From contig CAVRVY010000004.1 of NCBI GenBank assembly GCA_963724765.1, positions 768,001 to 832,000 of the forward strand: DNA of 64,000 nt. The letters are read 5' to 3'. Below the pieces are notes generated by a model. The model saw only the letters and a list, made by a program, of their open reading frames with translations, did no database searches and was not told the DNA's origin. The position numbers and the translations under genes were made by a program. This document shows positions 1 through 64,000 of this stretch, piece after piece. How positions within the stretch are numbered: position 1 is the stretch's first letter; the number at the start of each line of letters is the position of its first letter. The DNA comes from an uncultured delta proteobacterium (GTDB lineage: Bacteria; Desulfobacterota; Binatia; Binatales; Binataceae).

Positions 1-213
1 GAGCTCCATGAAGACGCCCTGGTGCGCGACGCGCGCGTGCTGATCGTCGACGATCTGCTGGCGACCGGTGGCACGGCCGAAGCCACGGTGCGCCTCGCGC
101 AAAAACTCCACGCCGCCATCGTGAGCTGCGCCTTCGTGATCGAATTGGGCGCGCTGGGCGGGCGCCAGCGCATCGCGCCGGTCCAATGCTTCTCGCTTAT
201 GCATTATGATTGA
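1..213 (+). CDS. apt: Adenine phosphoribosyltransferase, 3' part (5'-truncated by window edge)
   Basis: PRPP-binding motif VLIVDDLLATGGT and typical APRT C-terminus (FVIELGALGGR). Confidence 0.9.
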   Translation, partial: ELHEDALVRDARVLIVDDLLATGGTAEATVRLAQKLHAAIVSCAFVIELGALGGRQRIAPVQCFSLMHYD

Positions 214-304
214 AGCTTCCCGGATCGCCGGGGCGGCGCAGCCACCCTGGCAGCCGCCGTGCGCCGCGTGACATCAAGCGCCGGCCGGCGGGCGTTCCAG
301 TTCC

Positions 305-1210
305 GTGCAACCTGAGGAGATACAAAACGCGGTCGCGGCGGATCGAAACCGTTTGCTGATCGTGCTCGCCCTGACGGCGCTCTATTGCGCCGCCGAATTC
401 ATCGGCGGGTACTACTCGAACAGCCTCGCGCTGATTTCCGACGCGGTCCATCTGCTGACCGACATCGCCGCGATCTGTCTCGCGCTGCTCACGCTATGGA
501 TCTCGACGCGTCCTGCGAGCGGCGCCAAGACCTATGGCTATCTACGCGCGGAAATCCTGGGCGCGCTGGCCAACGGGGTTTTCCTGTGGCTACTGGTGAT
601 CTTCATCTGGTTTGAGGCAGTCCAGCGTCTGCGCGATCCCAGGCCCGTCGCGGGGCTGACCGTAATCGCAATCGCAACGTTCGGTCTGGGCGTCAATGGC
701 TTCTCGGCCTGGATGACCCATGCGGCCGAAATTGAAGCGGGACGGCCCGGGATGGCGGTGCGGGCGGTATTCGTCCACGTGCTGTCCGACCTGATCGGCA
801 CCTTCGGCGTGATGCTGGCGGGCGCGCTGGTGTACTTTTTCGGATGGCGCCAGGCGGACGCGCTGATAGGCCTGCTGATCGGCGCGCTGGTGCTCTACAG
901 CTCGTGGGGCCTGCTGCGCGAAGGCGTCGACATCCTGATGGAATCGGTGCCGGCGCATATCGACCTCGAAGAGCTGCGCCACGATCTGCTCGCGGTCCAG
1001 GACACCGAGGAGGTCCACGATCTTCACGTCTGGTGTCTGGCGAGCCGCCAGTTCGCGCTCTCTGCGCACGCCGTGGTGACGCGCGAGGCCGACCAGGACC
1101 GCGTGCTCTCCGAGATGTCTGCGATGCTCGAGCGGAAGTTCAACATCCGGCACATGACCGTGCAGCTCGAACGCGACAGCCGCCGCGCCAGCGAGCCCGA
1201 GCATTTCTGA
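305..1210 (+). CDS. czcD: Cation diffusion facilitator (Zn/Co/Cd efflux)
   Basis: SNSLALISDAVHLLTD (TM2 HxxxD), TYGYLRAE, HVLSD (TM5), VHDLHVW, HMTVQLE; multiple TM helices. Confidence 0.9.
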   Translation: MQPEEIQNAVAADRNRLLIVLALTALYCAAEFIGGYYSNSLALISDAVHLLTDIAAICLALLTLWISTRPASGAKTYGYLRAEILGALANGVFLWLLVIFIWFEAVQRLRDPRPVAGLTVIAIATFGLGVNGFSAWMTHAAEIEAGRPGMAVRAVFVHVLSDLIGTFGVMLAGALVYFFGWRQADALIGLLIGALVLYSSWGLLREGVDILMESVPAHIDLEELRHDLLAVQDTEEVHDLHVWCLASRQFALSAHAVVTREADQDRVLSEMSAMLERKFNIRHMTVQLERDSRRASEPEHF

Positions 1211-1216
1211 ATTTAC
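1173..1216 (+). repeat. Left copy of imperfect direct repeat (3' end of czcD) bounding an AT-rich island
   Basis: Exact 15-bp core CGAGCATTTCTGAAT at 1198-1212 recurs at 2618-2632, with flanking similarity (CCGCCGCG upstream, T/C-TAC downstream). Confidence 0.85.
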
Positions 1217-1659
1217 CTGGCTATCAGGTCATATCCCTTCAATAGCCGTTTCAGTCTCAAAGCTACTGCAGCCCTCCTCAACCCGTTTTTTATTTCGTCC
1301 CTGAACCCTTCGGCATATCTTTTGACCTCCTAAACGGTTCCCCATTCCCTGCATCGTTTGCGCTCGAGCTCATTAGTTGCAAGCAGCTCTTGGAATCTAA
1401 TTTACTAACTTGAACGAGCTCCGTGCACGACGAGTTGAAACTATGTTAATAAACAAATCATGACGATCTATCATGTTCTTTATTCAGCATTTGTATGCAC
1501 TCGAATAAACAATTAACTAGTCCTTGCCGGTAATAACGTGCGGTAATGGCGTGATAGATATAGATATAAAGGACATCCCGGATCGCAGCGTAATGTTTGT
1601 TTGCGCCTTGACGTCTCAACGCTGACCTGCTTCTATAATGTGAATAATGTGTGTCGAGG

Positions 1660-1687
1660 TTGTAGTTCGTAACGATCGCATTATAAT
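1660..1687 (+). promoter_or_regulatory. Putative sigma70 promoter of the OMP gene
   Basis: TTGTAG-N16-TATAAT in AT-rich DNA about 195 nt upstream of the ATG; a second TATAAT lies at 1634. Confidence 0.35.
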
Positions 1688-1881
1688 AGCTGAGGTTTGC
1701 GGTCCGCAAAAAAGCTGCGCTCGAGATTGAGGTGTTCGTTAGTAAGGCCTGCGGTCGGTAATTGAACTGTTTCCTTCAGTCTTAACTGCTCGAAATTACT
1801 AGCTCAAAATCGGCCGAGCGACTTCGACGTCTGTCGCTCGACGCAGGTAATCGCGGTTGTGTCTCAAGGAGGAGGTGTGCC

Positions 1882-2547
1882 ATGAGGTCTGTTCGTATTT
1901 TTGCTGCTGTCGCGCTGTTGATTGGTTATTTTGCCACGTATGCCTGCGCTCAAGGCTTTTATGCCGATTCTTTTGGCGGCGGCGTCTTCGCACAAAACGC
2001 CTTTGCGCGAGTGGCTGATCCTTTACTTCCGGCTAGCATTAATTCCCACATCAACTACGACGTTGGATGGCTCGCAGGCGCTGCTGGAGGGTATGAACTG
2101 CCGCTGGGTTTGGCGTTCGAAGGCGAATTCACGTTTCGCCAGAATGATATCGATCGTATTGCTAGCAGCGAGGCATTTTTTACCGGCGGTGATATGCACA
2201 GTTTCGCCATGATGGCGAATGGTTACTACCGACTGCATAATCGGACGCCGTTCACTCCGTATATCGGAGGCGGCGTTGGAGAGGTTGTCGTAGTAATGAA
2301 CAACACTCGTCCGGTTGGCGTCAGCGGAAGCTTCGGTGGCACCGATGCGGTTTTCGCGTATCAGGCGATCGGCGGCATCTCCGATTCTTTTTCGCCACGC
2401 TTGAGCCTGGCGGCGGAATATCGCTATTTCGCCACTACAAGACCGGGATTTCAGGAAGACATTGCAGGAATTTCGAACTTCAGGATCAGCCCTGACTATG
2501 AGACGCACAATGCCCTCTTAAAGGTAACTTACAATTTTGGACATTAA
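1882..2547 (+). CDS. Outer membrane beta-barrel protein (OmpA-like/OMP_b-brl, 8-stranded)
   Basis: Strong SD AGGAGG, signal peptide (ACA-QG), TPFTPYIGGGVG, AEYRYF, C-terminal VTYNF; lower GC than the flanks. Confidence 0.8.
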   Translation: MRSVRIFAAVALLIGYFATYACAQGFYADSFGGGVFAQNAFARVADPLLPASINSHINYDVGWLAGAAGGYELPLGLAFEGEFTFRQNDIDRIASSEAFFTGGDMHSFAMMANGYYRLHNRTPFTPYIGGGVGEVVVVMNNTRPVGVSGSFGGTDAVFAYQAIGGISDSFSPRLSLAAEYRYFATTRPGFQEDIAGISNFRISPDYETHNALLKVTYNFGH

Positions 2548-2598
2548 AAAAGGGTAGTTATAAAGATTGTACGCCTGACAGCGGCCGGCGTCCCGTCG

Positions 2599-2636
2599 GC
2601 GACCGCCGCGACGAGTTCGAGCATTTCTGAATCTAC
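2599..2636 (+). repeat. Right copy of the czcD 3'-end direct repeat
   Basis: GCGACCGCCGCGACGAGTTCGAGCATTTCTGAATCTAC aligns with 1173-1216; offset 1420 bp. Confidence 0.85.
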
Positions 2637-3295
2637 GGAACGCTTAAATGCTCGGTCAGGTCCAGCGCGATCGGACGCCATCGCGCGCTGTGCAAATCCG
2701 CGCCGCCCGCTTCTAGTTCGAGAATGTGGATCGATCCAAGATCGATGTGCGGCTCGAAGACACCCGTCAACTGGCGCACTACTGCGCGAATTACGCCGCG
2801 ATGCGCGACCAGTAGCGCGTTCGCGCCGGCAATGCCGCTCGCGCGCGCGTCCCACAGGGCGAGCATCTTTGCGATCCCGCGCGCGACGCGCGCAACAAAC
2901 GCCGCCCTGCTCTCGCCCTCGGGATAGACGAAGTCGGGCGCCAGCCGGTTGGAGTTCCATCGCCGGAATTCGTCGGGATAGCGCTCGGCGATCTCCTCCG
3001 TGGTCAGGCCCTCGAAGAGGCCGAAATCGACCTCGACGAATTCCTCGATTGCGACCGCCGCAGCGTCCTTGCCTGCGATGATGCGTGCGCCTTCCGTCGC
3101 GCGCACCAACGGGCTGGTGAATACCGGGGCGAAGCCGCTCGCGCCTGCGCGCGCCGCGAGCCATCCGCGCGCCGCGCGCATCTGGCGGCGGCCCAACGCC
3201 GACAGCGCGACATCGGTGCGGCCGTAGTAACGGATGCTCGAGTGGCCGACGGTTTCGCCGTGGCGCACCAGCACCAACCGCACCGGATTCGCCAT
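2633..3295 (-). CDS. Histidine phosphatase family protein (PGM/CobC/PspA-like)
   Basis: LVRHGET, SPLVRA, EVDFGLFEG, GES, VAHRGVI motifs. Confidence 0.85.
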   Translation of the reverse strand: MANPVRLVLVRHGETVGHSSIRYYGRTDVALSALGRRQMRAARGWLAARAGASGFAPVFTSPLVRATEGARIIAGKDAAAVAIEEFVEVDFGLFEGLTTEEIAERYPDEFRRWNSNRLAPDFVYPEGESRAAFVARVARGIAKMLALWDARASGIAGANALLVAHRGVIRAVVRQLTGVFEPHIDLGSIHILELEAGGADLHSARWRPIALDLTEHLSVP

Positions 3296-3300
3296 CGGGG

Positions 3301-4611
3301 TCAGGCTTTTGCTGGCGCGGCGTCGTCGAGCGGGTTGAGCACCAGGCCGGTCAGCAGCTTGGGATAGAAGTAGGTCGATTTCTCGGGCATCACGGCGCCC
3401 GTGTCGCTGACCGCTTCGACGTCGCTTATCGCCGGCGGATTCATCAGGAAGGCGCCGCTGGCTGTGCCCGGGCCGACGTTCTCAAGCGCACCAAGTGCGT
3501 CGATTGTGTATTCGATAAGTCCGCCCGCCTTGATCTGCTCGGGCGTGATCTGAAAGATGCGCTCCAGCACCAGTGCGTGCAGCACGCTTACGTCGAGCCG
3601 TTGCACAGCTTGTGGTGACCCCGGCATCGCGTCGGCCATCGCACTCGGATCATTGAGCCGCAAGAGCCGCAGCTTGACCCGCTCGCCGCCGAGCGCGACC
3701 GCGATCGCGCCCTGCCCCGCTTTCGCCAGCGCCGCGCGCATCGCGTCGGCGCTGCTGAACTCCTCGACCGCGAACAATGGCGCCACCCGCGTATCGAACG
3801 ACGCTATCGTTTCCGGATCAAGACGCCGCGCCACACGATAAGTCGGCAGGATCACCAATCCTGGATCGTCGCAGGCGACCAGCGTCATCATCGTGTAATC
3901 GTAAGGCTGCGCGGCAGCCGGATCGTGCTCGGCAGCGCGACGGCGGCGGCGATACTCGAGCGCGGTTTCGTAGCGATGGTGGCCGTCGGCGATGAAGATG
4001 CGCGGGCTCTCGAGTTCGTCCTGAATCGTCGCAATTGCCGCCTCGTCCTCGATCGGATGCAACTGGTTGCGGATGCCGAGGTCGTCGGTGACCTCCAGCG
4101 CGGGCTCACGCGCCGTAAGCTCGGCCGTGAGACTGGCGAGCGCTGGATGCGCGCCGGCGTAAAGGCCGAAGACTGAGCTGACGTTGGTGTTGAGCGCGGT
4201 CAGCAGTTCGAGCCGGTCCTGTTTGGCGGCGGGAAAAGTCCGTTCGTGCGGCAGGATTCGTCCGGCGCTGAACTCCTCCAGCCGGATGCGCGCGATAAAC
4301 CCGTCACGCCGTAGCAGACGCCCCTCGATCTCAAAAAACTGCGAGTACAGATAAATCGCCGGCCGGGGAGCGCGCTTGAGGATGCCTTCATTAAGCCACT
4401 CGCCGAGCGTGCGCGCCGCCGCACCGTAGCGGTCCGGATCGCGGTTGAGCTCCAGGCGCACGACGTTATAAAGGCTGCGCGCGTAGAGCGCGTCCTGGCG
4501 CGCCTTGTCGATTAGGTCATATGGCGGTGCGACGACGTTGCTCAGCACGCCGACTCGCTCGGGATCGTAGCGCAGTCCCGGGAATGGTTCGATTCGATGC
4601 GTCATCGCCAT
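3301..4611 (-). CDS. DUF1015 family protein
   Basis: APPYDLI, ILPHERT, IADGHHRYETA, MPEKSTYFYPKL signatures. Confidence 0.9.
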   Translation of the reverse strand: MAMTHRIEPFPGLRYDPERVGVLSNVVAPPYDLIDKARQDALYARSLYNVVRLELNRDPDRYGAAARTLGEWLNEGILKRAPRPAIYLYSQFFEIEGRLLRRDGFIARIRLEEFSAGRILPHERTFPAAKQDRLELLTALNTNVSSVFGLYAGAHPALASLTAELTAREPALEVTDDLGIRNQLHPIEDEAAIATIQDELESPRIFIADGHHRYETALEYRRRRRAAEHDPAAAQPYDYTMMTLVACDDPGLVILPTYRVARRLDPETIASFDTRVAPLFAVEEFSSADAMRAALAKAGQGAIAVALGGERVKLRLLRLNDPSAMADAMPGSPQAVQRLDVSVLHALVLERIFQITPEQIKAGGLIEYTIDALGALENVGPGTASGAFLMNPPAISDVEAVSDTGAVMPEKSTYFYPKLLTGLVLNPLDDAAPAKA

Positions 4612-4621
4612 CGCTCAAGCC

Positions 4622-5245
4622 TCATCGCGAAGCGCCGCCCTTAAGCGCGGCGGCCAACTGGCGCTCGCTCACCGCGCCCGGGCGCAGCACCCGTATCCCG
4701 GAGCGGTCGATGGCGACCACGGTACTGGGTGCGCCACCGGCAAGCCGGCCATCCTCAACGAACACTTTAATTTTATCGCCGAGTGCGCGGCGCGCCGCAG
4801 CGGGCTCCACGGCCGGCGGCTCGCCCGCGAGATTCGCACTGGTCGCGGTGAGCGGACTTCGAAGCGCGGCGGCGAGCGCGCGGGCGATCGGATGCGACGA
4901 GACGCGCACGCCAACTCCGCCGTCGGCACCGATGAGCGCCGCCGGAATTCCGTCGCGCGCAGGCAGCACCAGGGTAAGCGGTCCCGGCCAGAAGGTCTCG
5001 GCAAGGACCCGCGCCTGGACCGGCACTTCGCGCGCGACCGCGAAAGCCATCGCGGTGTCGGCGGCGATCAACGCCACCGGCTTCTCGGGCTCGCGTCCCT
5101 TGATCGCGAACAGCCGCTCGAGCGCGTGCATCGTGAGCGCGTCCACGCCGAGCGCATAGAACGTTTCCGTCGGATAGACGATCGCCTCACCGGCGACGAG
5201 CGCCGCCAGCGCATCCCTGATGGCCGTGCGATTGTTCTCAGCCAA
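4622..5245 (-). CDS. tsaC: L-threonylcarbamoyladenylate synthase (YrdC/Sua5)
   Basis: YPTETFYAL, KGREPEKP, FWPGPLT, TATSANLAG motifs. Confidence 0.92.
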   Translation of the reverse strand: MAENNRTAIRDALAALVAGEAIVYPTETFYALGVDALTMHALERLFAIKGREPEKPVALIAADTAMAFAVAREVPVQARVLAETFWPGPLTLVLPARDGIPAALIGADGGVGVRVSSHPIARALAAALRSPLTATSANLAGEPPAVEPAAARRALGDKIKVFVEDGRLAGGAPSTVVAIDRSGIRVLRPGAVSERQLAAALKGGASR

Positions 5246-5296
5246 CGTGGGACACTCCGAAGCTCTCGGCCACGGCCGGCAATCTTTCGATGCTGT

Positions 5297-6622
5297 TCAT
5301 TGAGGTTGAGGCAGGCGTTCGAGCGCGCGGCGGGCGATATCGCGGCGCATCTGTTTGCCCTCGAACTCGATCATCGCGGCCGCCTCGTAGGCGGTGGCAA
5401 CCGCGTGGCGCAAATCCGCCGCCATCGCAGTCACCACCAGCACGCGGCCGCCGTCGGACACCAGCCGCCCCTCGTGCGTCGAGGTCCCCGCATGAAAAAC
5501 CTTGACGCGCGTTTTTTGCAGCGCCCATCGCACCTTCGCATCCGAGGGCTCGGTCCCGTCGATCCGCTCAAGCCCGCTTATCGCAACGCCCTTGCGATAC
5601 TCGCCGGGATATCCGCCCGAGGCCAGCACGACGGCCGCAGCGGCGCGCGGCGAGAGCCTGACGCTCAAATTTTTGAGCCGGCCCTCGGCGCAGGCGAGCA
5701 GCGTCTGGGCGAGGTCGCCCTCGAAACGCATCATCAGCGGCTCGCATTCGGGATCGCCGAAGCGAACGTTGTACTCGAGCACGTTGATTCGCGCGCCATC
5801 GATCATCAGCCCCACGAACATCACACCGCGAAACGGTGCGCCGCGCGCGCGCATCGCGCCGAGCGTCGGCGCCACCACCTCGTCCATCACGCGCGCTTCG
5901 AGCGCCGGGCCGAAATGCGGGACCGGCGTGTACGCGCCCATCCCGCCGGTGTTGGGGCCGCGGTCGCCGTCGAAGGCGGCCTTATGATCCTGCACCAGGC
6001 CGAGCGCGACCGCATTTTCGCCGTCGCAGAGCGCGAAGAAGGAAAGCTCCTCGCCCACCAGCCTCTCTTCGATCACGACCCGCGCGCCCGCCGCGCCAAA
6101 GAGCCGGCGTTCCATCGCGTCGTCGATCGCGGCCAGCGCGGCCGCGGCGTCCTCGCACACGACCACGCCCTTGCCCAGCGCCAGGCCGTCCGCCTTGACC
6201 ACCATCGGGCCGCCATGCGCGCGGACCCATCGGCGCGCCGCCTCGGCCTCGTCGAAGACCTCGAAGCTCGCGGTCGGCACGCCCGCCTCACGCATCACGG
6301 CCTTGGCGAACGCCTTGCTCGCCTCCAACTGCGCCGCGGCTTTGGTGGGGCCGAAAACTCTGAGTCCCGCGCGATCGAACTCGTCGACGATTCCCGCGGC
6401 CAGCGGATCTTCGGGCCCGACCACGGTGAGATCGATTTTTTCGCTGCGCACGAAATCGGCCAGAGCGGCGAAATCGTTCTGCGCGACGGGGATTACCTTC
6501 GCGAGCTGCGCTATGCCGGGATTGCCGCCTGCGCAGTAGAGCTTGCGCGCCGTCTCGCTCTGGTTAAGCCGCCAGAGCAGTGCGTGCTCGCGCGCGCCCC
6601 TGCCAACAACCAGTACTTTCAT
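5297..6622 (-). CDS. purD: Phosphoribosylamine-glycine ligase
   Basis: GAREHAL, GPEDPL, KADGLALGKGV, GPNTGGMGAY, EYNVRFGDPE. Confidence 0.97.
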   Translation of the reverse strand: MKVLVVGRGAREHALLWRLNQSETARKLYCAGGNPGIAQLAKVIPVAQNDFAALADFVRSEKIDLTVVGPEDPLAAGIVDEFDRAGLRVFGPTKAAAQLEASKAFAKAVMREAGVPTASFEVFDEAEAARRWVRAHGGPMVVKADGLALGKGVVVCEDAAAALAAIDDAMERRLFGAAGARVVIEERLVGEELSFFALCDGENAVALGLVQDHKAAFDGDRGPNTGGMGAYTPVPHFGPALEARVMDEVVAPTLGAMRARGAPFRGVMFVGLMIDGARINVLEYNVRFGDPECEPLMMRFEGDLAQTLLACAEGRLKNLSVRLSPRAAAAVVLASGGYPGEYRKGVAISGLERIDGTEPSDAKVRWALQKTRVKVFHAGTSTHEGRLVSDGGRVLVVTAMAADLRHAVATAYEAAAMIEFEGKQMRRDIARRALERLPQPQ

Positions 6623-6701
6623 CAGGCCGATACTTCCATCAGGCCGACCGCCTTTATCGGGCCAGTAATTTTAATCGAGCAAGCGACTTTCATCGAGCAA
6701 C
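6614..6701. repeat. Degenerate tandem array, 5 x 17-18 bp, overlapping the purD start
   Basis: TACTTTCATCAGGCCGA / TACTTCCATCAGGCCGAC / CGCCTTTATCGGGCCAG / TAATTTTAATCGAGCAAG / CGACTTTCATCGAGCAAC. Confidence 0.7.
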
Positions 6702-6753
6702 TGAGAACGCCGGACGGCAGGCGCGGCCTGGAATTAATTGTGGCGCGCGGTCC

Positions 6754-8319
6754 TCAGTGACGGAAGTGGCGCACCCCTGTAAAGACCATCGCGAGCCCGT
6801 GCGCGTCAGCGGCGGCGATGACCTCGGAATCGCGCATCGCACCACCCGGCTGTGCGATCGCCGTGGCGCCGGCCTCGGCAGCCAGCGTCGGGCCGTCGGG
6901 AAAAGGAAACAAAGCCTCGGACACCAGCACCGAATCTTTAAGTGATACTTTAAGCCGTGCTGCCTTCTCGCGCGCCGCGTACAGCGGGTCGATTCGCGAG
7001 GTCGCGCCACCACCGACCGCCAGCGTGCGATCCTCGGTGACGAAGGCGATCGCATTGGACTTTACGTGCTTGCACACCCGGATACCGAATTCCATTGCGC
7101 GCAATTCCGCGGGGGTCGGCGCACGCCGCGTCACGACCTTGCCTTCGCGGGGGTCCTCAAGGCTGAGGTCGGGTGTTTGCACCAGCAATCCGCCGACGAC
7201 TCGTTTGAGGTCCAAGTCCTCGCGCCGCACCGCCTCGGGATGAAACCGCATCACGCGCCGATTCTTCTTCTTGCGCAAAAACTCCAGCACACCGGGCTCG
7301 AAGGAGGTCGCAATCAGAACCTCGGTGAACAATTCGTCGACCGCCTCGGCGAACGGCAGGTCCCACGGGCGATTAGCGATGATTATTCCGCCGAATGGCG
7401 AGTCGGGGTCGGTCGCGAACGCCTTCCCCCAAGCCTCAAGCAGCGTCGCGCCGACGCCCACGCCGCACGGCATGTTGTGCTTGAGGATCGCGACCACGGC
7501 GTCTTTGTAGCCGGTGAAATCGAGCATCAGATTGACGGCAGAGCTGATGTCGAAGACGTTGTTGAAGGAAAGCTCGCGGCCATGGAGTTGTTCGGCGATT
7601 TCGAGAAAGCGCCCGTAGAGCGCGCCTACCTGATGCGGATTCTCGCCGTAGCGAAGCGTCTGCTCGCGCGGCAGCGAGAGGCTGAAGGTCTCGCCGAGCG
7701 GTTGGCGCTGGCCGTCTTCGATCGCGCCGAGGTAATTGGAGATTGCGCAATCGTAAGCGGTCACACGCGCAAAGGCCTTGCGCGCCAGACGCCATCGGGT
7801 CGCCCGCCCAAGCGCGCCGCCGCTCTTTGCGAGTTCCTCGATCAGCGCCGGGTAGTCAGCCGGGTCGACCACCACCGCGACGTCGTTCCAGTTCTTGGCC
7901 GCCGCCCGCACCAGCGCGGGGCCGCCGATGTCGATATTCTCGATCGCGTCGTCCAGGCTGACGCCGGCGCGCTCGACCGTGCGTTCGAAGGGATAGAAGT
8001 TGACCACCACCAGGTCGATCGGCTCGATCCCATGCTCGCGCATCTGGCGGCGATGGTTCTCGTCGCCGCGCCGCGCCAGGATTGCGCCGTGAATCTTCGG
8101 ATGGAGCGTCTTGACCCGCCCGTCGAGCATCTCGGGCGAGCCGGTAAAGTTTTCGACTCCGCGGACCTTGACTCCGTCCGCTTCCAGAGCCGCCGCGGTG
8201 CCGCTGGTCGAAACTATCTCGACTCCGCGCACCGCCAGCGCCCGGGCGAATTCGCCGAGCCCCGCCTTATCCGAGACGCCGAGCAGCGCCCGGGTGATTT
8301 TTACCGCGCCGGTTTCCAT
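6754..8319 (-). CDS. purH: Bifunctional AICAR transformylase/IMP cyclohydrolase
   Basis: GRVKTLHP, ENIDIGGP, LRYGENPHQ, KHVKSNAI, C-terminal TGVRHFRH. Confidence 0.97.
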   Translation of the reverse strand: METGAVKITRALLGVSDKAGLGEFARALAVRGVEIVSTSGTAAALEADGVKVRGVENFTGSPEMLDGRVKTLHPKIHGAILARRGDENHRRQMREHGIEPIDLVVVNFYPFERTVERAGVSLDDAIENIDIGGPALVRAAAKNWNDVAVVVDPADYPALIEELAKSGGALGRATRWRLARKAFARVTAYDCAISNYLGAIEDGQRQPLGETFSLSLPREQTLRYGENPHQVGALYGRFLEIAEQLHGRELSFNNVFDISSAVNLMLDFTGYKDAVVAILKHNMPCGVGVGATLLEAWGKAFATDPDSPFGGIIIANRPWDLPFAEAVDELFTEVLIATSFEPGVLEFLRKKKNRRVMRFHPEAVRREDLDLKRVVGGLLVQTPDLSLEDPREGKVVTRRAPTPAELRAMEFGIRVCKHVKSNAIAFVTEDRTLAVGGGATSRIDPLYAAREKAARLKVSLKDSVLVSEALFPFPDGPTLAAEAGATAIAQPGGAMRDSEVIAAADAHGLAMVFTGVRHFRH

Positions 8320-8320
8320 C

Positions 8321-9457
8321 TCAGGCGGCCGCCCTGCGATACACGCGCGGCACGCGTTTGCCGACCGTACACAGCATCTCGTAAGAGATGGTCTGAGCGA
8401 GGCGCGCGATGTCGTTGACGCTGATCATCGCCTCGCCCGCGCCGCCCCACAGGATGACCTCGTCGCCGATTGCCGCACCGGGTACGTCAGTCAGGTCTAC
8501 CATGGTCAGATCCATGCACACCGCACCGACCACCGGCGCGCGCCGCCCGCGTATCATCACTTCACCGCCGTGCTGAAGTCCACGCCGATAGCCGTCGGCG
8601 TAGCCGACCGCGAGCACGCCGATCGCGCTCGGGCGCGGCGTGACGAAGGTATGGCCATAGCTGACGCCGACTCCCGCCGGCACGCGCTTGACCTGGACCA
8701 CGCGGGTTTTAAAGGTCATCACGGGCCGCAGTTCCACCCGCTCGCGCACGGCCGGCACGGGCGGCAATCCATAAATCGCAAGGCCGGGGCGCAGCAGACT
8801 ATAGTGCGCGTCGGGCCGCAAAATCGAGGCAGCGGAATTGGCGACATGGGCGACCCGCGGATCGATCCCTGCCGCGCGCAGCCGCGCCGTCGCGGCGTTG
8901 AACACTTCAAGTTGCGCGCCGGTTACGGGGCTTTGAGGATCGCCGGCATTGACCAGCAAGGTGCACACGCCCTCGACGGTCAGCGACGGTGCGCGGCCGA
9001 GTTCCGCGACTACGTGGTCCAGTTCGTCGGGCAGAATCCCGAGCCGGGTCGCGCCGCTGTCGACCTTAAGATGAATCTGAAAATTCGCGCGGGCCTGCGC
9101 TTCCACCGCGCGCCCCAACGGTGCGATCAGCGCCACGTCGTACACGAATGGCGTGAGGTCGAGGCCGACGATCTCCGCGGCCTCACCGGCAAGAAATCCT
9201 CCCAGGAGGTAGATACGTTCGTGCACGCCGGCCGCGCGCAACTCACGCGCCTCGCACACCCGGGCGACGCCGAAATGGCCGCAGCCCTCACCGCGCAATG
9301 CGCGCGTGACTTCAATCGCACCGTGCCCGTACGCGTCGGCCTTGACCACCGCCATCAGTTCCGCGCCGCTGCCAGCCGCCTTGATCGCCTGGTAGTTGGC
9401 GCCGAGCGCTCCCAGATCGATCTCGGCCACGCTCGGCGGCCCGTTCACGATTTCCAT
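8321..9457 (-). CDS. alr: Alanine racemase (with some atypical active-site residues)
   Basis: AVVKADAYGHG PLP lysine, RPGLAIYG, GVSYG, GYADG, CMD, TISYE. Confidence 0.9.
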   Translation of the reverse strand: MEIVNGPPSVAEIDLGALGANYQAIKAAGSGAELMAVVKADAYGHGAIEVTRALRGEGCGHFGVARVCEARELRAAGVHERIYLLGGFLAGEAAEIVGLDLTPFVYDVALIAPLGRAVEAQARANFQIHLKVDSGATRLGILPDELDHVVAELGRAPSLTVEGVCTLLVNAGDPQSPVTGAQLEVFNAATARLRAAGIDPRVAHVANSAASILRPDAHYSLLRPGLAIYGLPPVPAVRERVELRPVMTFKTRVVQVKRVPAGVGVSYGHTFVTPRPSAIGVLAVGYADGYRRGLQHGGEVMIRGRRAPVVGAVCMDLTMVDLTDVPGAAIGDEVILWGGAGEAMISVNDIARLAQTISYEMLCTVGKRVPRVYRRAAA

Positions 9458-9557
9458 CGATGCCTGAAACCGTCCTTGTTATTCTCTCGCCGGATGGCTT
9501 GATGATACCGGCCCGACCTCTTTTTTGACACTCCCCTGCCCAAGTGATATTCACATA

Positions 9558-9645
9558 ATTGGCTGGGGGTGTGCGCGCAGAGAGGCGCACTGAGAAGGAA
9601 AACCCCTCGAACCTGATCCGGGTAATGCCGGCGTAGGGAAGCCGC
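9558..9645 (+). ncRNA. TPP (thiamine pyrophosphate) riboswitch aptamer
   Basis: GGGG...CTGAGA...ACCC...GAACCTGATCCGGGTAATGCCGGCGTAGGGAAG THI-box consensus directly upstream of thiS. Confidence 0.95.
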
Positions 9646-9688
9646 GCTCCGCCCCTTGCTGGACGGCGGAACGATCGCGGTTCCGCCC

Positions 9689-9724
9689 AAAGCCGCTTGC
9701 CCGAAATCGGGGAAGCGGCTTTTT
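9689..9724 (+). terminator. Riboswitch expression platform: terminator/SD-sequestering hairpin
   Basis: AAAGCCGCTTGCCCG-AAAT-CGGGGAAGCGGCTTTTT, ending 2 nt before the thiS ATG. Confidence 0.75.
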
Positions 9725-9726
9725 CG

Positions 9727-9948
9727 ATGTCCGAGATTCCATCGCGCTTCGCAATTCAACTCAACGGTGAGGAGTACACGGTCGACGGCGACCCGAGTCT
9801 GCCCGCGCTACTCGAACGGCTCAAGATGCGCCGCGGCCGGGTGGCGGTCGAAATCAACCAGGCCGTTATACCGCGCGCAGAATACGACGCGGTCAATATC
9901 AAACCCGGCGACACGGTCGAGGTAATCAACTTCGTTGGAGGCGGCTAG
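9727..9948 (+). CDS. thiS: Sulfur carrier protein ThiS
   Basis: [21 protein letters not shown]-terminal GG; ATG at 9727 after the riboswitch. Confidence 0.93.
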
Positions 9949-9994
9949 CGCGCCGGCGTGCGCGCCGCGCGCGCAACCCGTGTATGATCGATTC

Positions 9995-10771
9995 ATGGAA
10001 CATGATCAATTTGAACTGGCCGGCAAGGTCTTTCATTCAAGACTGATCGTCGGCACCGGCAAGTACCGCGACTTCGCCGAAACCCGCGCGGCGGTCGAGG
10101 CGAGCGGCGCCGAGATTGTCACGGTGGCTGTGCGCCGGGTCAATATCGCCGACCGCAAGAGCGAGAACCTGCTCGATTACATCGATCCCAAGCGCTACCA
10201 GATTCTGCCCAACACGGCCGGATGCTACACCGTCGAAGAGGCGGTGCGCACCTGCCGCCTGGCGCGCGAGGTCGGCGTCGGCGACATGGTCAAGCTCGAA
10301 GTCATCGGCGATCAGAAAACCCTGTTTCCCGACGTGCCGGCTACAATCGAGGCGGCGAAAATCCTGGTCAAGGAAGGCTTCAAGGTCCTGCCCTACATCA
10401 CCGACGATCCGGTGGCGTGTTTGCGGCTGGCGGATATCGGCTGCGCGGCGGTGATGCCGCTGGCGGCGCCGATTGGCTCGGGCATGGGCATCCGCAACCC
10501 CTTCAACCTGCGCATCATCATCGAGCAGGCGAAGGTCCCGGTGATCGTCGATGCCGGCGTGGGCACGGCGTCGGACGCGGCCGAAGCGATGGAGATTGGC
10601 TCCGACGGACTGCTGATCAACTCCGCGATCGCGGGGGCCAAAGACCCGATCGCGATGGCGCATGCGATGAAGCTCGCGATCGAAGCCGGACGTATCGCAT
10701 ATCTTGCGGGACGAATCGAGCAGAAGCTTTACGCAACGGCCTCAAGTCCGCTCAGCGGCTTGATTCGCTAA
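9995..10771 (+). CDS. thiG: Thiazole synthase
   Basis: [45 protein letters not shown]. Confidence 0.97.
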
Positions 10772-10797
10772 GGACGCTATATTCGTTAAAGCGACCA

Positions 10798-11508
10798 TTG
10801 GACAGCGCGCTCAGTCCGCCGCCCAAGTTCCAGCTCTACCTGATCAGCGACCGCCGTCTGATCGCGCCGCGCGATCTCGCGGAGGTCTGCGACGAAGTGC
10901 TCGGCGCGCTCGCGCGCGACGAGCCGGCCATCCGCCTCGCAGTCCAGCTTCGCGAAAAGGACCTCGGCGGCCGCGAGCTTTATCAACTTGCGATGGCCCT
11001 ACGCCCGATATGCACCCGGCATCGCGCGCTTCTGATGGTGAATGACCGGATCGACGTCGCCCTGGCCGCCGGAGCCGACGGCGCGCATCTGCCCGCCAAC
11101 TCGGTCGCGATCGCCGACGCGCGACGGCTCTTAGGGTCGTCGCGGCTAATCGGCGTCTCGACGCACAGCGCTGCGGAGGCCGCGGATGCGGCCGCCGCGG
11201 GCGCCGACTTCGCGGTGTTCGGGCCGGTGTGGCCGCCGCTCTCGAAGCCCGGCTACGGCCCGGCACGCGGCGCCGAGTCCCTCGGCGCCGCGTGCCGGGC
11301 CGTAGCCGGGATGCCGCTCTACGCGCTCGGCGGGGTCACCGTCGAGCGCGTAGAGGCGCTGGGCGCGCCCAGCGGGGCGGCCGCCGCCTTCGGCGGCGGC
11401 CGCCCCGCTGGGCTCGCCGTCATCGGCGCCGTATTCGGCGCCGATAACCCGGTGGTCGCGGCGCTTGCGCTCGCGCGCGCGATGCGGCGCGCGCTCGCGC
11501 CGCGCTAA
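10798..11508 (+). CDS. thiE: Thiamine phosphate synthase / TenI family
   Basis: LYLISDR, VQLREKD, VNDRIDVA, IGVSTHS, YALGGV; the TTG start is approximate. Confidence 0.85.
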   Translation: MDSALSPPPKFQLYLISDRRLIAPRDLAEVCDEVLGALARDEPAIRLAVQLREKDLGGRELYQLAMALRPICTRHRALLMVNDRIDVALAAGADGAHLPANSVAIADARRLLGSSRLIGVSTHSAAEAADAAAAGADFAVFGPVWPPLSKPGYGPARGAESLGAACRAVAGMPLYALGGVTVERVEALGAPSGAAAAFGGGRPAGLAVIGAVFGADNPVVAALALARAMRRALAPR

Positions 11509-11559
11509 CGGGCGGGATGCGCGAGCGGCTAAAAGCCGCTCGCGCATCCCGCCCGTTTT
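11507..11559 (+). terminator. Perfect 24-bp hairpin after thiE (intrinsic terminator or REP-like)
   Basis: AACGGGCGGGATGCGCGAGCGGCT-AAA-AGCCGCTCGCGCATCCCGCCCGTT followed by TT. Confidence 0.8.
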
Positions 11560-11814
11560 ACCCCCAACAGGATGACAAGCTCTTGTCCGCAACCTGCTGC
11601 CGTGTACATTCGCGCCGCGATCGAACGAATGGATCGCGAGAACGCCGCTGCGATGCGTGCGGAAAACCCAGGTTGAGGCGTCGCACAGCGTTCACAAGGA
11701 GAGCATGCGGGTGAATGCGGAGTTCGCGGTACTCGAGCGCGACCCAGGCCTGAACGCGGCGAGCTTTGGCTGGCAAGCCTCAACCCGAGTCGAAGTTCTC
11801 GAACTTACTGAAAG

Positions 11815-13578
11815 TTACTGACTAACCAGAGCCGCTGCCGGTTCGAGTGTGACGGCGCCCTCGCCGAGCAGCATCGCCACCGCCTGCTCCTCCCATGCTC
11901 CGCTTGGCGGTGCGAGCGGATCCTGCGCGCTCAGACGATGCTCGACGACCATCCGCGAAAGCAACAGCCGCCGGCCGTTGTCCAGGCGCGCCGCCTCCCA
12001 AGCCATCAGCACCGCAGTGGCGGCGTTGTAGAGCGCGCCCGCCGCCATCCGCGCCAACCGGTCGCCCTCGGCGCCGGACGCGCGCGCGGCGAATGCGACT
12101 GCGCGATCGATCAACTCACCAAGCCGCGCGCGAAACTTTCGCGGCACCAAGCGCGACGCCTCGGCCAGGCGCGCATGCATAGCCGCGCCGAGCGCCTCAT
12201 GCGCGCCCATTTTTGCCGCCGCGCGGCCAATCGCGTCGAGCGCGTTGATGTTGCTGGTGCCTTCCCAGAGCACGCCGATTTGTGCATCGCGGACCAGGCG
12301 TGGATTTACCCAGTCCTCTATGTAGCCGTTGCCGCCGCGCATCTCCATCGCGCCCGTCGCCACGCGCAGATTGTCGCGGCACGCACGGAACTTGAAGAGC
12401 GGAGTCAGGATGCGCAGCAGATGTGCCGCGCTCTCATCGGCGCGATTAGCGCGGCCCATCACGTCAGCCGTCCACGCGTACATCGAGAGCGCCTGCTCCG
12501 CCGGCACCATCAGCTTCAGCAATTGACGGCGCACGAGCGGCATCTCGATCAGTGCACGGCCAAACGCGATACGGCTGCGGGCCACGCACAGCGCTTCGTT
12601 GACGCAGCGGCGCATCATCGCGGCGGCGCGCACACCGTGCGAGAGCCGCGACAGGTTGACCTGGTCGAGCATCTGCTTGAAGCCGGCGCGCAGTTCGCCG
12701 ACCTGCCACGCGAATGCGCCCTCGAGCCGAATCTCTCCGCTCGCCATCGAGCGCGTGCCAAGCTTGTCCTTCAGGCGCACGATGCGGTAGCGATTGCGGC
12801 TGCCGTCTTCGAGCCGCCGCGGCATCGCGAATAACCCCAGGCCGCGAGTGCCGGTGGCCGCGCCCTGCGGACGCGCCAGGATGAGCGCCAGGTCGGCGTC
12901 GGTGTGCGAGCAGAACCATTTCTCGCCGTAAAGCCGCCATTCGCCGTTTTCCTGCCGCGCCTCGCTCTCCAACGCGCCCACGTCCGAGCCGCCGGATTTC
13001 TCGGTCATGAACTGTGTGCCCTTCCACATCTCGGCCGGGTCCTGCGAGAGCAGGCGGGGCAAGAGCTTGCGTTTGAGCTCATCGCTGCCGTAGCGAAGGA
13101 TAATGAAGTTGCTGGTGTCCGAGACGCTGACCGGACACATCAGGCCGAACTCCGCCTGCACGAAGAGGTACTGGAAGCCGTACTTGGCGATCGGCGGCAT
13201 CGGCGCGGGCCATCCGAGCACGCCTGCGCGATGGCTCATCGCGTGTAATCCCAATTCATTGAAAGCGATGCGCTCCATCTCGCGGTAGGCGGGATGATAC
13301 TCGATCCAGTCCTCGTCGCGGCCGAAGCGGTCGCGCGGATGGAGCACCGGGGGGTGCTTGTCGGCGGCGTCGGCAAGTTCGTCGAGGCGGCCGCCCGCGA
13401 GTCCGCCGAGGCGATCGAGGTGGGGCTCGAGGTGGGCGCGCAACGCAGGCTCCATATAAAGGTCGAGTAGGCCGCGAAACGCGTCGTCGGCGCGGTAGAA
13501 GTTCATCCCGCGGCAATCGGACGCGACGTGATCGGAACCGGTTTTTTGCCGCGCGCCGCTATTGAGTCGGGCTTCCAT
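11815..13578 (-). CDS. Acyl-CoA dehydrogenase family protein (AidB-like)
   Basis: QFMTEKSGGSDV, GEKWFCS, RLKDKLGTRSMASGE, GGNGYIED, WEGTSN. Confidence 0.9.
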   Translation of the reverse strand: MEARLNSGARQKTGSDHVASDCRGMNFYRADDAFRGLLDLYMEPALRAHLEPHLDRLGGLAGGRLDELADAADKHPPVLHPRDRFGRDEDWIEYHPAYREMERIAFNELGLHAMSHRAGVLGWPAPMPPIAKYGFQYLFVQAEFGLMCPVSVSDTSNFIILRYGSDELKRKLLPRLLSQDPAEMWKGTQFMTEKSGGSDVGALESEARQENGEWRLYGEKWFCSHTDADLALILARPQGAATGTRGLGLFAMPRRLEDGSRNRYRIVRLKDKLGTRSMASGEIRLEGAFAWQVGELRAGFKQMLDQVNLSRLSHGVRAAAMMRRCVNEALCVARSRIAFGRALIEMPLVRRQLLKLMVPAEQALSMYAWTADVMGRANRADESAAHLLRILTPLFKFRACRDNLRVATGAMEMRGGNGYIEDWVNPRLVRDAQIGVLWEGTSNINALDAIGRAAAKMGAHEALGAAMHARLAEASRLVPRKFRARLGELIDRAVAFAARASGAEGDRLARMAAGALYNAATAVLMAWEAARLDNGRRLLLSRMVVEHRLSAQDPLAPPSGAWEEQAVAMLLGEGAVTLEPAAALVSQ

Positions 13579-13609
13579 AGCCGTCTCTCATCAGGCGCAG
13601 TCGAGGCTG

Positions 13610-14896
13610 CTAGAACGGATAGTTGATTCCCGAAAAAACTGCTGCGCCCTCGCCGCCCCAGCCGACGTCGACGTAGCCGACCACGAACGGCTCGGCGATC
13701 CCGCGAAAGCCCATCCCGCCCACCGGATGCAGGTCGGTGACGAAGTCGTCGCCCGGGTTGTGGAAGACGCGGCCGACGTCGAAAAACGGGGCCAGCTCCA
13801 GGATGCCGTGGGTATTGAAAATATCGGTTTCCCACACCCGCGAGCGCATCTCGACATTGATGTCGAAGAGGTTGTTATCGACGAACCGCCCGGCGCCATA
13901 GCCGCGCAGTGTCTGCTGGTTCATCAGCAGGCTCGATTCTCCGCCCAGCCGCGCCATCGACCAGAACGGAACCTCGTCACCGGCCGGCATGTATTGCAGA
14001 TAACCATGCGTAGCGAGCGTGATCTTGGGGCCGATCGGGAAGTAATGATGGATGTCGGCGCCGAAGCGGGTATACGAAACCGAACTCAAGAACCTGCGAT
14101 CGGCGATCGAGGCGTAAATCAGTTCGTAGCCGCCCTCGGTGGGGAGGTCGACCGAGTCGCGGGTGTCGTAGCTGGTCTGAATCTGGTTGAGCACTTCGGT
14201 GCCGCCGCTAAGCCCCTTGACGTTGGGAAACTCCTTGAAGATGCTCGGAATCGATTCGAAAGCGCCGTTGAAAATCCGCACATAGCGCGGCCGCTCGACC
14301 AGCGCGACCTGCAGGCGCGGCGTGATGTTGTAGCCGAGCGTCCCTTGGAAGTAGAGCTGCTCGGTCGTGTAGTTGCTCTCGTTGCCCTCGGAGGAATTGT
14401 TGCCGATTCCGAAGAAGCGCTCGGTCGGATCGCGCTCGAAGAAGAAGTGTAGCTCCAAGGAGAAATCGCTCTGATGGGTGCGGCCGGTCGCGTAATCCAA
14501 ATCAACGTGGCGCGCGATCTTTTCCTCGAACCCGGCGATCACATAGTACTGCGTGTCCGACGAAGGATACCCGAGATAGCGAAACGTGCCGCCGGGCCCC
14601 AGGGTCGGGTTGCTGATAATGTCGGGCGCCAGGATATTGTTGATCTCGCCCTGCTTGTCGGTGAACAGCATCGCGGCCAGCACCCCGTAGGTCACGCCGG
14701 AATTGGGGTCGGTCTCGATCTCCGGCACCGGCACGAGGGTGAAGGGCCAGTTATGCGGGTTGAGCACGGTCGGCCAGGTGTTCGGATTCAGATAGCCGGG
14801 CCAGCTATCGGGATTGAGCAAAGTGAAGGCGCGCGCCGGCAGGGCGCACAGCACCCACGACATCGACATCAGCACTATTACGAACAGTTTCTTCAT
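13610..14896 (-). CDS. Omp85/BamA-TamA family outer membrane protein without obvious POTRA domains
   Basis: Signal peptide (ARA-F), YDTRD, LRGY lid-loop motif, C-terminal INYPF. Confidence 0.8.
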   Translation of the reverse strand: MKKLFVIVLMSMSWVLCALPARAFTLLNPDSWPGYLNPNTWPTVLNPHNWPFTLVPVPEIETDPNSGVTYGVLAAMLFTDKQGEINNILAPDIISNPTLGPGGTFRYLGYPSSDTQYYVIAGFEEKIARHVDLDYATGRTHQSDFSLELHFFFERDPTERFFGIGNNSSEGNESNYTTEQLYFQGTLGYNITPRLQVALVERPRYVRIFNGAFESIPSIFKEFPNVKGLSGGTEVLNQIQTSYDTRDSVDLPTEGGYELIYASIADRRFLSSVSYTRFGADIHHYFPIGPKITLATHGYLQYMPAGDEVPFWSMARLGGESSLLMNQQTLRGYGAGRFVDNNLFDINVEMRSRVWETDIFNTHGILELAPFFDVGRVFHNPGDDFVTDLHPVGGMGFRGIAEPFVVGYVDVGWGGEGAAVFSGINYPF

Positions 14897-15151
14897 CGAT
14901 CGTTGATACGGATAAACACCTACAGCCAAGTCTTATGGCCTAACAACGTGACAGGCATTGCCACTTCGATCAACTATCAATTACTCCGCCATTTCCGCCC
15001 TCGCCTAAAATGTGCAAGGATTCCCGCAGGGCAAGCCCCGGGGTCATTATGCGACCCGGTCTGCGCACGGTTTGGGTGAGCCGCCCGCCAGGGCGGCGCG
15101 CCCCCATCCCGGCGCCACGGGCGGCCGAAATTTGCCAGGGAGGTTCTGCTG

Positions 15152-16843
15152 ATGCCTAAAGTCGACGGCGGTGAATTGGTTGCTCGCGTGATGCGGGAGA
15201 ACAGGGCGCGGTACTGCTTTTCCATCAATGGCGGGCATCTGTTCCCGATCCTCGCCCAGCTACGCGCCAACGAAATCAAGCTTATCCACATGCGTCACGA
15301 GCAGGCGACCGCCTACGCCGCCGATGCCTATGCGCGGATGACCGGGGAAGCCGGGGTATGCATGGTTACCGCCGGATGCGGGCTGACCAACGCGATGACC
15401 GGGCTATGCCTGGCCGCGATGACCAACAGCGCCGTAGTCTGCGTCTCGGGCCAGCATCCGAATACCGAGGACCATCAGGGTTCCTTCCAGGAGGCCTACG
15501 GCTCCGAGATGCTGAGCAGCTTCGCCAAATACACCAAGCGCGTGACCGACTGGAGCACGATCGAATTCGACATGCGCCTGGCCTTTCGCGAGGCGATCAC
15601 GCCGCCGCAGGGCGTGGCGCTGGTCGAGATTCCGCAGAACATCCTCTATGCCCATGACGAGGACAAGCGGCAGAGTCCCGGCGGAATGCGTTTCACGGTT
15701 GACGACGTCCGCTCGGCCGGCGACCCGACCAAGATCGACCGCGCGCTGGAGTTGCTGGTGGCGGCCGAACGCCCGCTGATTGCGGGCGGTGACGGACTCT
15801 TCTGGTCGCAGGCCGGCCCCGAGCTGCGCGAGTTCGTCGAGCTTACCTCGATTCCCGTCTACGCGCGGCGCGCCGGCCAGGGCTCGGTATCCGAGGAACA
15901 TCCGTTGGCGGTTCGCGGCGCCTTCAAGAAGCCCTTCACCGGACGCGCCGACGTCGTGCTCACGCTGGGCTTCCGTTTCTGGAGCGGCGAGCACTTCGGG
16001 CGCCCCAAGACCTGGAACGACAAGGCTAAATACATCCAGGTCGACCCGACCCCGAGCCGCATCGGATGGCAGGTGCCGGCGGAAGTTCCGCTGGTCGGCG
16101 ATCCCAAGCTCGTGCTGCGCCAGATGATCAACCGGATAAAGGAACTCAAGCTCGACTTCTCCAGGAATCGCGGCTCGCAGTGGATCAAGGAGCTGGCCGA
16201 GGTCCGTTCCAACTTCGAGCACCAGGTAATCGAGAACGCCAAGAAGTTTCACGCAAACCGTCCGATTCATCCGGCGCGGCTCGCCCGCGACCTGGTCTCG
16301 GTGCTCGACAAGAATTGCACCGTCGTGATCGACAGCTTCACGCTCTCGGGATGGATGAGCCAGAACTTCATCTGCCGCTTCCCGGGCCAGGTGATCGACG
16401 CCGGACCGCTGGCGCCGGTGGGCCACGGCTTCGGGATGGGAATCGGGGCGCAGCTCGCGCGGCCCGGCGCGCAAGTCGTGATGGTGATGGGCGACGGCGG
16501 CCTGGGCATCGGCGGCTGGGACATGGAGACGGCGGCGCGCTACAAGTTGCCGATCGTGTGTCTGCTGTGGAACAACAGTTCGTGGGGGCCGAGCTTCGAG
16601 TCGATGCCGCTGCTGAAGGATCGCACTGACCCGTTCAACATGCTCCAGGACATCCGCTACGACAAGATTTTCGCCGAGATGGGATGCCATGGCGAGAACG
16701 TCACGGACCCCGACCAGATAATCCCGGCGCTCGATCGCGCGTTCAAATCGGGCAAGCCGGCACTGGTCAACGTGATCGGCGACAAGACCGTCGGCCATCC
16801 CACGCTCGGCGGCAACCTGCTCGGATCGACCGGCACAAACTGA
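15152..16843 (+). CDS. ThDP-dependent enzyme (acetolactate synthase-like / 2-hydroxyacyl-CoA lyase or oxalyl-CoA decarboxylase-like)
   Basis: RHEQATAYAADAY, GSFQE, GDGG...NNSSWG ThDP-binding motif. Confidence 0.88.
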   Translation: MPKVDGGELVARVMRENRARYCFSINGGHLFPILAQLRANEIKLIHMRHEQATAYAADAYARMTGEAGVCMVTAGCGLTNAMTGLCLAAMTNSAVVCVSGQHPNTEDHQGSFQEAYGSEMLSSFAKYTKRVTDWSTIEFDMRLAFREAITPPQGVALVEIPQNILYAHDEDKRQSPGGMRFTVDDVRSAGDPTKIDRALELLVAAERPLIAGGDGLFWSQAGPELREFVELTSIPVYARRAGQGSVSEEHPLAVRGAFKKPFTGRADVVLTLGFRFWSGEHFGRPKTWNDKAKYIQVDPTPSRIGWQVPAEVPLVGDPKLVLRQMINRIKELKLDFSRNRGSQWIKELAEVRSNFEHQVIENAKKFHANRPIHPARLARDLVSVLDKNCTVVIDSFTLSGWMSQNFICRFPGQVIDAGPLAPVGHGFGMGIGAQLARPGAQVVMVMGDGGLGIGGWDMETAARYKLPIVCLLWNNSSWGPSFESMPLLKDRTDPFNMLQDIRYDKIFAEMGCHGENVTDPDQIIPALDRAFKSGKPALVNVIGDKTVGHPTLGGNLLGSTGTN

Positions 16844-16906
16844 CGTCGGCGAAACCGACGACTGGCCGCGCGCCGCGCGGTTTGCGGGCCTCGGCTGAGT
16901 GAACTC

Positions 16907-16948
16907 GATAGGGGCGGTGGGACCACGGTCTCATCGCCCCTTATCTTT
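16907..16948 (+). terminator. Long hairpin downstream of the ThDP enzyme gene
   Basis: GATAGGGGCGGTGGGACC-AC-GGTCTCATCGCCCCTTATC followed by TTT. Confidence 0.55.
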
Positions 16949-17002
16949 GACGCGCGGTGAAGGGACGCGGGACGCTTTCTCTCGCGCGCGGACCGTGTAA
17001 GC

Positions 17003-17572
17003 TTGGAAACGATGGTTGCCCAGCCTCTGCGTCGAGCGCTTCGCCTCGCGGCCGGGATGGCCGTGCTGATCCTGCCGGTCTCGCTTGGGCTCGCTCTGAC
17101 CGGATGCAAACTCACGGACGCGAATAAGGTCGCGGCCGTTCCGAAGAGCTGCCCCGATGGCGCCGAGCTCAAGGGCTCGCCACCGCCCAACGGCACGGAA
17201 ATCTGGTGCGAGAAGGATGTCGGCGGAATACCGGTCAAGGACGGCGCCTTCGTCGTCTACAACCTAAGCGGCAGCAGAATGATCGAGGGCAACTACCACG
17301 AGGGCAAACAGTCGGGCGAATGGACGATGTGGCACGCGAACGGCCAGCGCGCCTCGGTCGACCACTACACCGACGGCGTGCAGAACGGCTTGCACATCAG
17401 CTGGTACGCCAACGGCTCCAGAGCGATCGAGGGTGAATACCGCGACGGCAAACGCGAAGGCGTGTGGCATCGATGGGATCCCAACGGGTTCAAACAATGG
17501 ACCGACGTCTACAAAGACAACGAAAAGATCTCGGGTGATGTCAGCGATGGCCCCAAGACCAAGATTCCTTAA
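17003..17572 (+). CDS. MORN-variant repeat lipoprotein (YwqK-like)
   Basis: Lipobox LALTGC; repeats EGNYHEGKQSGEWTMWHANG, NGLHISWYANG, EGEYRDGKREGVW. Confidence 0.8.
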   Translation: METMVAQPLRRALRLAAGMAVLILPVSLGLALTGCKLTDANKVAAVPKSCPDGAELKGSPPPNGTEIWCEKDVGGIPVKDGAFVVYNLSGSRMIEGNYHEGKQSGEWTMWHANGQRASVDHYTDGVQNGLHISWYANGSRAIEGEYRDGKREGVWHRWDPNGFKQWTDVYKDNEKISGDVSDGPKTKIP

Positions 17573-17728
17573 ACCAGGATTCCCCTACCGCGTAACGCCG
17601 ATTCCCGCCGCCACATCGCGGCACGCCGGTTAAAAGAGGCGAGCAACTAGTGCGGTGAGTCTCAAGTTCGTTAAATACAATTCTCCGTCGATAGCCGTTC
17701 GTTGGACCTTTCTGTCCTGGCCTCTTGG

Positions 17729-17747
17729 GTCATCCTGAGCGAAGCGA
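17729..17747 (+). repeat. Partial REP-like element GTCATCCTGAGCGAAGCGA
   Basis: Matches the 5' half of the GTCATCCTGAGCGAAGCGAAGGATCT-type extragenic palindrome; lies between convergent genes; related copy at 58087-58123. Confidence 0.5.
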
Positions 17748-17756
17748 CTGTGAGCA

Positions 17757-19409
17757 TCATTCCATCGACGATTGCGACGCTTCGATCGCGGCGAACGGTA
17801 TCTGCTCGGCCGCAAGCGCGCTCACGTAGTATGCCTCCGGCGCGCCCCACACCAGCGCCGGCTCCGCGCGATTGCCGACGCCGATCGGATGCGCGAAGAC
17901 CTGCTCGATGTTGGCGTTGATCCGGAGCGCGTTGGGCGCGAGCGGCGCGGCCAGCACGCCATTGCGAATCAGGTAGGAGTCGCCGCTCACCGTGCAGGTG
18001 AAGTCACCCGCGCGCTGCCCGTTTATCGGATAGGTGTACCAGACCCTGCCGACGTAGAGGCCCTCGCCCACCGCGCGAATCAGCTCGCGCTCACTTTTTC
18101 CGCCGCGGGCGCGCATTACCACGTTGGTCGCGGCCGAGCCCGGATTCGCGTCGAAGCGGCGCACAGCGCTCTCGCCCAGGCGATATCCGCTGTTGGGCGG
18201 AAAGCTCGCCTGCTCGGCGCCGAGCGGCCCCAGCTTCTCGGCGCGATGCTCGTCGGTCGCCAGCCGATGACCGTCGTAGAAATTCGAAAGCAGCCCAACG
18301 AGCCGCCCGTCCCGAATCATTATCGTGCGGCGCGCCGGTAGCCCCTCACACGTAAGCCGGCGGCGAATCGCGCCGCGAGCGGCCGCGGGATCGTCGAGCA
18401 GGCTCACCCTCTGGTCCATCACCTGCGCACCGAAGCGTCCATGATAAGCCGTGCTGGCGGCGTAAAACGCGCCGGTAGAGAGCGACGGAATCACCATGTA
18501 GTTGAGTATTTCCGCGACCGGCTGCGGGCCGAACACCACGCGATACGTGCCACCCGGCGACCGTTCGCCGCCGCCCAGCGCGAGCGCACGCACGACCGCG
18601 TCGCGCCCGGCCCGCGCCGCCGCCGCGCGCATCCCGCCGAGCGTCGCGCCGAGCGCCGACGCGGTGCCCTTGGCGCCGAGCGATTCGATAAGCGCCGTCA
18701 CCGTGGAGGTGAAGTGCGCGCCGGTCTCGGCCCGCACGTCGTCGAAGTTCGAACTCGCAAGCGCCATCCGGTCGCGCATGATCGAGACGTCGCCGCCCAG
18801 CACCAGGCCGGGCGCCGGCGTCTCGATCATGCGCGCCGCCGCCGGCGGCATGGTGAAAGCCTCGAGCGCACCGCCGACGATTTGCCATGCAGCCTCGACC
18901 AGCGCGGCGTCGCCCGCGCGCATCAGGCCGCCTGCCGATGCGTCGGCCGCACCGGCCGAACGGGCCCCACCTGGCGCGAGCTTGCGCGGTTTGCCGGGCA
19001 ACCCGGAAAACTGCGGCGTCCCGGGTAACCCGGGAAAATGTGGCGTCCCGGGTAACCCGGGAAAATGTGGCGTCCCGGGTAACCCGGGAAAATGCGGATC
19101 GACCAGCGCCGCGCTGCGTGCGCGAACAAGCGCCGCCCGCAGCGCTTCCAGGCTCAAGTCAGCGGCCTCGGTCGCGGTCCCGACCTCGCGTGCATCGCGG
19201 CGCATCACGATTCTGAGCGTGAAGCCGTCGGCCACGTGCGACTTCAACTCCTCGACACCGCGAGAGGCAATGTCTGAGGTATAGGCGAGACGCGCGACGC
19301 GATGCTCGGCCGAGGCGCAATAGACCTCGAACTCCGCGAGATCGCGCTCGCGCGCGAGCATCGCACGCGCCTCGCGTACGAAGTTTTTCAGTTCCGCCGC
19401 CGCACGCAT
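17757..19409 (-). CDS. pmbA: TldE/PmbA family protein with an internal tandem repeat
   Basis: Downstream of tldD; CEGLPAR..IRDGRLVGLL, TNVVM, GDFTCTVSG..IRNG; lacks HExxxH. Confidence 0.8.
   Translation of the reverse strand: MRAAAELKNFVREARAMLARERDLAEFEVYCASAEHRVARLAYTSDIASRGVEELKSHVADGFTLRIVMRRDAREVGTATEAADLSLEALRAALVRARSAALVDPHFPGLPGTPHFPGLPGTPHFPGLPGTPQFSGLPGKPRKLAPGGARSAGAADASAGGLMRAGDAALVEAAWQIVGGALEAFTMPPAAARMIETPAPGLVLGGDVSIMRDRMALASSNFDDVRAETGAHFTSTVTALIESLGAKGTASALGATLGGMRAAAARAGRDAVVRALALGGGERSPGGTYRVVFGPQPVAEILNYMVIPSLSTGAFYAASTAYHGRFGAQVMDQRVSLLDDPAAARGAIRRRLTCEGLPARRTIMIRDGRLVGLLSNFYDGHRLATDEHRAEKLGPLGAEQASFPPNSGYRLGESAVRRFDANPGSAATNVVMRARGGKSERELIRAVGEGLYVGRVWYTYPINGQRAGDFTCTVSGDSYLIRNGVLAAPLAPNALRINANIEQVFAHPIGVGNRAEPALVWGAPEAYYVSALAAEQIPFAAIEASQSSME
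18994..19097. repeat. 27-bp tandem repeat x ~3.9 (PHFPGLPGT) in tldE
   Basis: CCGGGTAACCCGGGAAAATGTGGCGTC: two exact copies plus two variants. Confidence 0.95.
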
Positions 19410-19427
19410 CGCCGCCTCATTTCGCGC

Positions 19428-21023
19428 TCATCCACCGCCGAGCCGCGCCCGCGAGCGCATCGTCGGCCCGCCGTTGGACATCCGCTTGACCTGCATCGGC
19501 TGCCCCTTGCCGCAGTTGGGGATCGCGATCAAGCGCAGATCGTTGCCGACCGCGTCGACGTGCAGGAAGAACTGCTTGGAATCGGCAATCACGCTCCCCG
19601 CGCGGTAGAGCCGGCCCACTCGGCCGTGGTCGATTTCGTAGACCCGGCGCGCCGAGATGCGGAAGTTCTCGCGCGATTCCGCGATCGACGGGACCGCGCT
19701 GCCGCAAATGTAGTAGCCGTGCTCGACGTCGGCGATGATCTGTTGCGGATCGCTCTCTCCGGCCATCAGGAAGGTGTTCGACATCCGGATGAGCGGGAAG
19801 TAAAAGACTTCGCTCGCGCGCGCCGATCCGTTGGGCTCGACGCCGAGCACGGCGGCCGTGTCACGCGAGTTGAGAAAGCCGCGAAAGACTCCCTTTTCGA
19901 CGTGCGTCACGCGCCGCGCGCGCGTCCCCTCATGGTCGTAGCGGTAATGGCCGTAGCCGTCGAGGCTGGGGTCGGAGCAGGCGCTCATCAGCGGCGAGCC
20001 GACCTGGCGGCCGACCTCGTTGTCCTGGAGCGAGCGCAAAAACCAGCTCCGTCCCGCGTACGCCGCCTCCATCTTGAGCGCGCGGTCGGCCTCGCTAGGA
20101 TGGCCGATGATCTCGTGCGAGACCAGCGCGTTGAAATGCGGGTCGGTGACCACCGTGACTTCGGCGTCGGGCGGTTTGAGCACCGGCGCCGCGGCCAGTT
20201 CGCGCGCCTCGCCTGCAAGCTCGAGCGCGAACGTGAGCAGGTCCGGATTCGGCATCAGCTCGCCGCGCCATCCGTCGCAGAGGCACTCCAGGCCGCGCTG
20301 CTGCCCGATCGTGTCGTATATTTCCTGATGGCCGTCGCCGTTTTGCGCCACGATGTAGCAGTCGCCCTGCGAAAACGCGAAGCCCTGGCTGATGAGGGTA
20401 CCCTCGCTGCTGATGAACAGTTCTTCGCGCAGCTCGCTCAGCGCCGCGACCGCGTTGAACGCGATTTCCGGGCCGAGCCCAGCCACGCGGGCCGAGGCCT
20501 CGCGGCATAAACGCTTGAGATCGCCGGGGTCGAGCGTGCGCGGGTCGCGCTTGTAGACGGCCGCGACCTCGTCGTGCACCGCGGCGCGCGGCGCCGGCGC
20601 CGCGCTCGCGAGGCTCCGCGCGCATCCGTAGATTCCCGAGCCTCCATTGAGCGCGCGGATCAGCGCGGCCTTCTCGCGCGCGCCAAGCCGCGCGCGCTCG
20701 TAGGCTTCGCCGAGACCCGCGCGGATGGCCGCGAGCAGCTGCGCCGGCCGCAGCGCAAGGCGGCCGACTTCGACTCCGGTCTGGCCGGTGCTGGAGGCGC
20801 CGGTGCGCTCGGTGACCCGCACGTTCACACTGAAGCCGGCGCTCTCGCCCTCGTGAGCCGATCGCGCCTCGCCGTCTGTCGCAGAGCTGGAACGGCTGAA
20901 CATCGCCTCGAAGCGCAAATCGGCGTAGACCGCACCGCGATGGCTGCGGATGAAGGCGCGCAGCAGATCGGGGCCCTCTTTCTTGAGCAGCCCGGCCGCG
21001 CCAAACAGATCCGTGGATTTCAT
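19428..21023 (-). CDS. tldD: TldD metalloprotease
   Basis: HEIIGHPSEADR (HExxxH), YDHEG, IRMSNT, CGKGQPMQ, GGP. Confidence 0.9.
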   Translation of the reverse strand: MKSTDLFGAAGLLKKEGPDLLRAFIRSHRGAVYADLRFEAMFSRSSSATDGEARSAHEGESAGFSVNVRVTERTGASSTGQTGVEVGRLALRPAQLLAAIRAGLGEAYERARLGAREKAALIRALNGGSGIYGCARSLASAAPAPRAAVHDEVAAVYKRDPRTLDPGDLKRLCREASARVAGLGPEIAFNAVAALSELREELFISSEGTLISQGFAFSQGDCYIVAQNGDGHQEIYDTIGQQRGLECLCDGWRGELMPNPDLLTFALELAGEARELAAAPVLKPPDAEVTVVTDPHFNALVSHEIIGHPSEADRALKMEAAYAGRSWFLRSLQDNEVGRQVGSPLMSACSDPSLDGYGHYRYDHEGTRARRVTHVEKGVFRGFLNSRDTAAVLGVEPNGSARASEVFYFPLIRMSNTFLMAGESDPQQIIADVEHGYYICGSAVPSIAESRENFRISARRVYEIDHGRVGRLYRAGSVIADSKQFFLHVDAVGNDLRLIAIPNCGKGQPMQVKRMSNGGPTMRSRARLGGG

Positions 21024-21073
21024 CGCCGGCGCATCAGGTTGGAAAAGAGCAGCGCGACAGCGAGAGCGAGGCC

Positions 21074-22273
21074 CTAGATTACGCCTTCCTCTTTGAGGCG
21101 TTCGACCTCGGCCGCGTCGAAGCCGAGATATTGAGCGAAGACTTCATTGTTGTGCTCGCCGAGCAGCGGCGCGCTCGTGACCTCGACCGGCGAATCCTCG
21201 AGTTTCACCGGGCATCCAGGCATCGTGAATTCGCCGCGCACCGGATGCTGCACGGTAACGATCATACCGCGCTCGCGCAGATGCGGGTCGTTGAGGAGCT
21301 CGACGCTGTCGAGCACTTTGCCGCAGGGCACGTCGGCCTCGCCCAGGATCCGCATCACTTCATGTTTGGTACGCTTCGTAGTCCACGCGTTGATCGCCGC
21401 GGTCAGTTCTTCGACGTGGTGAAGGCGCGAGCGGCGATCCTTGAAGCGCTCATCGACAGCCATTTCCGGCCGCCCGATCGCGGAGCACAGGTTGGTCCAC
21501 ATCTCGGGCGTCGTGCACAGGATATATACGTAGTCGTTGTCGCCGCCGGGGGCGCATGGATAAGTATCCGCTGGAGCGCCGGCGGAAATCCGGTTGCCCA
21601 TACGCGGGACCGGCTTGTGCGTGACGTACGTACCCATCATCGGCACGCGGCAGAAGTTGAGGATCGCGTCCTGCATCGAGAGCTCGACCTTCTGTCCCTT
21701 GCCGGTGCGCTCGCGCTGAATATACGCGGCCAGCAGGCCGATTGCCGCGTGCATCCCGGTGCCGGTATCGCCGATCGTCGGGCCGGGCTTCAGCGGCGGA
21801 GTCTCCGGCGTCCCGGTCAGCGCCATCGCGCCGCCCGAGGCCTGCGCGATCATGTCGAAGCTTTTGTATTTGCTGTAAGGGCCGTAAGTGCCGAAGCCTT
21901 TGATGGTCAGGTAGATGAGGCGCGGGTTGATCTCATGCAGCCGCTCCCATCCGAAGCCCCAGCTCTCCAGCGTGCCGAGCGAAAAATTCTCGGACAGGAT
22001 GTCGACCTTCTTTACCAATTCGATAAAAATTTTCTTGCCGCGCTCGTCCTTGAGGTTGAGCGTGATCGAGCGCTTGTTGGCGTTGAGCAGCATGAAGTAG
22101 TGCGAGTCGACGCCGGGCTTTTCGGTCAACTGCCAGCGCCCCTGCTCCCCCTTGCCCGGCGCTTCCAGCTTGATTACGTCCGCGCCCAGCCATGCCAGCA
22201 TTTCGGTGCATGAAGTGCCGGCCTCGAACTGCGTCAAGTCGAGGACCTTTACGCCTGCCAATGCCTTGTCCAT
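21074..22273 (-). CDS. Class III CoA-transferase (formyl-CoA transferase-like, CaiB/BaiF)
   Basis: LDLTQFEAGTSCT, NANKRSITLNLK, GDTGTG catalytic Asp, APLLGEHN. Confidence 0.9.
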   Translation of the reverse strand: MDKALAGVKVLDLTQFEAGTSCTEMLAWLGADVIKLEAPGKGEQGRWQLTEKPGVDSHYFMLLNANKRSITLNLKDERGKKIFIELVKKVDILSENFSLGTLESWGFGWERLHEINPRLIYLTIKGFGTYGPYSKYKSFDMIAQASGGAMALTGTPETPPLKPGPTIGDTGTGMHAAIGLLAAYIQRERTGKGQKVELSMQDAILNFCRVPMMGTYVTHKPVPRMGNRISAGAPADTYPCAPGGDNDYVYILCTTPEMWTNLCSAIGRPEMAVDERFKDRRSRLHHVEELTAAINAWTTKRTKHEVMRILGEADVPCGKVLDSVELLNDPHLRERGMIVTVQHPVRGEFTMPGCPVKLEDSPVEVTSAPLLGEHNNEVFAQYLGFDAAEVERLKEEGVI

Positions 22274-22322
22274 CCGAGTCCTCCTCCTGTCGAGACCTCC
22301 TGCCGAGCCTCGGCGTGGGAGC

Positions 22323-22371
22323 TAATTGATCCGTTGTAGCGCCTCGGATTATCCCCGGCAAGCGCGGGATG
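22323..22371 (+). repeat. Left copy of ~50-bp imperfect direct repeat
   Basis: TAATTGATCCGTTGTAGCGCCTCGGATTATCCCCGGCAAGCGCGGGATG; its 19-bp core is identical at 23914-23932. Confidence 0.88.
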
Positions 22372-22384
22372 AGCGAATCGCGTA

Positions 22385-23856
22385 TCAGCGTGAGCGCACC
22401 TGAAGATGCGGCAACTCGGCAACGGTTCGCGGATAGCAAGCGTCCATCTTTGCGATCACGGCCGGTGGCGAGATATCAAACGCGCTCATCACCAGCACGG
22501 GCGCGGCGCCGCATTGACCGTCTGCCGCGGTTACGTCGTTACGCCGGCTTGGCGGCATGTAAAAGCGCACGACGTTGATGCAATAGGGGGGAAACACCGC
22601 GACCTTGCCCCCGCGGGTTCGTTGTGCTGCCAGCAGCGTCGCGTCGCGCCAGGCGGCTTCATCAGAACGCCTCAGCCGGTCGTGCACCGGGGGCACGGAG
22701 AGATGATATGAGCACTATGGCCAGGACAATGCGCAAAGCGGTGGAGCGCACCGACGCGGCTCCGAACGCGGCAAAAGCGAACATCCCGACGAACGATATA
22801 AGCACGTAGCGCGGAAACTCTAGCGGATGGATAAGATATGTCACCGCCATCACCGCCAGAATTGGGCCGGCAATCCACACGGCGAAAAACTCCGCCGCCC
22901 GCCGCGCCGAGCGCCATTGCCGCCAAACCCCGAAGGCGGCGAGCGCCACAAAGATCCAGAACAGCGCTATGGTTACCGGTCGAGTCGTGCAGAGTCGTGT
23001 ATGGCCACGAGATAGGCTGCTTCTTGATCCAATCGATCGCGCCCCACTATCACCGCCGCTCGCCACGAGGAGGCCGCCGCGCGAGGCAGCCAGGGCATGA
23101 GGAGTGCGATTCCTGCCACCACCGCACAGCCGGGACCGAAAACCGCCAACCGTCGAGACTGTGCATCCCAGAGCCGCGCGAGCAGCAGCCAGCCGAGCCA
23201 CAACGCTTCCGCAACCATCAGAAACGTAGAGGTAAAATTGCAGGCGATCATCAAGCCGGTGAAAATCGCGATCCCGACGTAGTTCAGGATACCGCCGCGG
23301 CGCTGGGCGCGAATAAAAAAAGTGATCTGCAAAAGTTCCGCGCACATCACAAGCGGATACATCCTGACCGTGCGGTCCGACAGCACCATCTCGAGATTGG
23401 TGGCGTACAGAAGCGCGGCGAAGGCTCCGGCCAGCTCGCCAACCGGCGAACTGCGGCCCGTCCGGCGTCGTCGGCCAGCGAGCGGCAGATCTCACGCACG
23501 GCGACGAAGACCAGAACTATCGCGATGGTCCCCAACGCGGCCGACATCGCGCGCATCGCGAACAGGCTGTCGCCGAAGATCCCTATCCATCGATGCAGCA
23601 TCGATGTCATAAAGCGCGAGCTTGCCAGGGTCGAGCTGCCGCTCCAGCTTAGCCACCTGCTCCGCGCTGGGCAGCGGAGGCGGCTGCCCAGGACGCTGCC
23701 TCGTCTCCGCTCATGTCGAAGCGTGCCAGGCGATGGAAGCGCAGATGCGCGCCGACGATGAGCGCGATCACCAGCAGAAGGAGCGCGAACAACCGCGTCG
23801 AGCGCCACGCCCAAAGCGCCAGGTCTTTGAAAGTTTGGCCGTTGTAGCACTGTCAT
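22385..23856 (-). pseudogene. Frameshifted GT-C (GT39/PMT/ArnT-like) membrane glycosyltransferase
   Basis: Fragments in alternating frames: LRFHRLARFDMSGDEAASW, PGKLALYD, LHRWIGIFGDSLFAMRAMSA, DRTVRMYPL, FPRYVL, WRDA; at least 6 frameshifts. Real decay or sequencing indels. Confidence 0.8.
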
Positions 23857-23881
23857 CAGATGACAGTCGGAGCGAAGCGAA

Positions 23882-23932
23882 TAATTGATACCTTGTAACT
23901 GCCTCGGGTCATCCCCCGGCAAGCGCGGGATG
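23882..23932 (+). repeat. Right copy of ~50-bp imperfect direct repeat
   Basis: TAATTGATACCTTGTAACTGCCTCGGGTCATCCCCCGGCAAGCGCGGGATG aligns with 22323-22371; offset about 1561 bp. Confidence 0.88.
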
Positions 23933-23986
23933 CTGCGCCGTCGTGCGCGCGCGGGCGCGGTCTGCTAAGAATTTGATGGGGTATCG

Positions 23987-25108
23987 ATGTCCAACGCCGC
24001 AGCCAGTCTCGCGCGCATCCGCGAGGAACTCAACCACAACTTCCAGGAACGCGCCGAGCTGATCGACGGCGCGCTCTGCGCGCTCCTTTCGGGCAGCCAC
24101 GTGCTCATCATCGGGCCGCCGGGCACGGCCAAGTCGATGCTGTCCGACGAGCTCTGCCGGCGAATCGAGGGCGCCAACTATTTCCAGTGGCTGCTGACCA
24201 AATTCAGCACGCCCGAGGAGATTTTCGGCGCGGTAAGCCTGAGCGGTCTGGAGCACGACGACTACCGGCGCGTGACCTTGCACAAGCTGCCCGAGGCGCA
24301 CATCGCGTTCCTCGACGAGATCTTCAAATCCAACTCGTCGATCCTCAACGCGCTCCTGACCATCATCAACGAGCGTCTGTTCCATAACGGGCGCGAGCGC
24401 GTGCGCGTCCCGCTGATCACGATGTTCGGGGCCTCCAATGAGCTGCCCGACGAGGAAGAGCTGACCGCGCTCTACGACCGTTTCATGCTGCGCTTCACCG
24501 TCGACTACATCGCCGAGGAATTCCGTTTCCTCAAGATGCTCGAGGGGACGCGTTCCACCGCGCGCACCACGCTCAGCTTCGCCGAGCTCGACGAGTTGCG
24601 CGCGCTGACTCAGTCGGTCGAAATGCCGGGCAGCGTGCTCACCGCCATCGCCGAGTTGCGCCGCGAGCTCGGACGCCAGCAGATCGTGGTTTCCGACCGA
24701 CGCTGGCGCAACTCGCTCGACGTGCTGCGCGCACACGCCCTCCTGTCCGGCCGCGCGATCGTCACCGAGGACGACCTCGGCTTTCTCGAACACGTACTGT
24801 GGAAGGACCCCGAGGAGCATCCCAAGGTCCGCGACGCGATCCATCGGCTGGTCAAAGGCTACGAGGAACAGGCGCGCGAGTTCCTGATCCAGAGCCAGGA
24901 GCTGCGCGAGTACGCCGAGCGCGCATGGGAGAGCGACGAGTTGCGCAGCCGCGCACTGGTCGAGGCTCACACCAAGATCGCCAACATCCTGGTCCGCTTC
25001 GACCACCTCGTGCGCGAGGCCGCCGAGAGCGGACGCACCGTGCGAGGCGTCGAGAAGATGCGCTCGCAGGTCAAGGAAATCCAGCAGTCGATGCTGCGCC
25101 GGATCTAG
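23987..25108 (+). CDS. MoxR-class AAA+ ATPase (RavA-like)
   Basis: Walker A GPPGTAKS, Walker B FLDEIFK, ASNELP, LYDRF, VSDRRW. Confidence 0.88.
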   Translation: MSNAAASLARIREELNHNFQERAELIDGALCALLSGSHVLIIGPPGTAKSMLSDELCRRIEGANYFQWLLTKFSTPEEIFGAVSLSGLEHDDYRRVTLHKLPEAHIAFLDEIFKSNSSILNALLTIINERLFHNGRERVRVPLITMFGASNELPDEEELTALYDRFMLRFTVDYIAEEFRFLKMLEGTRSTARTTLSFAELDELRALTQSVEMPGSVLTAIAELRRELGRQQIVVSDRRWRNSLDVLRAHALLSGRAIVTEDDLGFLEHVLWKDPEEHPKVRDAIHRLVKGYEEQAREFLIQSQELREYAERAWESDELRSRALVEAHTKIANILVRFDHLVREAAESGRTVRGVEKMRSQVKEIQQSMLRRI

Positions 25109-25126
25109 CCCGCAGCCCGCGAAGAC

Positions 25127-25906
25127 TTGCCGCCGATGCCAGCCGAGGAAGCCACGCCCGCGATCGTGCTCCGTACCCGCGACTACATGGACTCCGATCG
25201 CATCGTGACCCTGCTCACCGAGCAGGCGGGCAAGCTCGGCGGTATCGCCAAGGGCGCCAAGGCCTCGCGCCGGCGCTTCGAGCATCGGCTCGAACCGTTC
25301 TCGCACGTGATGCTGTATTTTCGCCGCCGCCCGCACGGCCAGCTCGTCTTCATCACGCGCGCCGAAGCGGCCGGCTTGCAGCCATTCCGCCTGGAGGACG
25401 ACCTCGGCCGCCTCGCGCTCGGCGCGTACATGCTGGAACTGGCCGAAGCGCTGACCTCCGAAGATGCGGAGGCGTTCGGCGCGTACCATCTGCTGGCCGA
25501 GGCGCTCGCCGCACTCGCCGTGGGCGAGGCCACCACGGCGCTGCGTCAGGCCTACGAACTCAGGATGTTCAGATGGGCTGGGTTCGGGATGCAGTTCGAC
25601 CGCTGCCGCGTTTGCGCCGAGAGCCAGGCCGGCTCGGCCGCGGTCTATTTCATTATCGGGCGCGGCGGGATCGTTTGCGCGCGATGCCGCGAGCGCACGC
25701 CCGAGGGCGGCATCCGGCTTGGCGCGGCCAGCGCGGCGGCGCTAGTCGAATTGGGAGGGATATCGTTGGCGGCCGCGTCGGCGGCGACGGCGGCGGGCGC
25801 CGACGGCGCGCTCGCGATCACGCGATTCATCGCGTCAGTGGTCGATCGCAAGCTCAGATCGGTTGAGTTCCTGGACTCCGTGATTGCGCCCGCGCCGCGC
25901 GCGTAA
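25127..25906 (+). CDS. recO: DNA repair protein RecO
   Basis: AIVLRTRDYMDSDRIVTLLT, AKGAKASRRRF, LEPF, CxxC...CxxC zinc finger. Confidence 0.92.
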   Translation: MPPMPAEEATPAIVLRTRDYMDSDRIVTLLTEQAGKLGGIAKGAKASRRRFEHRLEPFSHVMLYFRRRPHGQLVFITRAEAAGLQPFRLEDDLGRLALGAYMLELAEALTSEDAEAFGAYHLLAEALAALAVGEATTALRQAYELRMFRWAGFGMQFDRCRVCAESQAGSAAVYFIIGRGGIVCARCRERTPEGGIRLGAASAAALVELGGISLAAASAATAAGADGALAITRFIASVVDRKLRSVEFLDSVIAPAPRA

Positions 25907-25964
25907 CCGCAACATCGATGCAGGACGCATTCCCCTTCTCTCGTTGCACAGCGAGGTGCGACCG

Positions 25965-26948
25965 ATGAAAGCAATCCAATTCGACCGGCTCGGCGGCGCG
26001 GAAGTAATGGAGCTGCGCGAGGTGCCGAAGCCCGAGCTTCAGCCCGGAACAATCGTGGTCAAAAACCGCGTGATCGCCGTCAATTTTGGCGACATACTTT
26101 TTCTCCGCGGCGAGTACCTGGTCAAACCGATGTTCCCGGACACTCCCGGCATGGAGGCGGCCGGCGTGGTCGAAGCTGTCGCGCCCGACGTGAAAGACAT
26201 CACACCCGGCGCGCGCGTCGCGTACATCGGGATGGGCGCGTATGCCGAATACATGCGAATTCGCCGCTCACGCGCGATTTCGCTGCCCGACTTCATGGAC
26301 TTTGAGCAGGGCGCGGCGTTTCCCATCGCCGTGCTCACCGCCTGGCACCTGCTCCATAGCTGCCATCAGATAACTGCGAGACAAACCGGGGCGGAACAAA
26401 CCGTGATCGTCCATTCAGCGGCGGGTGGAGTCGGTATCGCGGCGGTCCAAATCGCTAAAGCCGCGGGAGCGCGGGTCATCGGCACCGTCTCGAGCGACGA
26501 CAAAATCGACTTAGTGCGAAAATTCGGCGCCGACGAGGTGATCAACTACGCAACTCATGACTTCGCGGCGGAGGCGATGCGGCTAACCGGCGGGCGCGGC
26601 GTCGATCTGATCCTCGACGCGGTCGGCAAACCCACGCTAACCAAGGGACTTGGATGTCTTGCGCCATTCGGGCACCTGGTGCTTTACGGCCGCGCCGGAA
26701 GAATACCCGGTCCGTTGAATCCGATGATTCTATTCGGCAAGGCGCTCAAGATAAGCGGATTCGCGGTGCCGATGGTGTATGCGATGCACGAGATCCATCG
26801 CCGCGGCCTGGACGACGTATATCGGCTCGCGCGTGAAGGCAAGCTGACGGTACCGATCGGCAAAAGATTTGCGCTCGCCGACGCGGTCGAGGCGATTCGC
26901 TACCTCCAATCGCGTCAGCCGACGGGAAAATTGTTGCTGCTTCCCTGA
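25965..26948 (+). CDS. NADPH:quinone oxidoreductase family (MDR, zeta-crystallin-like)
   Basis: VNFGD, PGMEAAG, GAYAEY, HSAAGGVG, GRGVDLILD. Confidence 0.9.
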   Translation: MKAIQFDRLGGAEVMELREVPKPELQPGTIVVKNRVIAVNFGDILFLRGEYLVKPMFPDTPGMEAAGVVEAVAPDVKDITPGARVAYIGMGAYAEYMRIRRSRAISLPDFMDFEQGAAFPIAVLTAWHLLHSCHQITARQTGAEQTVIVHSAAGGVGIAAVQIAKAAGARVIGTVSSDDKIDLVRKFGADEVINYATHDFAAEAMRLTGGRGVDLILDAVGKPTLTKGLGCLAPFGHLVLYGRAGRIPGPLNPMILFGKALKISGFAVPMVYAMHEIHRRGLDDVYRLAREGKLTVPIGKRFALADAVEAIRYLQSRQPTGKLLLLP

Positions 26949-26991
26949 AGTGGCGGCGCGGCCGCGGCCGCACACGCCGGGGTATGCCGCT

Positions 26992-27498
26992 TCAGTCGGC
27001 GACCATCCTGATACGCCGGATGCCGCAGTGCGGCTCGATCCCCATGCGCTGATAGTAACGCTGATGGTATTCCTCGGCGCGATAGAATATCGCGGCTGGA
27101 ACAATCTGGGTGACGATGGGTCTGCCCAGCACGCCCGATTCGTCGAGACGCTTCAGTGAGGTTTCCGCCGCCGCCTTCTGTCTGAAGTCGTGGTAGAAGA
27201 TCACCGAGCGATATTGAGTGCCGACATCGGGTCCCTGCCGATTCACCGTGGTCGGGTCGTGAATCTCCCAGAACAGCTGCAGGAGTTGTTCGTACGAGAC
27301 TCGCGCGGGATCGTATTCCACCTGGACCACTTCGGCGTGTCCGGTCCGGTCAGAGCAGACCTGGCGATAGGTCGGATGCTTAACCGAGCCGCCCATGTAT
27401 CCCGAGGTCGCGGCAGTAACGCCATCGAGCTCGCGGAACGCCGCCTCGACGCCCCAGAAGCATCCGCCGCCAAAAGTGGCTATTCGTTTTCGCGCCAT
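26992..27498 (-). CDS. msrA: Peptide-methionine (S)-S-oxide reductase
   Basis: [32 protein letters not shown]. Confidence 0.96.
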
Positions 27499-27769
27499 CG
27501 TCCGCTGAATATCTTATCGCCGGCCACGATGTTAAAAGAGCAGCCCCCCTTTTGGAGAGCGCCCCTTCCGAATTGTACGGCCTATTGCCCTCTACAACTT
27601 TACATAGACGCTCGCGATCAGCGTGTAAAGCTCAGACGCATATTCGCCGGGTTCGCGGTCGCCCGCTTCGCCGAGCTTGCTGAATGTCCAGGACCGTTAC
27701 CTCCCGCACCCACCGGGCATGACGCTTCTCGCCGGAAACCACGATCCGAAATGGCCACGAATGGCACGT

Positions 27770-27976
27770 TTAGTCTTTCTGGATCATCACCTCGGTCGCT
27801 TTGATCACGGCCGTCACCTTGTCGCCTTTCTTCAGCTTCAATTCTTCGGCGCTGTGCTTGGTGATCACCGCCTCGACCACGTGATCGCCCACTTTCACAG
27901 TAATCAGAGCGGTAACAGTTCCTAACAATACGTCGGTGACTTCGCCTTTGAGATGGTTGCGCGCACTGAGCGCCAT
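27770..27976 (-). CDS. Molbindin / Mop (TOBE domain) protein
   Basis: LSARNHLKG, AVITKHSAEELKL, AVIKATEV; 68 aa; SD GGAGG. Confidence 0.9.
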   Translation of the reverse strand: MALSARNHLKGEVTDVLLGTVTALITVKVGDHVVEAVITKHSAEELKLKKGDKVTAVIKATEVMIQKD

Positions 27977-28057
27977 GGGTTGTTGCTCCTCCCTCATCCC
28001 GCTTGCCAGGCGCAACGGGGAGTTACTGAGAATGCATCTATCTTAGAGTAGCGAACT

Positions 28058-29044
28058 CTAGCCATTAATCAGACGCATGGTCGTTGCCGGGTAGCGATCG
28101 CCGACCGCGGTTCCGCGAGGCGCAGCCTGTTCGATCTTCCGCAGGTTCTCCGCGCTCAGGCTAACGTTGAGCGCATCGACGTTCTGCTCGAGATATGAAA
28201 TGCGCTTGGTGCCGGGAATCGCAACGATGTTTGCGCTTTGGGCAAGCACCCAGGCGAGCGCAAGTTGTCCCGGAGTACAACCCTTGTCAGCCGCTATCTC
28301 TTTGATTCGTTCGACCAGAACGAGGTTCTTGCGAAAGTTGTCACCTTGAAAGCGCGGCGAAAGGCGCCGGAAATCATCAGGCGCGAGATCCTCAAAGCGC
28401 CGAATCTGGCCGGTCAGAAAACCGCGCCCCAGCGGACTGTAGGCCACGAAGCCCACCCCCAGTTCCTCGCAGAGCGCAAGGAGTTGATCCTCAGGCTCGC
28501 GGCTCCAAAGTGAGTATTCCGTCTGCAACGCAGCTATCGGATGAATCTTGCACGCTCGGCGCAGAGTCTCGGGTGCGGCCTCCGAGAGACCGAGATACCG
28601 CACCTTTCCTTCCTCGACCAGCCGGGCCATCGCACCGACGGTCTCCTCAATCGGCGTGTCGGGGTCGACACGATGCTGATAGTAGAGGTCGATTCTATCG
28701 ACCCCCAGCCGCTGGAGGCTCGCCTCACAGGCTTTTCGCACATACTCGGGCTTGCCGCTGATGCTGCGGGTGGCCGGATCGGATCCACGGACAATGCCGA
28801 ATTTCGTCGCGAGCACGACCGCGCCGCGACGACTCCGAATCGCACGTCCAACCAACTCCTCGTTGGTATACGGACCATAGGCGTCGGAGGTATCAAAAAA
28901 ATTAATCCCCAGATCGAGTGCGCGATGAATGGTCGCGATCGATTCCGCGTCATCCCGAGGGCCATAAAATTCGGACATGCCCATGCAGCCAAGTCCGATT
29001 ATCGATACGCGAAGTTCGCTTCGCCCCAGTCTTCTGACGTCCAT
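28058..29044 (-). CDS. Aldo/keto reductase
   Basis: [44 protein letters not shown]. Confidence 0.93.
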
Positions 29045-29104
29045 ATGGATGCCTATAACCTAATTCGACCGCCCCTCCCGGGGTGCGTATCGGCTAGCTA
29101 CTTC

Positions 29105-29148
29105 GAAATGCGGTTTAAGTGACGCGGAAATGCAGTTTCAGTTACGCG
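29105..29148. repeat. 22-bp tandem direct repeat upstream of the AKR gene
   Basis: GAAATGCGGTTTAAGTGACGCG / GAAATGCAGTTTCAGTTACGCG. Confidence 0.7.
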
Positions 29149-29218
29149 ACTCGGGGGCACCGGAGGTGTACAGTGGCGTTCCGGTTTCGTCTCGAGGCCA
29201 TTTATTCCCGAGCCAGAT

Positions 29219-29248
29219 GGAAGAGCGCCCTGTTGCGGGCGCCCTTCC
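29219..29248 (-). terminator. Hairpin after the aldehyde dehydrogenase gene
   Basis: GGAAGAGCGCCC-TGTTGC-GGGCGCCCTTCC; no strong U-tract. Confidence 0.45.
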
Positions 29249-29263
29249 TGGCCCGGGAAATCC

Positions 29264-30769
29264 TTACAGCTTAATGTAGACGGTCTTGATCTGCGTATAA
29301 AGCTCGATCGCGTACTTGCCCAGTTCGCGGCCGAAACCCGACTGCTTGTAACCGCCGAACGGCGAGATCGGATCGATCATGCCGTAGCAGTTGACCCATA
29401 CCGTGCCGGCCTTGAGCGCGCGCGCGACCTTGTGCGCGCGGCCGACGTCACTGGTCCACACCGCGGCGGCCAGCCCGTAGTCGGTATCGTTGCCCTGAAG
29501 AACCGCGTCGTTCTCATCCTTGAATGGAATGGTCGCGGCGACCGGGCCGAAGATCTCCTCGCGCGCGATCCGCATGTTGTTGTTCACGTCCGCAAACACG
29601 GTCGGCTTGACGAAGTAGCCCTTGCCAGTGGCCGCCTCACCGCCGACCGTTACTCGGGCCCCTTCCTTCTTGCCCAGTTCGAGATAGCCCTTGACCTTGT
29701 CGAACTGCTCTTTGGAGACCAGCGGGCCCATCATGGTCTTGGGATCGAGCCCGTCGCCCATCGTCATGCCGGCGCTGAACTTGGTGAGCGAATCGTTGAA
29801 TTTCTCGTAAACTTCCTTCTGCACGAAAATCCGCGTGCCGGCGCAGCAGACCTGCCCCGAGTTGAAAAACACGCCCATCATCGAGTTCGGGACCGCCTGC
29901 TCCATGTCGGCGTCGGGGAAGATGATGTTGGGTGACTTTCCACCGAGCTCCAGCGACACGCGCTTGAGATTGCCCGCCGACGCCTTAAGAATGATTTTGC
30001 CCACCTCGGCCGAGCCGGTGAAGGCGACCTTGTCGATGTCGGGATGCTCCGAGATCGAGCTGCCGGCGCCGGGGCCGAAGCCGGTGACGATGTTGACCAC
30101 GCCCTCTGGCAGACCGGCTTCGAGAATCAATTCGCCCAGCCTGAGCGCCGTGAGCGGCGTCTGCTCGGCCGGCTTCAGAATCACGGTATTACCGCAGGCG
30201 AGCGCCGGCCCGAGCTTCCACGACGCCATCAGCAGCGGAAAATTCCACGGAATTATCTGTCCACACACACCGACCGGTTCGCGCAGCGTGTAATTGAACA
30301 TCGTGGGGTCGGACGGATTGGTCTCGCCGTAAATCTTGCTGCACCATCCCCCGTAATAGCGGAAGGTTTCGGCCGCGCCGGCGACGTCGATCGCGCGCGC
30401 CTGGGTCTTCGCCTTGCCATTGTCGAGCGTCTCGAGCTCGGCCAGCTCATCCGCGTGCTGCTCGATAAGGTCGGCAATCTTGAACAGGTAGCCGGAGCGC
30501 TGATGCGGCCCCATCTTCGACCAACCGCCCTCTTCGAACGCCTTGCGCGCCGCCTTGACGGCCTCGTCGACATCGGCCTTGTCGCCCTCGGCAATCAACG
30601 CGAGGACATCCTCGGTGGCCGGGTTGAGCGTCTCGAAGGTCTTGCCGGATTTCGCCGCGACCCATTTGCCGCCGATGAGTAACTTCTTGGGCGAGGCCTT
30701 GAGGAAATTCAATGCGGCGCTGGACCGCACGCCGTTACCCGCCCTCTCTACCGGTGTTGTTGCTGCCAT
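29264..30769 (-). CDS. NAD-dependent aldehyde dehydrogenase
   Basis: IPWNFP, FTGS, LELGGKSP, GQVCCAG catalytic Cys, EEIFGP. Confidence 0.95.
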   Translation of the reverse strand: MAATTPVERAGNGVRSSAALNFLKASPKKLLIGGKWVAAKSGKTFETLNPATEDVLALIAEGDKADVDEAVKAARKAFEEGGWSKMGPHQRSGYLFKIADLIEQHADELAELETLDNGKAKTQARAIDVAGAAETFRYYGGWCSKIYGETNPSDPTMFNYTLREPVGVCGQIIPWNFPLLMASWKLGPALACGNTVILKPAEQTPLTALRLGELILEAGLPEGVVNIVTGFGPGAGSSISEHPDIDKVAFTGSAEVGKIILKASAGNLKRVSLELGGKSPNIIFPDADMEQAVPNSMMGVFFNSGQVCCAGTRIFVQKEVYEKFNDSLTKFSAGMTMGDGLDPKTMMGPLVSKEQFDKVKGYLELGKKEGARVTVGGEAATGKGYFVKPTVFADVNNNMRIAREEIFGPVAATIPFKDENDAVLQGNDTDYGLAAAVWTSDVGRAHKVARALKAGTVWVNCYGMIDPISPFGGYKQSGFGRELGKYAIELYTQIKTVYIKL

Positions 30770-30824
30770 TTAGTTCAGCTCCTTTCCGTTCGATGGCTTG
30801 GCGCCATGGTTGCGAATGCCACTG

Positions 30825-32015
30825 CTACGAATTGAGGCGCGCGATGACCTGCCCCATTCGTGCGGTATCGTACGCACAAAGCTGGCTTACTTCACTAGCG
30901 AAGATGCCGGAGTTTAGCGCGTCGAGCATCGCACGCACCGGGGGCGAGTCGGTCTCGCGTTGCAGGATAACCAAATCATAGCGCTCTTCGCGCACAGGAA
31001 CAAAGCCCAATCCCCAGGCCTCCGCCGCAACTCGCAGCGTCAATCCCGCCTCGGCTTCGCCCGCCGCTATCGCGGCGGCGACTTCGAGGTGGCCGCTCAG
31101 CTCCCGCGTATACCCGACAATCCGCCGCGGCACTATTTTGAGTTCCGCCAGAGCCTGGTCGAGCACCAGCCGCGCGCCCGAGCCCGCTTCGCGGTTGACG
31201 ATCCGCATGCCGGGCCGCGCTAGGTCGGCGATGCTTCGCAGGTCAAGCGGATTGCCGCGGCGCACCCCGAGTCCCAGCTCCCAGCGTGCGAAATTCACCA
31301 TCACGCCGCGCCGGCGCTTGAGCGTCTCGCGCACCGCCGCCAGATTGTACTCGCCGCCCTTGCGGTCGCACAAATGCACCCCGGCCGCATGGACCCGGCC
31401 TTCGAGCAGCGCGGCGAGCGCCGCCCGGCTGCTGCGTGTAAGCGGCGCGAGCGTCGTGGCCGGACGATGGCGTCCCATCCAATCGGCAAGAATGCTTACC
31501 GCCGGATCGCATCCCGCAATCAGAAGTGTCGCGTCGATCTCCTGCTGGGTGCGAAACGCCGCCACGCGCGCATGTCTGCCGGCCACGTGCTCGAGCACGC
31601 CCGCCGCGGCCGCAAGGCGCATCGCCGGCGGCGGCTGCGCGAGCGCGACTAGCCGCCCCCCGACGCGCCCCAGCGCGACCGCAGGGCGCGCCGGCGGCGT
31701 CGGCGCGCCGTGCGGCGCGTTGCGTGCCGCGCTGGCGGAGGCGACCGGCGACGCGCCCAAAGGCGCGTCGCCGGTCGCCTCCGCCCAGTCGGCCTCGAGC
31801 AGCGCCGGCTCGCCGGCGCTGCCGAACAGCGCCTCGACGCTGTGGCCGAGCTCGCGCGCCAGCGCGAGCGCGACAGCGACGCCGGGCTGGTAGACGCCGG
31901 ACTCGATCGCGCTGAGCGCCTGGCGCGAGAGCCCGGCGCGCCGTGCCAGTTCGTCCTGGGTCAGGCCGCGCGCGGTACGGGCGCGGCGTACCATCTCTCC
32001 GCTGTGCTCCGCCAT
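30825..32015 (-). CDS. XRE HTH + PBP_like (molybdate/tungstate-binding) transcriptional regulator
   Basis: N-terminal LTQDELARRAGLSRQALSAIE HTH; C-terminal NREAGSGAR, HLEVA, ERYDL PBP domain as in MoeA-PBP fusions. Confidence 0.82.
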   Translation of the reverse strand: MAEHSGEMVRRARTARGLTQDELARRAGLSRQALSAIESGVYQPGVAVALALARELGHSVEALFGSAGEPALLEADWAEATGDAPLGASPVASASAARNAPHGAPTPPARPAVALGRVGGRLVALAQPPPAMRLAAAAGVLEHVAGRHARVAAFRTQQEIDATLLIAGCDPAVSILADWMGRHRPATTLAPLTRSSRAALAALLEGRVHAAGVHLCDRKGGEYNLAAVRETLKRRRGVMVNFARWELGLGVRRGNPLDLRSIADLARPGMRIVNREAGSGARLVLDQALAELKIVPRRIVGYTRELSGHLEVAAAIAAGEAEAGLTLRVAAEAWGLGFVPVREERYDLVILQRETDSPPVRAMLDALNSGIFASEVSQLCAYDTARMGQVIARLNS

Positions 32016-32088
32016 CTTACTTTCCGCTCCGTTTGTTCCGCCATCATACTTGTCAAGCCGCCCGCATCATGGCATAACTGGCTTCGTT

Positions 32089-33120
32089 ATGAAAATCCTG
32101 AGCGAAACCACCATAACCAAATTCACTGCAACGATTCGACTGTCCCCGGTTCGCGTGGCCCTCGTGGCTGCCGCCCTGGCCGTCCCCATGATGCTCCCTA
32201 CGCAGGCCCGCGCCCAGAACGCGCCGCCCTCGTCCAACGTGGCGCCCGGCACCACGCCGTCTGGTTCCAGCGCGATGACGGTTACGAACCCGCCACCGGT
32301 CTCGAATCCGTCCCTATTGTCGCCGGTGGTGCAGTACTTCGCCGACTGGTTTCCGCGCGTCACGCGCATCCAGAGCGAACAGCCGCATTGGATTACCCCG
32401 TTGGTGACCGTGACTCCGCGCCTGGAAGAAGAGTTTCGCTACGATCAACTTTGGGAGGCGCAAGCGCATGGCAAGGCGCTCGACAACTTCGGCGCCAACA
32501 AGGGCCTCGAGCTGATCCCGTTTGAGAACACCGAGGTCATCTTGGGCATCCCGGGATGGGTGGCTCACAATGGGACTCTCCCGCCACCGCCAAAGAAAGG
32601 GGCGGAGAAACCGGATGTCGACGGCTGGGCCGACGAAACGTTTCTCGTCAAATACCGGCTGCTGTCCGCCAACGAGGAGAACGGCAACTACATCCTGACC
32701 GTCTTCATGGGTTTCAGCGCGCCCACCGGGAGCGACGGCAACAGCTCACGCCATGCGCTCTTCACGCCGACCGTCGCGTTTGGAAAGGGTTGGGGCGACT
32801 TTGATTTTCAGAGCACGCTTGGCATCACGGTTCCCAACGGCGGGATGCAACGCCTCGGAGCGCCGCTCGCTTACAATACCGCCTTCCAGTACCGCCTGTT
32901 CAGGTACTTCTGGCCAGAATTCGAAGTGAACTACACCTGGTGGCCCAACGGCGAGAAGACCGGAGTGAACCAGGTCTTCCTTACGCCCGGTCTGATCATC
33001 GGGCGCATCCCGATCCATGATCGGGTCGGCATGACCTTCGGTGCCGGCTACCAGGTCGCCGCCACGCATCAGCCCACATACAACAACACCGTGATTGCAA
33101 CCGGACGTATCCCCTTCTAG
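32089..33120 (+). CDS. Putative outer membrane beta-barrel/porin, first gene of the Mo/W ABC operon
   Basis: Signal peptide (ARA-Q), amphipathic aromatic strands, C-terminal Phe (GRIPF). Confidence 0.6.
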   Translation: MKILSETTITKFTATIRLSPVRVALVAAALAVPMMLPTQARAQNAPPSSNVAPGTTPSGSSAMTVTNPPPVSNPSLLSPVVQYFADWFPRVTRIQSEQPHWITPLVTVTPRLEEEFRYDQLWEAQAHGKALDNFGANKGLELIPFENTEVILGIPGWVAHNGTLPPPPKKGAEKPDVDGWADETFLVKYRLLSANEENGNYILTVFMGFSAPTGSDGNSSRHALFTPTVAFGKGWGDFDFQSTLGITVPNGGMQRLGAPLAYNTAFQYRLFRYFWPEFEVNYTWWPNGEKTGVNQVFLTPGLIIGRIPIHDRVGMTFGAGYQVAATHQPTYNNTVIATGRIPF

Positions 33121-33138
33121 GCACGCGGCGCAACGTCG

Positions 33139-34074
33139 ATGAAATGCAACCGCAGGCTGCTTTTGCAGCTAGCGATCATGACCGTGACTGGCGTGTTCGC
33201 AGCACTGATCGCGGGCCCGGGCGCCACTGAATCGACGACGCCGCTGCAAGTCGCCTATGCGGGGTCGATGGGCTCGATGATGGACGGCGGATTTCGTCCG
33301 GCGATCGCGAAGGCTCTGGGAGCCGAGCTGCAGGGGCGCGCGGCGGGCTCCACCGGCCTCGCCAATATGATCGTCGCGGGCAGTATCCGACCCGACGTGT
33401 TCATCTCGGTCACCCCGGGGCCGATGCGTATCGTGTTGAAGGCGGGCCAGGCCCAAAGCGCAACTCCGATAGCGCGCACCGAGATGGTCATAGCCTACAG
33501 CCCGAAGAGCCAATATGCGGCGGCGCTGGCGAAGGCCGGCGCTTCCGGCGCCAAGCCGTGGTGGCTGGTGCTTGAAACGCCGGGTTTTCGTTTTGGCCGC
33601 ACCGACCCCAATACCGACCCGCAGGGCTTGAACGTCATTTTCATGATGCAACTGGCGGCGCGTTACTATCATCAGCCGGACCTGGCCAAGAAGATTCTCG
33701 GGCCGCAAATAAATCCGCAACAGATTTTTCAAGAACCCCAGGTGATGGCGCGGCTGCAGGCGGGGCAACTCGACGCGAGTTCGGCTTACAAGACGCAGCC
33801 CGCGGCGCTCGGCCTACCGTTTCTTTCGCTGCCCGGCGAGATTAACCTTGGCTCCGCCTCGATGGAGAAGGAATACCAGCAGGCAAGCGTCGCGCTGAAC
33901 GGCAAGACGCATCGGCCCTCCCCACTCGTCTTCTATGCTGCGGTTCTCAAAGACGCTCCGCAGCCAAAGCTGGCGGCACGTTTTCTCGCGTGGCTGCATG
34001 GTCCTGAGGCGCGCCAAATCCTCGCGCGCTACCACTACGACGACCCCGGCGACGCCAAGCCCCTGGTGCCGTAA
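33139..34074 (+). CDS. Molybdate/tungstate ABC substrate-binding protein (WtpA/ModA type)
   Basis: AYAGSM, GS, DVFIS, GRTDPNTDPQG, WtpA-like layout; followed by permease and ATPase. Confidence 0.8.
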   Translation: MKCNRRLLLQLAIMTVTGVFAALIAGPGATESTTPLQVAYAGSMGSMMDGGFRPAIAKALGAELQGRAAGSTGLANMIVAGSIRPDVFISVTPGPMRIVLKAGQAQSATPIARTEMVIAYSPKSQYAAALAKAGASGAKPWWLVLETPGFRFGRTDPNTDPQGLNVIFMMQLAARYYHQPDLAKKILGPQINPQQIFQEPQVMARLQAGQLDASSAYKTQPAALGLPFLSLPGEINLGSASMEKEYQQASVALNGKTHRPSPLVFYAAVLKDAPQPKLAARFLAWLHGPEARQILARYHYDDPGDAKPLVP

Positions 34075-34084
34075 TATAGTCTTC

Positions 34085-34861
34085 GTGCGATCCCGGTGGT
34101 GGGCCCGGATGGGCATGCTCGCGTTCACGCTGGCGCTGCTCTATCCGCTGGTCGGCCTTTGCGCTCCGGTTGGCCGCTGGCAATGGGACGGCAGTATTCC
34201 CGGCTCGACGGCCTCGTCCGTCAGCGTCTCCCTGGTCCTTACCGGAATCGCACTGCTCTTTGACGTGATCGTGGGCACGCCGGTCGCGTGGTATCTCGCG
34301 CGCCATACCGGCCGCGACAAAATGGTGTGGGAGGCGGCGGTCCTTATCTCGGTGCTGATGCCGCCACTTGCGCTCGGGATTCTGCTCTCGCTCGCCTTCG
34401 GTCCCACGATGAGGCCGGGCGCGTGGCTGCTGCGGATGGGACTGCCGACCGCCAACAGCCCGCTGGCGTTCGTCGCGACCCAGTTCTATGTCAGCGTCGG
34501 TTACTATATCGTTGCAGCCCGCGCCGCGCTGGCGGCCGTACCCGGCGACCTCGAACGGACGGCGGCGCTGCTTGGGTTGCGGCCGTGGCAGGTATTTCGT
34601 CGGGTGACCTTTCCGCTTGCGCGCCTGGGCTTTGCCGCTGCGGTGAGCCTCGCATGGGTGCGCGCGCTGGGAGAGTTTGGCGCCGTCATCGTCACCGCTT
34701 ACTATCCGAGCGGAATGCCGGTGCAAATTTGGATCAATCTGCAGGACGCCGGGATGCCGGCCGTGATGCCGCTGCTGGTCGTGTTCCTGCTCACCGCGCT
34801 GCCGCTCCCGTGGGTGATCCATCTGCTCGCACAGAGGCGCCACGCCGATGCCCACGCTTGA
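34085..34861 (+). CDS. modB: Molybdate/tungstate ABC permease
   Basis: GTPVAWYLAR, MPPLALG, EAA-like loop LERTAALLG, RALGEFGA; start approximate. Confidence 0.82.
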   Translation: MRSRWWARMGMLAFTLALLYPLVGLCAPVGRWQWDGSIPGSTASSVSVSLVLTGIALLFDVIVGTPVAWYLARHTGRDKMVWEAAVLISVLMPPLALGILLSLAFGPTMRPGAWLLRMGLPTANSPLAFVATQFYVSVGYYIVAARAALAAVPGDLERTAALLGLRPWQVFRRVTFPLARLGFAAAVSLAWVRALGEFGAVIVTAYYPSGMPVQIWINLQDAGMPAVMPLLVVFLLTALPLPWVIHLLAQRRHADAHA

Positions 34862-35549
34862 TGCGCATATCGTAAAGGCACGGCATCTGCTCACCGTGGA
34901 TTTGCGCCTGCACCTGGAGCAGGGGGAGCGGCTCGCGCTGTTCGGAGCTTCGGGCGCGGGCAAAAGCACCGTGCTCTCGTGTCTGGCGGGAGTCGAGAAT
35001 CCAGACGCCGGGCGGATTCAATTTGGCGACACGATCTTGTTTCCGCCGAGCCTGCCGCTTTACCGGCGCCCGCTCGCATACCTGACGCAAAGCGATTCGC
35101 TGTTCCCGCACTTAAGCGTGGCCGACAACGTCTGCTTCGGATTGCGCGACCACGAAAGCAACGGCGCAAGCCTGTGGATCGAGGAACTCAAGCAGCGCCT
35201 CGCGCTCGGTCCGCTATGGAACGAATCGGCGCGGCGGATTTCGGGCGGTCAGGCGCGGCGGGTCGCCTTGGCGCGGATGCTCGCGCGGCGTCCGCCACTG
35301 GTGCTGCTCGACGAACCGTTCACCGCCCTGGACCGCCCGACCATCAGCGAACTCGTCGACTCGATCCTTCAATGGCATCGCGAGCTGGGCTTCACACTAA
35401 TTGCCGTCGACCATCGCGCCGAAATCCTGGAGAAGCTATGCACGCGCGCGACCGCGATCGAAGCCGGCCGCGCAGTGCAGGAGGGCACGTGGCCCGAACT
35501 CACGGCCGCACCGGCGACGCCGACGCTGGCCCGTCTGCTGTCAGCCTGA
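34848..35549 (+). CDS. modC: Molybdate/tungstate ABC ATP-binding protein (no TOBE domain)
   Basis: GASGAGKS, LFPHLSVADN, ISGGQARR, LLDEPF. Confidence 0.82.
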   Translation: MPTLDAHIVKARHLLTVDLRLHLEQGERLALFGASGAGKSTVLSCLAGVENPDAGRIQFGDTILFPPSLPLYRRPLAYLTQSDSLFPHLSVADNVCFGLRDHESNGASLWIEELKQRLALGPLWNESARRISGGQARRVALARMLARRPPLVLLDEPFTALDRPTISELVDSILQWHRELGFTLIAVDHRAEILEKLCTRATAIEAGRAVQEGTWPELTAAPATPTLARLLSA

Positions 35550-35585
35550 TTCGGGCGGCTGAGGCCGCCACGGCGCATTTCGCGC

Positions 35586-36161
35586 TCAATCCTCGACAAT
35601 TTGCGGAGGCCGAAAACTTCCGTTTTCGTATTCGAGCAGCACGATTCCGCAGTTGGCCGGTACATGCGCGCTCTCCCAATGTCCAACCAGATGCGCCCAG
35701 CACGTCAGCATCACACCGCCGTGGCTGACGACCGCCAGTTCGCCATCGCCGGCGCGAATCGCCAGCCGCTCCAGGATTGGCGCCACCCGCACTCGAACGT
35801 CTTCGTAACTCTCGCCGCCCTCCGGCCGCCATAGCCACGTCTTTTCGGTCTCGAACGTCGGATCGTCGCGCACCGCGTCGTAGGGCTGTCCTCTCAGGTA
35901 GCCGAAATGGCGCTCGTAGAGGCCGGGCTCGACCTCGACCGGCAGGCGCAGCGCGGCGGCGATTATCTCGCCGGTCTCGCGCGCCCGCGCGTAGGGGCTG
36001 GTGATGACGAGCCGCGGATGGAACAGCCGCGCGAGATGGCGCGCGGCCTGGGCGGCCTGTTCGCGCCCCAAATCGGTCAATGGTGCGTCGGGTGTGGTGG
36101 TGAAGCGGCGTTCGCGATTGCCCTCGCTCTCGCCGTGGCGAACCATTATCAGCTTACCCAT
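35586..36161 (-). CDS. Histidine phosphatase family protein
   Basis: VRHGES, SPYARA, GGES, VSHGG. Confidence 0.87.
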   Translation of the reverse strand: MGKLIMVRHGESEGNRERRFTTTPDAPLTDLGREQAAQAARHLARLFHPRLVITSPYARARETGEIIAAALRLPVEVEPGLYERHFGYLRGQPYDAVRDDPTFETEKTWLWRPEGGESYEDVRVRVAPILERLAIRAGDGELAVVSHGGVMLTCWAHLVGHWESAHVPANCGIVLLEYENGSFRPPQIVED

Positions 36162-36170
36162 CGCAGTCGA

Positions 36171-36953
36171 TCAGGATTTCGTGCCGCCATCGTCGGGCTT
36201 GCTCAAAGCGCGGCGCAAGTTCAAAAAAGGCTCGAACAGATCCATCGGAATAGGGAACACCGTGGTCGAATTGTTCTCGGACGCGATCTCCTTGAGCGTC
36301 TGCAGGTAGCGGAGCTGCAGCGTCACCGGGCTCTTGTTCATAATCTCGGCGGCCTCGGCGAGGCGTTGCGCCGCCTGGAACTCGCCCTCCGCCGCGATGA
36401 CCTTGGCGCGCCGCTCGCGCTCGGCTTCGGCCTGCGCCGCGATCGCGCGCTGCATGTCCTGCGGCAGATCGATATTCTTGAGCTCGACCAGCGTGACCTT
36501 GACGCCCCAGGGCTCGGTCTGCGCGTCGACGATCTCCTGGATGCGCGCGTTGAGCTTGTCCCGCTGGGCCAGCAACTCGTCGAGTTCGGTCTGTCCGCCG
36601 ACCGAACGCAACGTGGTCTGCGCAAGCTGGGTGGTGGCAAAGAGATAGTTGGCGACCTCGGTCACGGCGCGGGAGGGGTCGAGCACACGGAAGTAGAGCA
36701 CCGCGCTCACTTTTATGGACACGTTGTCGCGGGTGATCACGTCCTGGGGCGCGATGTCGAGCGTCACGACGCGCAGATCGATCCGCACCGAGCGCTCGAG
36801 GATCGGAATGACGAAAATCATCCCCGGTCCGCGAAAGGGGGTGAGCCGGCCGAGGCGAAAAACCACTGCGCGCTCGTACTCGTTGAGCACCTTGAGTCCG
36901 CTCAACCCGATCACCACGACGATCACGATGATTACTCCGATTGCCGGTGCCAT
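36171..36953 (-). CDS. SPFH/band 7 (slipin/stomatin-like) protein
   Basis: [47 protein letters not shown]. Confidence 0.93.
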
Positions 36954-36970
36954 AGGCCTCCCCCCGCTTT

Positions 36971-37002
36971 TTTCATTGTTTCACTGTTTCACTGTTTCAC
37001 GG
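36971..37002. repeat. 8-bp tandem repeat x4 just upstream of the slipin SD
   Basis: TTTCATTG TTTCACTG TTTCACTG TTTCACGG. Confidence 0.75.
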
Positions 37003-37046
37003 GCGCCGCCGCCCGCCGTTGTGCATCGGCTTGCATAAAAGCCGCG

Positions 37047-38492
37047 TTACGATTCGCCGCGCACCTCGATCTCCAGGCCGCGCACCGCGATCACGCGCGC
37101 CTTCGCGCCAACGCCCAGCGCCTGGTTGCTCGCGGCGCGCCAATGTTCGCCGTGCACGAACACGCGTCCCGGCGCACCCGGCGCGATCGCCTCGCGCACC
37201 TCGCCGACTTCGCCGACCATGCCTTCGCGGCCGGTGGTGGGACGCCGATGCCGCTCGCGTAAAACGACCCAGCCAAGGCCCAGGATAATCGCACTCATCG
37301 CGATCGCTGCACCAGCGATCATACCGCGGTTAACCTCGAGGTTGGTTTGCGAGCTGTCGACGAGAAAGAGCGAGCCGATCACAAACGCGATCACTCCGCC
37401 AATGCCGAGCACGCCATAGCTGCTAACGAAGACTTCGGAGATCAGCATCCCGATCCCGAGCATCAGAAGCAGGAAGCCGGTCAGATTGATCGGCAAAATC
37501 TCGAACGATCCCAGCGCCAGCAGCAGGCAAATCGCGCCGGCCACGCCCGGCAGGATGAAGCCTGGATGTCCGAACTCGAAATAGATCCCGACGATCCCCG
37601 CCAGCATCAGCAGGTACACGATGTTCGGGTCGGCCAGCACGTTGAGCAGCGCTTGGCCCAGCGTCATCCGCACGCGGCGAATCGTGGCGCCGGCAAGCTC
37701 CAGCCTGATCGTGCGCCCGCCCACCTTGACCTCGCGCCCCGACGCCTGCACGAGCAGGCTTCGCAGGTCGGGCGCGACGATGTCGATCACGTGGCGCTTG
37801 AGCGCCTCGGCTTCGCTGATGGCGGCGCTTTCGCGCACCGCCTGCTCGACCCATTGCTGATTGCGGCCGCGCTCGCGTGCGATGCTGCCCGCGAACGAGG
37901 CGGTGTAGTTCTCAATCTTCTTGCCGACCACGCCTTTGATCTCGCTGCCACCCTCGCCCACCGGATGAGCCGCGCCGATCGTGGTCCCGGGCGCCATCGC
38001 AGCCACCGCCGCCGCCTCGGTGATGAAGGTCCCCGCTGAAGCGGCCGCGGCGCCCGAGGGCGATACGTATACGATCGTCGGAAGCGGGGCGTTGAGCAGG
38101 TCCTTGACGATGCGCTGCGCGGAGCCAAGCAGGCCGCCGGGCGTGTCGAGTTCGATCACCAGGGCGCCGGCGTGATGCGAGTTGGCGTAGCCGATTCCGT
38201 CTTCGATAAACGCGGCGACTGCCGGATTGATCGAGCCATCGATCTTCAGCAGGCAGACCCATGGCACTGCGGCGGCGCTCGCCGTGGCGGAAGCCGCCGC
38301 GGGCGTGGCGGCCGCGCCAACGAGCGACCCGGCGCTCGCCTGGTTCGCGGCGCCGACGTGCTCGGCGGCGGCGCTGGCGAGGCCGCCGAGCGCGATCGTG
38401 CACAGGATCGCGAACACAGACAAGATCGCGAACGCGGACAGGATCGCGAACCCGCGCGCCGCGAGCGCGCCGATGGCGCCGCGCTGCCTCAC
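37047..38492 (-). CDS. nfeD: NfeD membrane-bound ClpP-like serine protease
   Basis: LDTPGG, AASAG, GAAHPV, TM region, C-terminal OB domain (VFVHGEHW). Confidence 0.92.
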   Translation of the reverse strand: MRQRGAIGALAARGFAILSAFAILSVFAILCTIALGGLASAAAEHVGAANQASAGSLVGAAATPAAASATASAAAVPWVCLLKIDGSINPAVAAFIEDGIGYANSHHAGALVIELDTPGGLLGSAQRIVKDLLNAPLPTIVYVSPSGAAAASAGTFITEAAAVAAMAPGTTIGAAHPVGEGGSEIKGVVGKKIENYTASFAGSIARERGRNQQWVEQAVRESAAISEAEALKRHVIDIVAPDLRSLLVQASGREVKVGGRTIRLELAGATIRRVRMTLGQALLNVLADPNIVYLLMLAGIVGIYFEFGHPGFILPGVAGAICLLLALGSFEILPINLTGFLLLMLGIGMLISEVFVSSYGVLGIGGVIAFVIGSLFLVDSSQTNLEVNRGMIAGAAIAMSAIILGLGWVVLRERHRRPTTGREGMVGEVGEVREAIAPGAPGRVFVHGEHWRAASNQALGVGAKARVIAVRGLEIEVRGES

Positions 38493-38496
38493 TTTT

Positions 38497-39339
38497 TCAT
38501 CGCGCGCCGCCGCGCGCGGGTATCTCCAGCCCGAGCAGCTTCATCACTTCCTGTATATCCTGCCATACCCACCGCTTTTCACCCGGACTGCGCAACAGGT
38601 ACGCCGGGTGAAACGTCGGCATCAGCTTGACCCCGCGCACCTCGTGCCAGTTGCCACGCAGCCGGCTGATCGGCGTCTTGACCTTGAGCAGCGCCTGCAC
38701 CGCAAAGGTGCCGAGCGCGACGATCGCGCGTGGACCCACGAGGTCGATCTGGCGCATCAGGAATGGCTCGCAGGCGGCGACTTCGTCGGGCTCGGGGTTG
38801 CGATTGTCAGGCGGGCGGCACTTGATGACGTTGCAGATGTAAACGTCGGCGCGGCGAAGCCCCATCCCGCGCTCGATGATGTCGGTCAACAACTGTCCGG
38901 CGCGGCCCACGAAGGGCTCGCCGCGCGCGTCCTCGTCGGCGCCGGGCGCTTCGCCAACGAACATCAGGTCGGAGTGCGGGTTGCCGACGCCAAACACCAG
39001 ATGGGTGCGCAATGGTGCAAGCTTGCAGCGCTGGCAATCGCCAATGAAGGCGCTCAGTTCCTCCAGCGTCGCAGTCTTCTCGAGACCCGGATAGCGCGAG
39101 AGCAATTCGACCGACGCTGGAGCCGGGCGCGGCGGCGATGCAGCGGCGGTGGCGCGAGACGACGCGCCGCCCGGCGCGAGTGCCGAGGCTGCGTCCGCGG
39201 ACGCTTTGGGAGCGGCCGCCCGCGCGAGCGTCGCCGCCGGCAATCCCTCCAATCCTTCCTCGGCGAGTTGCTCCAGGTAATCGCGAACCGAGTCGAGCAC
39301 CAGGCGGCGCTGCTCTGGCGCGGTCAGGTCGCGGCTCAT
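38497..39339 (-). CDS. udg: Uracil-DNA glycosylase family 4 (Fe-S type) with N-terminal extension
   Basis: CQRCKL, GEAPGADED, PFVGRAG, NVIKCRPP, HPAYLLR. Confidence 0.92.
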   Translation of the reverse strand: MSRDLTAPEQRRLVLDSVRDYLEQLAEEGLEGLPAATLARAAAPKASADAASALAPGGASSRATAAASPPRPAPASVELLSRYPGLEKTATLEELSAFIGDCQRCKLAPLRTHLVFGVGNPHSDLMFVGEAPGADEDARGEPFVGRAGQLLTDIIERGMGLRRADVYICNVIKCRPPDNRNPEPDEVAACEPFLMRQIDLVGPRAIVALGTFAVQALLKVKTPISRLRGNWHEVRGVKLMPTFHPAYLLRSPGEKRWVWQDIQEVMKLLGLEIPARGGAR

Positions 39340-39380
39340 AACATCAAGCCAGCGGCCCAGCCGCAAAGGCGGGCGCAGTC

Positions 39381-40286
39381 ATGATCATCGCTGGGGTAAT
39401 CGCCTTCGTAATCGGCTTCATCGCGCTCAGCGCCCCGCCGGCTTTCGCCTGGGGCCCGGTCACTCATATTGCACTCGGAGCACAGGTGCTTGCGAGCGTT
39501 AGCACCCTGGAACAGCCGCTTCAAGCCATCCTACTCTCGATGCCCGACGCTTTCCTGTACGGCTCGCTCGCGCCCGACATCGTGCAGGGCCGCCGCTTCC
39601 AGAGCCGTCTGCGGCGCCATTCGCACAACTGGTCGACCGGCTTCGGCTTGCTTAGCGCCGCGCGCGGCAGCGAGGAGCAGGCCTTCGCGCTCGGCTACCT
39701 GGCGCATCTCGGCGCCGACGTACTTGCGCACAATTTCTACCTGCCGACGCGCTGGATCGGGCGTTTCAACTCCGCGATCGCCAGCCACATCCTGAGCGAG
39801 GCGCGGTTCGATTCGATGCAGGACCCCTCGCATCGCGAGACCCTGGTGAAGCTGATGGCGATCGACTTCAGCGCGCTGGATTCCAAGCTCAGCCGCCAGA
39901 TTGATTCTCCGCTGCTGCCCTTCCGCGCGCAAAAGCGCATCTTCGAGGGCGGGCTGCGCCGTATTCGCCAGTGGAATCGCGTGATCCTCGCTATAGGCCG
40001 CGTCAGGGCGGCCGATCGCCAGGACGTCGAGGTCTTCTGCTCCGCCTCCTGTTCGGCGATCGACGGACTGCTCCGCGACGGCGACGAAGCGCCCGCCTGC
40101 CGGTTCGATCCGATGGGCCAGCGGGCGCTGCGCAACGCCCAGCGCGCACGGCGCACGCTGCAGCGCCTGGCGCGGATGGGGCCCGAGACCCAGCGCGCCG
40201 CACGCCAGCTAGCCAATTCGACCGTCGAAGAGCTGCATATGCATCTGCGCCAGGTGCCCTTCGGAGGGCCGGCCGAACCGTCCTGA
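39381..40286 (+). CDS. Zinc-dependent phospholipase C / P1-nuclease-like family protein
   Basis: Signal peptide, then WGPVTH, GSLAPD, HSHNW, HLGADVLAH, HILSE zinc-ligand pattern. Confidence 0.8.
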   Translation: MIIAGVIAFVIGFIALSAPPAFAWGPVTHIALGAQVLASVSTLEQPLQAILLSMPDAFLYGSLAPDIVQGRRFQSRLRRHSHNWSTGFGLLSAARGSEEQAFALGYLAHLGADVLAHNFYLPTRWIGRFNSAIASHILSEARFDSMQDPSHRETLVKLMAIDFSALDSKLSRQIDSPLLPFRAQKRIFEGGLRRIRQWNRVILAIGRVRAADRQDVEVFCSASCSAIDGLLRDGDEAPACRFDPMGQRALRNAQRARRTLQRLARMGPETQRAARQLANSTVEELHMHLRQVPFGGPAEPS

Positions 40287-40426
40287 CCGCGCGTTTCTAT
40301 TTTCCTGCTCCAATTGTCCCGGGGGATCAGAATACACCGCCCGGCACGGGCACGCGTGGGCTTGTGGTACGCGCGCTATCGGTGTTATCACGGCGACGCC
40401 GGGAGTATTCCCGCGAGGAACCCACA

Positions 40427-41656
40427 ATGGAAAGCCGCGACAGAAAGACCCCTCACATGTTATCCGGCGTGCGGGTGCTGGACTTCACACAGTATCTGGC
40501 CGGCCCGACAGTGACACGCTTCATGGCTGAGATGGGCGCCGAGATCGTCAAGGTCGAGCAGGCGCCGATGGGCGACCCGGCGCGGCTGCTGCCCGCGGTG
40601 CGCAATGGGCGCAGCGCCTACTTCGTCCAGCAGAACCGCGGCAAGCAAAGTCTCTGCGTGGACTTCTCAAAACCCGAATCGATCGCGCTATTGCGCGAGC
40701 TGGCAAAGAAAGCCGACCTGGTGGTCGAAAACTACGGGCCGGGAGTGATGGAAAAGCGCGGCCTCGACTACGCCTCGCTCAGCAAGCTCAACCCACGCAT
40801 CATCATGGCGTCGATCTCGGCCTTCGGGCGCAGCGGGCCGCTCTCGCACAAGGTCGGCTACGACTTCATCGCGCAGGCCTTTTCGGGCTTGATGCACATG
40901 ACGGGCGATCCGAACGGGCCGCCGATGTTCGTCGGAATGGGCATCGGCGATCAGACCAGCGGCGTGCACGCCTTCTCGGCCATCGGCTTCGCGCTGTTCC
41001 ATCGCGAGCGCACTGGAGTCGGGCAGTACATCGACATCGCGATGGTCGACACCCTCTACCACATGCACGAAGCGACCATCCAGGTCTGGGCCACCACCAA
41101 GGGCGAGTACGTGCCGAAGCGGATGGGCTCGCAGCATGAGCTGGTAAGCCCGTGCGGCGCGTTTTTGGGGCCGCAAGGCTACATCGTGATCCTGGTGCTC
41201 GACCGGCAATGGCCGTCGATGGCGCGTGCGATGGCTCATCCGGAGCTGATCGAAGACCCGCGCTTCGCCACGATGCGCGACCGCGCGAAGAACCGCTACG
41301 AGCTGGCCGCGATCGTCGAGGCCTGGATGCAGGCGCAGCCCTCCAACGAGGCGGTGCTGAAAATTCTCGAAGAGCATCGCGTGGCCGCGGCGCCGGTGAT
41401 GTCGGTCGTGGACACGATAAGCCATCCGCACTTCAAGGCGCGCAACATGATTCGTACCGTACCCGACCCGATCCTGGGAGAGGTGATGATTCCCGGCTTC
41501 CCGCTCAAGTTCTCGGCTTTCCCTAAGCCGCTGGAAATCAGGGCGCCGCTTTTAGGCGAGCACGGGGCCGAGGTCCTGCGCGAACAACTCGGCATGAGCG
41601 ATACCGAGATTGCCGAACTGCACAGCCGCGGCGTGCTGCATTCGGAGAACAAGTAG
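40427..41656 (+). CDS. Class III CoA-transferase (CaiB/BaiF)
   Basis: LDFTQYLAGP, NRGKQS, ENYGPG, GDQTSG, APLLGEH. Confidence 0.92.
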   Translation: MESRDRKTPHMLSGVRVLDFTQYLAGPTVTRFMAEMGAEIVKVEQAPMGDPARLLPAVRNGRSAYFVQQNRGKQSLCVDFSKPESIALLRELAKKADLVVENYGPGVMEKRGLDYASLSKLNPRIIMASISAFGRSGPLSHKVGYDFIAQAFSGLMHMTGDPNGPPMFVGMGIGDQTSGVHAFSAIGFALFHRERTGVGQYIDIAMVDTLYHMHEATIQVWATTKGEYVPKRMGSQHELVSPCGAFLGPQGYIVILVLDRQWPSMARAMAHPELIEDPRFATMRDRAKNRYELAAIVEAWMQAQPSNEAVLKILEEHRVAAAPVMSVVDTISHPHFKARNMIRTVPDPILGEVMIPGFPLKFSAFPKPLEIRAPLLGEHGAEVLREQLGMSDTEIAELHSRGVLHSENK

Positions 41657-41773
41657 GGCCCGTATCCGCGCGTGCCGCCTCGGCGGCGCTCGTTTGACAT
41701 TTGTCTTGGACTGGCGAAGCTAAGCAATCGTAACTCGACTTCTTGGAGGAATAATCATGCGGGAGGAAAAATC

Positions 41774-42784
41774 ATGAAGGTCGGTTATTTTCCGTGTACT
41801 CAGGATCCGCCGAACGGCGCCAACATCGGCGGCGTGCTCCGCGAGGCGATCGTCGAGGCGCAGGTTGCGGAAGAGAGCGGTTTCGATAGCTGCCTGTTCA
41901 GCGAACACCATCAGCAGGAAGACTGCTACATCCCTAACGTCATCCTGATGGCCGGAATGGTCGGGGTCTGCACCAAGAAGATCAAGGTCGGAACCTGCGT
42001 CACGCTGATTCCGTTGTGGCATCCCGTGCACGCGGCCGAAGACGCGGCGATCGTCGACCAGATAACCGGCGGCCGCATGATCCTGAGCGTGGGCGTGGGC
42101 TATCAGGACCGCGACTTCGAGGCCTTCGGTCTTTCGATCAAGGAGCGCGCCGGACGCAGCGAGGAAGGCGTCGAGGTGCTCAAGAAATGCTGGGAGCAGG
42201 AGCGCTTCTCCCATCACGGCAAGTTCTACAACCTGGACAACGTGATGATCACACCGAAGCCGTTCCAGAAACCGCGGCCGCCGATCTGGATGGCGGCGTG
42301 GAGCGACGTCGGGATCAAACGCGTGGCGCGGATCTCGGACGCCTGGATAACCTCGCCGCTCGAACACGTGAAGGTGATCAAACGCTTCGCCGATCTCTAT
42401 CGCTCCGAGTGCAAGAAGCACGGCAAGAAGCCCTACCTGGTGTTGATGCGCGATATGCTGGTGTCGGACTCGATGGACTCGGCGCGGCGTGAGAGCGAGC
42501 CGCTGATGTACACGCACAAGTTCTACTACCGCAACAACGGCTACGCGCCGGATGAAGTGATCGACAAGGTCAAGTCGGAAAACGACTGGACCTTCGACGT
42601 CGCCTCGCCGAACCGGCTAATCGTCGGATCGCCCAAGGATTGCCTGGCGCAACTGCAGATGTGGCAAAAGGAAGTGCAGCCGGATTACCTGGTCCTGCGC
42701 ATGCGGCATCCGGGCGGCCCCTCGCACGAAAAAACCAAAGAGGCGATTCGGGTGTTCGGCAAGGAGATCGGTCCGAAACTCTGA
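41774..42784 (+). CDS. LLM class flavin-dependent oxidoreductase
   Basis: GFDSCLFSEHH, HPVHAAEDAA, PKPFQKPRPPIW; SD GGAGG. Confidence 0.9.
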   Translation: MKVGYFPCTQDPPNGANIGGVLREAIVEAQVAEESGFDSCLFSEHHQQEDCYIPNVILMAGMVGVCTKKIKVGTCVTLIPLWHPVHAAEDAAIVDQITGGRMILSVGVGYQDRDFEAFGLSIKERAGRSEEGVEVLKKCWEQERFSHHGKFYNLDNVMITPKPFQKPRPPIWMAAWSDVGIKRVARISDAWITSPLEHVKVIKRFADLYRSECKKHGKKPYLVLMRDMLVSDSMDSARRESEPLMYTHKFYYRNNGYAPDEVIDKVKSENDWTFDVASPNRLIVGSPKDCLAQLQMWQKEVQPDYLVLRMRHPGGPSHEKTKEAIRVFGKEIGPKL

Positions 42785-42830
42785 TTCGGAGTCCGCAACT
42801 CCAAGTCTGCAACGGCCCATAGTGATTCAA

Positions 42831-42886
42831 CGCGGGCTGGCGGCCGCGGCGTAATCGCCGCCCCGCCGGCCCGCGCGTCTTTTTTG
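42831..42886 (+). terminator. Intrinsic terminator between the convergent LLM and coaBC genes
   Basis: CGCGGGCTGGCGG...CCGCCGGCCCGCG stem followed by a 7-T run. Confidence 0.65.
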
Positions 42887-42923
42887 GCGATGCCGACTGA
42901 CGGGAGTGGAAGCAGTGAAATAG

Positions 42924-44156
42924 CTAACGGACGGCGCGCAGCGTGCGGCGGCCGGACTTTGCCGTGCGCAACGCGAGGAGCCGATCGAGGATCACGTCGG
43001 CGACCTCGTCCTTGCTGAGTTTGGGATGCTCGACGGCGCGGCCGTCATCGCCGATGATCGTCACAATATTAGTATCGACGGCAAAACCGGCGTCGCTGCG
43101 CGACACGTCGTTGGCGACAATGAGGTCGAGGCGCTTGCGCCGCAGCTTGTCGGCCGCGTTTTCCTCGAGGCTCTGGGTCTCGGCGGCGAAGCCGATCACG
43201 ATACGCGAGCCTTTGCGCGCGCTTAGCCGCGGCATCTCGTCCGCGATTCCCTCCAACTCGAGCGTCATCCCGCGCGCGTTCTTCTTGATCTTGTGCGGCG
43301 CCTGATGCGTCGGCCGAAAATCCGCCACCGCCGCCGCCATCACCAATGCCGTGCTCCAGGGAAAGTTGCGCGCGGTCGCATTCAGCATCTCGGCCGCGCT
43401 GACCGTATCGATCCGTTCGGCGCCGTACGGCGTCCCTAGCGGCGACGGCCCGGCGATCAGCCTGACGCTCGCGCCGCGCCGCCACGCCGCGCGCGCGATC
43501 GCAAAACCCATCTTGCCCGTCGATCGGTTCGAGACGAAGCGCACCGGATCGATCATCTCCTGCGTCGGTCCGGCCGTCACCAGGATGCGCTCGGCGGCAA
43601 GGTCGTGCGGCGACAGCATCCGCTCGACCTCCTCGACGATCGCCGCGGGATCCGGCAGCCGCCCCTTGCCCTGGTAGCCGCAGGCGAGATCGCCGGAGGC
43701 AGGCTCGATAACCGTCACGCCGCGAGCCTTCAGCCGCGCGAGGTTCTCGCCCACGGTCGGATGCGCGTACATGTGAACGTTCATCGCGGGCGCGAAGGCA
43801 ACGGGGCACTGCGCGGCGAGCAGGACCGTCGTCACGATGTCGTCGGCGATACCGACCGCGGCCTTGGCGATTACGTCGGCGCTGGCGGGCGCGATCACGA
43901 TCGCGTCGGCGGTGTCGGCGAGCTGGATATGTCCGATTTCGGATTCCTCGGTGAGGCTGAAGGTGTCGGTCGCGACCGGATTGGCGCTCAGCGTCTGCAG
44001 CGTCAGCGGCGTGATGAACTCGGCCGCGTTGCGCGACATCATCACACGCACCCGCGCCTGCTGCGCGGTCAGCAATCGCACCAACTCGGCGGCTTTATAA
44101 GCGGCGATTCCGCCGCATACGCCGACCACGATCGTCTTGTCCTTCAAAACGCCCAT
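42924..44156 (-). CDS. coaBC: Phosphopantothenoylcysteine decarboxylase/synthetase
   Basis: GGIAAYK, APAMN, LACG, TAGPTQE, SNRSTGKMG, AAVADF, GFAAET. Confidence 0.97.
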   Translation of the reverse strand: MGVLKDKTIVVGVCGGIAAYKAAELVRLLTAQQARVRVMMSRNAAEFITPLTLQTLSANPVATDTFSLTEESEIGHIQLADTADAIVIAPASADVIAKAAVGIADDIVTTVLLAAQCPVAFAPAMNVHMYAHPTVGENLARLKARGVTVIEPASGDLACGYQGKGRLPDPAAIVEEVERMLSPHDLAAERILVTAGPTQEMIDPVRFVSNRSTGKMGFAIARAAWRRGASVRLIAGPSPLGTPYGAERIDTVSAAEMLNATARNFPWSTALVMAAAVADFRPTHQAPHKIKKNARGMTLELEGIADEMPRLSARKGSRIVIGFAAETQSLEENAADKLRRKRLDLIVANDVSRSDAGFAVDTNIVTIIGDDGRAVEHPKLSKDEVADVILDRLLALRTAKSGRRTLRAVR

Positions 44157-44228
44157 CGTGTAGCCAATTCTATGGGGTCGGCGGGAGGTGGAGAAAGAGC
44201 CTCGCAAACGCGGCGTCGGGCATATGTC

Positions 44229-44972
44229 TTACGGGCGCGAACCGAAGTAAACCGCGAAGCGCCACTGTTTGAAGGCGCAATCGACCTCGATGAAGCCCGC
44301 CGCGCGCATCCACTCGAGCTGATCGCGAAGCGTCGCGCATCGGTCGTGCCGCATCCGTTCCACCGCGCGCTCATACTCCAGCCGGTCGACGCCCGATCCC
44401 AGCACCTGTTCGTCCCACAGCCGGCGGTAGCGCGCTTCGGCCGCCGGCGTCGGTCCCAGCACCTGCTCGGCGTTGACGAACAGGCCCGTGGGCCGCAGCG
44501 CCTCGAAGACTCGCGCAAAGAGCGAGCGCTTGGCACCGTCGTGCAGGTGATGGATCGAAAGCGCCGAAATCACCAGGTCCCACGGCCCGCCGAGGCTGCC
44601 CTGGGTGTAATCGCGTACCTCGAAGCTGACGTTTGAGTCCGCGGCGCCGGCGAATCTCTGCCGCGCCTGCTCCAGCATCGCGTCGGATACGTCAATTAAA
44701 TGAAGCTTCGCTTGTAAATGAAGCTTCGCTTGCAAATTAAGCCGCGCCTGCGCCAGTCGGCCGAGCACCATCGCGGAGAAAAGCCCGGTTCCGGCGCCTA
44801 AATCGAGCACCTCCAGCGTCGCGGAGGCGCGAGCGCCGGCCCAGTCATCGATTACATCGAGCGCGCTCCCATAGAAACCGTCGAAGCAGGGAACGAGGTT
44901 GCGGCGCACGGCGTCGTAGCCTTGCGCGCCGAGATTGAAAAGCTCGCCTATCGCGTTGCTGGAACCGCTCAT
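44229..44972 (-). CDS. Class I SAM-dependent methyltransferase (CmoA-like)
   Basis: LDLGAGTG, ISALSIHHL; contains an 18-bp x3 in-frame repeat (LQAKLH) at 44698-44751. Confidence 0.85.
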   Translation of the reverse strand: MSGSSNAIGELFNLGAQGYDAVRRNLVPCFDGFYGSALDVIDDWAGARASATLEVLDLGAGTGLFSAMVLGRLAQARLNLQAKLHLQAKLHLIDVSDAMLEQARQRFAGAADSNVSFEVRDYTQGSLGGPWDLVISALSIHHLHDGAKRSLFARVFEALRPTGLFVNAEQVLGPTPAAEARYRRLWDEQVLGSGVDRLEYERAVERMRHDRCATLRDQLEWMRAAGFIEVDCAFKQWRFAVYFGSRP

Positions 44973-45033
44973 CGGATGCGATGAGGTGCGGCTGCCGTAT
45001 TGGTCGGCGCCCGGCGCCGAGCCATGCGCACCG

Positions 45034-46137
45034 TTAGCGTTCGATCTCGCCGCTGATGAACTTCTCGACCCGTTCGCGGGCGATATCGTCGGCGATCTGC
45101 CGCGGCGGATGCTTCATCGTGTAGGCCGCGATCGAGTAGAGCGGCCCGCCAATCTTGCGGTCGCGCGCCAGCCGCAGGCATCGAATCGCGTCGATCACCA
45201 CGCCGCCCGAGTTGGGCGAATCCTGCACCGACATCCTGAGCTCCAGCTCGATTGGAATTCCGGCGAAGCCCTCGCCCTCGATCCGCAGGAAGCAGACCTT
45301 GTTGTCACGCTGCCAGGCGACGTAATCCGACGGCCCGATATGCACGTCGGCGTCGGGCATCCGCTCGGGCATCACGCTCTGCACGGCCTCGGTCTTGGAC
45401 TTGCGCTTGGAGCCCAGGCGCGAGCGGTCGAGCATGTTGAGGAAGTCGGTATTGCCGCCGGTGTTGAGCTGGTAGGTGTGGCGCACCTTGATTCCGCGGT
45501 CGGCGAACAGCTTCATGATGGTGCGATGCAGGATGGTCGAGCCGAGTTGCGACTTGACGTCGTCGCCGACCACTGGAATTTTGCGCTCGGTGAACTCGGC
45601 CGCCCATTTCTCGTTCGACACGATGAACACCGGCATGCAGTTGAGCAGGCTGACGCCGGTCGCCAGGCAGGCGCGCGCATAACGCTCGACCGCCTTCTGG
45701 CTGCCCACCGGCAGATAACACAGCATCACCTCGGCGCCGCTCTCGCGCAGGCGGCGCTCGATGTCCACCGGCTTATCGTTGGCCGGCAGGAAGCTGCATT
45801 CGGGCGGATACTGCGACATGTGCTCGGCGACGCCGTCATGAATCTCGCCCATGTCGACCGTGACGCCGTACCTGGGCAAGTCGCGCCAGATGGTGATGGT
45901 ATTGTTGGGCAGTGCAAAGCAGGCGTCCTCGAGCGGCCGGCCAACCTTGCGCGAATCGATGTCGAACGCGCAGGCGACCTCGATATCGCCAGGCTTGTAG
46001 CCGGCGAGGTCGTAATGCATCAGGCCGATCGGATTGCTCTGCGCCTTGGCCGGGGCATGTTGGTAGAACTCGATGCCCTGGAGGAGGGAGGATGCGCAGT
46101 TGCCCACTCCGACGATTGCTACTCGAATCTTCGCCAT
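45034..46137 (-). CDS. ino1: myo-inositol-1-phosphate synthase
   Basis: GVGNCAS, YLPVGS, GDDVKSQLG, QLNTGGNTDF, DSPNSGG. Confidence 0.94.
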   Translation of the reverse strand: MAKIRVAIVGVGNCASSLLQGIEFYQHAPAKAQSNPIGLMHYDLAGYKPGDIEVACAFDIDSRKVGRPLEDACFALPNNTITIWRDLPRYGVTVDMGEIHDGVAEHMSQYPPECSFLPANDKPVDIERRLRESGAEVMLCYLPVGSQKAVERYARACLATGVSLLNCMPVFIVSNEKWAAEFTERKIPVVGDDVKSQLGSTILHRTIMKLFADRGIKVRHTYQLNTGGNTDFLNMLDRSRLGSKRKSKTEAVQSVMPERMPDADVHIGPSDYVAWQRDNKVCFLRIEGEGFAGIPIELELRMSVQDSPNSGGVVIDAIRCLRLARDRKIGGPLYSIAAYTMKHPPRQIADDIARERVEKFISGEIER

Positions 46138-46352
46138 GTCCCTCTTCTCAACTCACCGCGCCCCATCTTCCACAAATATCGCACAAATATTGCTTAGGTG
46201 CGTCCGCACGGGCCGCTCCCCGAAAGATAAGTGGAACTGATAATGTCCTGTGGTTTTATAGGAGCCCGGCAGCAAAGTAAATTGCTCAGGACGCGGTTGC
46301 CCACAGCGTCTCAGAGCGATTTCGCCCGGAGTGGCGAAACCGGCCGAGGCCC

Positions 46353-46688
46353 TCAGCCTGCTCGAAACCTCGAGGGAAACGGCTCTTCGATTTGCTGGCC
46401 CGGATGGAGCTTGCGCGCACGCTCGATAAGCGCCGGCTCCTGCTCGGGGATGTCGGGGTCGGGGACGCAACAATCGACCGGGCACACCATTGCGCACTGC
46501 TCCCGGTCAAAAAATCCGACGCACTCGCTGCACTTGCCGGGTGCGATGTAATAGACGTCCTCCCTGAGCGGCGGATGTTCCTCGCCGTCGAGTTCCCATC
46601 TCTGACCGCCCTCGTAAATCGCGTTATTGGGGCACGCGGGCTCGCAAAAGCCGCAATTGATGCACTCTTCGGTAATCAGCGTCGACAT
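46353..46688 (-). CDS. YfhL-family 2x[4Fe-4S] ferredoxin
   Basis: CINCGFCEPACP and CSECVG...CAMVCPVDCC. Confidence 0.92.
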   Translation of the reverse strand: MSTLITEECINCGFCEPACPNNAIYEGGQRWELDGEEHPPLREDVYYIAPGKCSECVGFFDREQCAMVCPVDCCVPDPDIPEQEPALIERARKLHPGQQIEEPFPSRFRAG

Positions 46689-46814
46689 GATCGAGATCCG
46701 GCGCCCGCGCTCCCAATGCCAGCGCCTAAGCGACGCTATCTATCCCGTAATGCTGAGAGAATATCGGCGCCCGTCGACATGAGCAAGGGGCAAATGGCCC
46801 TAATCGCATCGCAG

Positions 46815-47870
46815 TTAGTCCTTGGGCATCGCCGCCAGCACACCGCGCGCGAGGTCCAGGAAGGCGCGGGTTGCGGGATGCTCGGGGTCTTTCAGCACAA
46901 TCGGCATCCCGGCGTCGCCCGCCTCGCGCACCTCGAGATGGATCGGTATCTGCGCCAGCACCCGCGTGCCCTCCTCCATCGCGAGCTTCGCTCCGCCGCC
47001 TGCGCCGAACAACTCGTCGCGCTCGCCGCAATCGGGACAGACGAAGTAGCTCATGTTCTCGACCACGCCGATAACCGGGCAGTGCAACTGATGCAGCATC
47101 CGCGCCGCCCGCGTCGCGTCGAGCAGCGCCACGTCCTGCGGCGTGGTGACGATGACCGCGCCATCGAGCGCGACCTGCTGGGCCAGCGTGAGCTGCGCGT
47201 CGCCGGTGCCCGGCGGCAGATCGACGATCAGAAAATCCTGCGTACCCCACAACGTGTCCTTCAGGAACTGGCGCACGGCGCCCATCACCATCGGGCCGCG
47301 CCAGATGACCGGCGACTTGTCGGTCAGGAAAAAACCCATCGAGATGAGCTTCACGCCGTAGCGCTCGACTGGGTAGAAATTCTGGCCGCCGGCCGCGCGC
47401 GGCCGCTCCTCATCCACCCCGAACATCATTGGCACCGACGGCCCATAAACGTCGGCGTCCATCAGCCCGACCGTCATCCCGAGTTGCTTGAGCGCCATCG
47501 CGAGGTTCACCGCGACCGTCGACTTGCCGACTCCGCCCTTGCCGCTCAGCACCGCGACCACGTAGCGCGTACCCTCCAGGCGCACGCGCCCGGTCTTCTC
47601 GCCCAACTCGGCCTCGAGCTTGCGCAGCTTGAGTTCGACCCGCGCAACGCCGAGGTCGCGCTTGAGCGTCGCGCTGATCGCGCCGGCGAGATCGTGCATT
47701 AGGCGGTCGTTCTCGCTCACCTGCCGCACGATCACCGCGAAGCCGCCGGCCATTTCCAACGGCTGGACGGCCTCGATAATTCCGAGCGAAACGACGTCGG
47801 CCGCATAGCCAGGATAATTCACCCGGCCCAGCGCCTCGAGCACTGCATCAACGGTTATCTGCCTGGCCAC
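46815..47870 (-). CDS. mrp: Mrp/NBP35 (ApbC) Fe-S cluster carrier ATPase
   Basis: SGKGGVGKST, DADVYGPS, WRGPM, DLPPGTGD, ENMS, CPDC. Confidence 0.93.
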   Translation of the reverse strand: MARQITVDAVLEALGRVNYPGYAADVVSLGIIEAVQPLEMAGGFAVIVRQVSENDRLMHDLAGAISATLKRDLGVARVELKLRKLEAELGEKTGRVRLEGTRYVVAVLSGKGGVGKSTVAVNLAMALKQLGMTVGLMDADVYGPSVPMMFGVDEERPRAAGGQNFYPVERYGVKLISMGFFLTDKSPVIWRGPMVMGAVRQFLKDTLWGTQDFLIVDLPPGTGDAQLTLAQQVALDGAVIVTTPQDVALLDATRAARMLHQLHCPVIGVVENMSYFVCPDCGERDELFGAGGGAKLAMEEGTRVLAQIPIHLEVREAGDAGMPIVLKDPEHPATRAFLDLARGVLAAMPKD

Positions 47871-47993
47871 GCGACGATTATTTCAGAAGCCGCGGCGCGC
47901 GCGAAGCGCTGTCAGGCGGCGCTGGCAACGCCGGCGCGATTTTGCGCGCGAATGTTTGCGAGTCGCTTTCGAATCGCGGGATTTAAGCCGCGT

Positions 47994-48383
47994 CTACTTC
48001 GAGTTGCGCTCGACGAATTCGAGCCGATTGCCCCAGGGATCGCGCACGAAAAAACGTTCCTGGCCGGGAAACCGGTTGCCCGCGACAATTTCGACTCGCG
48101 CCGCCGAAAGCCGCTCGCGCAATCCTTCGAGGTTTAAGACGCGAAAGGCAGGATGGCGCCGCGAAGCTCGATTCTCGGAGGACGCTCCGGCGCCGGTGAT
48201 GATATGCAGCTGCTGGAGACCGCACTGCAGCCATGCTCCGGGACGCCCATTGTCAGTGTTGGCGGGACGGTCGAGCGACGTAAGACCGAGAAGCTCGACG
48301 TAAAACTTGAGCGCGTGGCGCAGCGCCTCATCGCCGTCGTCAATCTGAATCGTTACGTGATCGATTCCGACGATATAGCTCAT
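47994..48383 (-). CDS. VOC/glyoxalase family protein
   Basis: IDHVTI, FYVELLGL, HPAF, RDPWGNRLE. Confidence 0.88.
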   Translation of the reverse strand: MSYIVGIDHVTIQIDDGDEALRHALKFYVELLGLTSLDRPANTDNGRPGAWLQCGLQQLHIITGAGASSENRASRRHPAFRVLNLEGLRERLSAARVEIVAGNRFPGQERFFVRDPWGNRLEFVERNSK

Positions 48384-48548
48384 GGCGCACCTCTCCGCAT
48401 CGATGTTTAATTCGAGTATCCATTCGGATCATAACACGGAGCGGCCGTGTCTGACCGAAACCTGACTCAAGAGTCGCGCAGAAGGTGCACAAATGAGTGG
48501 AGCCGGTTTCTAAACGAGCGCACGTGATTATTCGCGCGTGATTACCGC

Positions 48549-49628
48549 CTACGGGCGGCGCAGGTCCTGGATCACTTCGCGCACTGTGGCACGATCGCGG
48601 TCGCTCCGGAGCGGGATTTCGAAGTCGAGCCGGTTGACGCCGGCGAAGCGCTTTTTCATTACTGCCGCGATATCGCGGTAGGTGCCGACCGCGGCGAACG
48701 CGTGCACCATTTCCTCGGTCACCAGCTTCGGCATCTCGCCCCACTTCTGCTGCACGGAGAGCCGATGAAGCTGCTCGGCCCGATCGGCCCATCCGTCGAG
48801 CTCGAAACTCGCGCGGTACGATCGCGTCGAGCCATAGAACGCGATCGTCTCTTTCATCTTCTCGACTGCGCGCGCCAGTGAATCGGCGTCGGGTGCGACG
48901 CACAGAAATCCGCCGCCCGAAATCTGGAAGCTCTCCCATTCGGCGGCCGGCCGTCCCGACCTGGCGAAGCCCTTGCGCAGGTTGGGAAACGCGATTTCGT
49001 CAAGATAGCGGCGCGTGCAGATGCCGTGCAGGCGTACGCCGTCGCACACCTCACCCGCGACTTGCAGCATGTGCTCCTGAACCGCGGCGATCAGCACCGG
49101 GATATGCGGGTGCTTAAGCGGCGGCGGCGCGAAGTTCGGCGTCATCAGCGAGAGATTGTAGTGCTCGCTTTGAAAATCGAGCGGCGCACCGGTCTGCCAG
49201 GTGTTCCAGCACGCACGCATCGCACCGACATAGTCCTTCATCCGCTGCGCCGGCCTGGTAAACGGCATCCCGAAGCGCCGCGTGATATGGCCCTTCACCT
49301 GCGAGCCCAGCCCGAGTACGAGCCGCCCACCGCTCATCCGCTGGAGGTCCCACGCGGTGTATGCGGTTGCGACCGGGCTTTTCGTGAACGCGAGCGCGAT
49401 TCCCGTGCCGAGTTCGATCGTCGAAGGTTCCTGGGCGGCGACCGCGAGGATGAGGAACGGGTCGTGCTGCACTTCGACCGCGACGACCGTGTCGTAGCCG
49501 AGCGCGCCGGCTTCGCGCACCTGCTCGCCCAGCGTCGTCCAGGCCGGCTCGGGTTTGCCGCCCGCGCCCATCTCGGGCGTATAGGCGGCGCCGAGATTCA
49601 GCATGCGTTCGATTTTGATTTTCGCCAC
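48549..49628 (-). CDS. F420-dependent LLM oxidoreductase (TIGR03617-like)
   Basis: HDPF, LGTGIALAF, AWDLQ, LGLGSQVKGHITRRFG, IAFYGST; GTG start inferred. Confidence 0.85.
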   Translation of the reverse strand: MAKIKIERMLNLGAAYTPEMGAGGKPEPAWTTLGEQVREAGALGYDTVVAVEVQHDPFLILAVAAQEPSTIELGTGIALAFTKSPVATAYTAWDLQRMSGGRLVLGLGSQVKGHITRRFGMPFTRPAQRMKDYVGAMRACWNTWQTGAPLDFQSEHYNLSLMTPNFAPPPLKHPHIPVLIAAVQEHMLQVAGEVCDGVRLHGICTRRYLDEIAFPNLRKGFARSGRPAAEWESFQISGGGFLCVAPDADSLARAVEKMKETIAFYGSTRSYRASFELDGWADRAEQLHRLSVQQKWGEMPKLVTEEMVHAFAAVGTYRDIAAVMKKRFAGVNRLDFEIPLRSDRDRATVREVIQDLRRP

Positions 49629-49638
49629 GGCGTGATGA

Positions 49639-50883
49639 CTAGGCCGCGATGCCCGGCGCGGGGAAGCGGCGGCACATCTCGGTGACCTCGCCGTTGATCC
49701 GCCCGAGCGCGGCCTCGTCGTCGGCGTGCGCGACCGTCTGGTCAATCCATCGCGCGATCTGGCGCATCTCGCCCTCGCCCATCCCGCGCGAGGTAACTGC
49801 CGGCGTTCCGAGCCGCAATCCGCTGGGGCTGAAGGGTTTGCGCGGATCGTAAGGCACGGTGTTGTAGTTGCAGACGATTCCCGCGCGGTCGAGCGCCTGC
49901 GCCGCCTTCTTGCCGATCACTTTTTTGTTGGTGAGGTCGATCAGGATGAGATGGTTGTCGGTGCCGCCCGAGACCAGGTTGAAGCCATGCGCGAGCAATT
50001 CCTCGGCCATCGCCCTGGCGTTGCGCACGATCTGATGGCCGTACTCCCTGAAGGCCGGAGTCGCCGCCTCCTTGAGCGCCACGCCAATCGCGGCGGTGGT
50101 GTGGTTGTGCGGGCCGCCTTGCAGGCCGGGGAAGACCGCCTTGTCGATTTTCTCAGCGACTTCGTTGCGGCAGAGGATCATCGCGCCGCGCGGCCCGCGC
50201 AGCGTCTTGTGCGTGGTGGTGGTGACGACGTCGGCGTAGGGCACGGCGTCGGGATGCGCGCCAGCGACGATCAGCCCGGCGATGTGCGAGATGTCGGCCA
50301 GCATGAATGCGCCGACCTCTTTTGCAATTTCACCGAAAATCTTGAAGTCGAACTGGCGCGGATAGGCGGTCGCGCCGGTAACGATAATCTTCGGCCGCTC
50401 CTTTTTCGCCAGATCGCGCACCGCGTCGTAGTCGATACGCTGGCTTTCGCGATCGACCTGGTAATGCACCGCGCGCCAGAAAATTCCGGTCGCGCTGACC
50501 GCCCATCCGTGGGTCAGATGGCCGCCGTGCGGCAGCGCCAGGCCCATCAGTGTCTCGCCCGGCTTGAGCAGTGCGAGGTAGACCGCGAGGTTGGCGGGCG
50601 AGCCCGAGTAGGGCTGGACGTTGGCGTGCTCGGCCCCGAAAAGCGCACGGGCGCGGGCGACGACGACGTTTTCTATTTGGTCGATGTAGCGCTGGCCCTC
50701 GTAGTAGCGCCGTCCCGAGTAGCCTTCGGAGTACTTGTTGGTGAGGATCGAACCGGTCGCCTCGAGCACCGCGCGCGAGACGTAGTTCTCCGAGGGGATG
50801 AGGCGCACGGAATCGATCTCGTAACGCTCTTCGGCGCGGATCAGATCGTAAATTTCGGGATCGGTCTGCTTAAGCGCGTCCAT
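49639..50883 (-). CDS. glyA: Serine hydroxymethyltransferase
   Basis: LIPSEN, NKYSEGY, GGHLTHG, TTTTHKTLRGPRG, PGLQGGP. Confidence 0.97.
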   Translation of the reverse strand: MDALKQTDPEIYDLIRAEERYEIDSVRLIPSENYVSRAVLEATGSILTNKYSEGYSGRRYYEGQRYIDQIENVVVARARALFGAEHANVQPYSGSPANLAVYLALLKPGETLMGLALPHGGHLTHGWAVSATGIFWRAVHYQVDRESQRIDYDAVRDLAKKERPKIIVTGATAYPRQFDFKIFGEIAKEVGAFMLADISHIAGLIVAGAHPDAVPYADVVTTTTHKTLRGPRGAMILCRNEVAEKIDKAVFPGLQGGPHNHTTAAIGVALKEAATPAFREYGHQIVRNARAMAEELLAHGFNLVSGGTDNHLILIDLTNKKVIGKKAAQALDRAGIVCNYNTVPYDPRKPFSPSGLRLGTPAVTSRGMGEGEMRQIARWIDQTVAHADDEAALGRINGEVTEMCRRFPAPGIAA

Positions 50884-50914
50884 TATTTTTCCGCCGTTTG
50901 GTCTGGTTGCTGAA

Positions 50915-52279
50915 TTAGTGCAAGTCCTCCGGCGTGACGCGCGCGATCCACGCCCGGTAGTTGCCCTCATAACCGATCGAGCGCTGGCGCTCGCGCACCC
51001 GGCGCATCACCTCGGCCACCTGCTCCGGCCCCAACCCTGGCCGCGCTTTCATCGCTTCGGCAATCCGCTCGGCCTGAGGCCCGGCCTCCTTGCGCGCGCC
51101 CTCGGCCAACGGAACCTCGTCGCCGTTTAGTCCCAGGTAGCTCTCGGCCACGTGGATACCGACGAAGGTGCCGCTCTCGAGCGAGTCCTTGATATTGCCC
51201 TTGCCGGTCAGCACGTTGCCCGCTGCGTACACCGCCGTCGGTCCGTCGTCGATAAGACCGACCGTGGCGTCGATATACGCGTAGACTTCGCCCTTGGCCG
51301 GGATGCCGGGGATTTGCTCAGGGATGCTGCCGATGGAGCTGATAGTTAGTGGCGCGCGCACCGGCGACGCCGAGTCGGGGAGCGTGCGCACCTGGCCGTC
51401 GGCGACCTCGGTACGGCTCATCTGCAGTCCGACCATCTGGCCGCCCTCGACGATGAGCCCGGTCGGCACGCGCAACGGCTCGAACTCGAAGAGGTACTTG
51501 CGCTGCGCCTTGTCCAGGATTTTCGCGCGCGCCGCGCGCATCGCCTCCGCCCGCTTGGGCGGCGCGTCGGGCGCGATGTCGGAGAGCGGCATGTCGAGGA
51601 CGCGCCGGCGATAGAAGAGTTTGCACGGGACGACCCCGAGGTCGGCATACTTGAGCCCGTGCGCACCGAGCACCGGTTCGAGACCCTCGCGCTCCAGCCG
51701 CAGCATGTCTTCCTCGACGCCACGCTCGCGCAGCGCCTTGAGCGCGGTTTCGATCTGGAGCACTTTGACCACGTCGATCGAGGCGAGGCCGCCGCCGATC
51801 ACGATAGTGCCGGGCGGCAGATCGAAGCGCGGCCCGCTGTAGGCCTTCTCGGGATAGTGGTTGAACCAGTAGATGAGCCGGTTCTGATAAACCAGGCCGC
51901 GATCGATAAAGCGGTCGGCGCCTTCGATCGCGAGCGGACGGTCGCGCCATGCGCCGTGCGCGAGCACGACCGCGCTCAGGCCCCATCGCAGGCGCAGATC
52001 GTCATACGTGATGTCGGCGCCCATCCGGGTCAGCGGAACGAACTCGATGTTGGGATGGTCGAGACGCCGGTTTATCTCTTCGTACTCGTCCCGGCGTTGC
52101 TTGACGTGCCATCGCGGCAGCCCGTCCTCGATCTTTCCGTAGGGACGGGGATTCTGTTCGATAACGACGACCTGCGCGCCGCGCTTGGCCAGGATGTGGG
52201 CGATTTCAGCGCCCGCGGTAGCGGCGCCAACCACCGCGACGACGTGCCGCAGCGTTTCTCTGGTTATGGATTCCGTCAT
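50915..52279 (-). CDS. FAD/NAD(P)-dependent oxidoreductase (GltD/ferredoxin-NADP reductase-like)
   Basis: Variant Rossmann VVGAATAG, PYGKIEDGLP, second motif GGGLASID, YRR, AAGN. Confidence 0.72.
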   Translation of the reverse strand: MTESITRETLRHVVAVVGAATAGAEIAHILAKRGAQVVVIEQNPRPYGKIEDGLPRWHVKQRRDEYEEINRRLDHPNIEFVPLTRMGADITYDDLRLRWGLSAVVLAHGAWRDRPLAIEGADRFIDRGLVYQNRLIYWFNHYPEKAYSGPRFDLPPGTIVIGGGLASIDVVKVLQIETALKALRERGVEEDMLRLEREGLEPVLGAHGLKYADLGVVPCKLFYRRRVLDMPLSDIAPDAPPKRAEAMRAARAKILDKAQRKYLFEFEPLRVPTGLIVEGGQMVGLQMSRTEVADGQVRTLPDSASPVRAPLTISSIGSIPEQIPGIPAKGEVYAYIDATVGLIDDGPTAVYAAGNVLTGKGNIKDSLESGTFVGIHVAESYLGLNGDEVPLAEGARKEAGPQAERIAEAMKARPGLGPEQVAEVMRRVRERQRSIGYEGNYRAWIARVTPEDLH

Positions 52280-52501
52280 GGGGCGTGAATCTTAGCGTTG
52301 AGGAACGGTGCGGTGAAAGAGCCTCCGGGGGAATCGCCGTGCATCCGCCACAAAATTTTGTAACACAAGATGGCGGCGTATATGAACCGCTGAATCAGCT
52401 AACCAGCGCGCGCGTTTCGTCTTGCGCCCGGCGAAGGCTCATGGTTGTCTGTTGGGTTGTCTGGACAGCGCGGCGCTCGCCACGCTGGTCGGGCTGTCAC
52501 G

Positions 52502-53200
52502 ATGGCTATGTACAACAGACAGGCTGCTGCGAGATGGGCGCTCTGGATAGCAGTGGGCGTGATGTCCCTGCTTGCGGGATGTTACGTCGGAATGTGGAGC
52601 TCGAGCTCGCATTGGGACACGGCCGACGCCGCCCTGGGCGAGGAACACGACGTCAACTTTCCCGTACACGATACTTATCTGTTGACCCAGGACGCGCTGC
52701 GCGGCGACGGTATCCTCTACGAGGTCGGTCCCGACAATTCCCTGATAACGCTCTGGCGCGATGCCGACACCAAGGTCGGGGTCATGCAGAGCATGGTCGG
52801 GATGCAGGCGCGCTATCGCTACGAGATCCAGGTCACGCCCGAAGGCAGCCAGAAGAGTAAGGTCGTGGTCAACGTCCATACCGAGGGCATCCCCGACAAC
52901 CAGATCGCCGATTACAAGGCGAGCAAGCGCTTCGCGCTGTTCGGCGAAATCGACGAGTTGGCGGCGAAGTACCCTCCGCCCTCCAACACTCCCGCCTCCG
53001 GCGGGGTCAACTTCACCTTGCTGCCCAACGAGGACCTCAAGGGTCTCGCCAAGCGCGTGACCGGCAGCGAGGACAACTGGAGGCAGATCGCTAAGGACAA
53101 CAGCCTCAACTCACCCACCGACGTCACCCCGTTCCAGAGTATCTGGGTCGCCAGCAACCTGCTCAAACGGGCCCCGAATAGCCCCAGCTCTACCGAATAG
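52502..53200 (+). CDS. Lipoprotein with C-terminal LysM-like domain
   Basis: Lipobox LLAGC; C-terminus EDLKGLAKRVTGSEDNWRQIAKDNSLNSPTDV..QSIWV fits the LysM pattern. Confidence 0.7.
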   Translation: MAMYNRQAAARWALWIAVGVMSLLAGCYVGMWSSSSHWDTADAALGEEHDVNFPVHDTYLLTQDALRGDGILYEVGPDNSLITLWRDADTKVGVMQSMVGMQARYRYEIQVTPEGSQKSKVVVNVHTEGIPDNQIADYKASKRFALFGEIDELAAKYPPPSNTPASGGVNFTLLPNEDLKGLAKRVTGSEDNWRQIAKDNSLNSPTDVTPFQSIWVASNLLKRAPNSPSSTE

Positions 53201-53275
53201 AGCCGTCGCCCACGGCGCGGACCGACACCAGTGGACTCAACGGGGAAAAGCTTAAGGGAAACGCGCGCCGGCCGA

Positions 53276-53539
53276 TCAGTCGCCGGTCTGAACCGGATCG
53301 CTCTCGTCGTATTCGGGGCAAAGTCCGGTAGGACTGACAGCAGCCACGACGCTGAGAAACTGTTCGAAAGTCATCTGAAGGTTGAGGAAGCCACCTTGAC
53401 AGAAAACCCAGCCATAATAGTCAAGGATTTCATCCGGAATCATCAGCGGCAGGCGTGGCAGGCTAGAGACTGTCGGAAAACGGCGTGGGGCGTCCGGATG
53501 TGGCAGGGCTTCGTCACCCGCTCTGACACCCCCGTCCAT
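53276..53539 (-). CDS. Small hypothetical protein
   Basis: 87-aa ORF with protein-like core (IPDEILDYYGWVFCQGGFLNLQMTFEQFL) filling an otherwise empty gap. Confidence 0.55.
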   Translation of the reverse strand: MDGGVRAGDEALPHPDAPRRFPTVSSLPRLPLMIPDEILDYYGWVFCQGGFLNLQMTFEQFLSVVAAVSPTGLCPEYDESDPVQTGD

Positions 53540-53753
53540 CACAACACTCGTCTCTCGTAAGGAGACAACATTGCCCTTGACGCCGCGATGCATCGATGCC
53601 GTCGCTCCTGATTTGCTTACAAACTGCACTGCAACATCCTATGTGGGTTTGCGGTCCTTGCCAAGCATCCCCTGGCGCACTAACGCCGGCTCCCAGTCAC
53701 ACTAGAAGAATTCTGCTTGCAGGCTCCATATTGAGCTAAATGGCTGAAAAATA

Positions 53754-54539
53754 ATGATATCACATCTTCATGCGATAATTCTGGGCGCCGTGCAGGGTCT
53801 CGCCGAGTTTCTTCCCATCTCCAGTTCGGCCCATCTGATTCTGGTCCCGTGGCTATTCAAATGGCAGGACCCGGGACTCGCCTTCGATGTCGCCTTGCAT
53901 CTGGGTACGCTTCTGGCGCTGCTCATTTACTATTGGGAGGACTGGATCGCGATGGCGCGCTCCGTAGCCGGAGGACACCCCGCTGAGCGGCGGCTGCTGC
54001 AGCTCCTCATCGCGGCCTCGATTCCCGGAGCCATAATCGGCCTCGCCTTCGAGAAGCAGGCCGAGACGACTTTTCGCTCTCCACTGTTGATAGCGATCGC
54101 TATGGCGATCCTGGCAGTCCTGTTGTGGCTGTTTGACAAGCTCTCGCCACAGAAGCGAACGATGAGCGAAATGACTTACTGGGACGCGCTATTGATCGGA
54201 TTCAGCCAGGCGTTGGCGATCGTCCCGGGAGTGTCGCGCTCGGGAGCCACGATTACGATGGCGCGGGCGGTACGAGTCGAACGCGGTGACTCGGCCAACT
54301 TTTCCTTCCTGATGGCGACGCCGATCATCGCCGGCGCTGGATTGATCGAGGCTCGCAAGCTTCTTCACGAAGGCCTCGACTGGTCGGTCGGCCTGGGCTT
54401 CATTTCGGCCGCCGTCTTCGGCCTCGCCGCAATCGCCTTTTTGATCCGCTACGTGCGAACACGCAATTACGTCGTGTTCGCCGTCTATCGGCTGCTAGTC
54501 GCGGCGTTGGTCATAGCCGTCTTCTTCGCCCGTGGCTGA
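53754..54539 (+). CDS. uppP: Undecaprenyl-diphosphate phosphatase
   Basis: QGLAEFLPISSSAHL, HLGTLLA, PGVSRSGAT, FSFL. Confidence 0.96.
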   Translation: MISHLHAIILGAVQGLAEFLPISSSAHLILVPWLFKWQDPGLAFDVALHLGTLLALLIYYWEDWIAMARSVAGGHPAERRLLQLLIAASIPGAIIGLAFEKQAETTFRSPLLIAIAMAILAVLLWLFDKLSPQKRTMSEMTYWDALLIGFSQALAIVPGVSRSGATITMARAVRVERGDSANFSFLMATPIIAGAGLIEARKLLHEGLDWSVGLGFISAAVFGLAAIAFLIRYVRTRNYVVFAVYRLLVAALVIAVFFARG

Positions 54540-54655
54540 GCGCGCGCGCCAAGCCTCTTCGCCATCGCGCCGCGGCGCGTAGACGAACGGACGCGCCGGC
54601 CATCGCTACCAGGGCTTCTATCGCCAATCCGAGCAGCCGCGCCATCGGCCTGACA

Positions 54656-55570
54656 ATGGCGGCGCTATGCACGCTCACAGCGGCCATCCAGCCGGCCCTG
54701 ATGCGCTTTGGCGCCACGCGTCTGGATCCGATGCTTTTCGCGGCCGGATGCACAGTGGTGGCGACTCTATGCGTCCTGCCGGTGCTGCACGCGCGCGGCG
54801 AACTGGGTTTGCTGGTCGACCGGCGCTACCGGATGCGGCTGCTGCTGCTCTCGATAATCGGGACGGTCGTGACGACACTTACCCTGATCTTCGGCCTGCG
54901 CCATATCGACGCCGTGGCCGGAACGCTGTTGCTTCAGAGCGAGCCGATATATTCGCTGTTACTGGCCACGCTATTCGCTGGCGAGCGCCCCACGCTCCGC
55001 CAGCTCGCCGCCACCGTAATCATAATCACCGGCATCGTCTCGGCTGCGGGCGCGTCGAGCGAGGCCTATTCGCCGGCCTGGGCGGCGATGCTGGTCGTAG
55101 GAACGCCGTTGTTCTGGCAGACCTCGCATGTCCTGTCGCTGCCGGTGATGCCGCCGTTGTCACCGGTCTGCATGACCGGCGCCCGTTATGGTTACGCAGC
55201 CGTCGTGCTGACGCTGGCCCTGGCCGTGGTAAATCCGCATGCGGTGGTGCAACTGGCCGACCCGGTGGTGCTCGGAACAATCGTCACGACCGGCACCGTT
55301 TGCTATTTCCTCGCTACGCTGGCCTGGTATGGGGCGATCAGCCGGCTATCGCTGGCATGGACGACTGCGCTGGTCATTCCGGGCATCCCGCTGCTGTCGA
55401 TACTGTGCGCGATTGTATTTTTGGGCGAGCATGCCACCTGGCGCGATCTTATCGGAATACTCATATCGATCTCCGGCGTGCTCCTGCTGGTGCTCGGCGC
55501 CGAAGGCGTACGCAGCGTGCCGGCCAGTTCCGCGCAAGCGGTGGAGGCGATCCATCAACCAATGAATTGA
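54656..55570 (+). CDS. DMT/EamA family transporter
   Basis: Two EamA-like halves (EPIYSLLLATLFAGER, PLLSILCAIVFLGEH), about 10 TM. Confidence 0.85.
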   Translation: MAALCTLTAAIQPALMRFGATRLDPMLFAAGCTVVATLCVLPVLHARGELGLLVDRRYRMRLLLLSIIGTVVTTLTLIFGLRHIDAVAGTLLLQSEPIYSLLLATLFAGERPTLRQLAATVIIITGIVSAAGASSEAYSPAWAAMLVVGTPLFWQTSHVLSLPVMPPLSPVCMTGARYGYAAVVLTLALAVVNPHAVVQLADPVVLGTIVTTGTVCYFLATLAWYGAISRLSLAWTTALVIPGIPLLSILCAIVFLGEHATWRDLIGILISISGVLLLVLGAEGVRSVPASSAQAVEAIHQPMN

Positions 55571-55690
55571 CCTCGTCATGAATTGATTCCACTACGAATT
55601 GACCCCGCTACGAATCGGTCCGGCTCTGCCTGAAGCGGCCGCCGCGCGCGTCAACGCTACGTGAGAAGCCCGCCGCCGCTACGAATCGGT
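55562..55690. repeat. Degenerate 16-bp tandem array x4 starting at the DMT stop, plus a displaced fifth copy
   Basis: ATGAATTGACCTCGTC / ATGAATTGATTCCACT / ACGAATTGACCCCGCT / ACGAATCGGTCCGGCT; CCGCTACGAATCGGT is exact at 55605 and 55676. Confidence 0.75.
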
Positions 55691-55806
55691 TTGACTAACA
55701 GTTCAGACTCGTCTCTATTGCTCGGAGTGAGTGGCTAGGAAGTCAGCGGCTTGGAAATCACGGCGCGCATCGACATGGCGCGCCGGGCAAAACAGAGGAA
55801 TTCGCG

Positions 55807-56010
55807 ATGGCCCGACTGGTGCAACACGAACGCAACACTCCATACGAAATCCCCGCGGGCACCGAACTGCCGGTATACATCTGCGCCTGTGGCCTTTCGA
55901 AGAATAAGCCCTTTTGCGACGGCGCGCACAAGCGTACCCGCGACGAGGACCACGCTGCGCTCTACAGCTACGACGAAGACGCGCGAATCAAACTCCAGAA
56001 GCAATACTAA
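55807..56010 (+). CDS. CDGSH iron-sulfur domain protein
   Basis: CACGLSKNKPFCDGAH motif; SD GAGG. Confidence 0.92.
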   Translation: MARLVQHERNTPYEIPAGTELPVYICACGLSKNKPFCDGAHKRTRDEDHAALYSYDEDARIKLQKQY

Positions 56011-56058
56011 GGCCCGCCGCTGATGCGCCCGCGCGCGTGCGACGCATCCGCCGAGGCC

Positions 56059-56087
56059 CGCAGGCCTGCCGCCGCGGCAGGCCTGCG
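56059..56087. terminator. Perfect 13-bp hairpin between the CDGSH and ArnT-like genes
   Basis: CGCAGGCCTGCCG-CCG-CGGCAGGCCTGCG; no U-tract, so possibly REP-like or a stabilising hairpin. Confidence 0.45.
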
Positions 56088-56130
56088 CCGCGCGATGCTT
56101 CCGGCGCGGTGAATCTGTATCCTCAGTGCG

Positions 56131-57972
56131 ATGGACGACGCGGCCTCCGGCGCTACCCAGCCTTCGTTGTCGCTTGAGCCGCCGTCGGCGCCGCCCGGCG
56201 GCGCCGACGGCGCACGCGGCCTGGCATGGTTCAGCGATCTCGCCGAGCCGCCACTGGCGATTCTCGTCCTCACGCTGCTGGGGGCGGCGCTCTTCCTGGT
56301 CAACCTCGGCGGCTATCCGTTCTACACCAAGGGCGAGCCGCGCGAAGCGGTCACCGTTTTCAACATGCTGCATGGCGGCGGATTCATCCTGCCGCTGCGT
56401 GCGGGAATCGAAGTCCCCTCCAAACCGCTCCTGATGCACTGGCTGGCGGCGATCTTTTCGATCCTCGCCGGAGGCGTCAGCGAGTGGACGGTGCGGATGC
56501 CCTCGGGGCTGTTCGCGATCGGCGGGATGCTGGCCGCCTACTGTTACGTGCGCCGCCTGTTCGACGATCGTATCGGGTTTCTCACCGCAATCATCCTCGG
56601 CACCACCGTACAGTATCTACAAGCCGGCAGCGGCGCGCGCGTCGACATGACGCTCACCTTCTTCCTCGAGATCGCGCTCTTTGAGTTCATCCTGATCGCC
56701 GAGGGGCTGACGGCGCGGCGGATGACGCTCTATTTCGCGATCGCGATGGCGGTGCTGAGCAAGGGGCCCGTGGGCCTCGTACTGCCGGCGCTGGTCGCGC
56801 TGGTGTGGATCGCGCTCGAAGGCCGATGGCGACTGCTGCGCGAGCTGCGCCTTTGGCGCGGAGCGGCCCTGGTCGCGCTGCTGGCCGGAGGATGGTACCT
56901 GGGGGCGGCGCTGGAAGGCGGGATGCCCTTCGTGCACAAGCAGCTCCTGGCGGAAAACCTTTTCCGCTTCGTGCCCGACAGCGCCTTCCATGAGGGCCAC
57001 GCCCATTCTTTCTATTACATGGAGGGAGCGCTGATGGCGGGCTTCCTGCCGTGGACGCCGCTGCTGCTGATCGTCTTGGTCCAGGCGGCGCGCCGCCCGC
57101 GCCAGATGGACCCGCGCCTGTCCTATTTGATGGTTTGGTTTATCGTGGTGCTGCTCTTCTACAATCTGCCGCAGAGCAAGCGCGGCGTTTACCTACTGGC
57201 GCTCTATCCCGCCCTGGCAGCCTTGCTGGCGATTTACGTGGAGGCCGCGGCGCGCGTCCTGGACGTCTCAAAGATCTGGATTCGATGGCTTTCGCAACTT
57301 ACGGCCGCGTTCTTCGTCATCGCCGGCGTCAACGCGCTGCTCGGTTTGGGCTTGCTCGCGTTCGCGCCTCACGCGCTGGAACTGATGCTGAAGAATCTGG
57401 TCATCACCGACTACGATTTCGTGCCGCAGCTCGAGCTTGCCGCGGCGGCCCATCCATTCATCGGGATCGGACTCGGAATCGCCATGATCGCGATCGGCGT
57501 GTTCGCCATACTCGGCCGTCAAAGCGCGGAGCGCCTGTGCGTGGCGATCACTGGCGGGACGATTTGTCTCACGCTCGCCGCCAACCTGTTCGTCTTACCG
57601 GCGCTGGCCAAAGCGCTCACTTTGGAACCATTTACCCACGAGGCGATGAACATCGTTGGCACGCGCAGCGTCGGCTACATGGGAGCGCTCAACTATGATG
57701 TCGCCTATTACAGCGGGCGCAACCTGCCGGTGGTGTCGATCTGGAGCGGACCGCGGCCCGACTATCTGATCGCGTGGCGCGAGGAATTCCTGCGCCTGCC
57801 GCCCGCGATGCGCGCGCAGTTTCGCGCCGTGCTGCTGAGCCATCCGACCGAGCTCGACGGCTCCGGCGGGATGGTGCTGCTGCGATGCGAGCCGGGCTAC
57901 GCGCCGGAAATTCCGGGGCCACCCGGCGCTGCGCCGCCGCCCACAACCGAGCCTCCTGAATTCGACGTCTGA
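56131..57972 (+). CDS. ArnT-like GT-C (GT39/GT83) glycosyltransferase
   Basis: KGEPRE, SKPLLMHW, VRMPS, ARVDM, SKGPVG, KRGVYLLALYP; many TM. Confidence 0.88.
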   Translation: MDDAASGATQPSLSLEPPSAPPGGADGARGLAWFSDLAEPPLAILVLTLLGAALFLVNLGGYPFYTKGEPREAVTVFNMLHGGGFILPLRAGIEVPSKPLLMHWLAAIFSILAGGVSEWTVRMPSGLFAIGGMLAAYCYVRRLFDDRIGFLTAIILGTTVQYLQAGSGARVDMTLTFFLEIALFEFILIAEGLTARRMTLYFAIAMAVLSKGPVGLVLPALVALVWIALEGRWRLLRELRLWRGAALVALLAGGWYLGAALEGGMPFVHKQLLAENLFRFVPDSAFHEGHAHSFYYMEGALMAGFLPWTPLLLIVLVQAARRPRQMDPRLSYLMVWFIVVLLFYNLPQSKRGVYLLALYPALAALLAIYVEAAARVLDVSKIWIRWLSQLTAAFFVIAGVNALLGLGLLAFAPHALELMLKNLVITDYDFVPQLELAAAAHPFIGIGLGIAMIAIGVFAILGRQSAERLCVAITGGTICLTLAANLFVLPALAKALTLEPFTHEAMNIVGTRSVGYMGALNYDVAYYSGRNLPVVSIWSGPRPDYLIAWREEFLRLPPAMRAQFRAVLLSHPTELDGSGGMVLLRCEPGYAPEIPGPPGAAPPPTTEPPEFDV

Positions 57973-58086
57973 AACGGCGTCAAACTGAAATGATTGGCGC
58001 AGTTCAACGGATGGCCCGAACGCGACAGGGTCGATCTGACTAATCGCTAAAATTCAGAAATCGTGGATTACCGCGGAAACCCGCGC

Positions 58087-58123
58087 GAGATCCTTCACTC
58101 GCGCAACGCTCGCGCAGGATGAC
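58087..58123 (-). repeat. REP-like extragenic palindrome
   Basis: Reverse complement GTCATCCTGCGCGAGCGTTGCGCGAGTGAAGGATCTC, between convergent genes; same family as 17729-17747. Confidence 0.6.
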
Positions 58124-58132
58124 CCGAATAGG

Positions 58133-59077
58133 CTATTGCGACTGGCCGCCCGGTGGAACGCAAGTTCCATCTGCGCCGGTTTCGTCCAGCGGGCCGGTTG
58201 CGACGCTGTGCTCGACGTTTAGATCGACCGTCATCACCTGGTTGGTCGCATTGCTCCGATACATCCCCTTGAGCGGCGGCACGTCGGCATAGTCGCGACC
58301 GACGGCAACTCTGATATGGCGCTCGTCGGTGCGATATCGATGAGTCGGATCGAAGCCGGTCCATCCCGCATGCGGAAGCCAGGCTTCGAGCCAGGCATGG
58401 CTTGCCTGCTCGCCAAGCGGAGCACTGCCGCTGGGCGAAATCGCCGGAGCAAGATAACCTGAGACGTAGCGGGCGGGCACGCCCGCCAACCGCAACAGCC
58501 CGATAGTCAGATGTGCGAAGTCCTGGCACACGCCGCTGCCGGACTTCAGGATATCGTCGAGGCTCGAGTGAACATGGGTCCTGGCCTTCTGGTAGTCGAA
58601 CTGGTCACGCACCCAGGCCACGATTCGCGCCACGTAGCTTGCGACGTCCTCGGTCTGGCCCGGCCGCGCCATCCAAAACAGTTTCTGCAGCCGTTCGCTG
58701 AACGGGACGTAGTTACTGGGATTCAGAAACTCGCAATAGTCTCGGAGGTGGGCCTCGTCGTCGGCAAGAAAATCGCGAAACGTCATTTCAGGGTAGGCCT
58801 GGTCGGGGCAGGCCGGCTGAGACGTGTCGGGGCGTTCGACCAGCGATTGGGCGACGATCGTCAGTTCCCGATGGGGCGCGCTGACCGAGACCGAATGCGC
58901 GTGGTTGCCGAAGAAGTCGCGGTATATAAGCACGGCCGCGGGCCGGTCGATACTGAGTTCGAAAGCGACGCATCGCTGCCCCGCCTCTTCCAACGGCCGC
59001 AGCCGCAGTTCGTTGTGCGAATCCTGTGCCGGCTGGTCATACTCGAACCGGGTCCTGTGGCTTATCCGCAGCAGCAT
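58133..59077 (-). CDS. Transglutaminase-like protein with Bact_transglu_N domain
   Basis: RISHRTRFEY, DFFGN, GVCQDFAH catalytic Cys, ARYVSGY, SHAW, GFDPT, GRDYADVPP. Confidence 0.93.
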   Translation of the reverse strand: MLLRISHRTRFEYDQPAQDSHNELRLRPLEEAGQRCVAFELSIDRPAAVLIYRDFFGNHAHSVSVSAPHRELTIVAQSLVERPDTSQPACPDQAYPEMTFRDFLADDEAHLRDYCEFLNPSNYVPFSERLQKLFWMARPGQTEDVASYVARIVAWVRDQFDYQKARTHVHSSLDDILKSGSGVCQDFAHLTIGLLRLAGVPARYVSGYLAPAISPSGSAPLGEQASHAWLEAWLPHAGWTGFDPTHRYRTDERHIRVAVGRDYADVPPLKGMYRSNATNQVMTVDLNVEHSVATGPLDETGADGTCVPPGGQSQ

Positions 59078-59086
59078 CGATAGACC

Positions 59087-60028
59087 TTACTCAAGCGACA
59101 TGTAGCGGTCGAAAATGTGATTGGCGAGGTCTGCACACCTGGCCTCGACGTCGATCAGAAATTCGTGCAGACCGCCCGCGATGGTCTGGTCTGCCGAGCC
59201 CGCGTGCAGCATCGAAAGCAACTCCGCGCAGGGCGGCGTCAGGGGTGCGGGTTCCTCTTCCCGCGACGAAATCCGCGCCAGCGCCTGCGCGAGCCGCTCG
59301 ACACAGAAGCGCATCGAACGCGGAAACGACGAATCGAAGACCAGTATCTCGACCACCCGGTTCACCCTGATCGCATTGCCGTAGAGTTTGCGAAAAGCCT
59401 CGAAGGCCGAAGCGCTGCGCAGCACCGCCGCCCATTGGCGCATGTCGGCCGGTCCGCCGATGTCCTCCAGCCGCGGCAGCAGGTAGTGATACTTGACGTC
59501 GAGCAGCCGCGAGACATTGTCCGGCCGCTCGAGCATCGTGCCGATTTCGATCAGATCGTAGGTCAGGTCGCGCGGCATCGTATTACCGATGATTCCTTCG
59601 ATCGTGTAGAAGTGGCCCTGGAGTTCGCCGAAGAAAGTCGAGACCCCGGCCGCCGCGAGCACCTGCGCCGACCATCCCTGAGTCTCCAGGTAGAGCCGAT
59701 TCACCGCCAGCCAGAGCTCGGATGAGATCAGATGGCGCAGCGGGCTCAGGTTTGCGCGCAGCGACTCGATACAACTCCGGATCGAGGAAAGGTTCTCCTT
59801 GTCAAAGACGAAGAAATCGATCACGGAGGATTCGGTGGCGTGGCTGTGCTTGGCCGCGAACAACTCCTGCTCGGCGGTGATGCGGACCAGCGGCTCCCAC
59901 GGATCGAGGTCGCGCGGCGGAACCTCGAGCAGCAGATGGTAGTTGACGTCGACCAGGCGCGCGCGCCATTGCGCACGCTCCAGATAGCGCGCCGCCCAGA
60001 ATAATGAACCCGCAATGCGCCGCAACAC
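59087..60028 (-). CDS. Alpha-E domain protein (DUF403)
   Basis: LFWAARYLERA, LERPD..SRLLD, FPRS; in the canonical operon position. Confidence 0.9.
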   Translation of the reverse strand: MLRRIAGSLFWAARYLERAQWRARLVDVNYHLLLEVPPRDLDPWEPLVRITAEQELFAAKHSHATESSVIDFFVFDKENLSSIRSCIESLRANLSPLRHLISSELWLAVNRLYLETQGWSAQVLAAAGVSTFFGELQGHFYTIEGIIGNTMPRDLTYDLIEIGTMLERPDNVSRLLDVKYHYLLPRLEDIGGPADMRQWAAVLRSASAFEAFRKLYGNAIRVNRVVEILVFDSSFPRSMRFCVERLAQALARISSREEEPAPLTPPCAELLSMLHAGSADQTIAGGLHEFLIDVEARCADLANHIFDRYMSLE

Positions 60029-61509
60029 TATTGTTCCAGCACCCAGGTATCCTTGCTGCCCCCGCCCTGCGACGAGTTCACGATGAGCGAGCCTTCGCGC
60101 AGCGCCACTCGCGTCAGCCCACCCGCCAGCACGCGCGGCTTTTTCCCGAGCAGCACGAAGGGCCGCAGATCGACGTGGCGCGCCACTAAAGCGGCCTTGC
60201 CGTCGCCACCTCCACCGACCAGCGTCGGATGCACAGAGAGCGGAAAGACCGGCTGTGCGATGTATCCGGCCGGGGCCATCTCGATACGCTTGCGCGCCTG
60301 CGCCAGATCCTCGTCCGTTGCGCTGGGTCCTATCACCACTCCGTAACCGCCCGAGGCTCCGGTCGGCTTGACCACGTAGCGGTCGAGATCGCGCAGCACC
60401 GTCTGTCTGACCTCGGGATCGCGCAACAGGTAGGTCTCGACGATCGGCAGTGACGGTTCCTCGCCCAGGTAGTAGCGGATCATCGCCGGCGTGTAGGCGA
60501 ACACGCCCTTGTCGTCGGCAACCCCGGTGCCGATCGCATTGGCCAGCGCCGCGTTGCCCGCGCGCAGCACCGCGGTCAGACCCGCGACGCCGAGCAGCGA
60601 ATCGGGACGAAAGACCACGGGGTCGAGGAAGTCGTCGTCAATCCGCCGGTACAGGACGTCGATTCGCCGGAGTCCATGAACCGTCTTCATGTACAATTTG
60701 TGATCTACGCATGCCAGGTCGCGTCCTTCGACCAGCTCGATTCCCATCTGCTGCGAAAGAAACACGTGCTCGAAGAACGCCGAATTGAATGGGCCCGGTG
60801 TCAGCAGCGCGACGGTGGGATCCGTGATGCCGTCCGGAGCCAGCTCGCGGAGGCTGGCCAAAAGGTAGGCCGGGTAATTCTCGACGCTGCTGACGCGCAA
60901 GCCGCGAATCAGCTCGGGCATCAGGCGTGTCATGATGCGCCGGTTCTCGATCACGTAGGACACGCCCGACGGCGTGCGGACATTGTCTTCCAGCACGTGG
61001 AAGCGTCCGTCGGCGCCGCGCACCAGGTCGATTCCCGCCACAGTGATGTAGATGCCGCCGGGCGGCTGGATACCGGCGGCGGCGTGACGGAACTGCGGCG
61101 AACCGATCAACAGGTCGCGCGGAATCACTCCGTCCTTGACGATCTGGCATTCGCCGTAGAGGTCGCCGACAAAGGCGTTGAGCGCGCGGGTGCGCTGGAT
61201 CAGGCCAGCTTCGAGTCCGGCCCAGACCTCGGCCGGGATGATCCGGGGAATCGGATCGAAGGGGAATATCCGTTCCTCGCCCTCATTATTGCCATAGACG
61301 TTGAAAGTCACGCCCATCGTCTGGAACATCCGATGCGCGCGCTCTCCGAGTTCGGCGAGCCGCTGGGATTCCATCGCGAGCAGGTACGCAATTACCCGCG
61401 CGCATTCCGGCCGCGGCCGCCCCTGGCCGTCGAACATCTCGTTGATTGGATGCTCGCTCGCCTCTGCCTGCCAACCGGGCACCGCAATGCCCGCCCGCTG
61501 TGCACCCAT
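60028..61509 (-). CDS. Circularly permuted type 2 ATP-grasp protein
   Basis: FPFDPIPR, LEDNVRTPSGVSY, YRRIDDDFLDP, GVADDK, RHVDLRP, NSSQGGGSKDTWV. Confidence 0.94.
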   Translation of the reverse strand: MGAQRAGIAVPGWQAEASEHPINEMFDGQGRPRPECARVIAYLLAMESQRLAELGERAHRMFQTMGVTFNVYGNNEGEERIFPFDPIPRIIPAEVWAGLEAGLIQRTRALNAFVGDLYGECQIVKDGVIPRDLLIGSPQFRHAAAGIQPPGGIYITVAGIDLVRGADGRFHVLEDNVRTPSGVSYVIENRRIMTRLMPELIRGLRVSSVENYPAYLLASLRELAPDGITDPTVALLTPGPFNSAFFEHVFLSQQMGIELVEGRDLACVDHKLYMKTVHGLRRIDVLYRRIDDDFLDPVVFRPDSLLGVAGLTAVLRAGNAALANAIGTGVADDKGVFAYTPAMIRYYLGEEPSLPIVETYLLRDPEVRQTVLRDLDRYVVKPTGASGGYGVVIGPSATDEDLAQARKRIEMAPAGYIAQPVFPLSVHPTLVGGGGDGKAALVARHVDLRPFVLLGKKPRVLAGGLTRVALREGSLIVNSSQGGGSKDTWVLEQ

Positions 61510-61572
61510 CGCGTCTACCTCGCACGAGCGCTCGTGCTTTCGTGCGGTCTCGCACGAGACGCGACGCTCAAC

Positions 61573-61588
61573 AGCAAGGGACGTGCCC
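61573..61588 (-). promoter_or_regulatory. Putative sigma54 (-24/-12) promoter of the CP-ATP-grasp operon
   Basis: Minus strand GGGCACGTCCCTTGCT matches TGGCACG-N4-TTGCW at all but the first base; 64 nt upstream of the ATG. Confidence 0.65.
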
Positions 61589-61618
61589 TGCCGGGAAGGT
61601 CTTATCGCGACGGGCGTA

Positions 61619-62416
61619 CTATGACAGGCGCGCGCGGCGGAGTTCCGCGATCGTCCGGGTCAGGCGCGGCAGCACGTCGGCCGAGCCGCCGCGCAGGCTC
61701 AGATCGCATAGCCCAGTAATTTCCGATTCGTAGAGGTTAACTTCAATCAGGCGGCCGCCGCGCTCCTTGACCTCGATCGCAAAGCCGGCCGCCGGATAGA
61801 CCGTCGCCGAGGTCCCACCCAGGATAACCAGGTCGGCGCGCGCAGAGTGCTCGGCGCATTCGCGCAGCGTGTCGGCGGGAATCGGCTCGCCGAACGCGAC
61901 CGTGTCGGCCTTCAGCATCCCGCGGCATTTCGGACAGAGCGGCGGCAACACCTCGAGACTTATCTCCTCTGCCTGGAAACGCATCCCGCACTGGAGGCAT
62001 CGGATGAGTTTCCAGTTGCCGTGAATCTCGGCGAGTTCCTTGTGCCCGGCCTGGCGATGCAGGTCGTCGACGTTCTGCGTGATAAGGAAGCGCAGCACGC
62101 CGATCTGCTCCAACTCGACGAAGGCGTAATGGCCGGGGTTGGGCCTGGCGATTTTGAGCGGCGCGAACAGCTCGTCGTCCTGGCGCTTAATCCGCTCCTC
62201 CCATCCCTTTTTTGGATCGGCGAGGAAAATCTGGTAGCCGTTCATCGGCGGCTCGCCGTACTTGGTCCACAGACCGCCCGGTCCGCGAAACGGCGGGATG
62301 CCGCTCTCGACCGACATCCCCGCGCCGGTCAGTGCGATCGCGTAGCGTGCATCGAGCAGCATTTCAGCCGCACGCCTTATCTGTTCGTCGGTCGCTCGTT
62401 CGACTTCTTTCGCCAT
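61619..62416 (-). CDS. cobB: NAD-dependent protein deacylase (Sir2 family)
   Basis: TGAGMSVESGIPPFRG, TQNVDDLH, HG, CxxC/CxxC, GTSATVYPAA. Confidence 0.9.
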   Translation of the reverse strand: MAKEVERATDEQIRRAAEMLLDARYAIALTGAGMSVESGIPPFRGPGGLWTKYGEPPMNGYQIFLADPKKGWEERIKRQDDELFAPLKIARPNPGHYAFVELEQIGVLRFLITQNVDDLHRQAGHKELAEIHGNWKLIRCLQCGMRFQAEEISLEVLPPLCPKCRGMLKADTVAFGEPIPADTLRECAEHSARADLVILGGTSATVYPAAGFAIEVKERGGRLIEVNLYESEITGLCDLSLRGGSADVLPRLTRTIAELRRARLS

Positions 62417-62568
62417 CGCGCTCGCGTCACTCCCTGGCGCCTCGAGCGCCGCCGCGTGCCCGTCTCCTTGCGAGCCTAGCACAATGGCGTTACCGGCTCT
62501 CAAGCGGATTCAGCCGACGGGCGAGGTGCGGTTTGACGATGCGCGGAACGCGCGCTAGTGGAAAAGCG

Positions 62569-63048
62569 ATGGAGACTCTGGCGGCGCTCAGCGTCATCGA
62601 GGTCGGCGGCGACCGCTTGCGCATGGAGCAGGCGTGGGCGCTCCGCCGGCGCGTCTTCATCGAAGAGCAGCACGTGCCCGAGGAAGTCGAACTCGACGCG
62701 GACGACGCGCGCGCCTTCCATGCGCTCGCACTCGAGCGCGCAAGTCCGGCAGATCCGGCAAGTCTGGCAGGTCCCGAACGTCCGGTCGGATGCGGCCGGA
62801 TGCTCGCGCATGGCGATTACGTCAAGATCGGGCGGATGGCGGTGCTGGCCGAGCGCCGCGGCGCGGGCATCGGGCGGCGCGTGCTGGAGTTCCTGGTCGA
62901 ACGTGCTCGCCAGCGCGGCTTTCGGCGCGCCGTGCTCGACGCGCAACTCCACGCCGAGGGTTTCTACCGCAAACAAGGCTTCACGCCCGTCGGCGAGATA
63001 TTCGAGGAAGCCGGCATCATGCATCGCAGGATGGAACGCGCGCTGTAA
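62569..63048 (+). CDS. GNAT N-acetyltransferase (ElaA/YjcF-like)
   Basis: LRRRVFIEEQHVP, KIGRMAV, RGAGIG, FYRKQGF, EAGIMH. Confidence 0.9.
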   Translation: METLAALSVIEVGGDRLRMEQAWALRRRVFIEEQHVPEEVELDADDARAFHALALERASPADPASLAGPERPVGCGRMLAHGDYVKIGRMAVLAERRGAGIGRRVLEFLVERARQRGFRRAVLDAQLHAEGFYRKQGFTPVGEIFEEAGIMHRRMERAL

Positions 63049-63088
63049 GTTCAGAAAAACACGGAATCGATCGAAACGAAGGTAACTT

Positions 63089-63421
63089 ATGCGCCGGCGC
63101 GGACTATTAGTAGTCATGGCGGCAGCGCTGCTCGCGATGCTTTGCATGTCGGCGCGTCCGATGGCTGCCGGCATGGATGGCGTCATCATGCAGGGCGGCA
63201 AAATGATGATGATGAAGGGCGGCAAGGCGATGGAGCCGATGACCGCCAGCATGACGATGTCCAACGGCGCGGTCGTGACGCCCGAGGGTACGGTCAAGCT
63301 GCCCGGCGGCCAGGAAATACACATGAAGGACGGCCAGATGATGATGATGGATGGAACGGTCATGGATGGAGGCAAGGCCAAGCCGATGATGAAGCCCAAG
63401 GGCATCGATACGGGCGAGTAA
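63089..63421 (+). CDS. Exported methionine-rich small protein
   Basis: Signal peptide; 23 of 110 residues are Met, with two MMMM runs. Confidence 0.75.
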   Translation: MRRRGLLVVMAAALLAMLCMSARPMAAGMDGVIMQGGKMMMMKGGKAMEPMTASMTMSNGAVVTPEGTVKLPGGQEIHMKDGQMMMMDGTVMDGGKAKPMMKPKGIDTGE

Positions 63422-63425
63422 CGCG

Positions 63426-64000
63426 ATGCGGTCCAGCGCGGTCCGCAAGACCACTCCAATAGATGAAGCAGTGGCCGACCCTCGCTTCTGGGGACGGCGC
63501 ATCCAGCCACTGACCATCCGGCTCAATCACTGGATGAATGTGCTGTTCATCGTTCTCATGGCGGGCAGTGGGCTGGAGATCTTCGCCGCCTATCCTTCGC
63601 TGGGGCCGCAGGGGGCGCAATACGGATGGTATCCGTGGCAGGGAGTCTCGCCGCCGAAATGGCTGACGATCGGCGGATGGCTGGCCGGTGCGCGGCACTG
63701 GCATTTCGCGATCGCCTGGTTTTTGGTCCTGAACGGCATCGTCTACCTCGCGTACTTTTTCGCGCGCGGCGAATGGCGCCGGCGGCTCTTTCTGCCGGCC
63801 CGCGATGCGAGTAACGCGCTCCGGATGTTCGGCTACTATCTGCGCGTGCTCAAGACGCCGCCGCCGGCCGACTTCTACAATGGACTGCAACGCTTCGCCT
63901 ACAGCTCTGTGGTAATAGTCATCACGCTGCAAGTGCTGTCGGGACTGGCTATCTATAAGCCGGTGCAACTCCACTGGCTATTGAGACTCTTCGGCGGTTA
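63426..64000 (+). CDS. Cytochrome b (Ni-hydrogenase b-type/YdhU/MsrQ-like), 3'-truncated; absent from the supplied ORF track
   Basis: Translated by hand: IRLNHWMN...SGLEIF, GGWLAGARHWHFAIAW, YNGLQRFAY, SGLAIYKPVQL; heme His ligands; open to the window end. Confidence 0.88.
   Translation, partial: MRSSAVRKTTPIDEAVADPRFWGRRIQPLTIRLNHWMNVLFIVLMAGSGLEIFAAYPSLGPQGAQYGWYPWQGVSPPKWLTIGGWLAGARHWHFAIAWFLVLNGIVYLAYFFARGEWRRRLFLPARDASNALRMFGYYLRVLKTPPPADFYNGLQRFAYSSVVIVITLQVLSGLAIYKPVQLHWLLRLFGG

Follow-up and report, generated by a model that had tools for sequence, protein, structure and literature searches.

In a stretch of a soil-type Binataceae-like genome, two single genes, one for an outer-membrane beta-barrel protein and one of the GT-C glycosyltransferase type, each sit between direct repeats of the neighboring host sequence. 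This raises the question of whether such genes belong to a dedicated system of recombinase-less cassettes, as the first-pass annotation of this DNA proposed, or whether they are what ordinary recombination leaves behind. We addressed it in one 64-kb stretch (the window), alongside approximately 22 kb from each relative. We conclude that inserts 1 and 2 are genuine recent gene gains, bracketed by repeated neighboring host sequence, and that they look like ordinary recombination footprints with related genomes rather than a new kind of mobile cassette. The type of event, short-homology or one-sided homologous recombination leaving orphaned repeats, is already known, and the evidence from the window neither establishes nor rules out a dedicated cassette system.

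Insert 1 (1217..2618) lies between a czcD-type cation diffusion facilitator gene (305..1210, + strand; Pfam Cation_efflux, 148 bits, and ZT_dimer; NCBIfam CDF, 270.7 bits), the end of which, from its last codons through the stop, makes up the left repeat copy, and a histidine phosphatase gene (2633..3295, - strand; Pfam His_Phos_1). It is a low-G+C islet (48-54% versus ~61-69% in the flanks) consisting of ~665 bp of AT-rich non-coding DNA and one gene (1882..2547, + strand), which encodes a 221-aa outer-membrane beta-barrel protein (OMP; OMP_b-brl / Surface_Ag_2); the Pfam OMP_b-brl profile spans residues 10-219 of 221 at 40.2 bits against a cut-off of 28.7. We found 160 homologues, the best at 84%, with one named Candidatus Binataceae protein at 57%. 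In the relative L010, whose orthologous czcD 3' end is 92% identical at the nucleotide level, czcD and the phosphatase gene lie 78 bp apart and the OMP gene is absent. Synteny among the relatives breaks at the 3' end of the phosphatase gene, which has at least 4 different neighbors in 5 genomes (L001/L002, L003, L010 and the window).

The first-pass annotation described imperfect repeats of ~40-50 bp at both sites, and at site 1 (1174-1216 and 2594-2636, spacing 1420) most of that length did not hold up. The 43-bp alignment scores 46.7, which the top pair reaches in 24 of the 40 simulated cases; 26% of G+C-matched random segments match as well as do the 30 nt that precede the core, and the upstream arm at 1174-1198 shows a similarity to the other copy that is not above chance. 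What does exceed chance is an AT-rich exact 14-mer, 17/18 with its extension (0.01 matches expected per window, 2 found), in a left core at 1199..1216 (+ strand; exact 14-mer at 1199-1212), which covers the czcD stop codon, and a right core at 2619..2636 (+ strand), which abuts or overlaps the phosphatase stop codon. Both copies of this 14-mer are placed exactly at the G+C break. The czcD-side copy agrees with L010 at 33 of 34 nt, the right copy shares the core only, and no more than the last 4 codons of czcD can be recognized in its orphan copy.

At site 2 the longer repeat stands. Here a family III CoA-transferase gene (formyl-CoA-transferase-like; 21074..22273, - strand) and a MoxR/RavA-type AAA ATPase gene (23987..25108, + strand) flank repeat copies R1 (22323..22371, + strand) and R2 (23882..23932, + strand), which are spaced 1561 bp apart, are identical in 44 of 51 alignment columns, share an exact 19-mer, and score 70.1 against a maximum of 56.5 among the top scores of 40 simulated windows. 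All 7 differences fall within the arm: R1 is native-like, its arm resembling the single copy of the empty-site relatives, while in R2 a diverged 32-nt arm, whose homology to host sequence is clear, precedes a 19-nt core that is the same as in R1. Insert 2 (22372..23881, 1510 bp) has boundaries that coincide exactly with the repeat copies, host-like G+C, and one gene with almost nothing else.

Aligning sister genomes, a check that the first-pass annotation itself had suggested, bore out its view of the two inserts as presence/absence differences, with empty-site alleles at both sites: site 1 without the OMP gene, as described above, and site 2 with one repeat copy. Three close and two distant relatives were empty at site 2 and one was occupied: insert 2 is absent from L001, L002, L057, L075 and L071, in which the CoA-transferase and MoxR genes adjoin, and present in L010, which has an orthologous GT-C gene in the same orientation, adjoining the same repeat. 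The space between the two flanking genes holds one ~50-bp repeat copy in L001, L002 and L057 and is a 154-bp intergenic region in L075 and L071.

The gene of insert 2 (22385..23856, - strand, its start codon at 23856 inferred) encodes a GT-C-fold glycosyltransferase (GT39-like) and is disrupted in the window; an intact orthologue spans 2-1336 in L010. The GT39 name comes from the annotations of homologues at 50-59% identity (234 matches for the family), and both the OMP and GT-C families are common among Binataceae-type metagenome proteins, several of them named Candidatus Binataceae. The Pfam PMT_2 / GT39 signature reached 14.4 and 20.3 bits in window fragments, below the cut-off of 26.1; the intact L010 ORF had no Pfam match at E <= 0.001, and a profile of 34 GT-C homologues had no match among PDB sequences. 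A structural model of the full-length L010-type protein (pLDDT 85.2, pTM 0.86) found 24 PDB matches at E <= 0.001, all of them GT-C enzymes (TM 0.49-0.60), including PglB, STT3, ALG12, ArnT, AglB, DPY19 and AftD. The predicted structure thus points to a multi-helix membrane GT-C fold for this cargo. The claim of one envelope gene per insert holds as to kind (one OMP gene, one GT-C-type gene), but the second gene is broken.

Does a shared system unite these inserts? Their repeat pairs are unrelated to each other, as had been noted from the outset, and inserts 1 and 2 differ in repeat length (18 versus ~50 bp), composition (foreign versus host-like G+C) and cargo state (intact versus broken), so that the shared system that had been proposed is not shown. 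Moreover, the count of two inserts in 24 kb was too low, as a third repeat-bounded insert lies at ~27.5-29.3 kb. An intact aldehyde dehydrogenase gene (29267-30769, - strand) contributes its 3' end and downstream region to one repeat copy (29200..29332, - strand), and the orphan copy (27511..27657, - strand) comprises the last 21 codons and stop of such a gene (27592-27657) with ~80 nt of downstream sequence; 14 of the 21 residues of the orphan tail are identical to the true C-terminus (E 1e-5). These repeats are ~135-147 bp long and ~65-70% identical. The insert between them (27658..29199), known from the window sequence alone, holds a TOBE-domain gene (27770-27976, - strand; Pfam TOBE, 65.7 bits) and an aldo/keto reductase gene (28061-29059, - strand; Pfam Aldo_ket_red, 275 bits). 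Since an insert of the same architecture carries these metabolic genes, the cargo is not envelope-specific.

The explanation we favor, in which our confidence is about evenly balanced, is that one or two accessory genes at a time were gained independently at hotspots, the borders of conserved genes, by general cellular recombination with DNA from related Binataceae, with no recombinase encoded by the element. The incoming DNA would have brought its own diverged copy of the sequence beside the insertion point. Homology would have joined that side, with either a short identical core hosting the crossover or the neighboring gene serving as the anchor, and the other side would have been closed by an illegitimate join or by entry of the DNA as a circle. 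The cargo would then lie between two copies of host sequence, one native and one diverged or orphaned, and, once established, this allele could pass from one lineage to another when the flanking genes undergo ordinary homologous recombination or, in principle, disappear again if the repeats recombine. Of the routes that had been listed earlier, homology-facilitated illegitimate recombination fits best. In support of this explanation, each repeat derives from the host (at site 1 from the stop region of czcD, at site 2 from a conserved intergenic block, in the third case from the 3' end of the aldehyde dehydrogenase gene) and not from the ends of an element, the repeat copies are mosaic at site 1, at site 2 and in the third case, and one copy lies in an intact conserved gene or region while the other is displaced and diverged. 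The empty sites, the lack of mobility genes in the window, the frequency of the cargo families among Binataceae-type proteins and the CoA-transferase tree described below also count in its favor. Against it, simple one-sided replacement alone duplicates no recipient sequence, so that site 2 calls for a circle or for unequal exchange, and identical cores of 14 and 19 nt are equally expected from an att-type site-specific crossover. The third case could alternatively be the remnant of a deleted paralogue.

A crossover of the att type belongs to the strongest of the competing explanations, in which the inserts are remnants of integrative or cis-mobilizable elements whose tyrosine or serine recombinase has been lost or lies elsewhere, the cores being att sites. 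Site 1 resembles att-flanked genomic islands and the cis-mobilizable elements of integrative elements, and fits well: its 18-bp core (17/18) is present at both ends and lies exactly at a gene 3' end, and the insert has foreign G+C with a long AT-rich non-coding stretch. Both sites, in addition, show an identical core (the exact 14-mer and the exact 19-mer) with a differing adjoining arm, the pattern of attL and attR. However, site 1 is unlike att-flanked islands in being a 1.4-kb insert of a single gene, with no tRNA target and no integrase in the window. Among 188 translated ORFs (25 + 90 + 73) of the 64-kb window there was no integrase, transposase, excisionase or remnant of one, no cognate tyrosine or serine recombinase was found in the window, and it contains 0 tRNA genes, in agreement with the absence of integrase, transposase and tRNA that had been reported. 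Searches of plasmid and phage collections returned no similarity to the inserts, insert 1 among them. Insert 2 is a bare ORF with host-like G+C and an arm clearly homologous to the host over 32 nt, the third case lacks any identical core, and the cores of sites 1 and 2 have no motif in common. We regard an integrative origin as unlikely.

IS elements, transposons and MITEs find no support: the 3 inserts have no terminal inverted repeats (the best matches are no better than shuffles, with fractions of 0.11, 0.82 and 0.79), and no transposase family occurs in the 188 ORFs. Target-site duplications of IS elements and transposons are typically 2-14 bp and exact. The repeats here measure 14 bp exact or 17/18 at site 1, ~50 bp imperfect at site 2 and ~135-147 bp in the third case; since the site-1 repeat falls within the range of att-core sizes, the statement that the repeats are much longer than target-site duplications, made for both original inserts, is valid for site 2 alone.

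The proposal from which we started, that direct-repeat-bounded single genes are putative recombinase-less circularizable cassettes which might leave and rejoin the genome by way of their repeats, thereby varying the cell surface, now seems distinctly improbable. The architecture agrees with it, in that imperfect direct repeats enclose a segment with no recombinase inside. A mosaic of repeats is what Campbell-type re-integration of a one-repeat circle is expected to leave, close relatives include carriers of the occupied allele and of the empty one, and the microcin H47 island shows that elements of this sort exist (PMC5426353). Yet the cargo includes non-envelope genes, the window copy of the GT-C gene is out of frame, a comparable 1-kb single-gene insert in L001 has no long repeats and a junction homology of just 6-7 bp, the phylogeny does not require any loss or excision event, and three repeat-bounded inserts in a single 64-kb window do not constitute a rate. 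A broader version, to which we give similarly little credence, is that single accessory genes are regularly exchanged among Binataceae species in the form of repeat-bounded units that exit as one-repeat circles and re-enter through a 14-19-nt core, using host functions only; the mosaic repeats (native arm, identical core, diverged arm) may then be the signature of a recombinase-free cassette exchange.

The relatives also bear on whether anything was inserted at all, as the cargo genes could be ancestral and the empty relatives could have deleted them between the repeats. Were the 50-bp repeats to recombine, the outcome would be precisely the one copy that L001, L002 and L057 have; a five-gene tree places the empty L001 and L002 closest to the window and the occupied L010 further away; and the window-L010 divergence of the GT-C gene at third positions equals the background, from which insert 2 would be old. 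On the other hand, the outgroups L075, L071 and L057 are all empty, so that at least 3 independent precise losses would be needed, insert 1 is compositionally foreign, and the CoA-transferase tree unites the occupied genomes, the window and L010 (UFBoot 91; species-like tree, p-AU 0.048). We consider ancestral cargo very unlikely. Such incongruence at the CoA-transferase gene is what transfer of the occupied allele through homology in the flanks would produce. A single gain that was simply inherited vertically is also possible, because the backbone is weakly resolved and the five-gene block, which prefers the window with L001/L002, does not reject the grouping of the window with L010 (p-AU 0.21). 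Third-position identity between the window and L010 reaches 80% for both the CoA-transferase gene and the 3' part of czcD, versus 64.5-75.4% in 12 other genes; the GT-C gene itself stands at 64.4% versus 80.2% for the adjacent CoA-transferase gene, which is hard to square with a single recent transfer of both.

The state of the GT-C gene bears on the reliability of the assembly. Its sequence falls into 8 stop-to-stop segments in changing frames and differs from the intact L010 ORF by 10 indels (8 insertions, net +8 nt), none of them in a homopolymer; the frame-projected reading is stop-free. The disruption reflects either decay that is very recent or errors in the local consensus. An assembly artefact, whether chimeric or mis-assembled, is hardly credible for insert 2, for although 7 frame switches confined to 1.47 kb, the excess of insertions among the indels and 0 frameshifts in 13 flanking genes suggest a poorly polished, perhaps low-coverage, minority haplotype, the independent genome L010 has the orthologue at the same site, with the same orientation and repeat, and the boundaries of the insert are exactly the repeat copies, which disposes of the chimera that had been named as a possible refutation.

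We infer general recombination as the route and a related genome as the donor. If this reading is true, the window illustrates cleanly, in nature, how accessory genes can enter an uncultured soil lineage and spread there with no mobile-element machinery; alongside genes for the outer membrane and for glycosylation, the gains include plain metabolic genes. Each orphaned flank copy would be a readable scar of one event, minable across metagenome-assembled genomes, and such mining could gauge the share of gene gain that recombination drives. As it stands, the evidence falls short of establishing a new mobility mechanism or programmed surface variation.

Several known systems resemble these inserts in part. 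Recombinase-less, repeat-flanked elements that circularize are classed as unconventional circularizable structures. The microcin H47 island (PMC5426353) likewise has imperfect direct repeats with blocks of identity and no recombinase gene; elements of that type, however, were shown to excise as circles, are larger (13 kb for H47) and have defined att-like repeats, whereas the inserts described here are known from their sequence alone. According to PMC5635113, many transfer hotspots have no mobile elements, and their flanking core genes carry an excess of recombination. The window resembles those hotspots in having accessory genes between conserved genes with no integrase or transposase, an incongruent flanking gene, and relatives whose content varies at the same spot, but the double crossover in both flanks modeled there leaves no duplication, whereas our inserts have a duplicated piece of flank. 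The T6SS, Rhs and CDI loci are a further parallel: homology-facilitated illegitimate recombination is the proposed origin of the orphaned 3' ends and immunity genes of T6SS and Rhs loci (PMC5361080). The window differs from these loci in that ordinary housekeeping genes are involved and that the duplicated piece at site 2 is intergenic and not the end of a gene. What they share is the order of a complete gene, new cargo and a diverged, orphaned version of the 3' end of that gene, which is found in the aldehyde dehydrogenase case and, weakly, in that of czcD.

The window has about 65% G+C and contains ordinary chromosomal genes, and its best relatives in a genome scan were metagenome-assembled genomes labeled Candidatus Binataceae or Binatia or uncultured delta proteobacterium. 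Seven related loci (L001, L002, L003, L010, L057, L071 and L075) were collinear with the window over a large part or the whole of the segment retrieved for each, which reached up to about 20 kb. Site 2 is an insert at 22372-23881 that carries a minus-strand glycosyltransferase (GT-C) gene between a CoA-transferase gene and a MoxR-type AAA ATPase gene. Here we found the direct repeat exactly where the first-pass annotation had placed it, with a left copy, R1, at 22323-22371 and a right copy, R2, at 23882-23932 (spacing, 1561 bp). R1 and R2 were identical in 44 of 51 alignment columns, and all seven differences fell within the left 32 nt, leaving the right 19 nt identical. Under composition-weighted gapped scoring, this pair was the top direct repeat of the whole window at 0.3-5 kb spacing, with a score of 70.1 compared to a maximum of 56.5 among the top scores of 40 simulated windows.

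The CoA-transferase and MoxR-type ATPase genes of L001, L002, and L057 sit next to each other in divergent orientation, with exactly one repeat copy between them, which can be aligned to both R1 and R2, and in the more distant L075 and L071 the two genes are adjacent, 154 bp apart. L010 (contig CAVWLM010000002.1) carries the insert at the same site and in the same orientation, beside a more diverged proximal repeat copy; the L010 locus covers the proximal end of the insert. Given that several relatives have an empty site while L010 is occupied, we conclude that the 1510-bp stretch is a true presence/absence polymorphism and not an assembly chimera, a possibility that the first-pass annotation had raised. 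The idea that the repeat is a dispersed element was rejected, as across the window and 80 loci its only occurrences were at this site and at the orthologous position in relatives. We also considered a duplicated sigma-70 promoter, since each copy precedes a minus-strand gene start by 25-100 nt; neither copy was flagged by a consensus scan, and the idea was dropped as evidence. Separately, an identical hexamer sits just inside both ends of the insert (22372-22377 and 23876-23881), so that in a circle it would lie on either side of the repeat; this may be chance.

At third codon positions, the window and L010 share 64.4% identity in the GT-C gene, near the 64.5-75.4% range of 12 flanking genes; the insert is therefore roughly of the same age as the divergence of these two genomes. 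In a tree built from five syntenic genes, the window grouped with the empty L001 and L002, and L010 grouped with L003, on a weak backbone, and for this five-gene block a grouping of the window with L010 was not rejected (p-AU 0.21). That same grouping was preferred by the CoA-transferase tree (UFBoot 91), for which a species-like tree had a p-AU of 0.048. The simplest reading is a single gain, with an allele common to the window and L010 through descent or through recombination in the flank. It is possible that the L001/L002 lineage also gained the insert and then lost it through its repeats, and none of the analyses requires an excision event.

The insert corresponds almost exactly to its one gene, leaving about 25 nt ahead of the likely start codon and 13 nt past the stop. 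The L010 orthologue is a 444-codon uninterrupted ORF that runs to the locus edge, and a protein collection contained a full-length, 487-aa protein identical to its product. This protein was modeled confidently (pLDDT 85.2, pTM 0.86), and all 24 PDB matches to the model at E <= 0.001 were GT-C glycosyltransferases (e.g., PglB, STT3, ALG12, ArnT, AglB, DPY19, and AftD). The sequence signature is weak: the window fragments scored under the Pfam PMT_2 cut-off, a Pfam search of the intact L010 ORF gave no match, and a profile of 34 homologues found no solved structure by sequence. Elsewhere in the window, a second GT-C-type gene (56113-57969) is intact and matches PMT_2 with 60.4 bits; tblastn of the L010 protein against it gave no match at E <= 0.001. 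A perfect 19-bp palindrome (23849-23867; 9-bp arms and a 1-nt center, read by eye) lies across the probable start codon of the inserted gene and could be an operator.

The window copy of the GT-C gene is broken, with GT-C-like sequence spread across eight stop-to-stop segments in changing frames and the PMT_2 profile match divided between two frames. Compared to the L010 ORF, it has eight insertions (seven single-nucleotide and one 4-nt) and two deletions (of 1 and 2 nt), a net gain of 8 nt, and none of these 10 indels lies in a homopolymer. The frame-projected window copy had no stop codon in 444 codons, its identity to L010 by codon position (80.4, 88.7, and 64.4%) bears the mark of purifying selection, and none of 13 flanking window genes was frameshifted. 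Given these three observations, the frame breaks would be either very recent or consensus errors restricted to the stretch of this insert. Frameshifted housekeeping genes in the relatives show that consensus-type errors do occur in this kind of data: frame-breaking indels are numerous in purH, alr, and TldD genes of the L003, L010, and L001 assemblies (in L003, 15 in purH and 9 in alr), and gene integrity in those records is therefore unreliable. A database search for an intact, near-identical copy of the window allele found none, and since the best relatives are only about 75% identical, errors and decay are not separable in that way.

At site 1, an insert (1217-2618) carrying an outer-membrane protein gene lies between czcD and a His_Phos_1 phosphatase gene (2633-3295, minus strand). 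The repeat pair described there, 1174-1216 and 2594-2636 with a spacing of 1420 bp, is present, although the real repeat is smaller than had been claimed. Its core is an exact 14-mer (17/18 with extension), which is highly unlikely to have arisen by chance (0.01 matches expected per window, two found). Over the 30 nt upstream of the core, the match was no better than that of 26% of G+C-matched random segments, and the full gapped alignment scored 46.7, a level that the top pair reached in 24 of 40 simulated windows. We rejected an extended duplication, since nothing to the right of the core is similar and the left side does not rise above chance. The insert itself has 48-54% G+C compared to approximately 61-69% in the surrounding DNA, and it consists of about 665 bp of AT-rich noncoding DNA plus one gene for a 221-aa outer-membrane beta-barrel protein; in plasmid and phage collections the insert had no match. 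In L010, the phosphatase gene follows 78 bp after the orthologous czcD 3' end (92% nucleotide identity), with no outer-membrane protein gene. Because the czcD-side repeat copy matches the L010 czcD end at 33 of 34 nt, we take it to be the native copy.

The 3' end of the phosphatase gene is an unstable spot and a synteny breakpoint, with at least four different downstream neighbors in five genomes: the outer-membrane protein gene and then czcD in the window, czcD in L010, a zinc-ribbon adenylate cyclase gene in L001 and L002, and an alpha/beta-hydrolase-like ORF (named from its translation alone) in L003. The C-terminal residues of the phosphatase past a conserved LDLT(E/N)HL motif also differ in every genome (window 2633-2660 and the L001, L002, L003, and L010 ends). 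A 13-nt string that encodes the gene's end in L001 and L002 occurs inverted and about 190 bp away in L003 (reverse complement, ~810-823), a hint that a short segment may have been inverted here.

A scan of the remaining window sequence revealed a third repeat pair (27511-27657 and 29200-29332), flanking an insert at 27658-29199 that the first-pass annotation had not listed. The copy at 29200-29332 comprises the 3' end of an intact minus-strand aldehyde dehydrogenase gene (true 3' end from 29267) and its downstream region, and at 27592-27657, also on the minus strand, lies an orphan version of the end of that gene family, consisting of the last 21 codons and the stop (14/21 identical, E 1e-5). 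Between the copies lie two genes, for an aldo/keto reductase and a TOBE-domain protein. Seen in the window alone, this case has the architecture of the other two with a nonenvelope cargo. In a tblastn search with the 40 N-terminal and 40 C-terminal residues encoded by each of 48 window genes, with matches between paralogous window genes set aside, this tail was the one orphan gene end found; a self-tblastx search of the window was swamped by low-complexity, G+C-rich matches and discarded. A differently bounded insert was found in L001, which has an extra 1 kb with one luciferase-like monooxygenase gene (L001 5691-6551, minus strand) downstream of a TPP-enzyme gene, at a point corresponding to about 16935 in the window, just past a terminator-like hairpin. 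Its junctions share only 6-7 bp of similarity.

Binataceae-type metagenome proteins include many members of both the outer-membrane protein and the GT-C cargo families. The Rfam scan of the window returned only a TPP riboswitch (9555-9656, 70.5 bits) upstream of thiG and thiE. A 27-bp tandem repeat with at least three copies lies at 18994-19097, inside a PmbA/TldD-family gene, and since alignments to the relatives break or overlap there, its copy number probably varies among them.

In all three cases, the repeat is host sequence, with one copy native and in place and the other diverged or orphaned at the far end of the cargo; next to the native flank at sites 1 and 2 there is a short core identical in both copies. 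Such a pattern is to be expected if DNA arriving from a related genome had brought its own version of the flank and been joined through it. The joining could have been a crossover within the longest stretch of identity, as in the integration of a circle with one repeat, or an anchor in the neighboring gene could have been combined with illegitimate joining of the opposite end, that is, homology-facilitated illegitimate recombination. The window has no tRNA genes, its 188 translated ORFs include no integrase or transposase families, and terminal inverted repeats are absent from all three inserts; for site 1, an att-type site-specific event with a recombinase encoded elsewhere is a serious rival to joining through the flank. 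These data neither establish a dedicated repeat-driven cassette system nor rule one out. Several features speak against the proposal that the inserts form one system of "surface cassettes": the inserts differ from one another, the third carries nonenvelope cargo, and the L001 insert is repeat-less. The observation behind that proposal is partly confirmed and its interpretation partly supported. The most useful product of our analysis is the orphaned flank copy, a recognizable scar that could be surveyed across genomes.

Published work documents both of these joining processes: hotspots that lack mobile elements and whose flanking core genes show excess recombination (PMC5635113); orphaned 3' ends ascribed to homology-facilitated illegitimate recombination (PMC5361080); and a recombinase-less island with extensive imperfect repeats and RecA-independent excision (PMC5426353). 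The three inserts are new instances of an already known kind of event.
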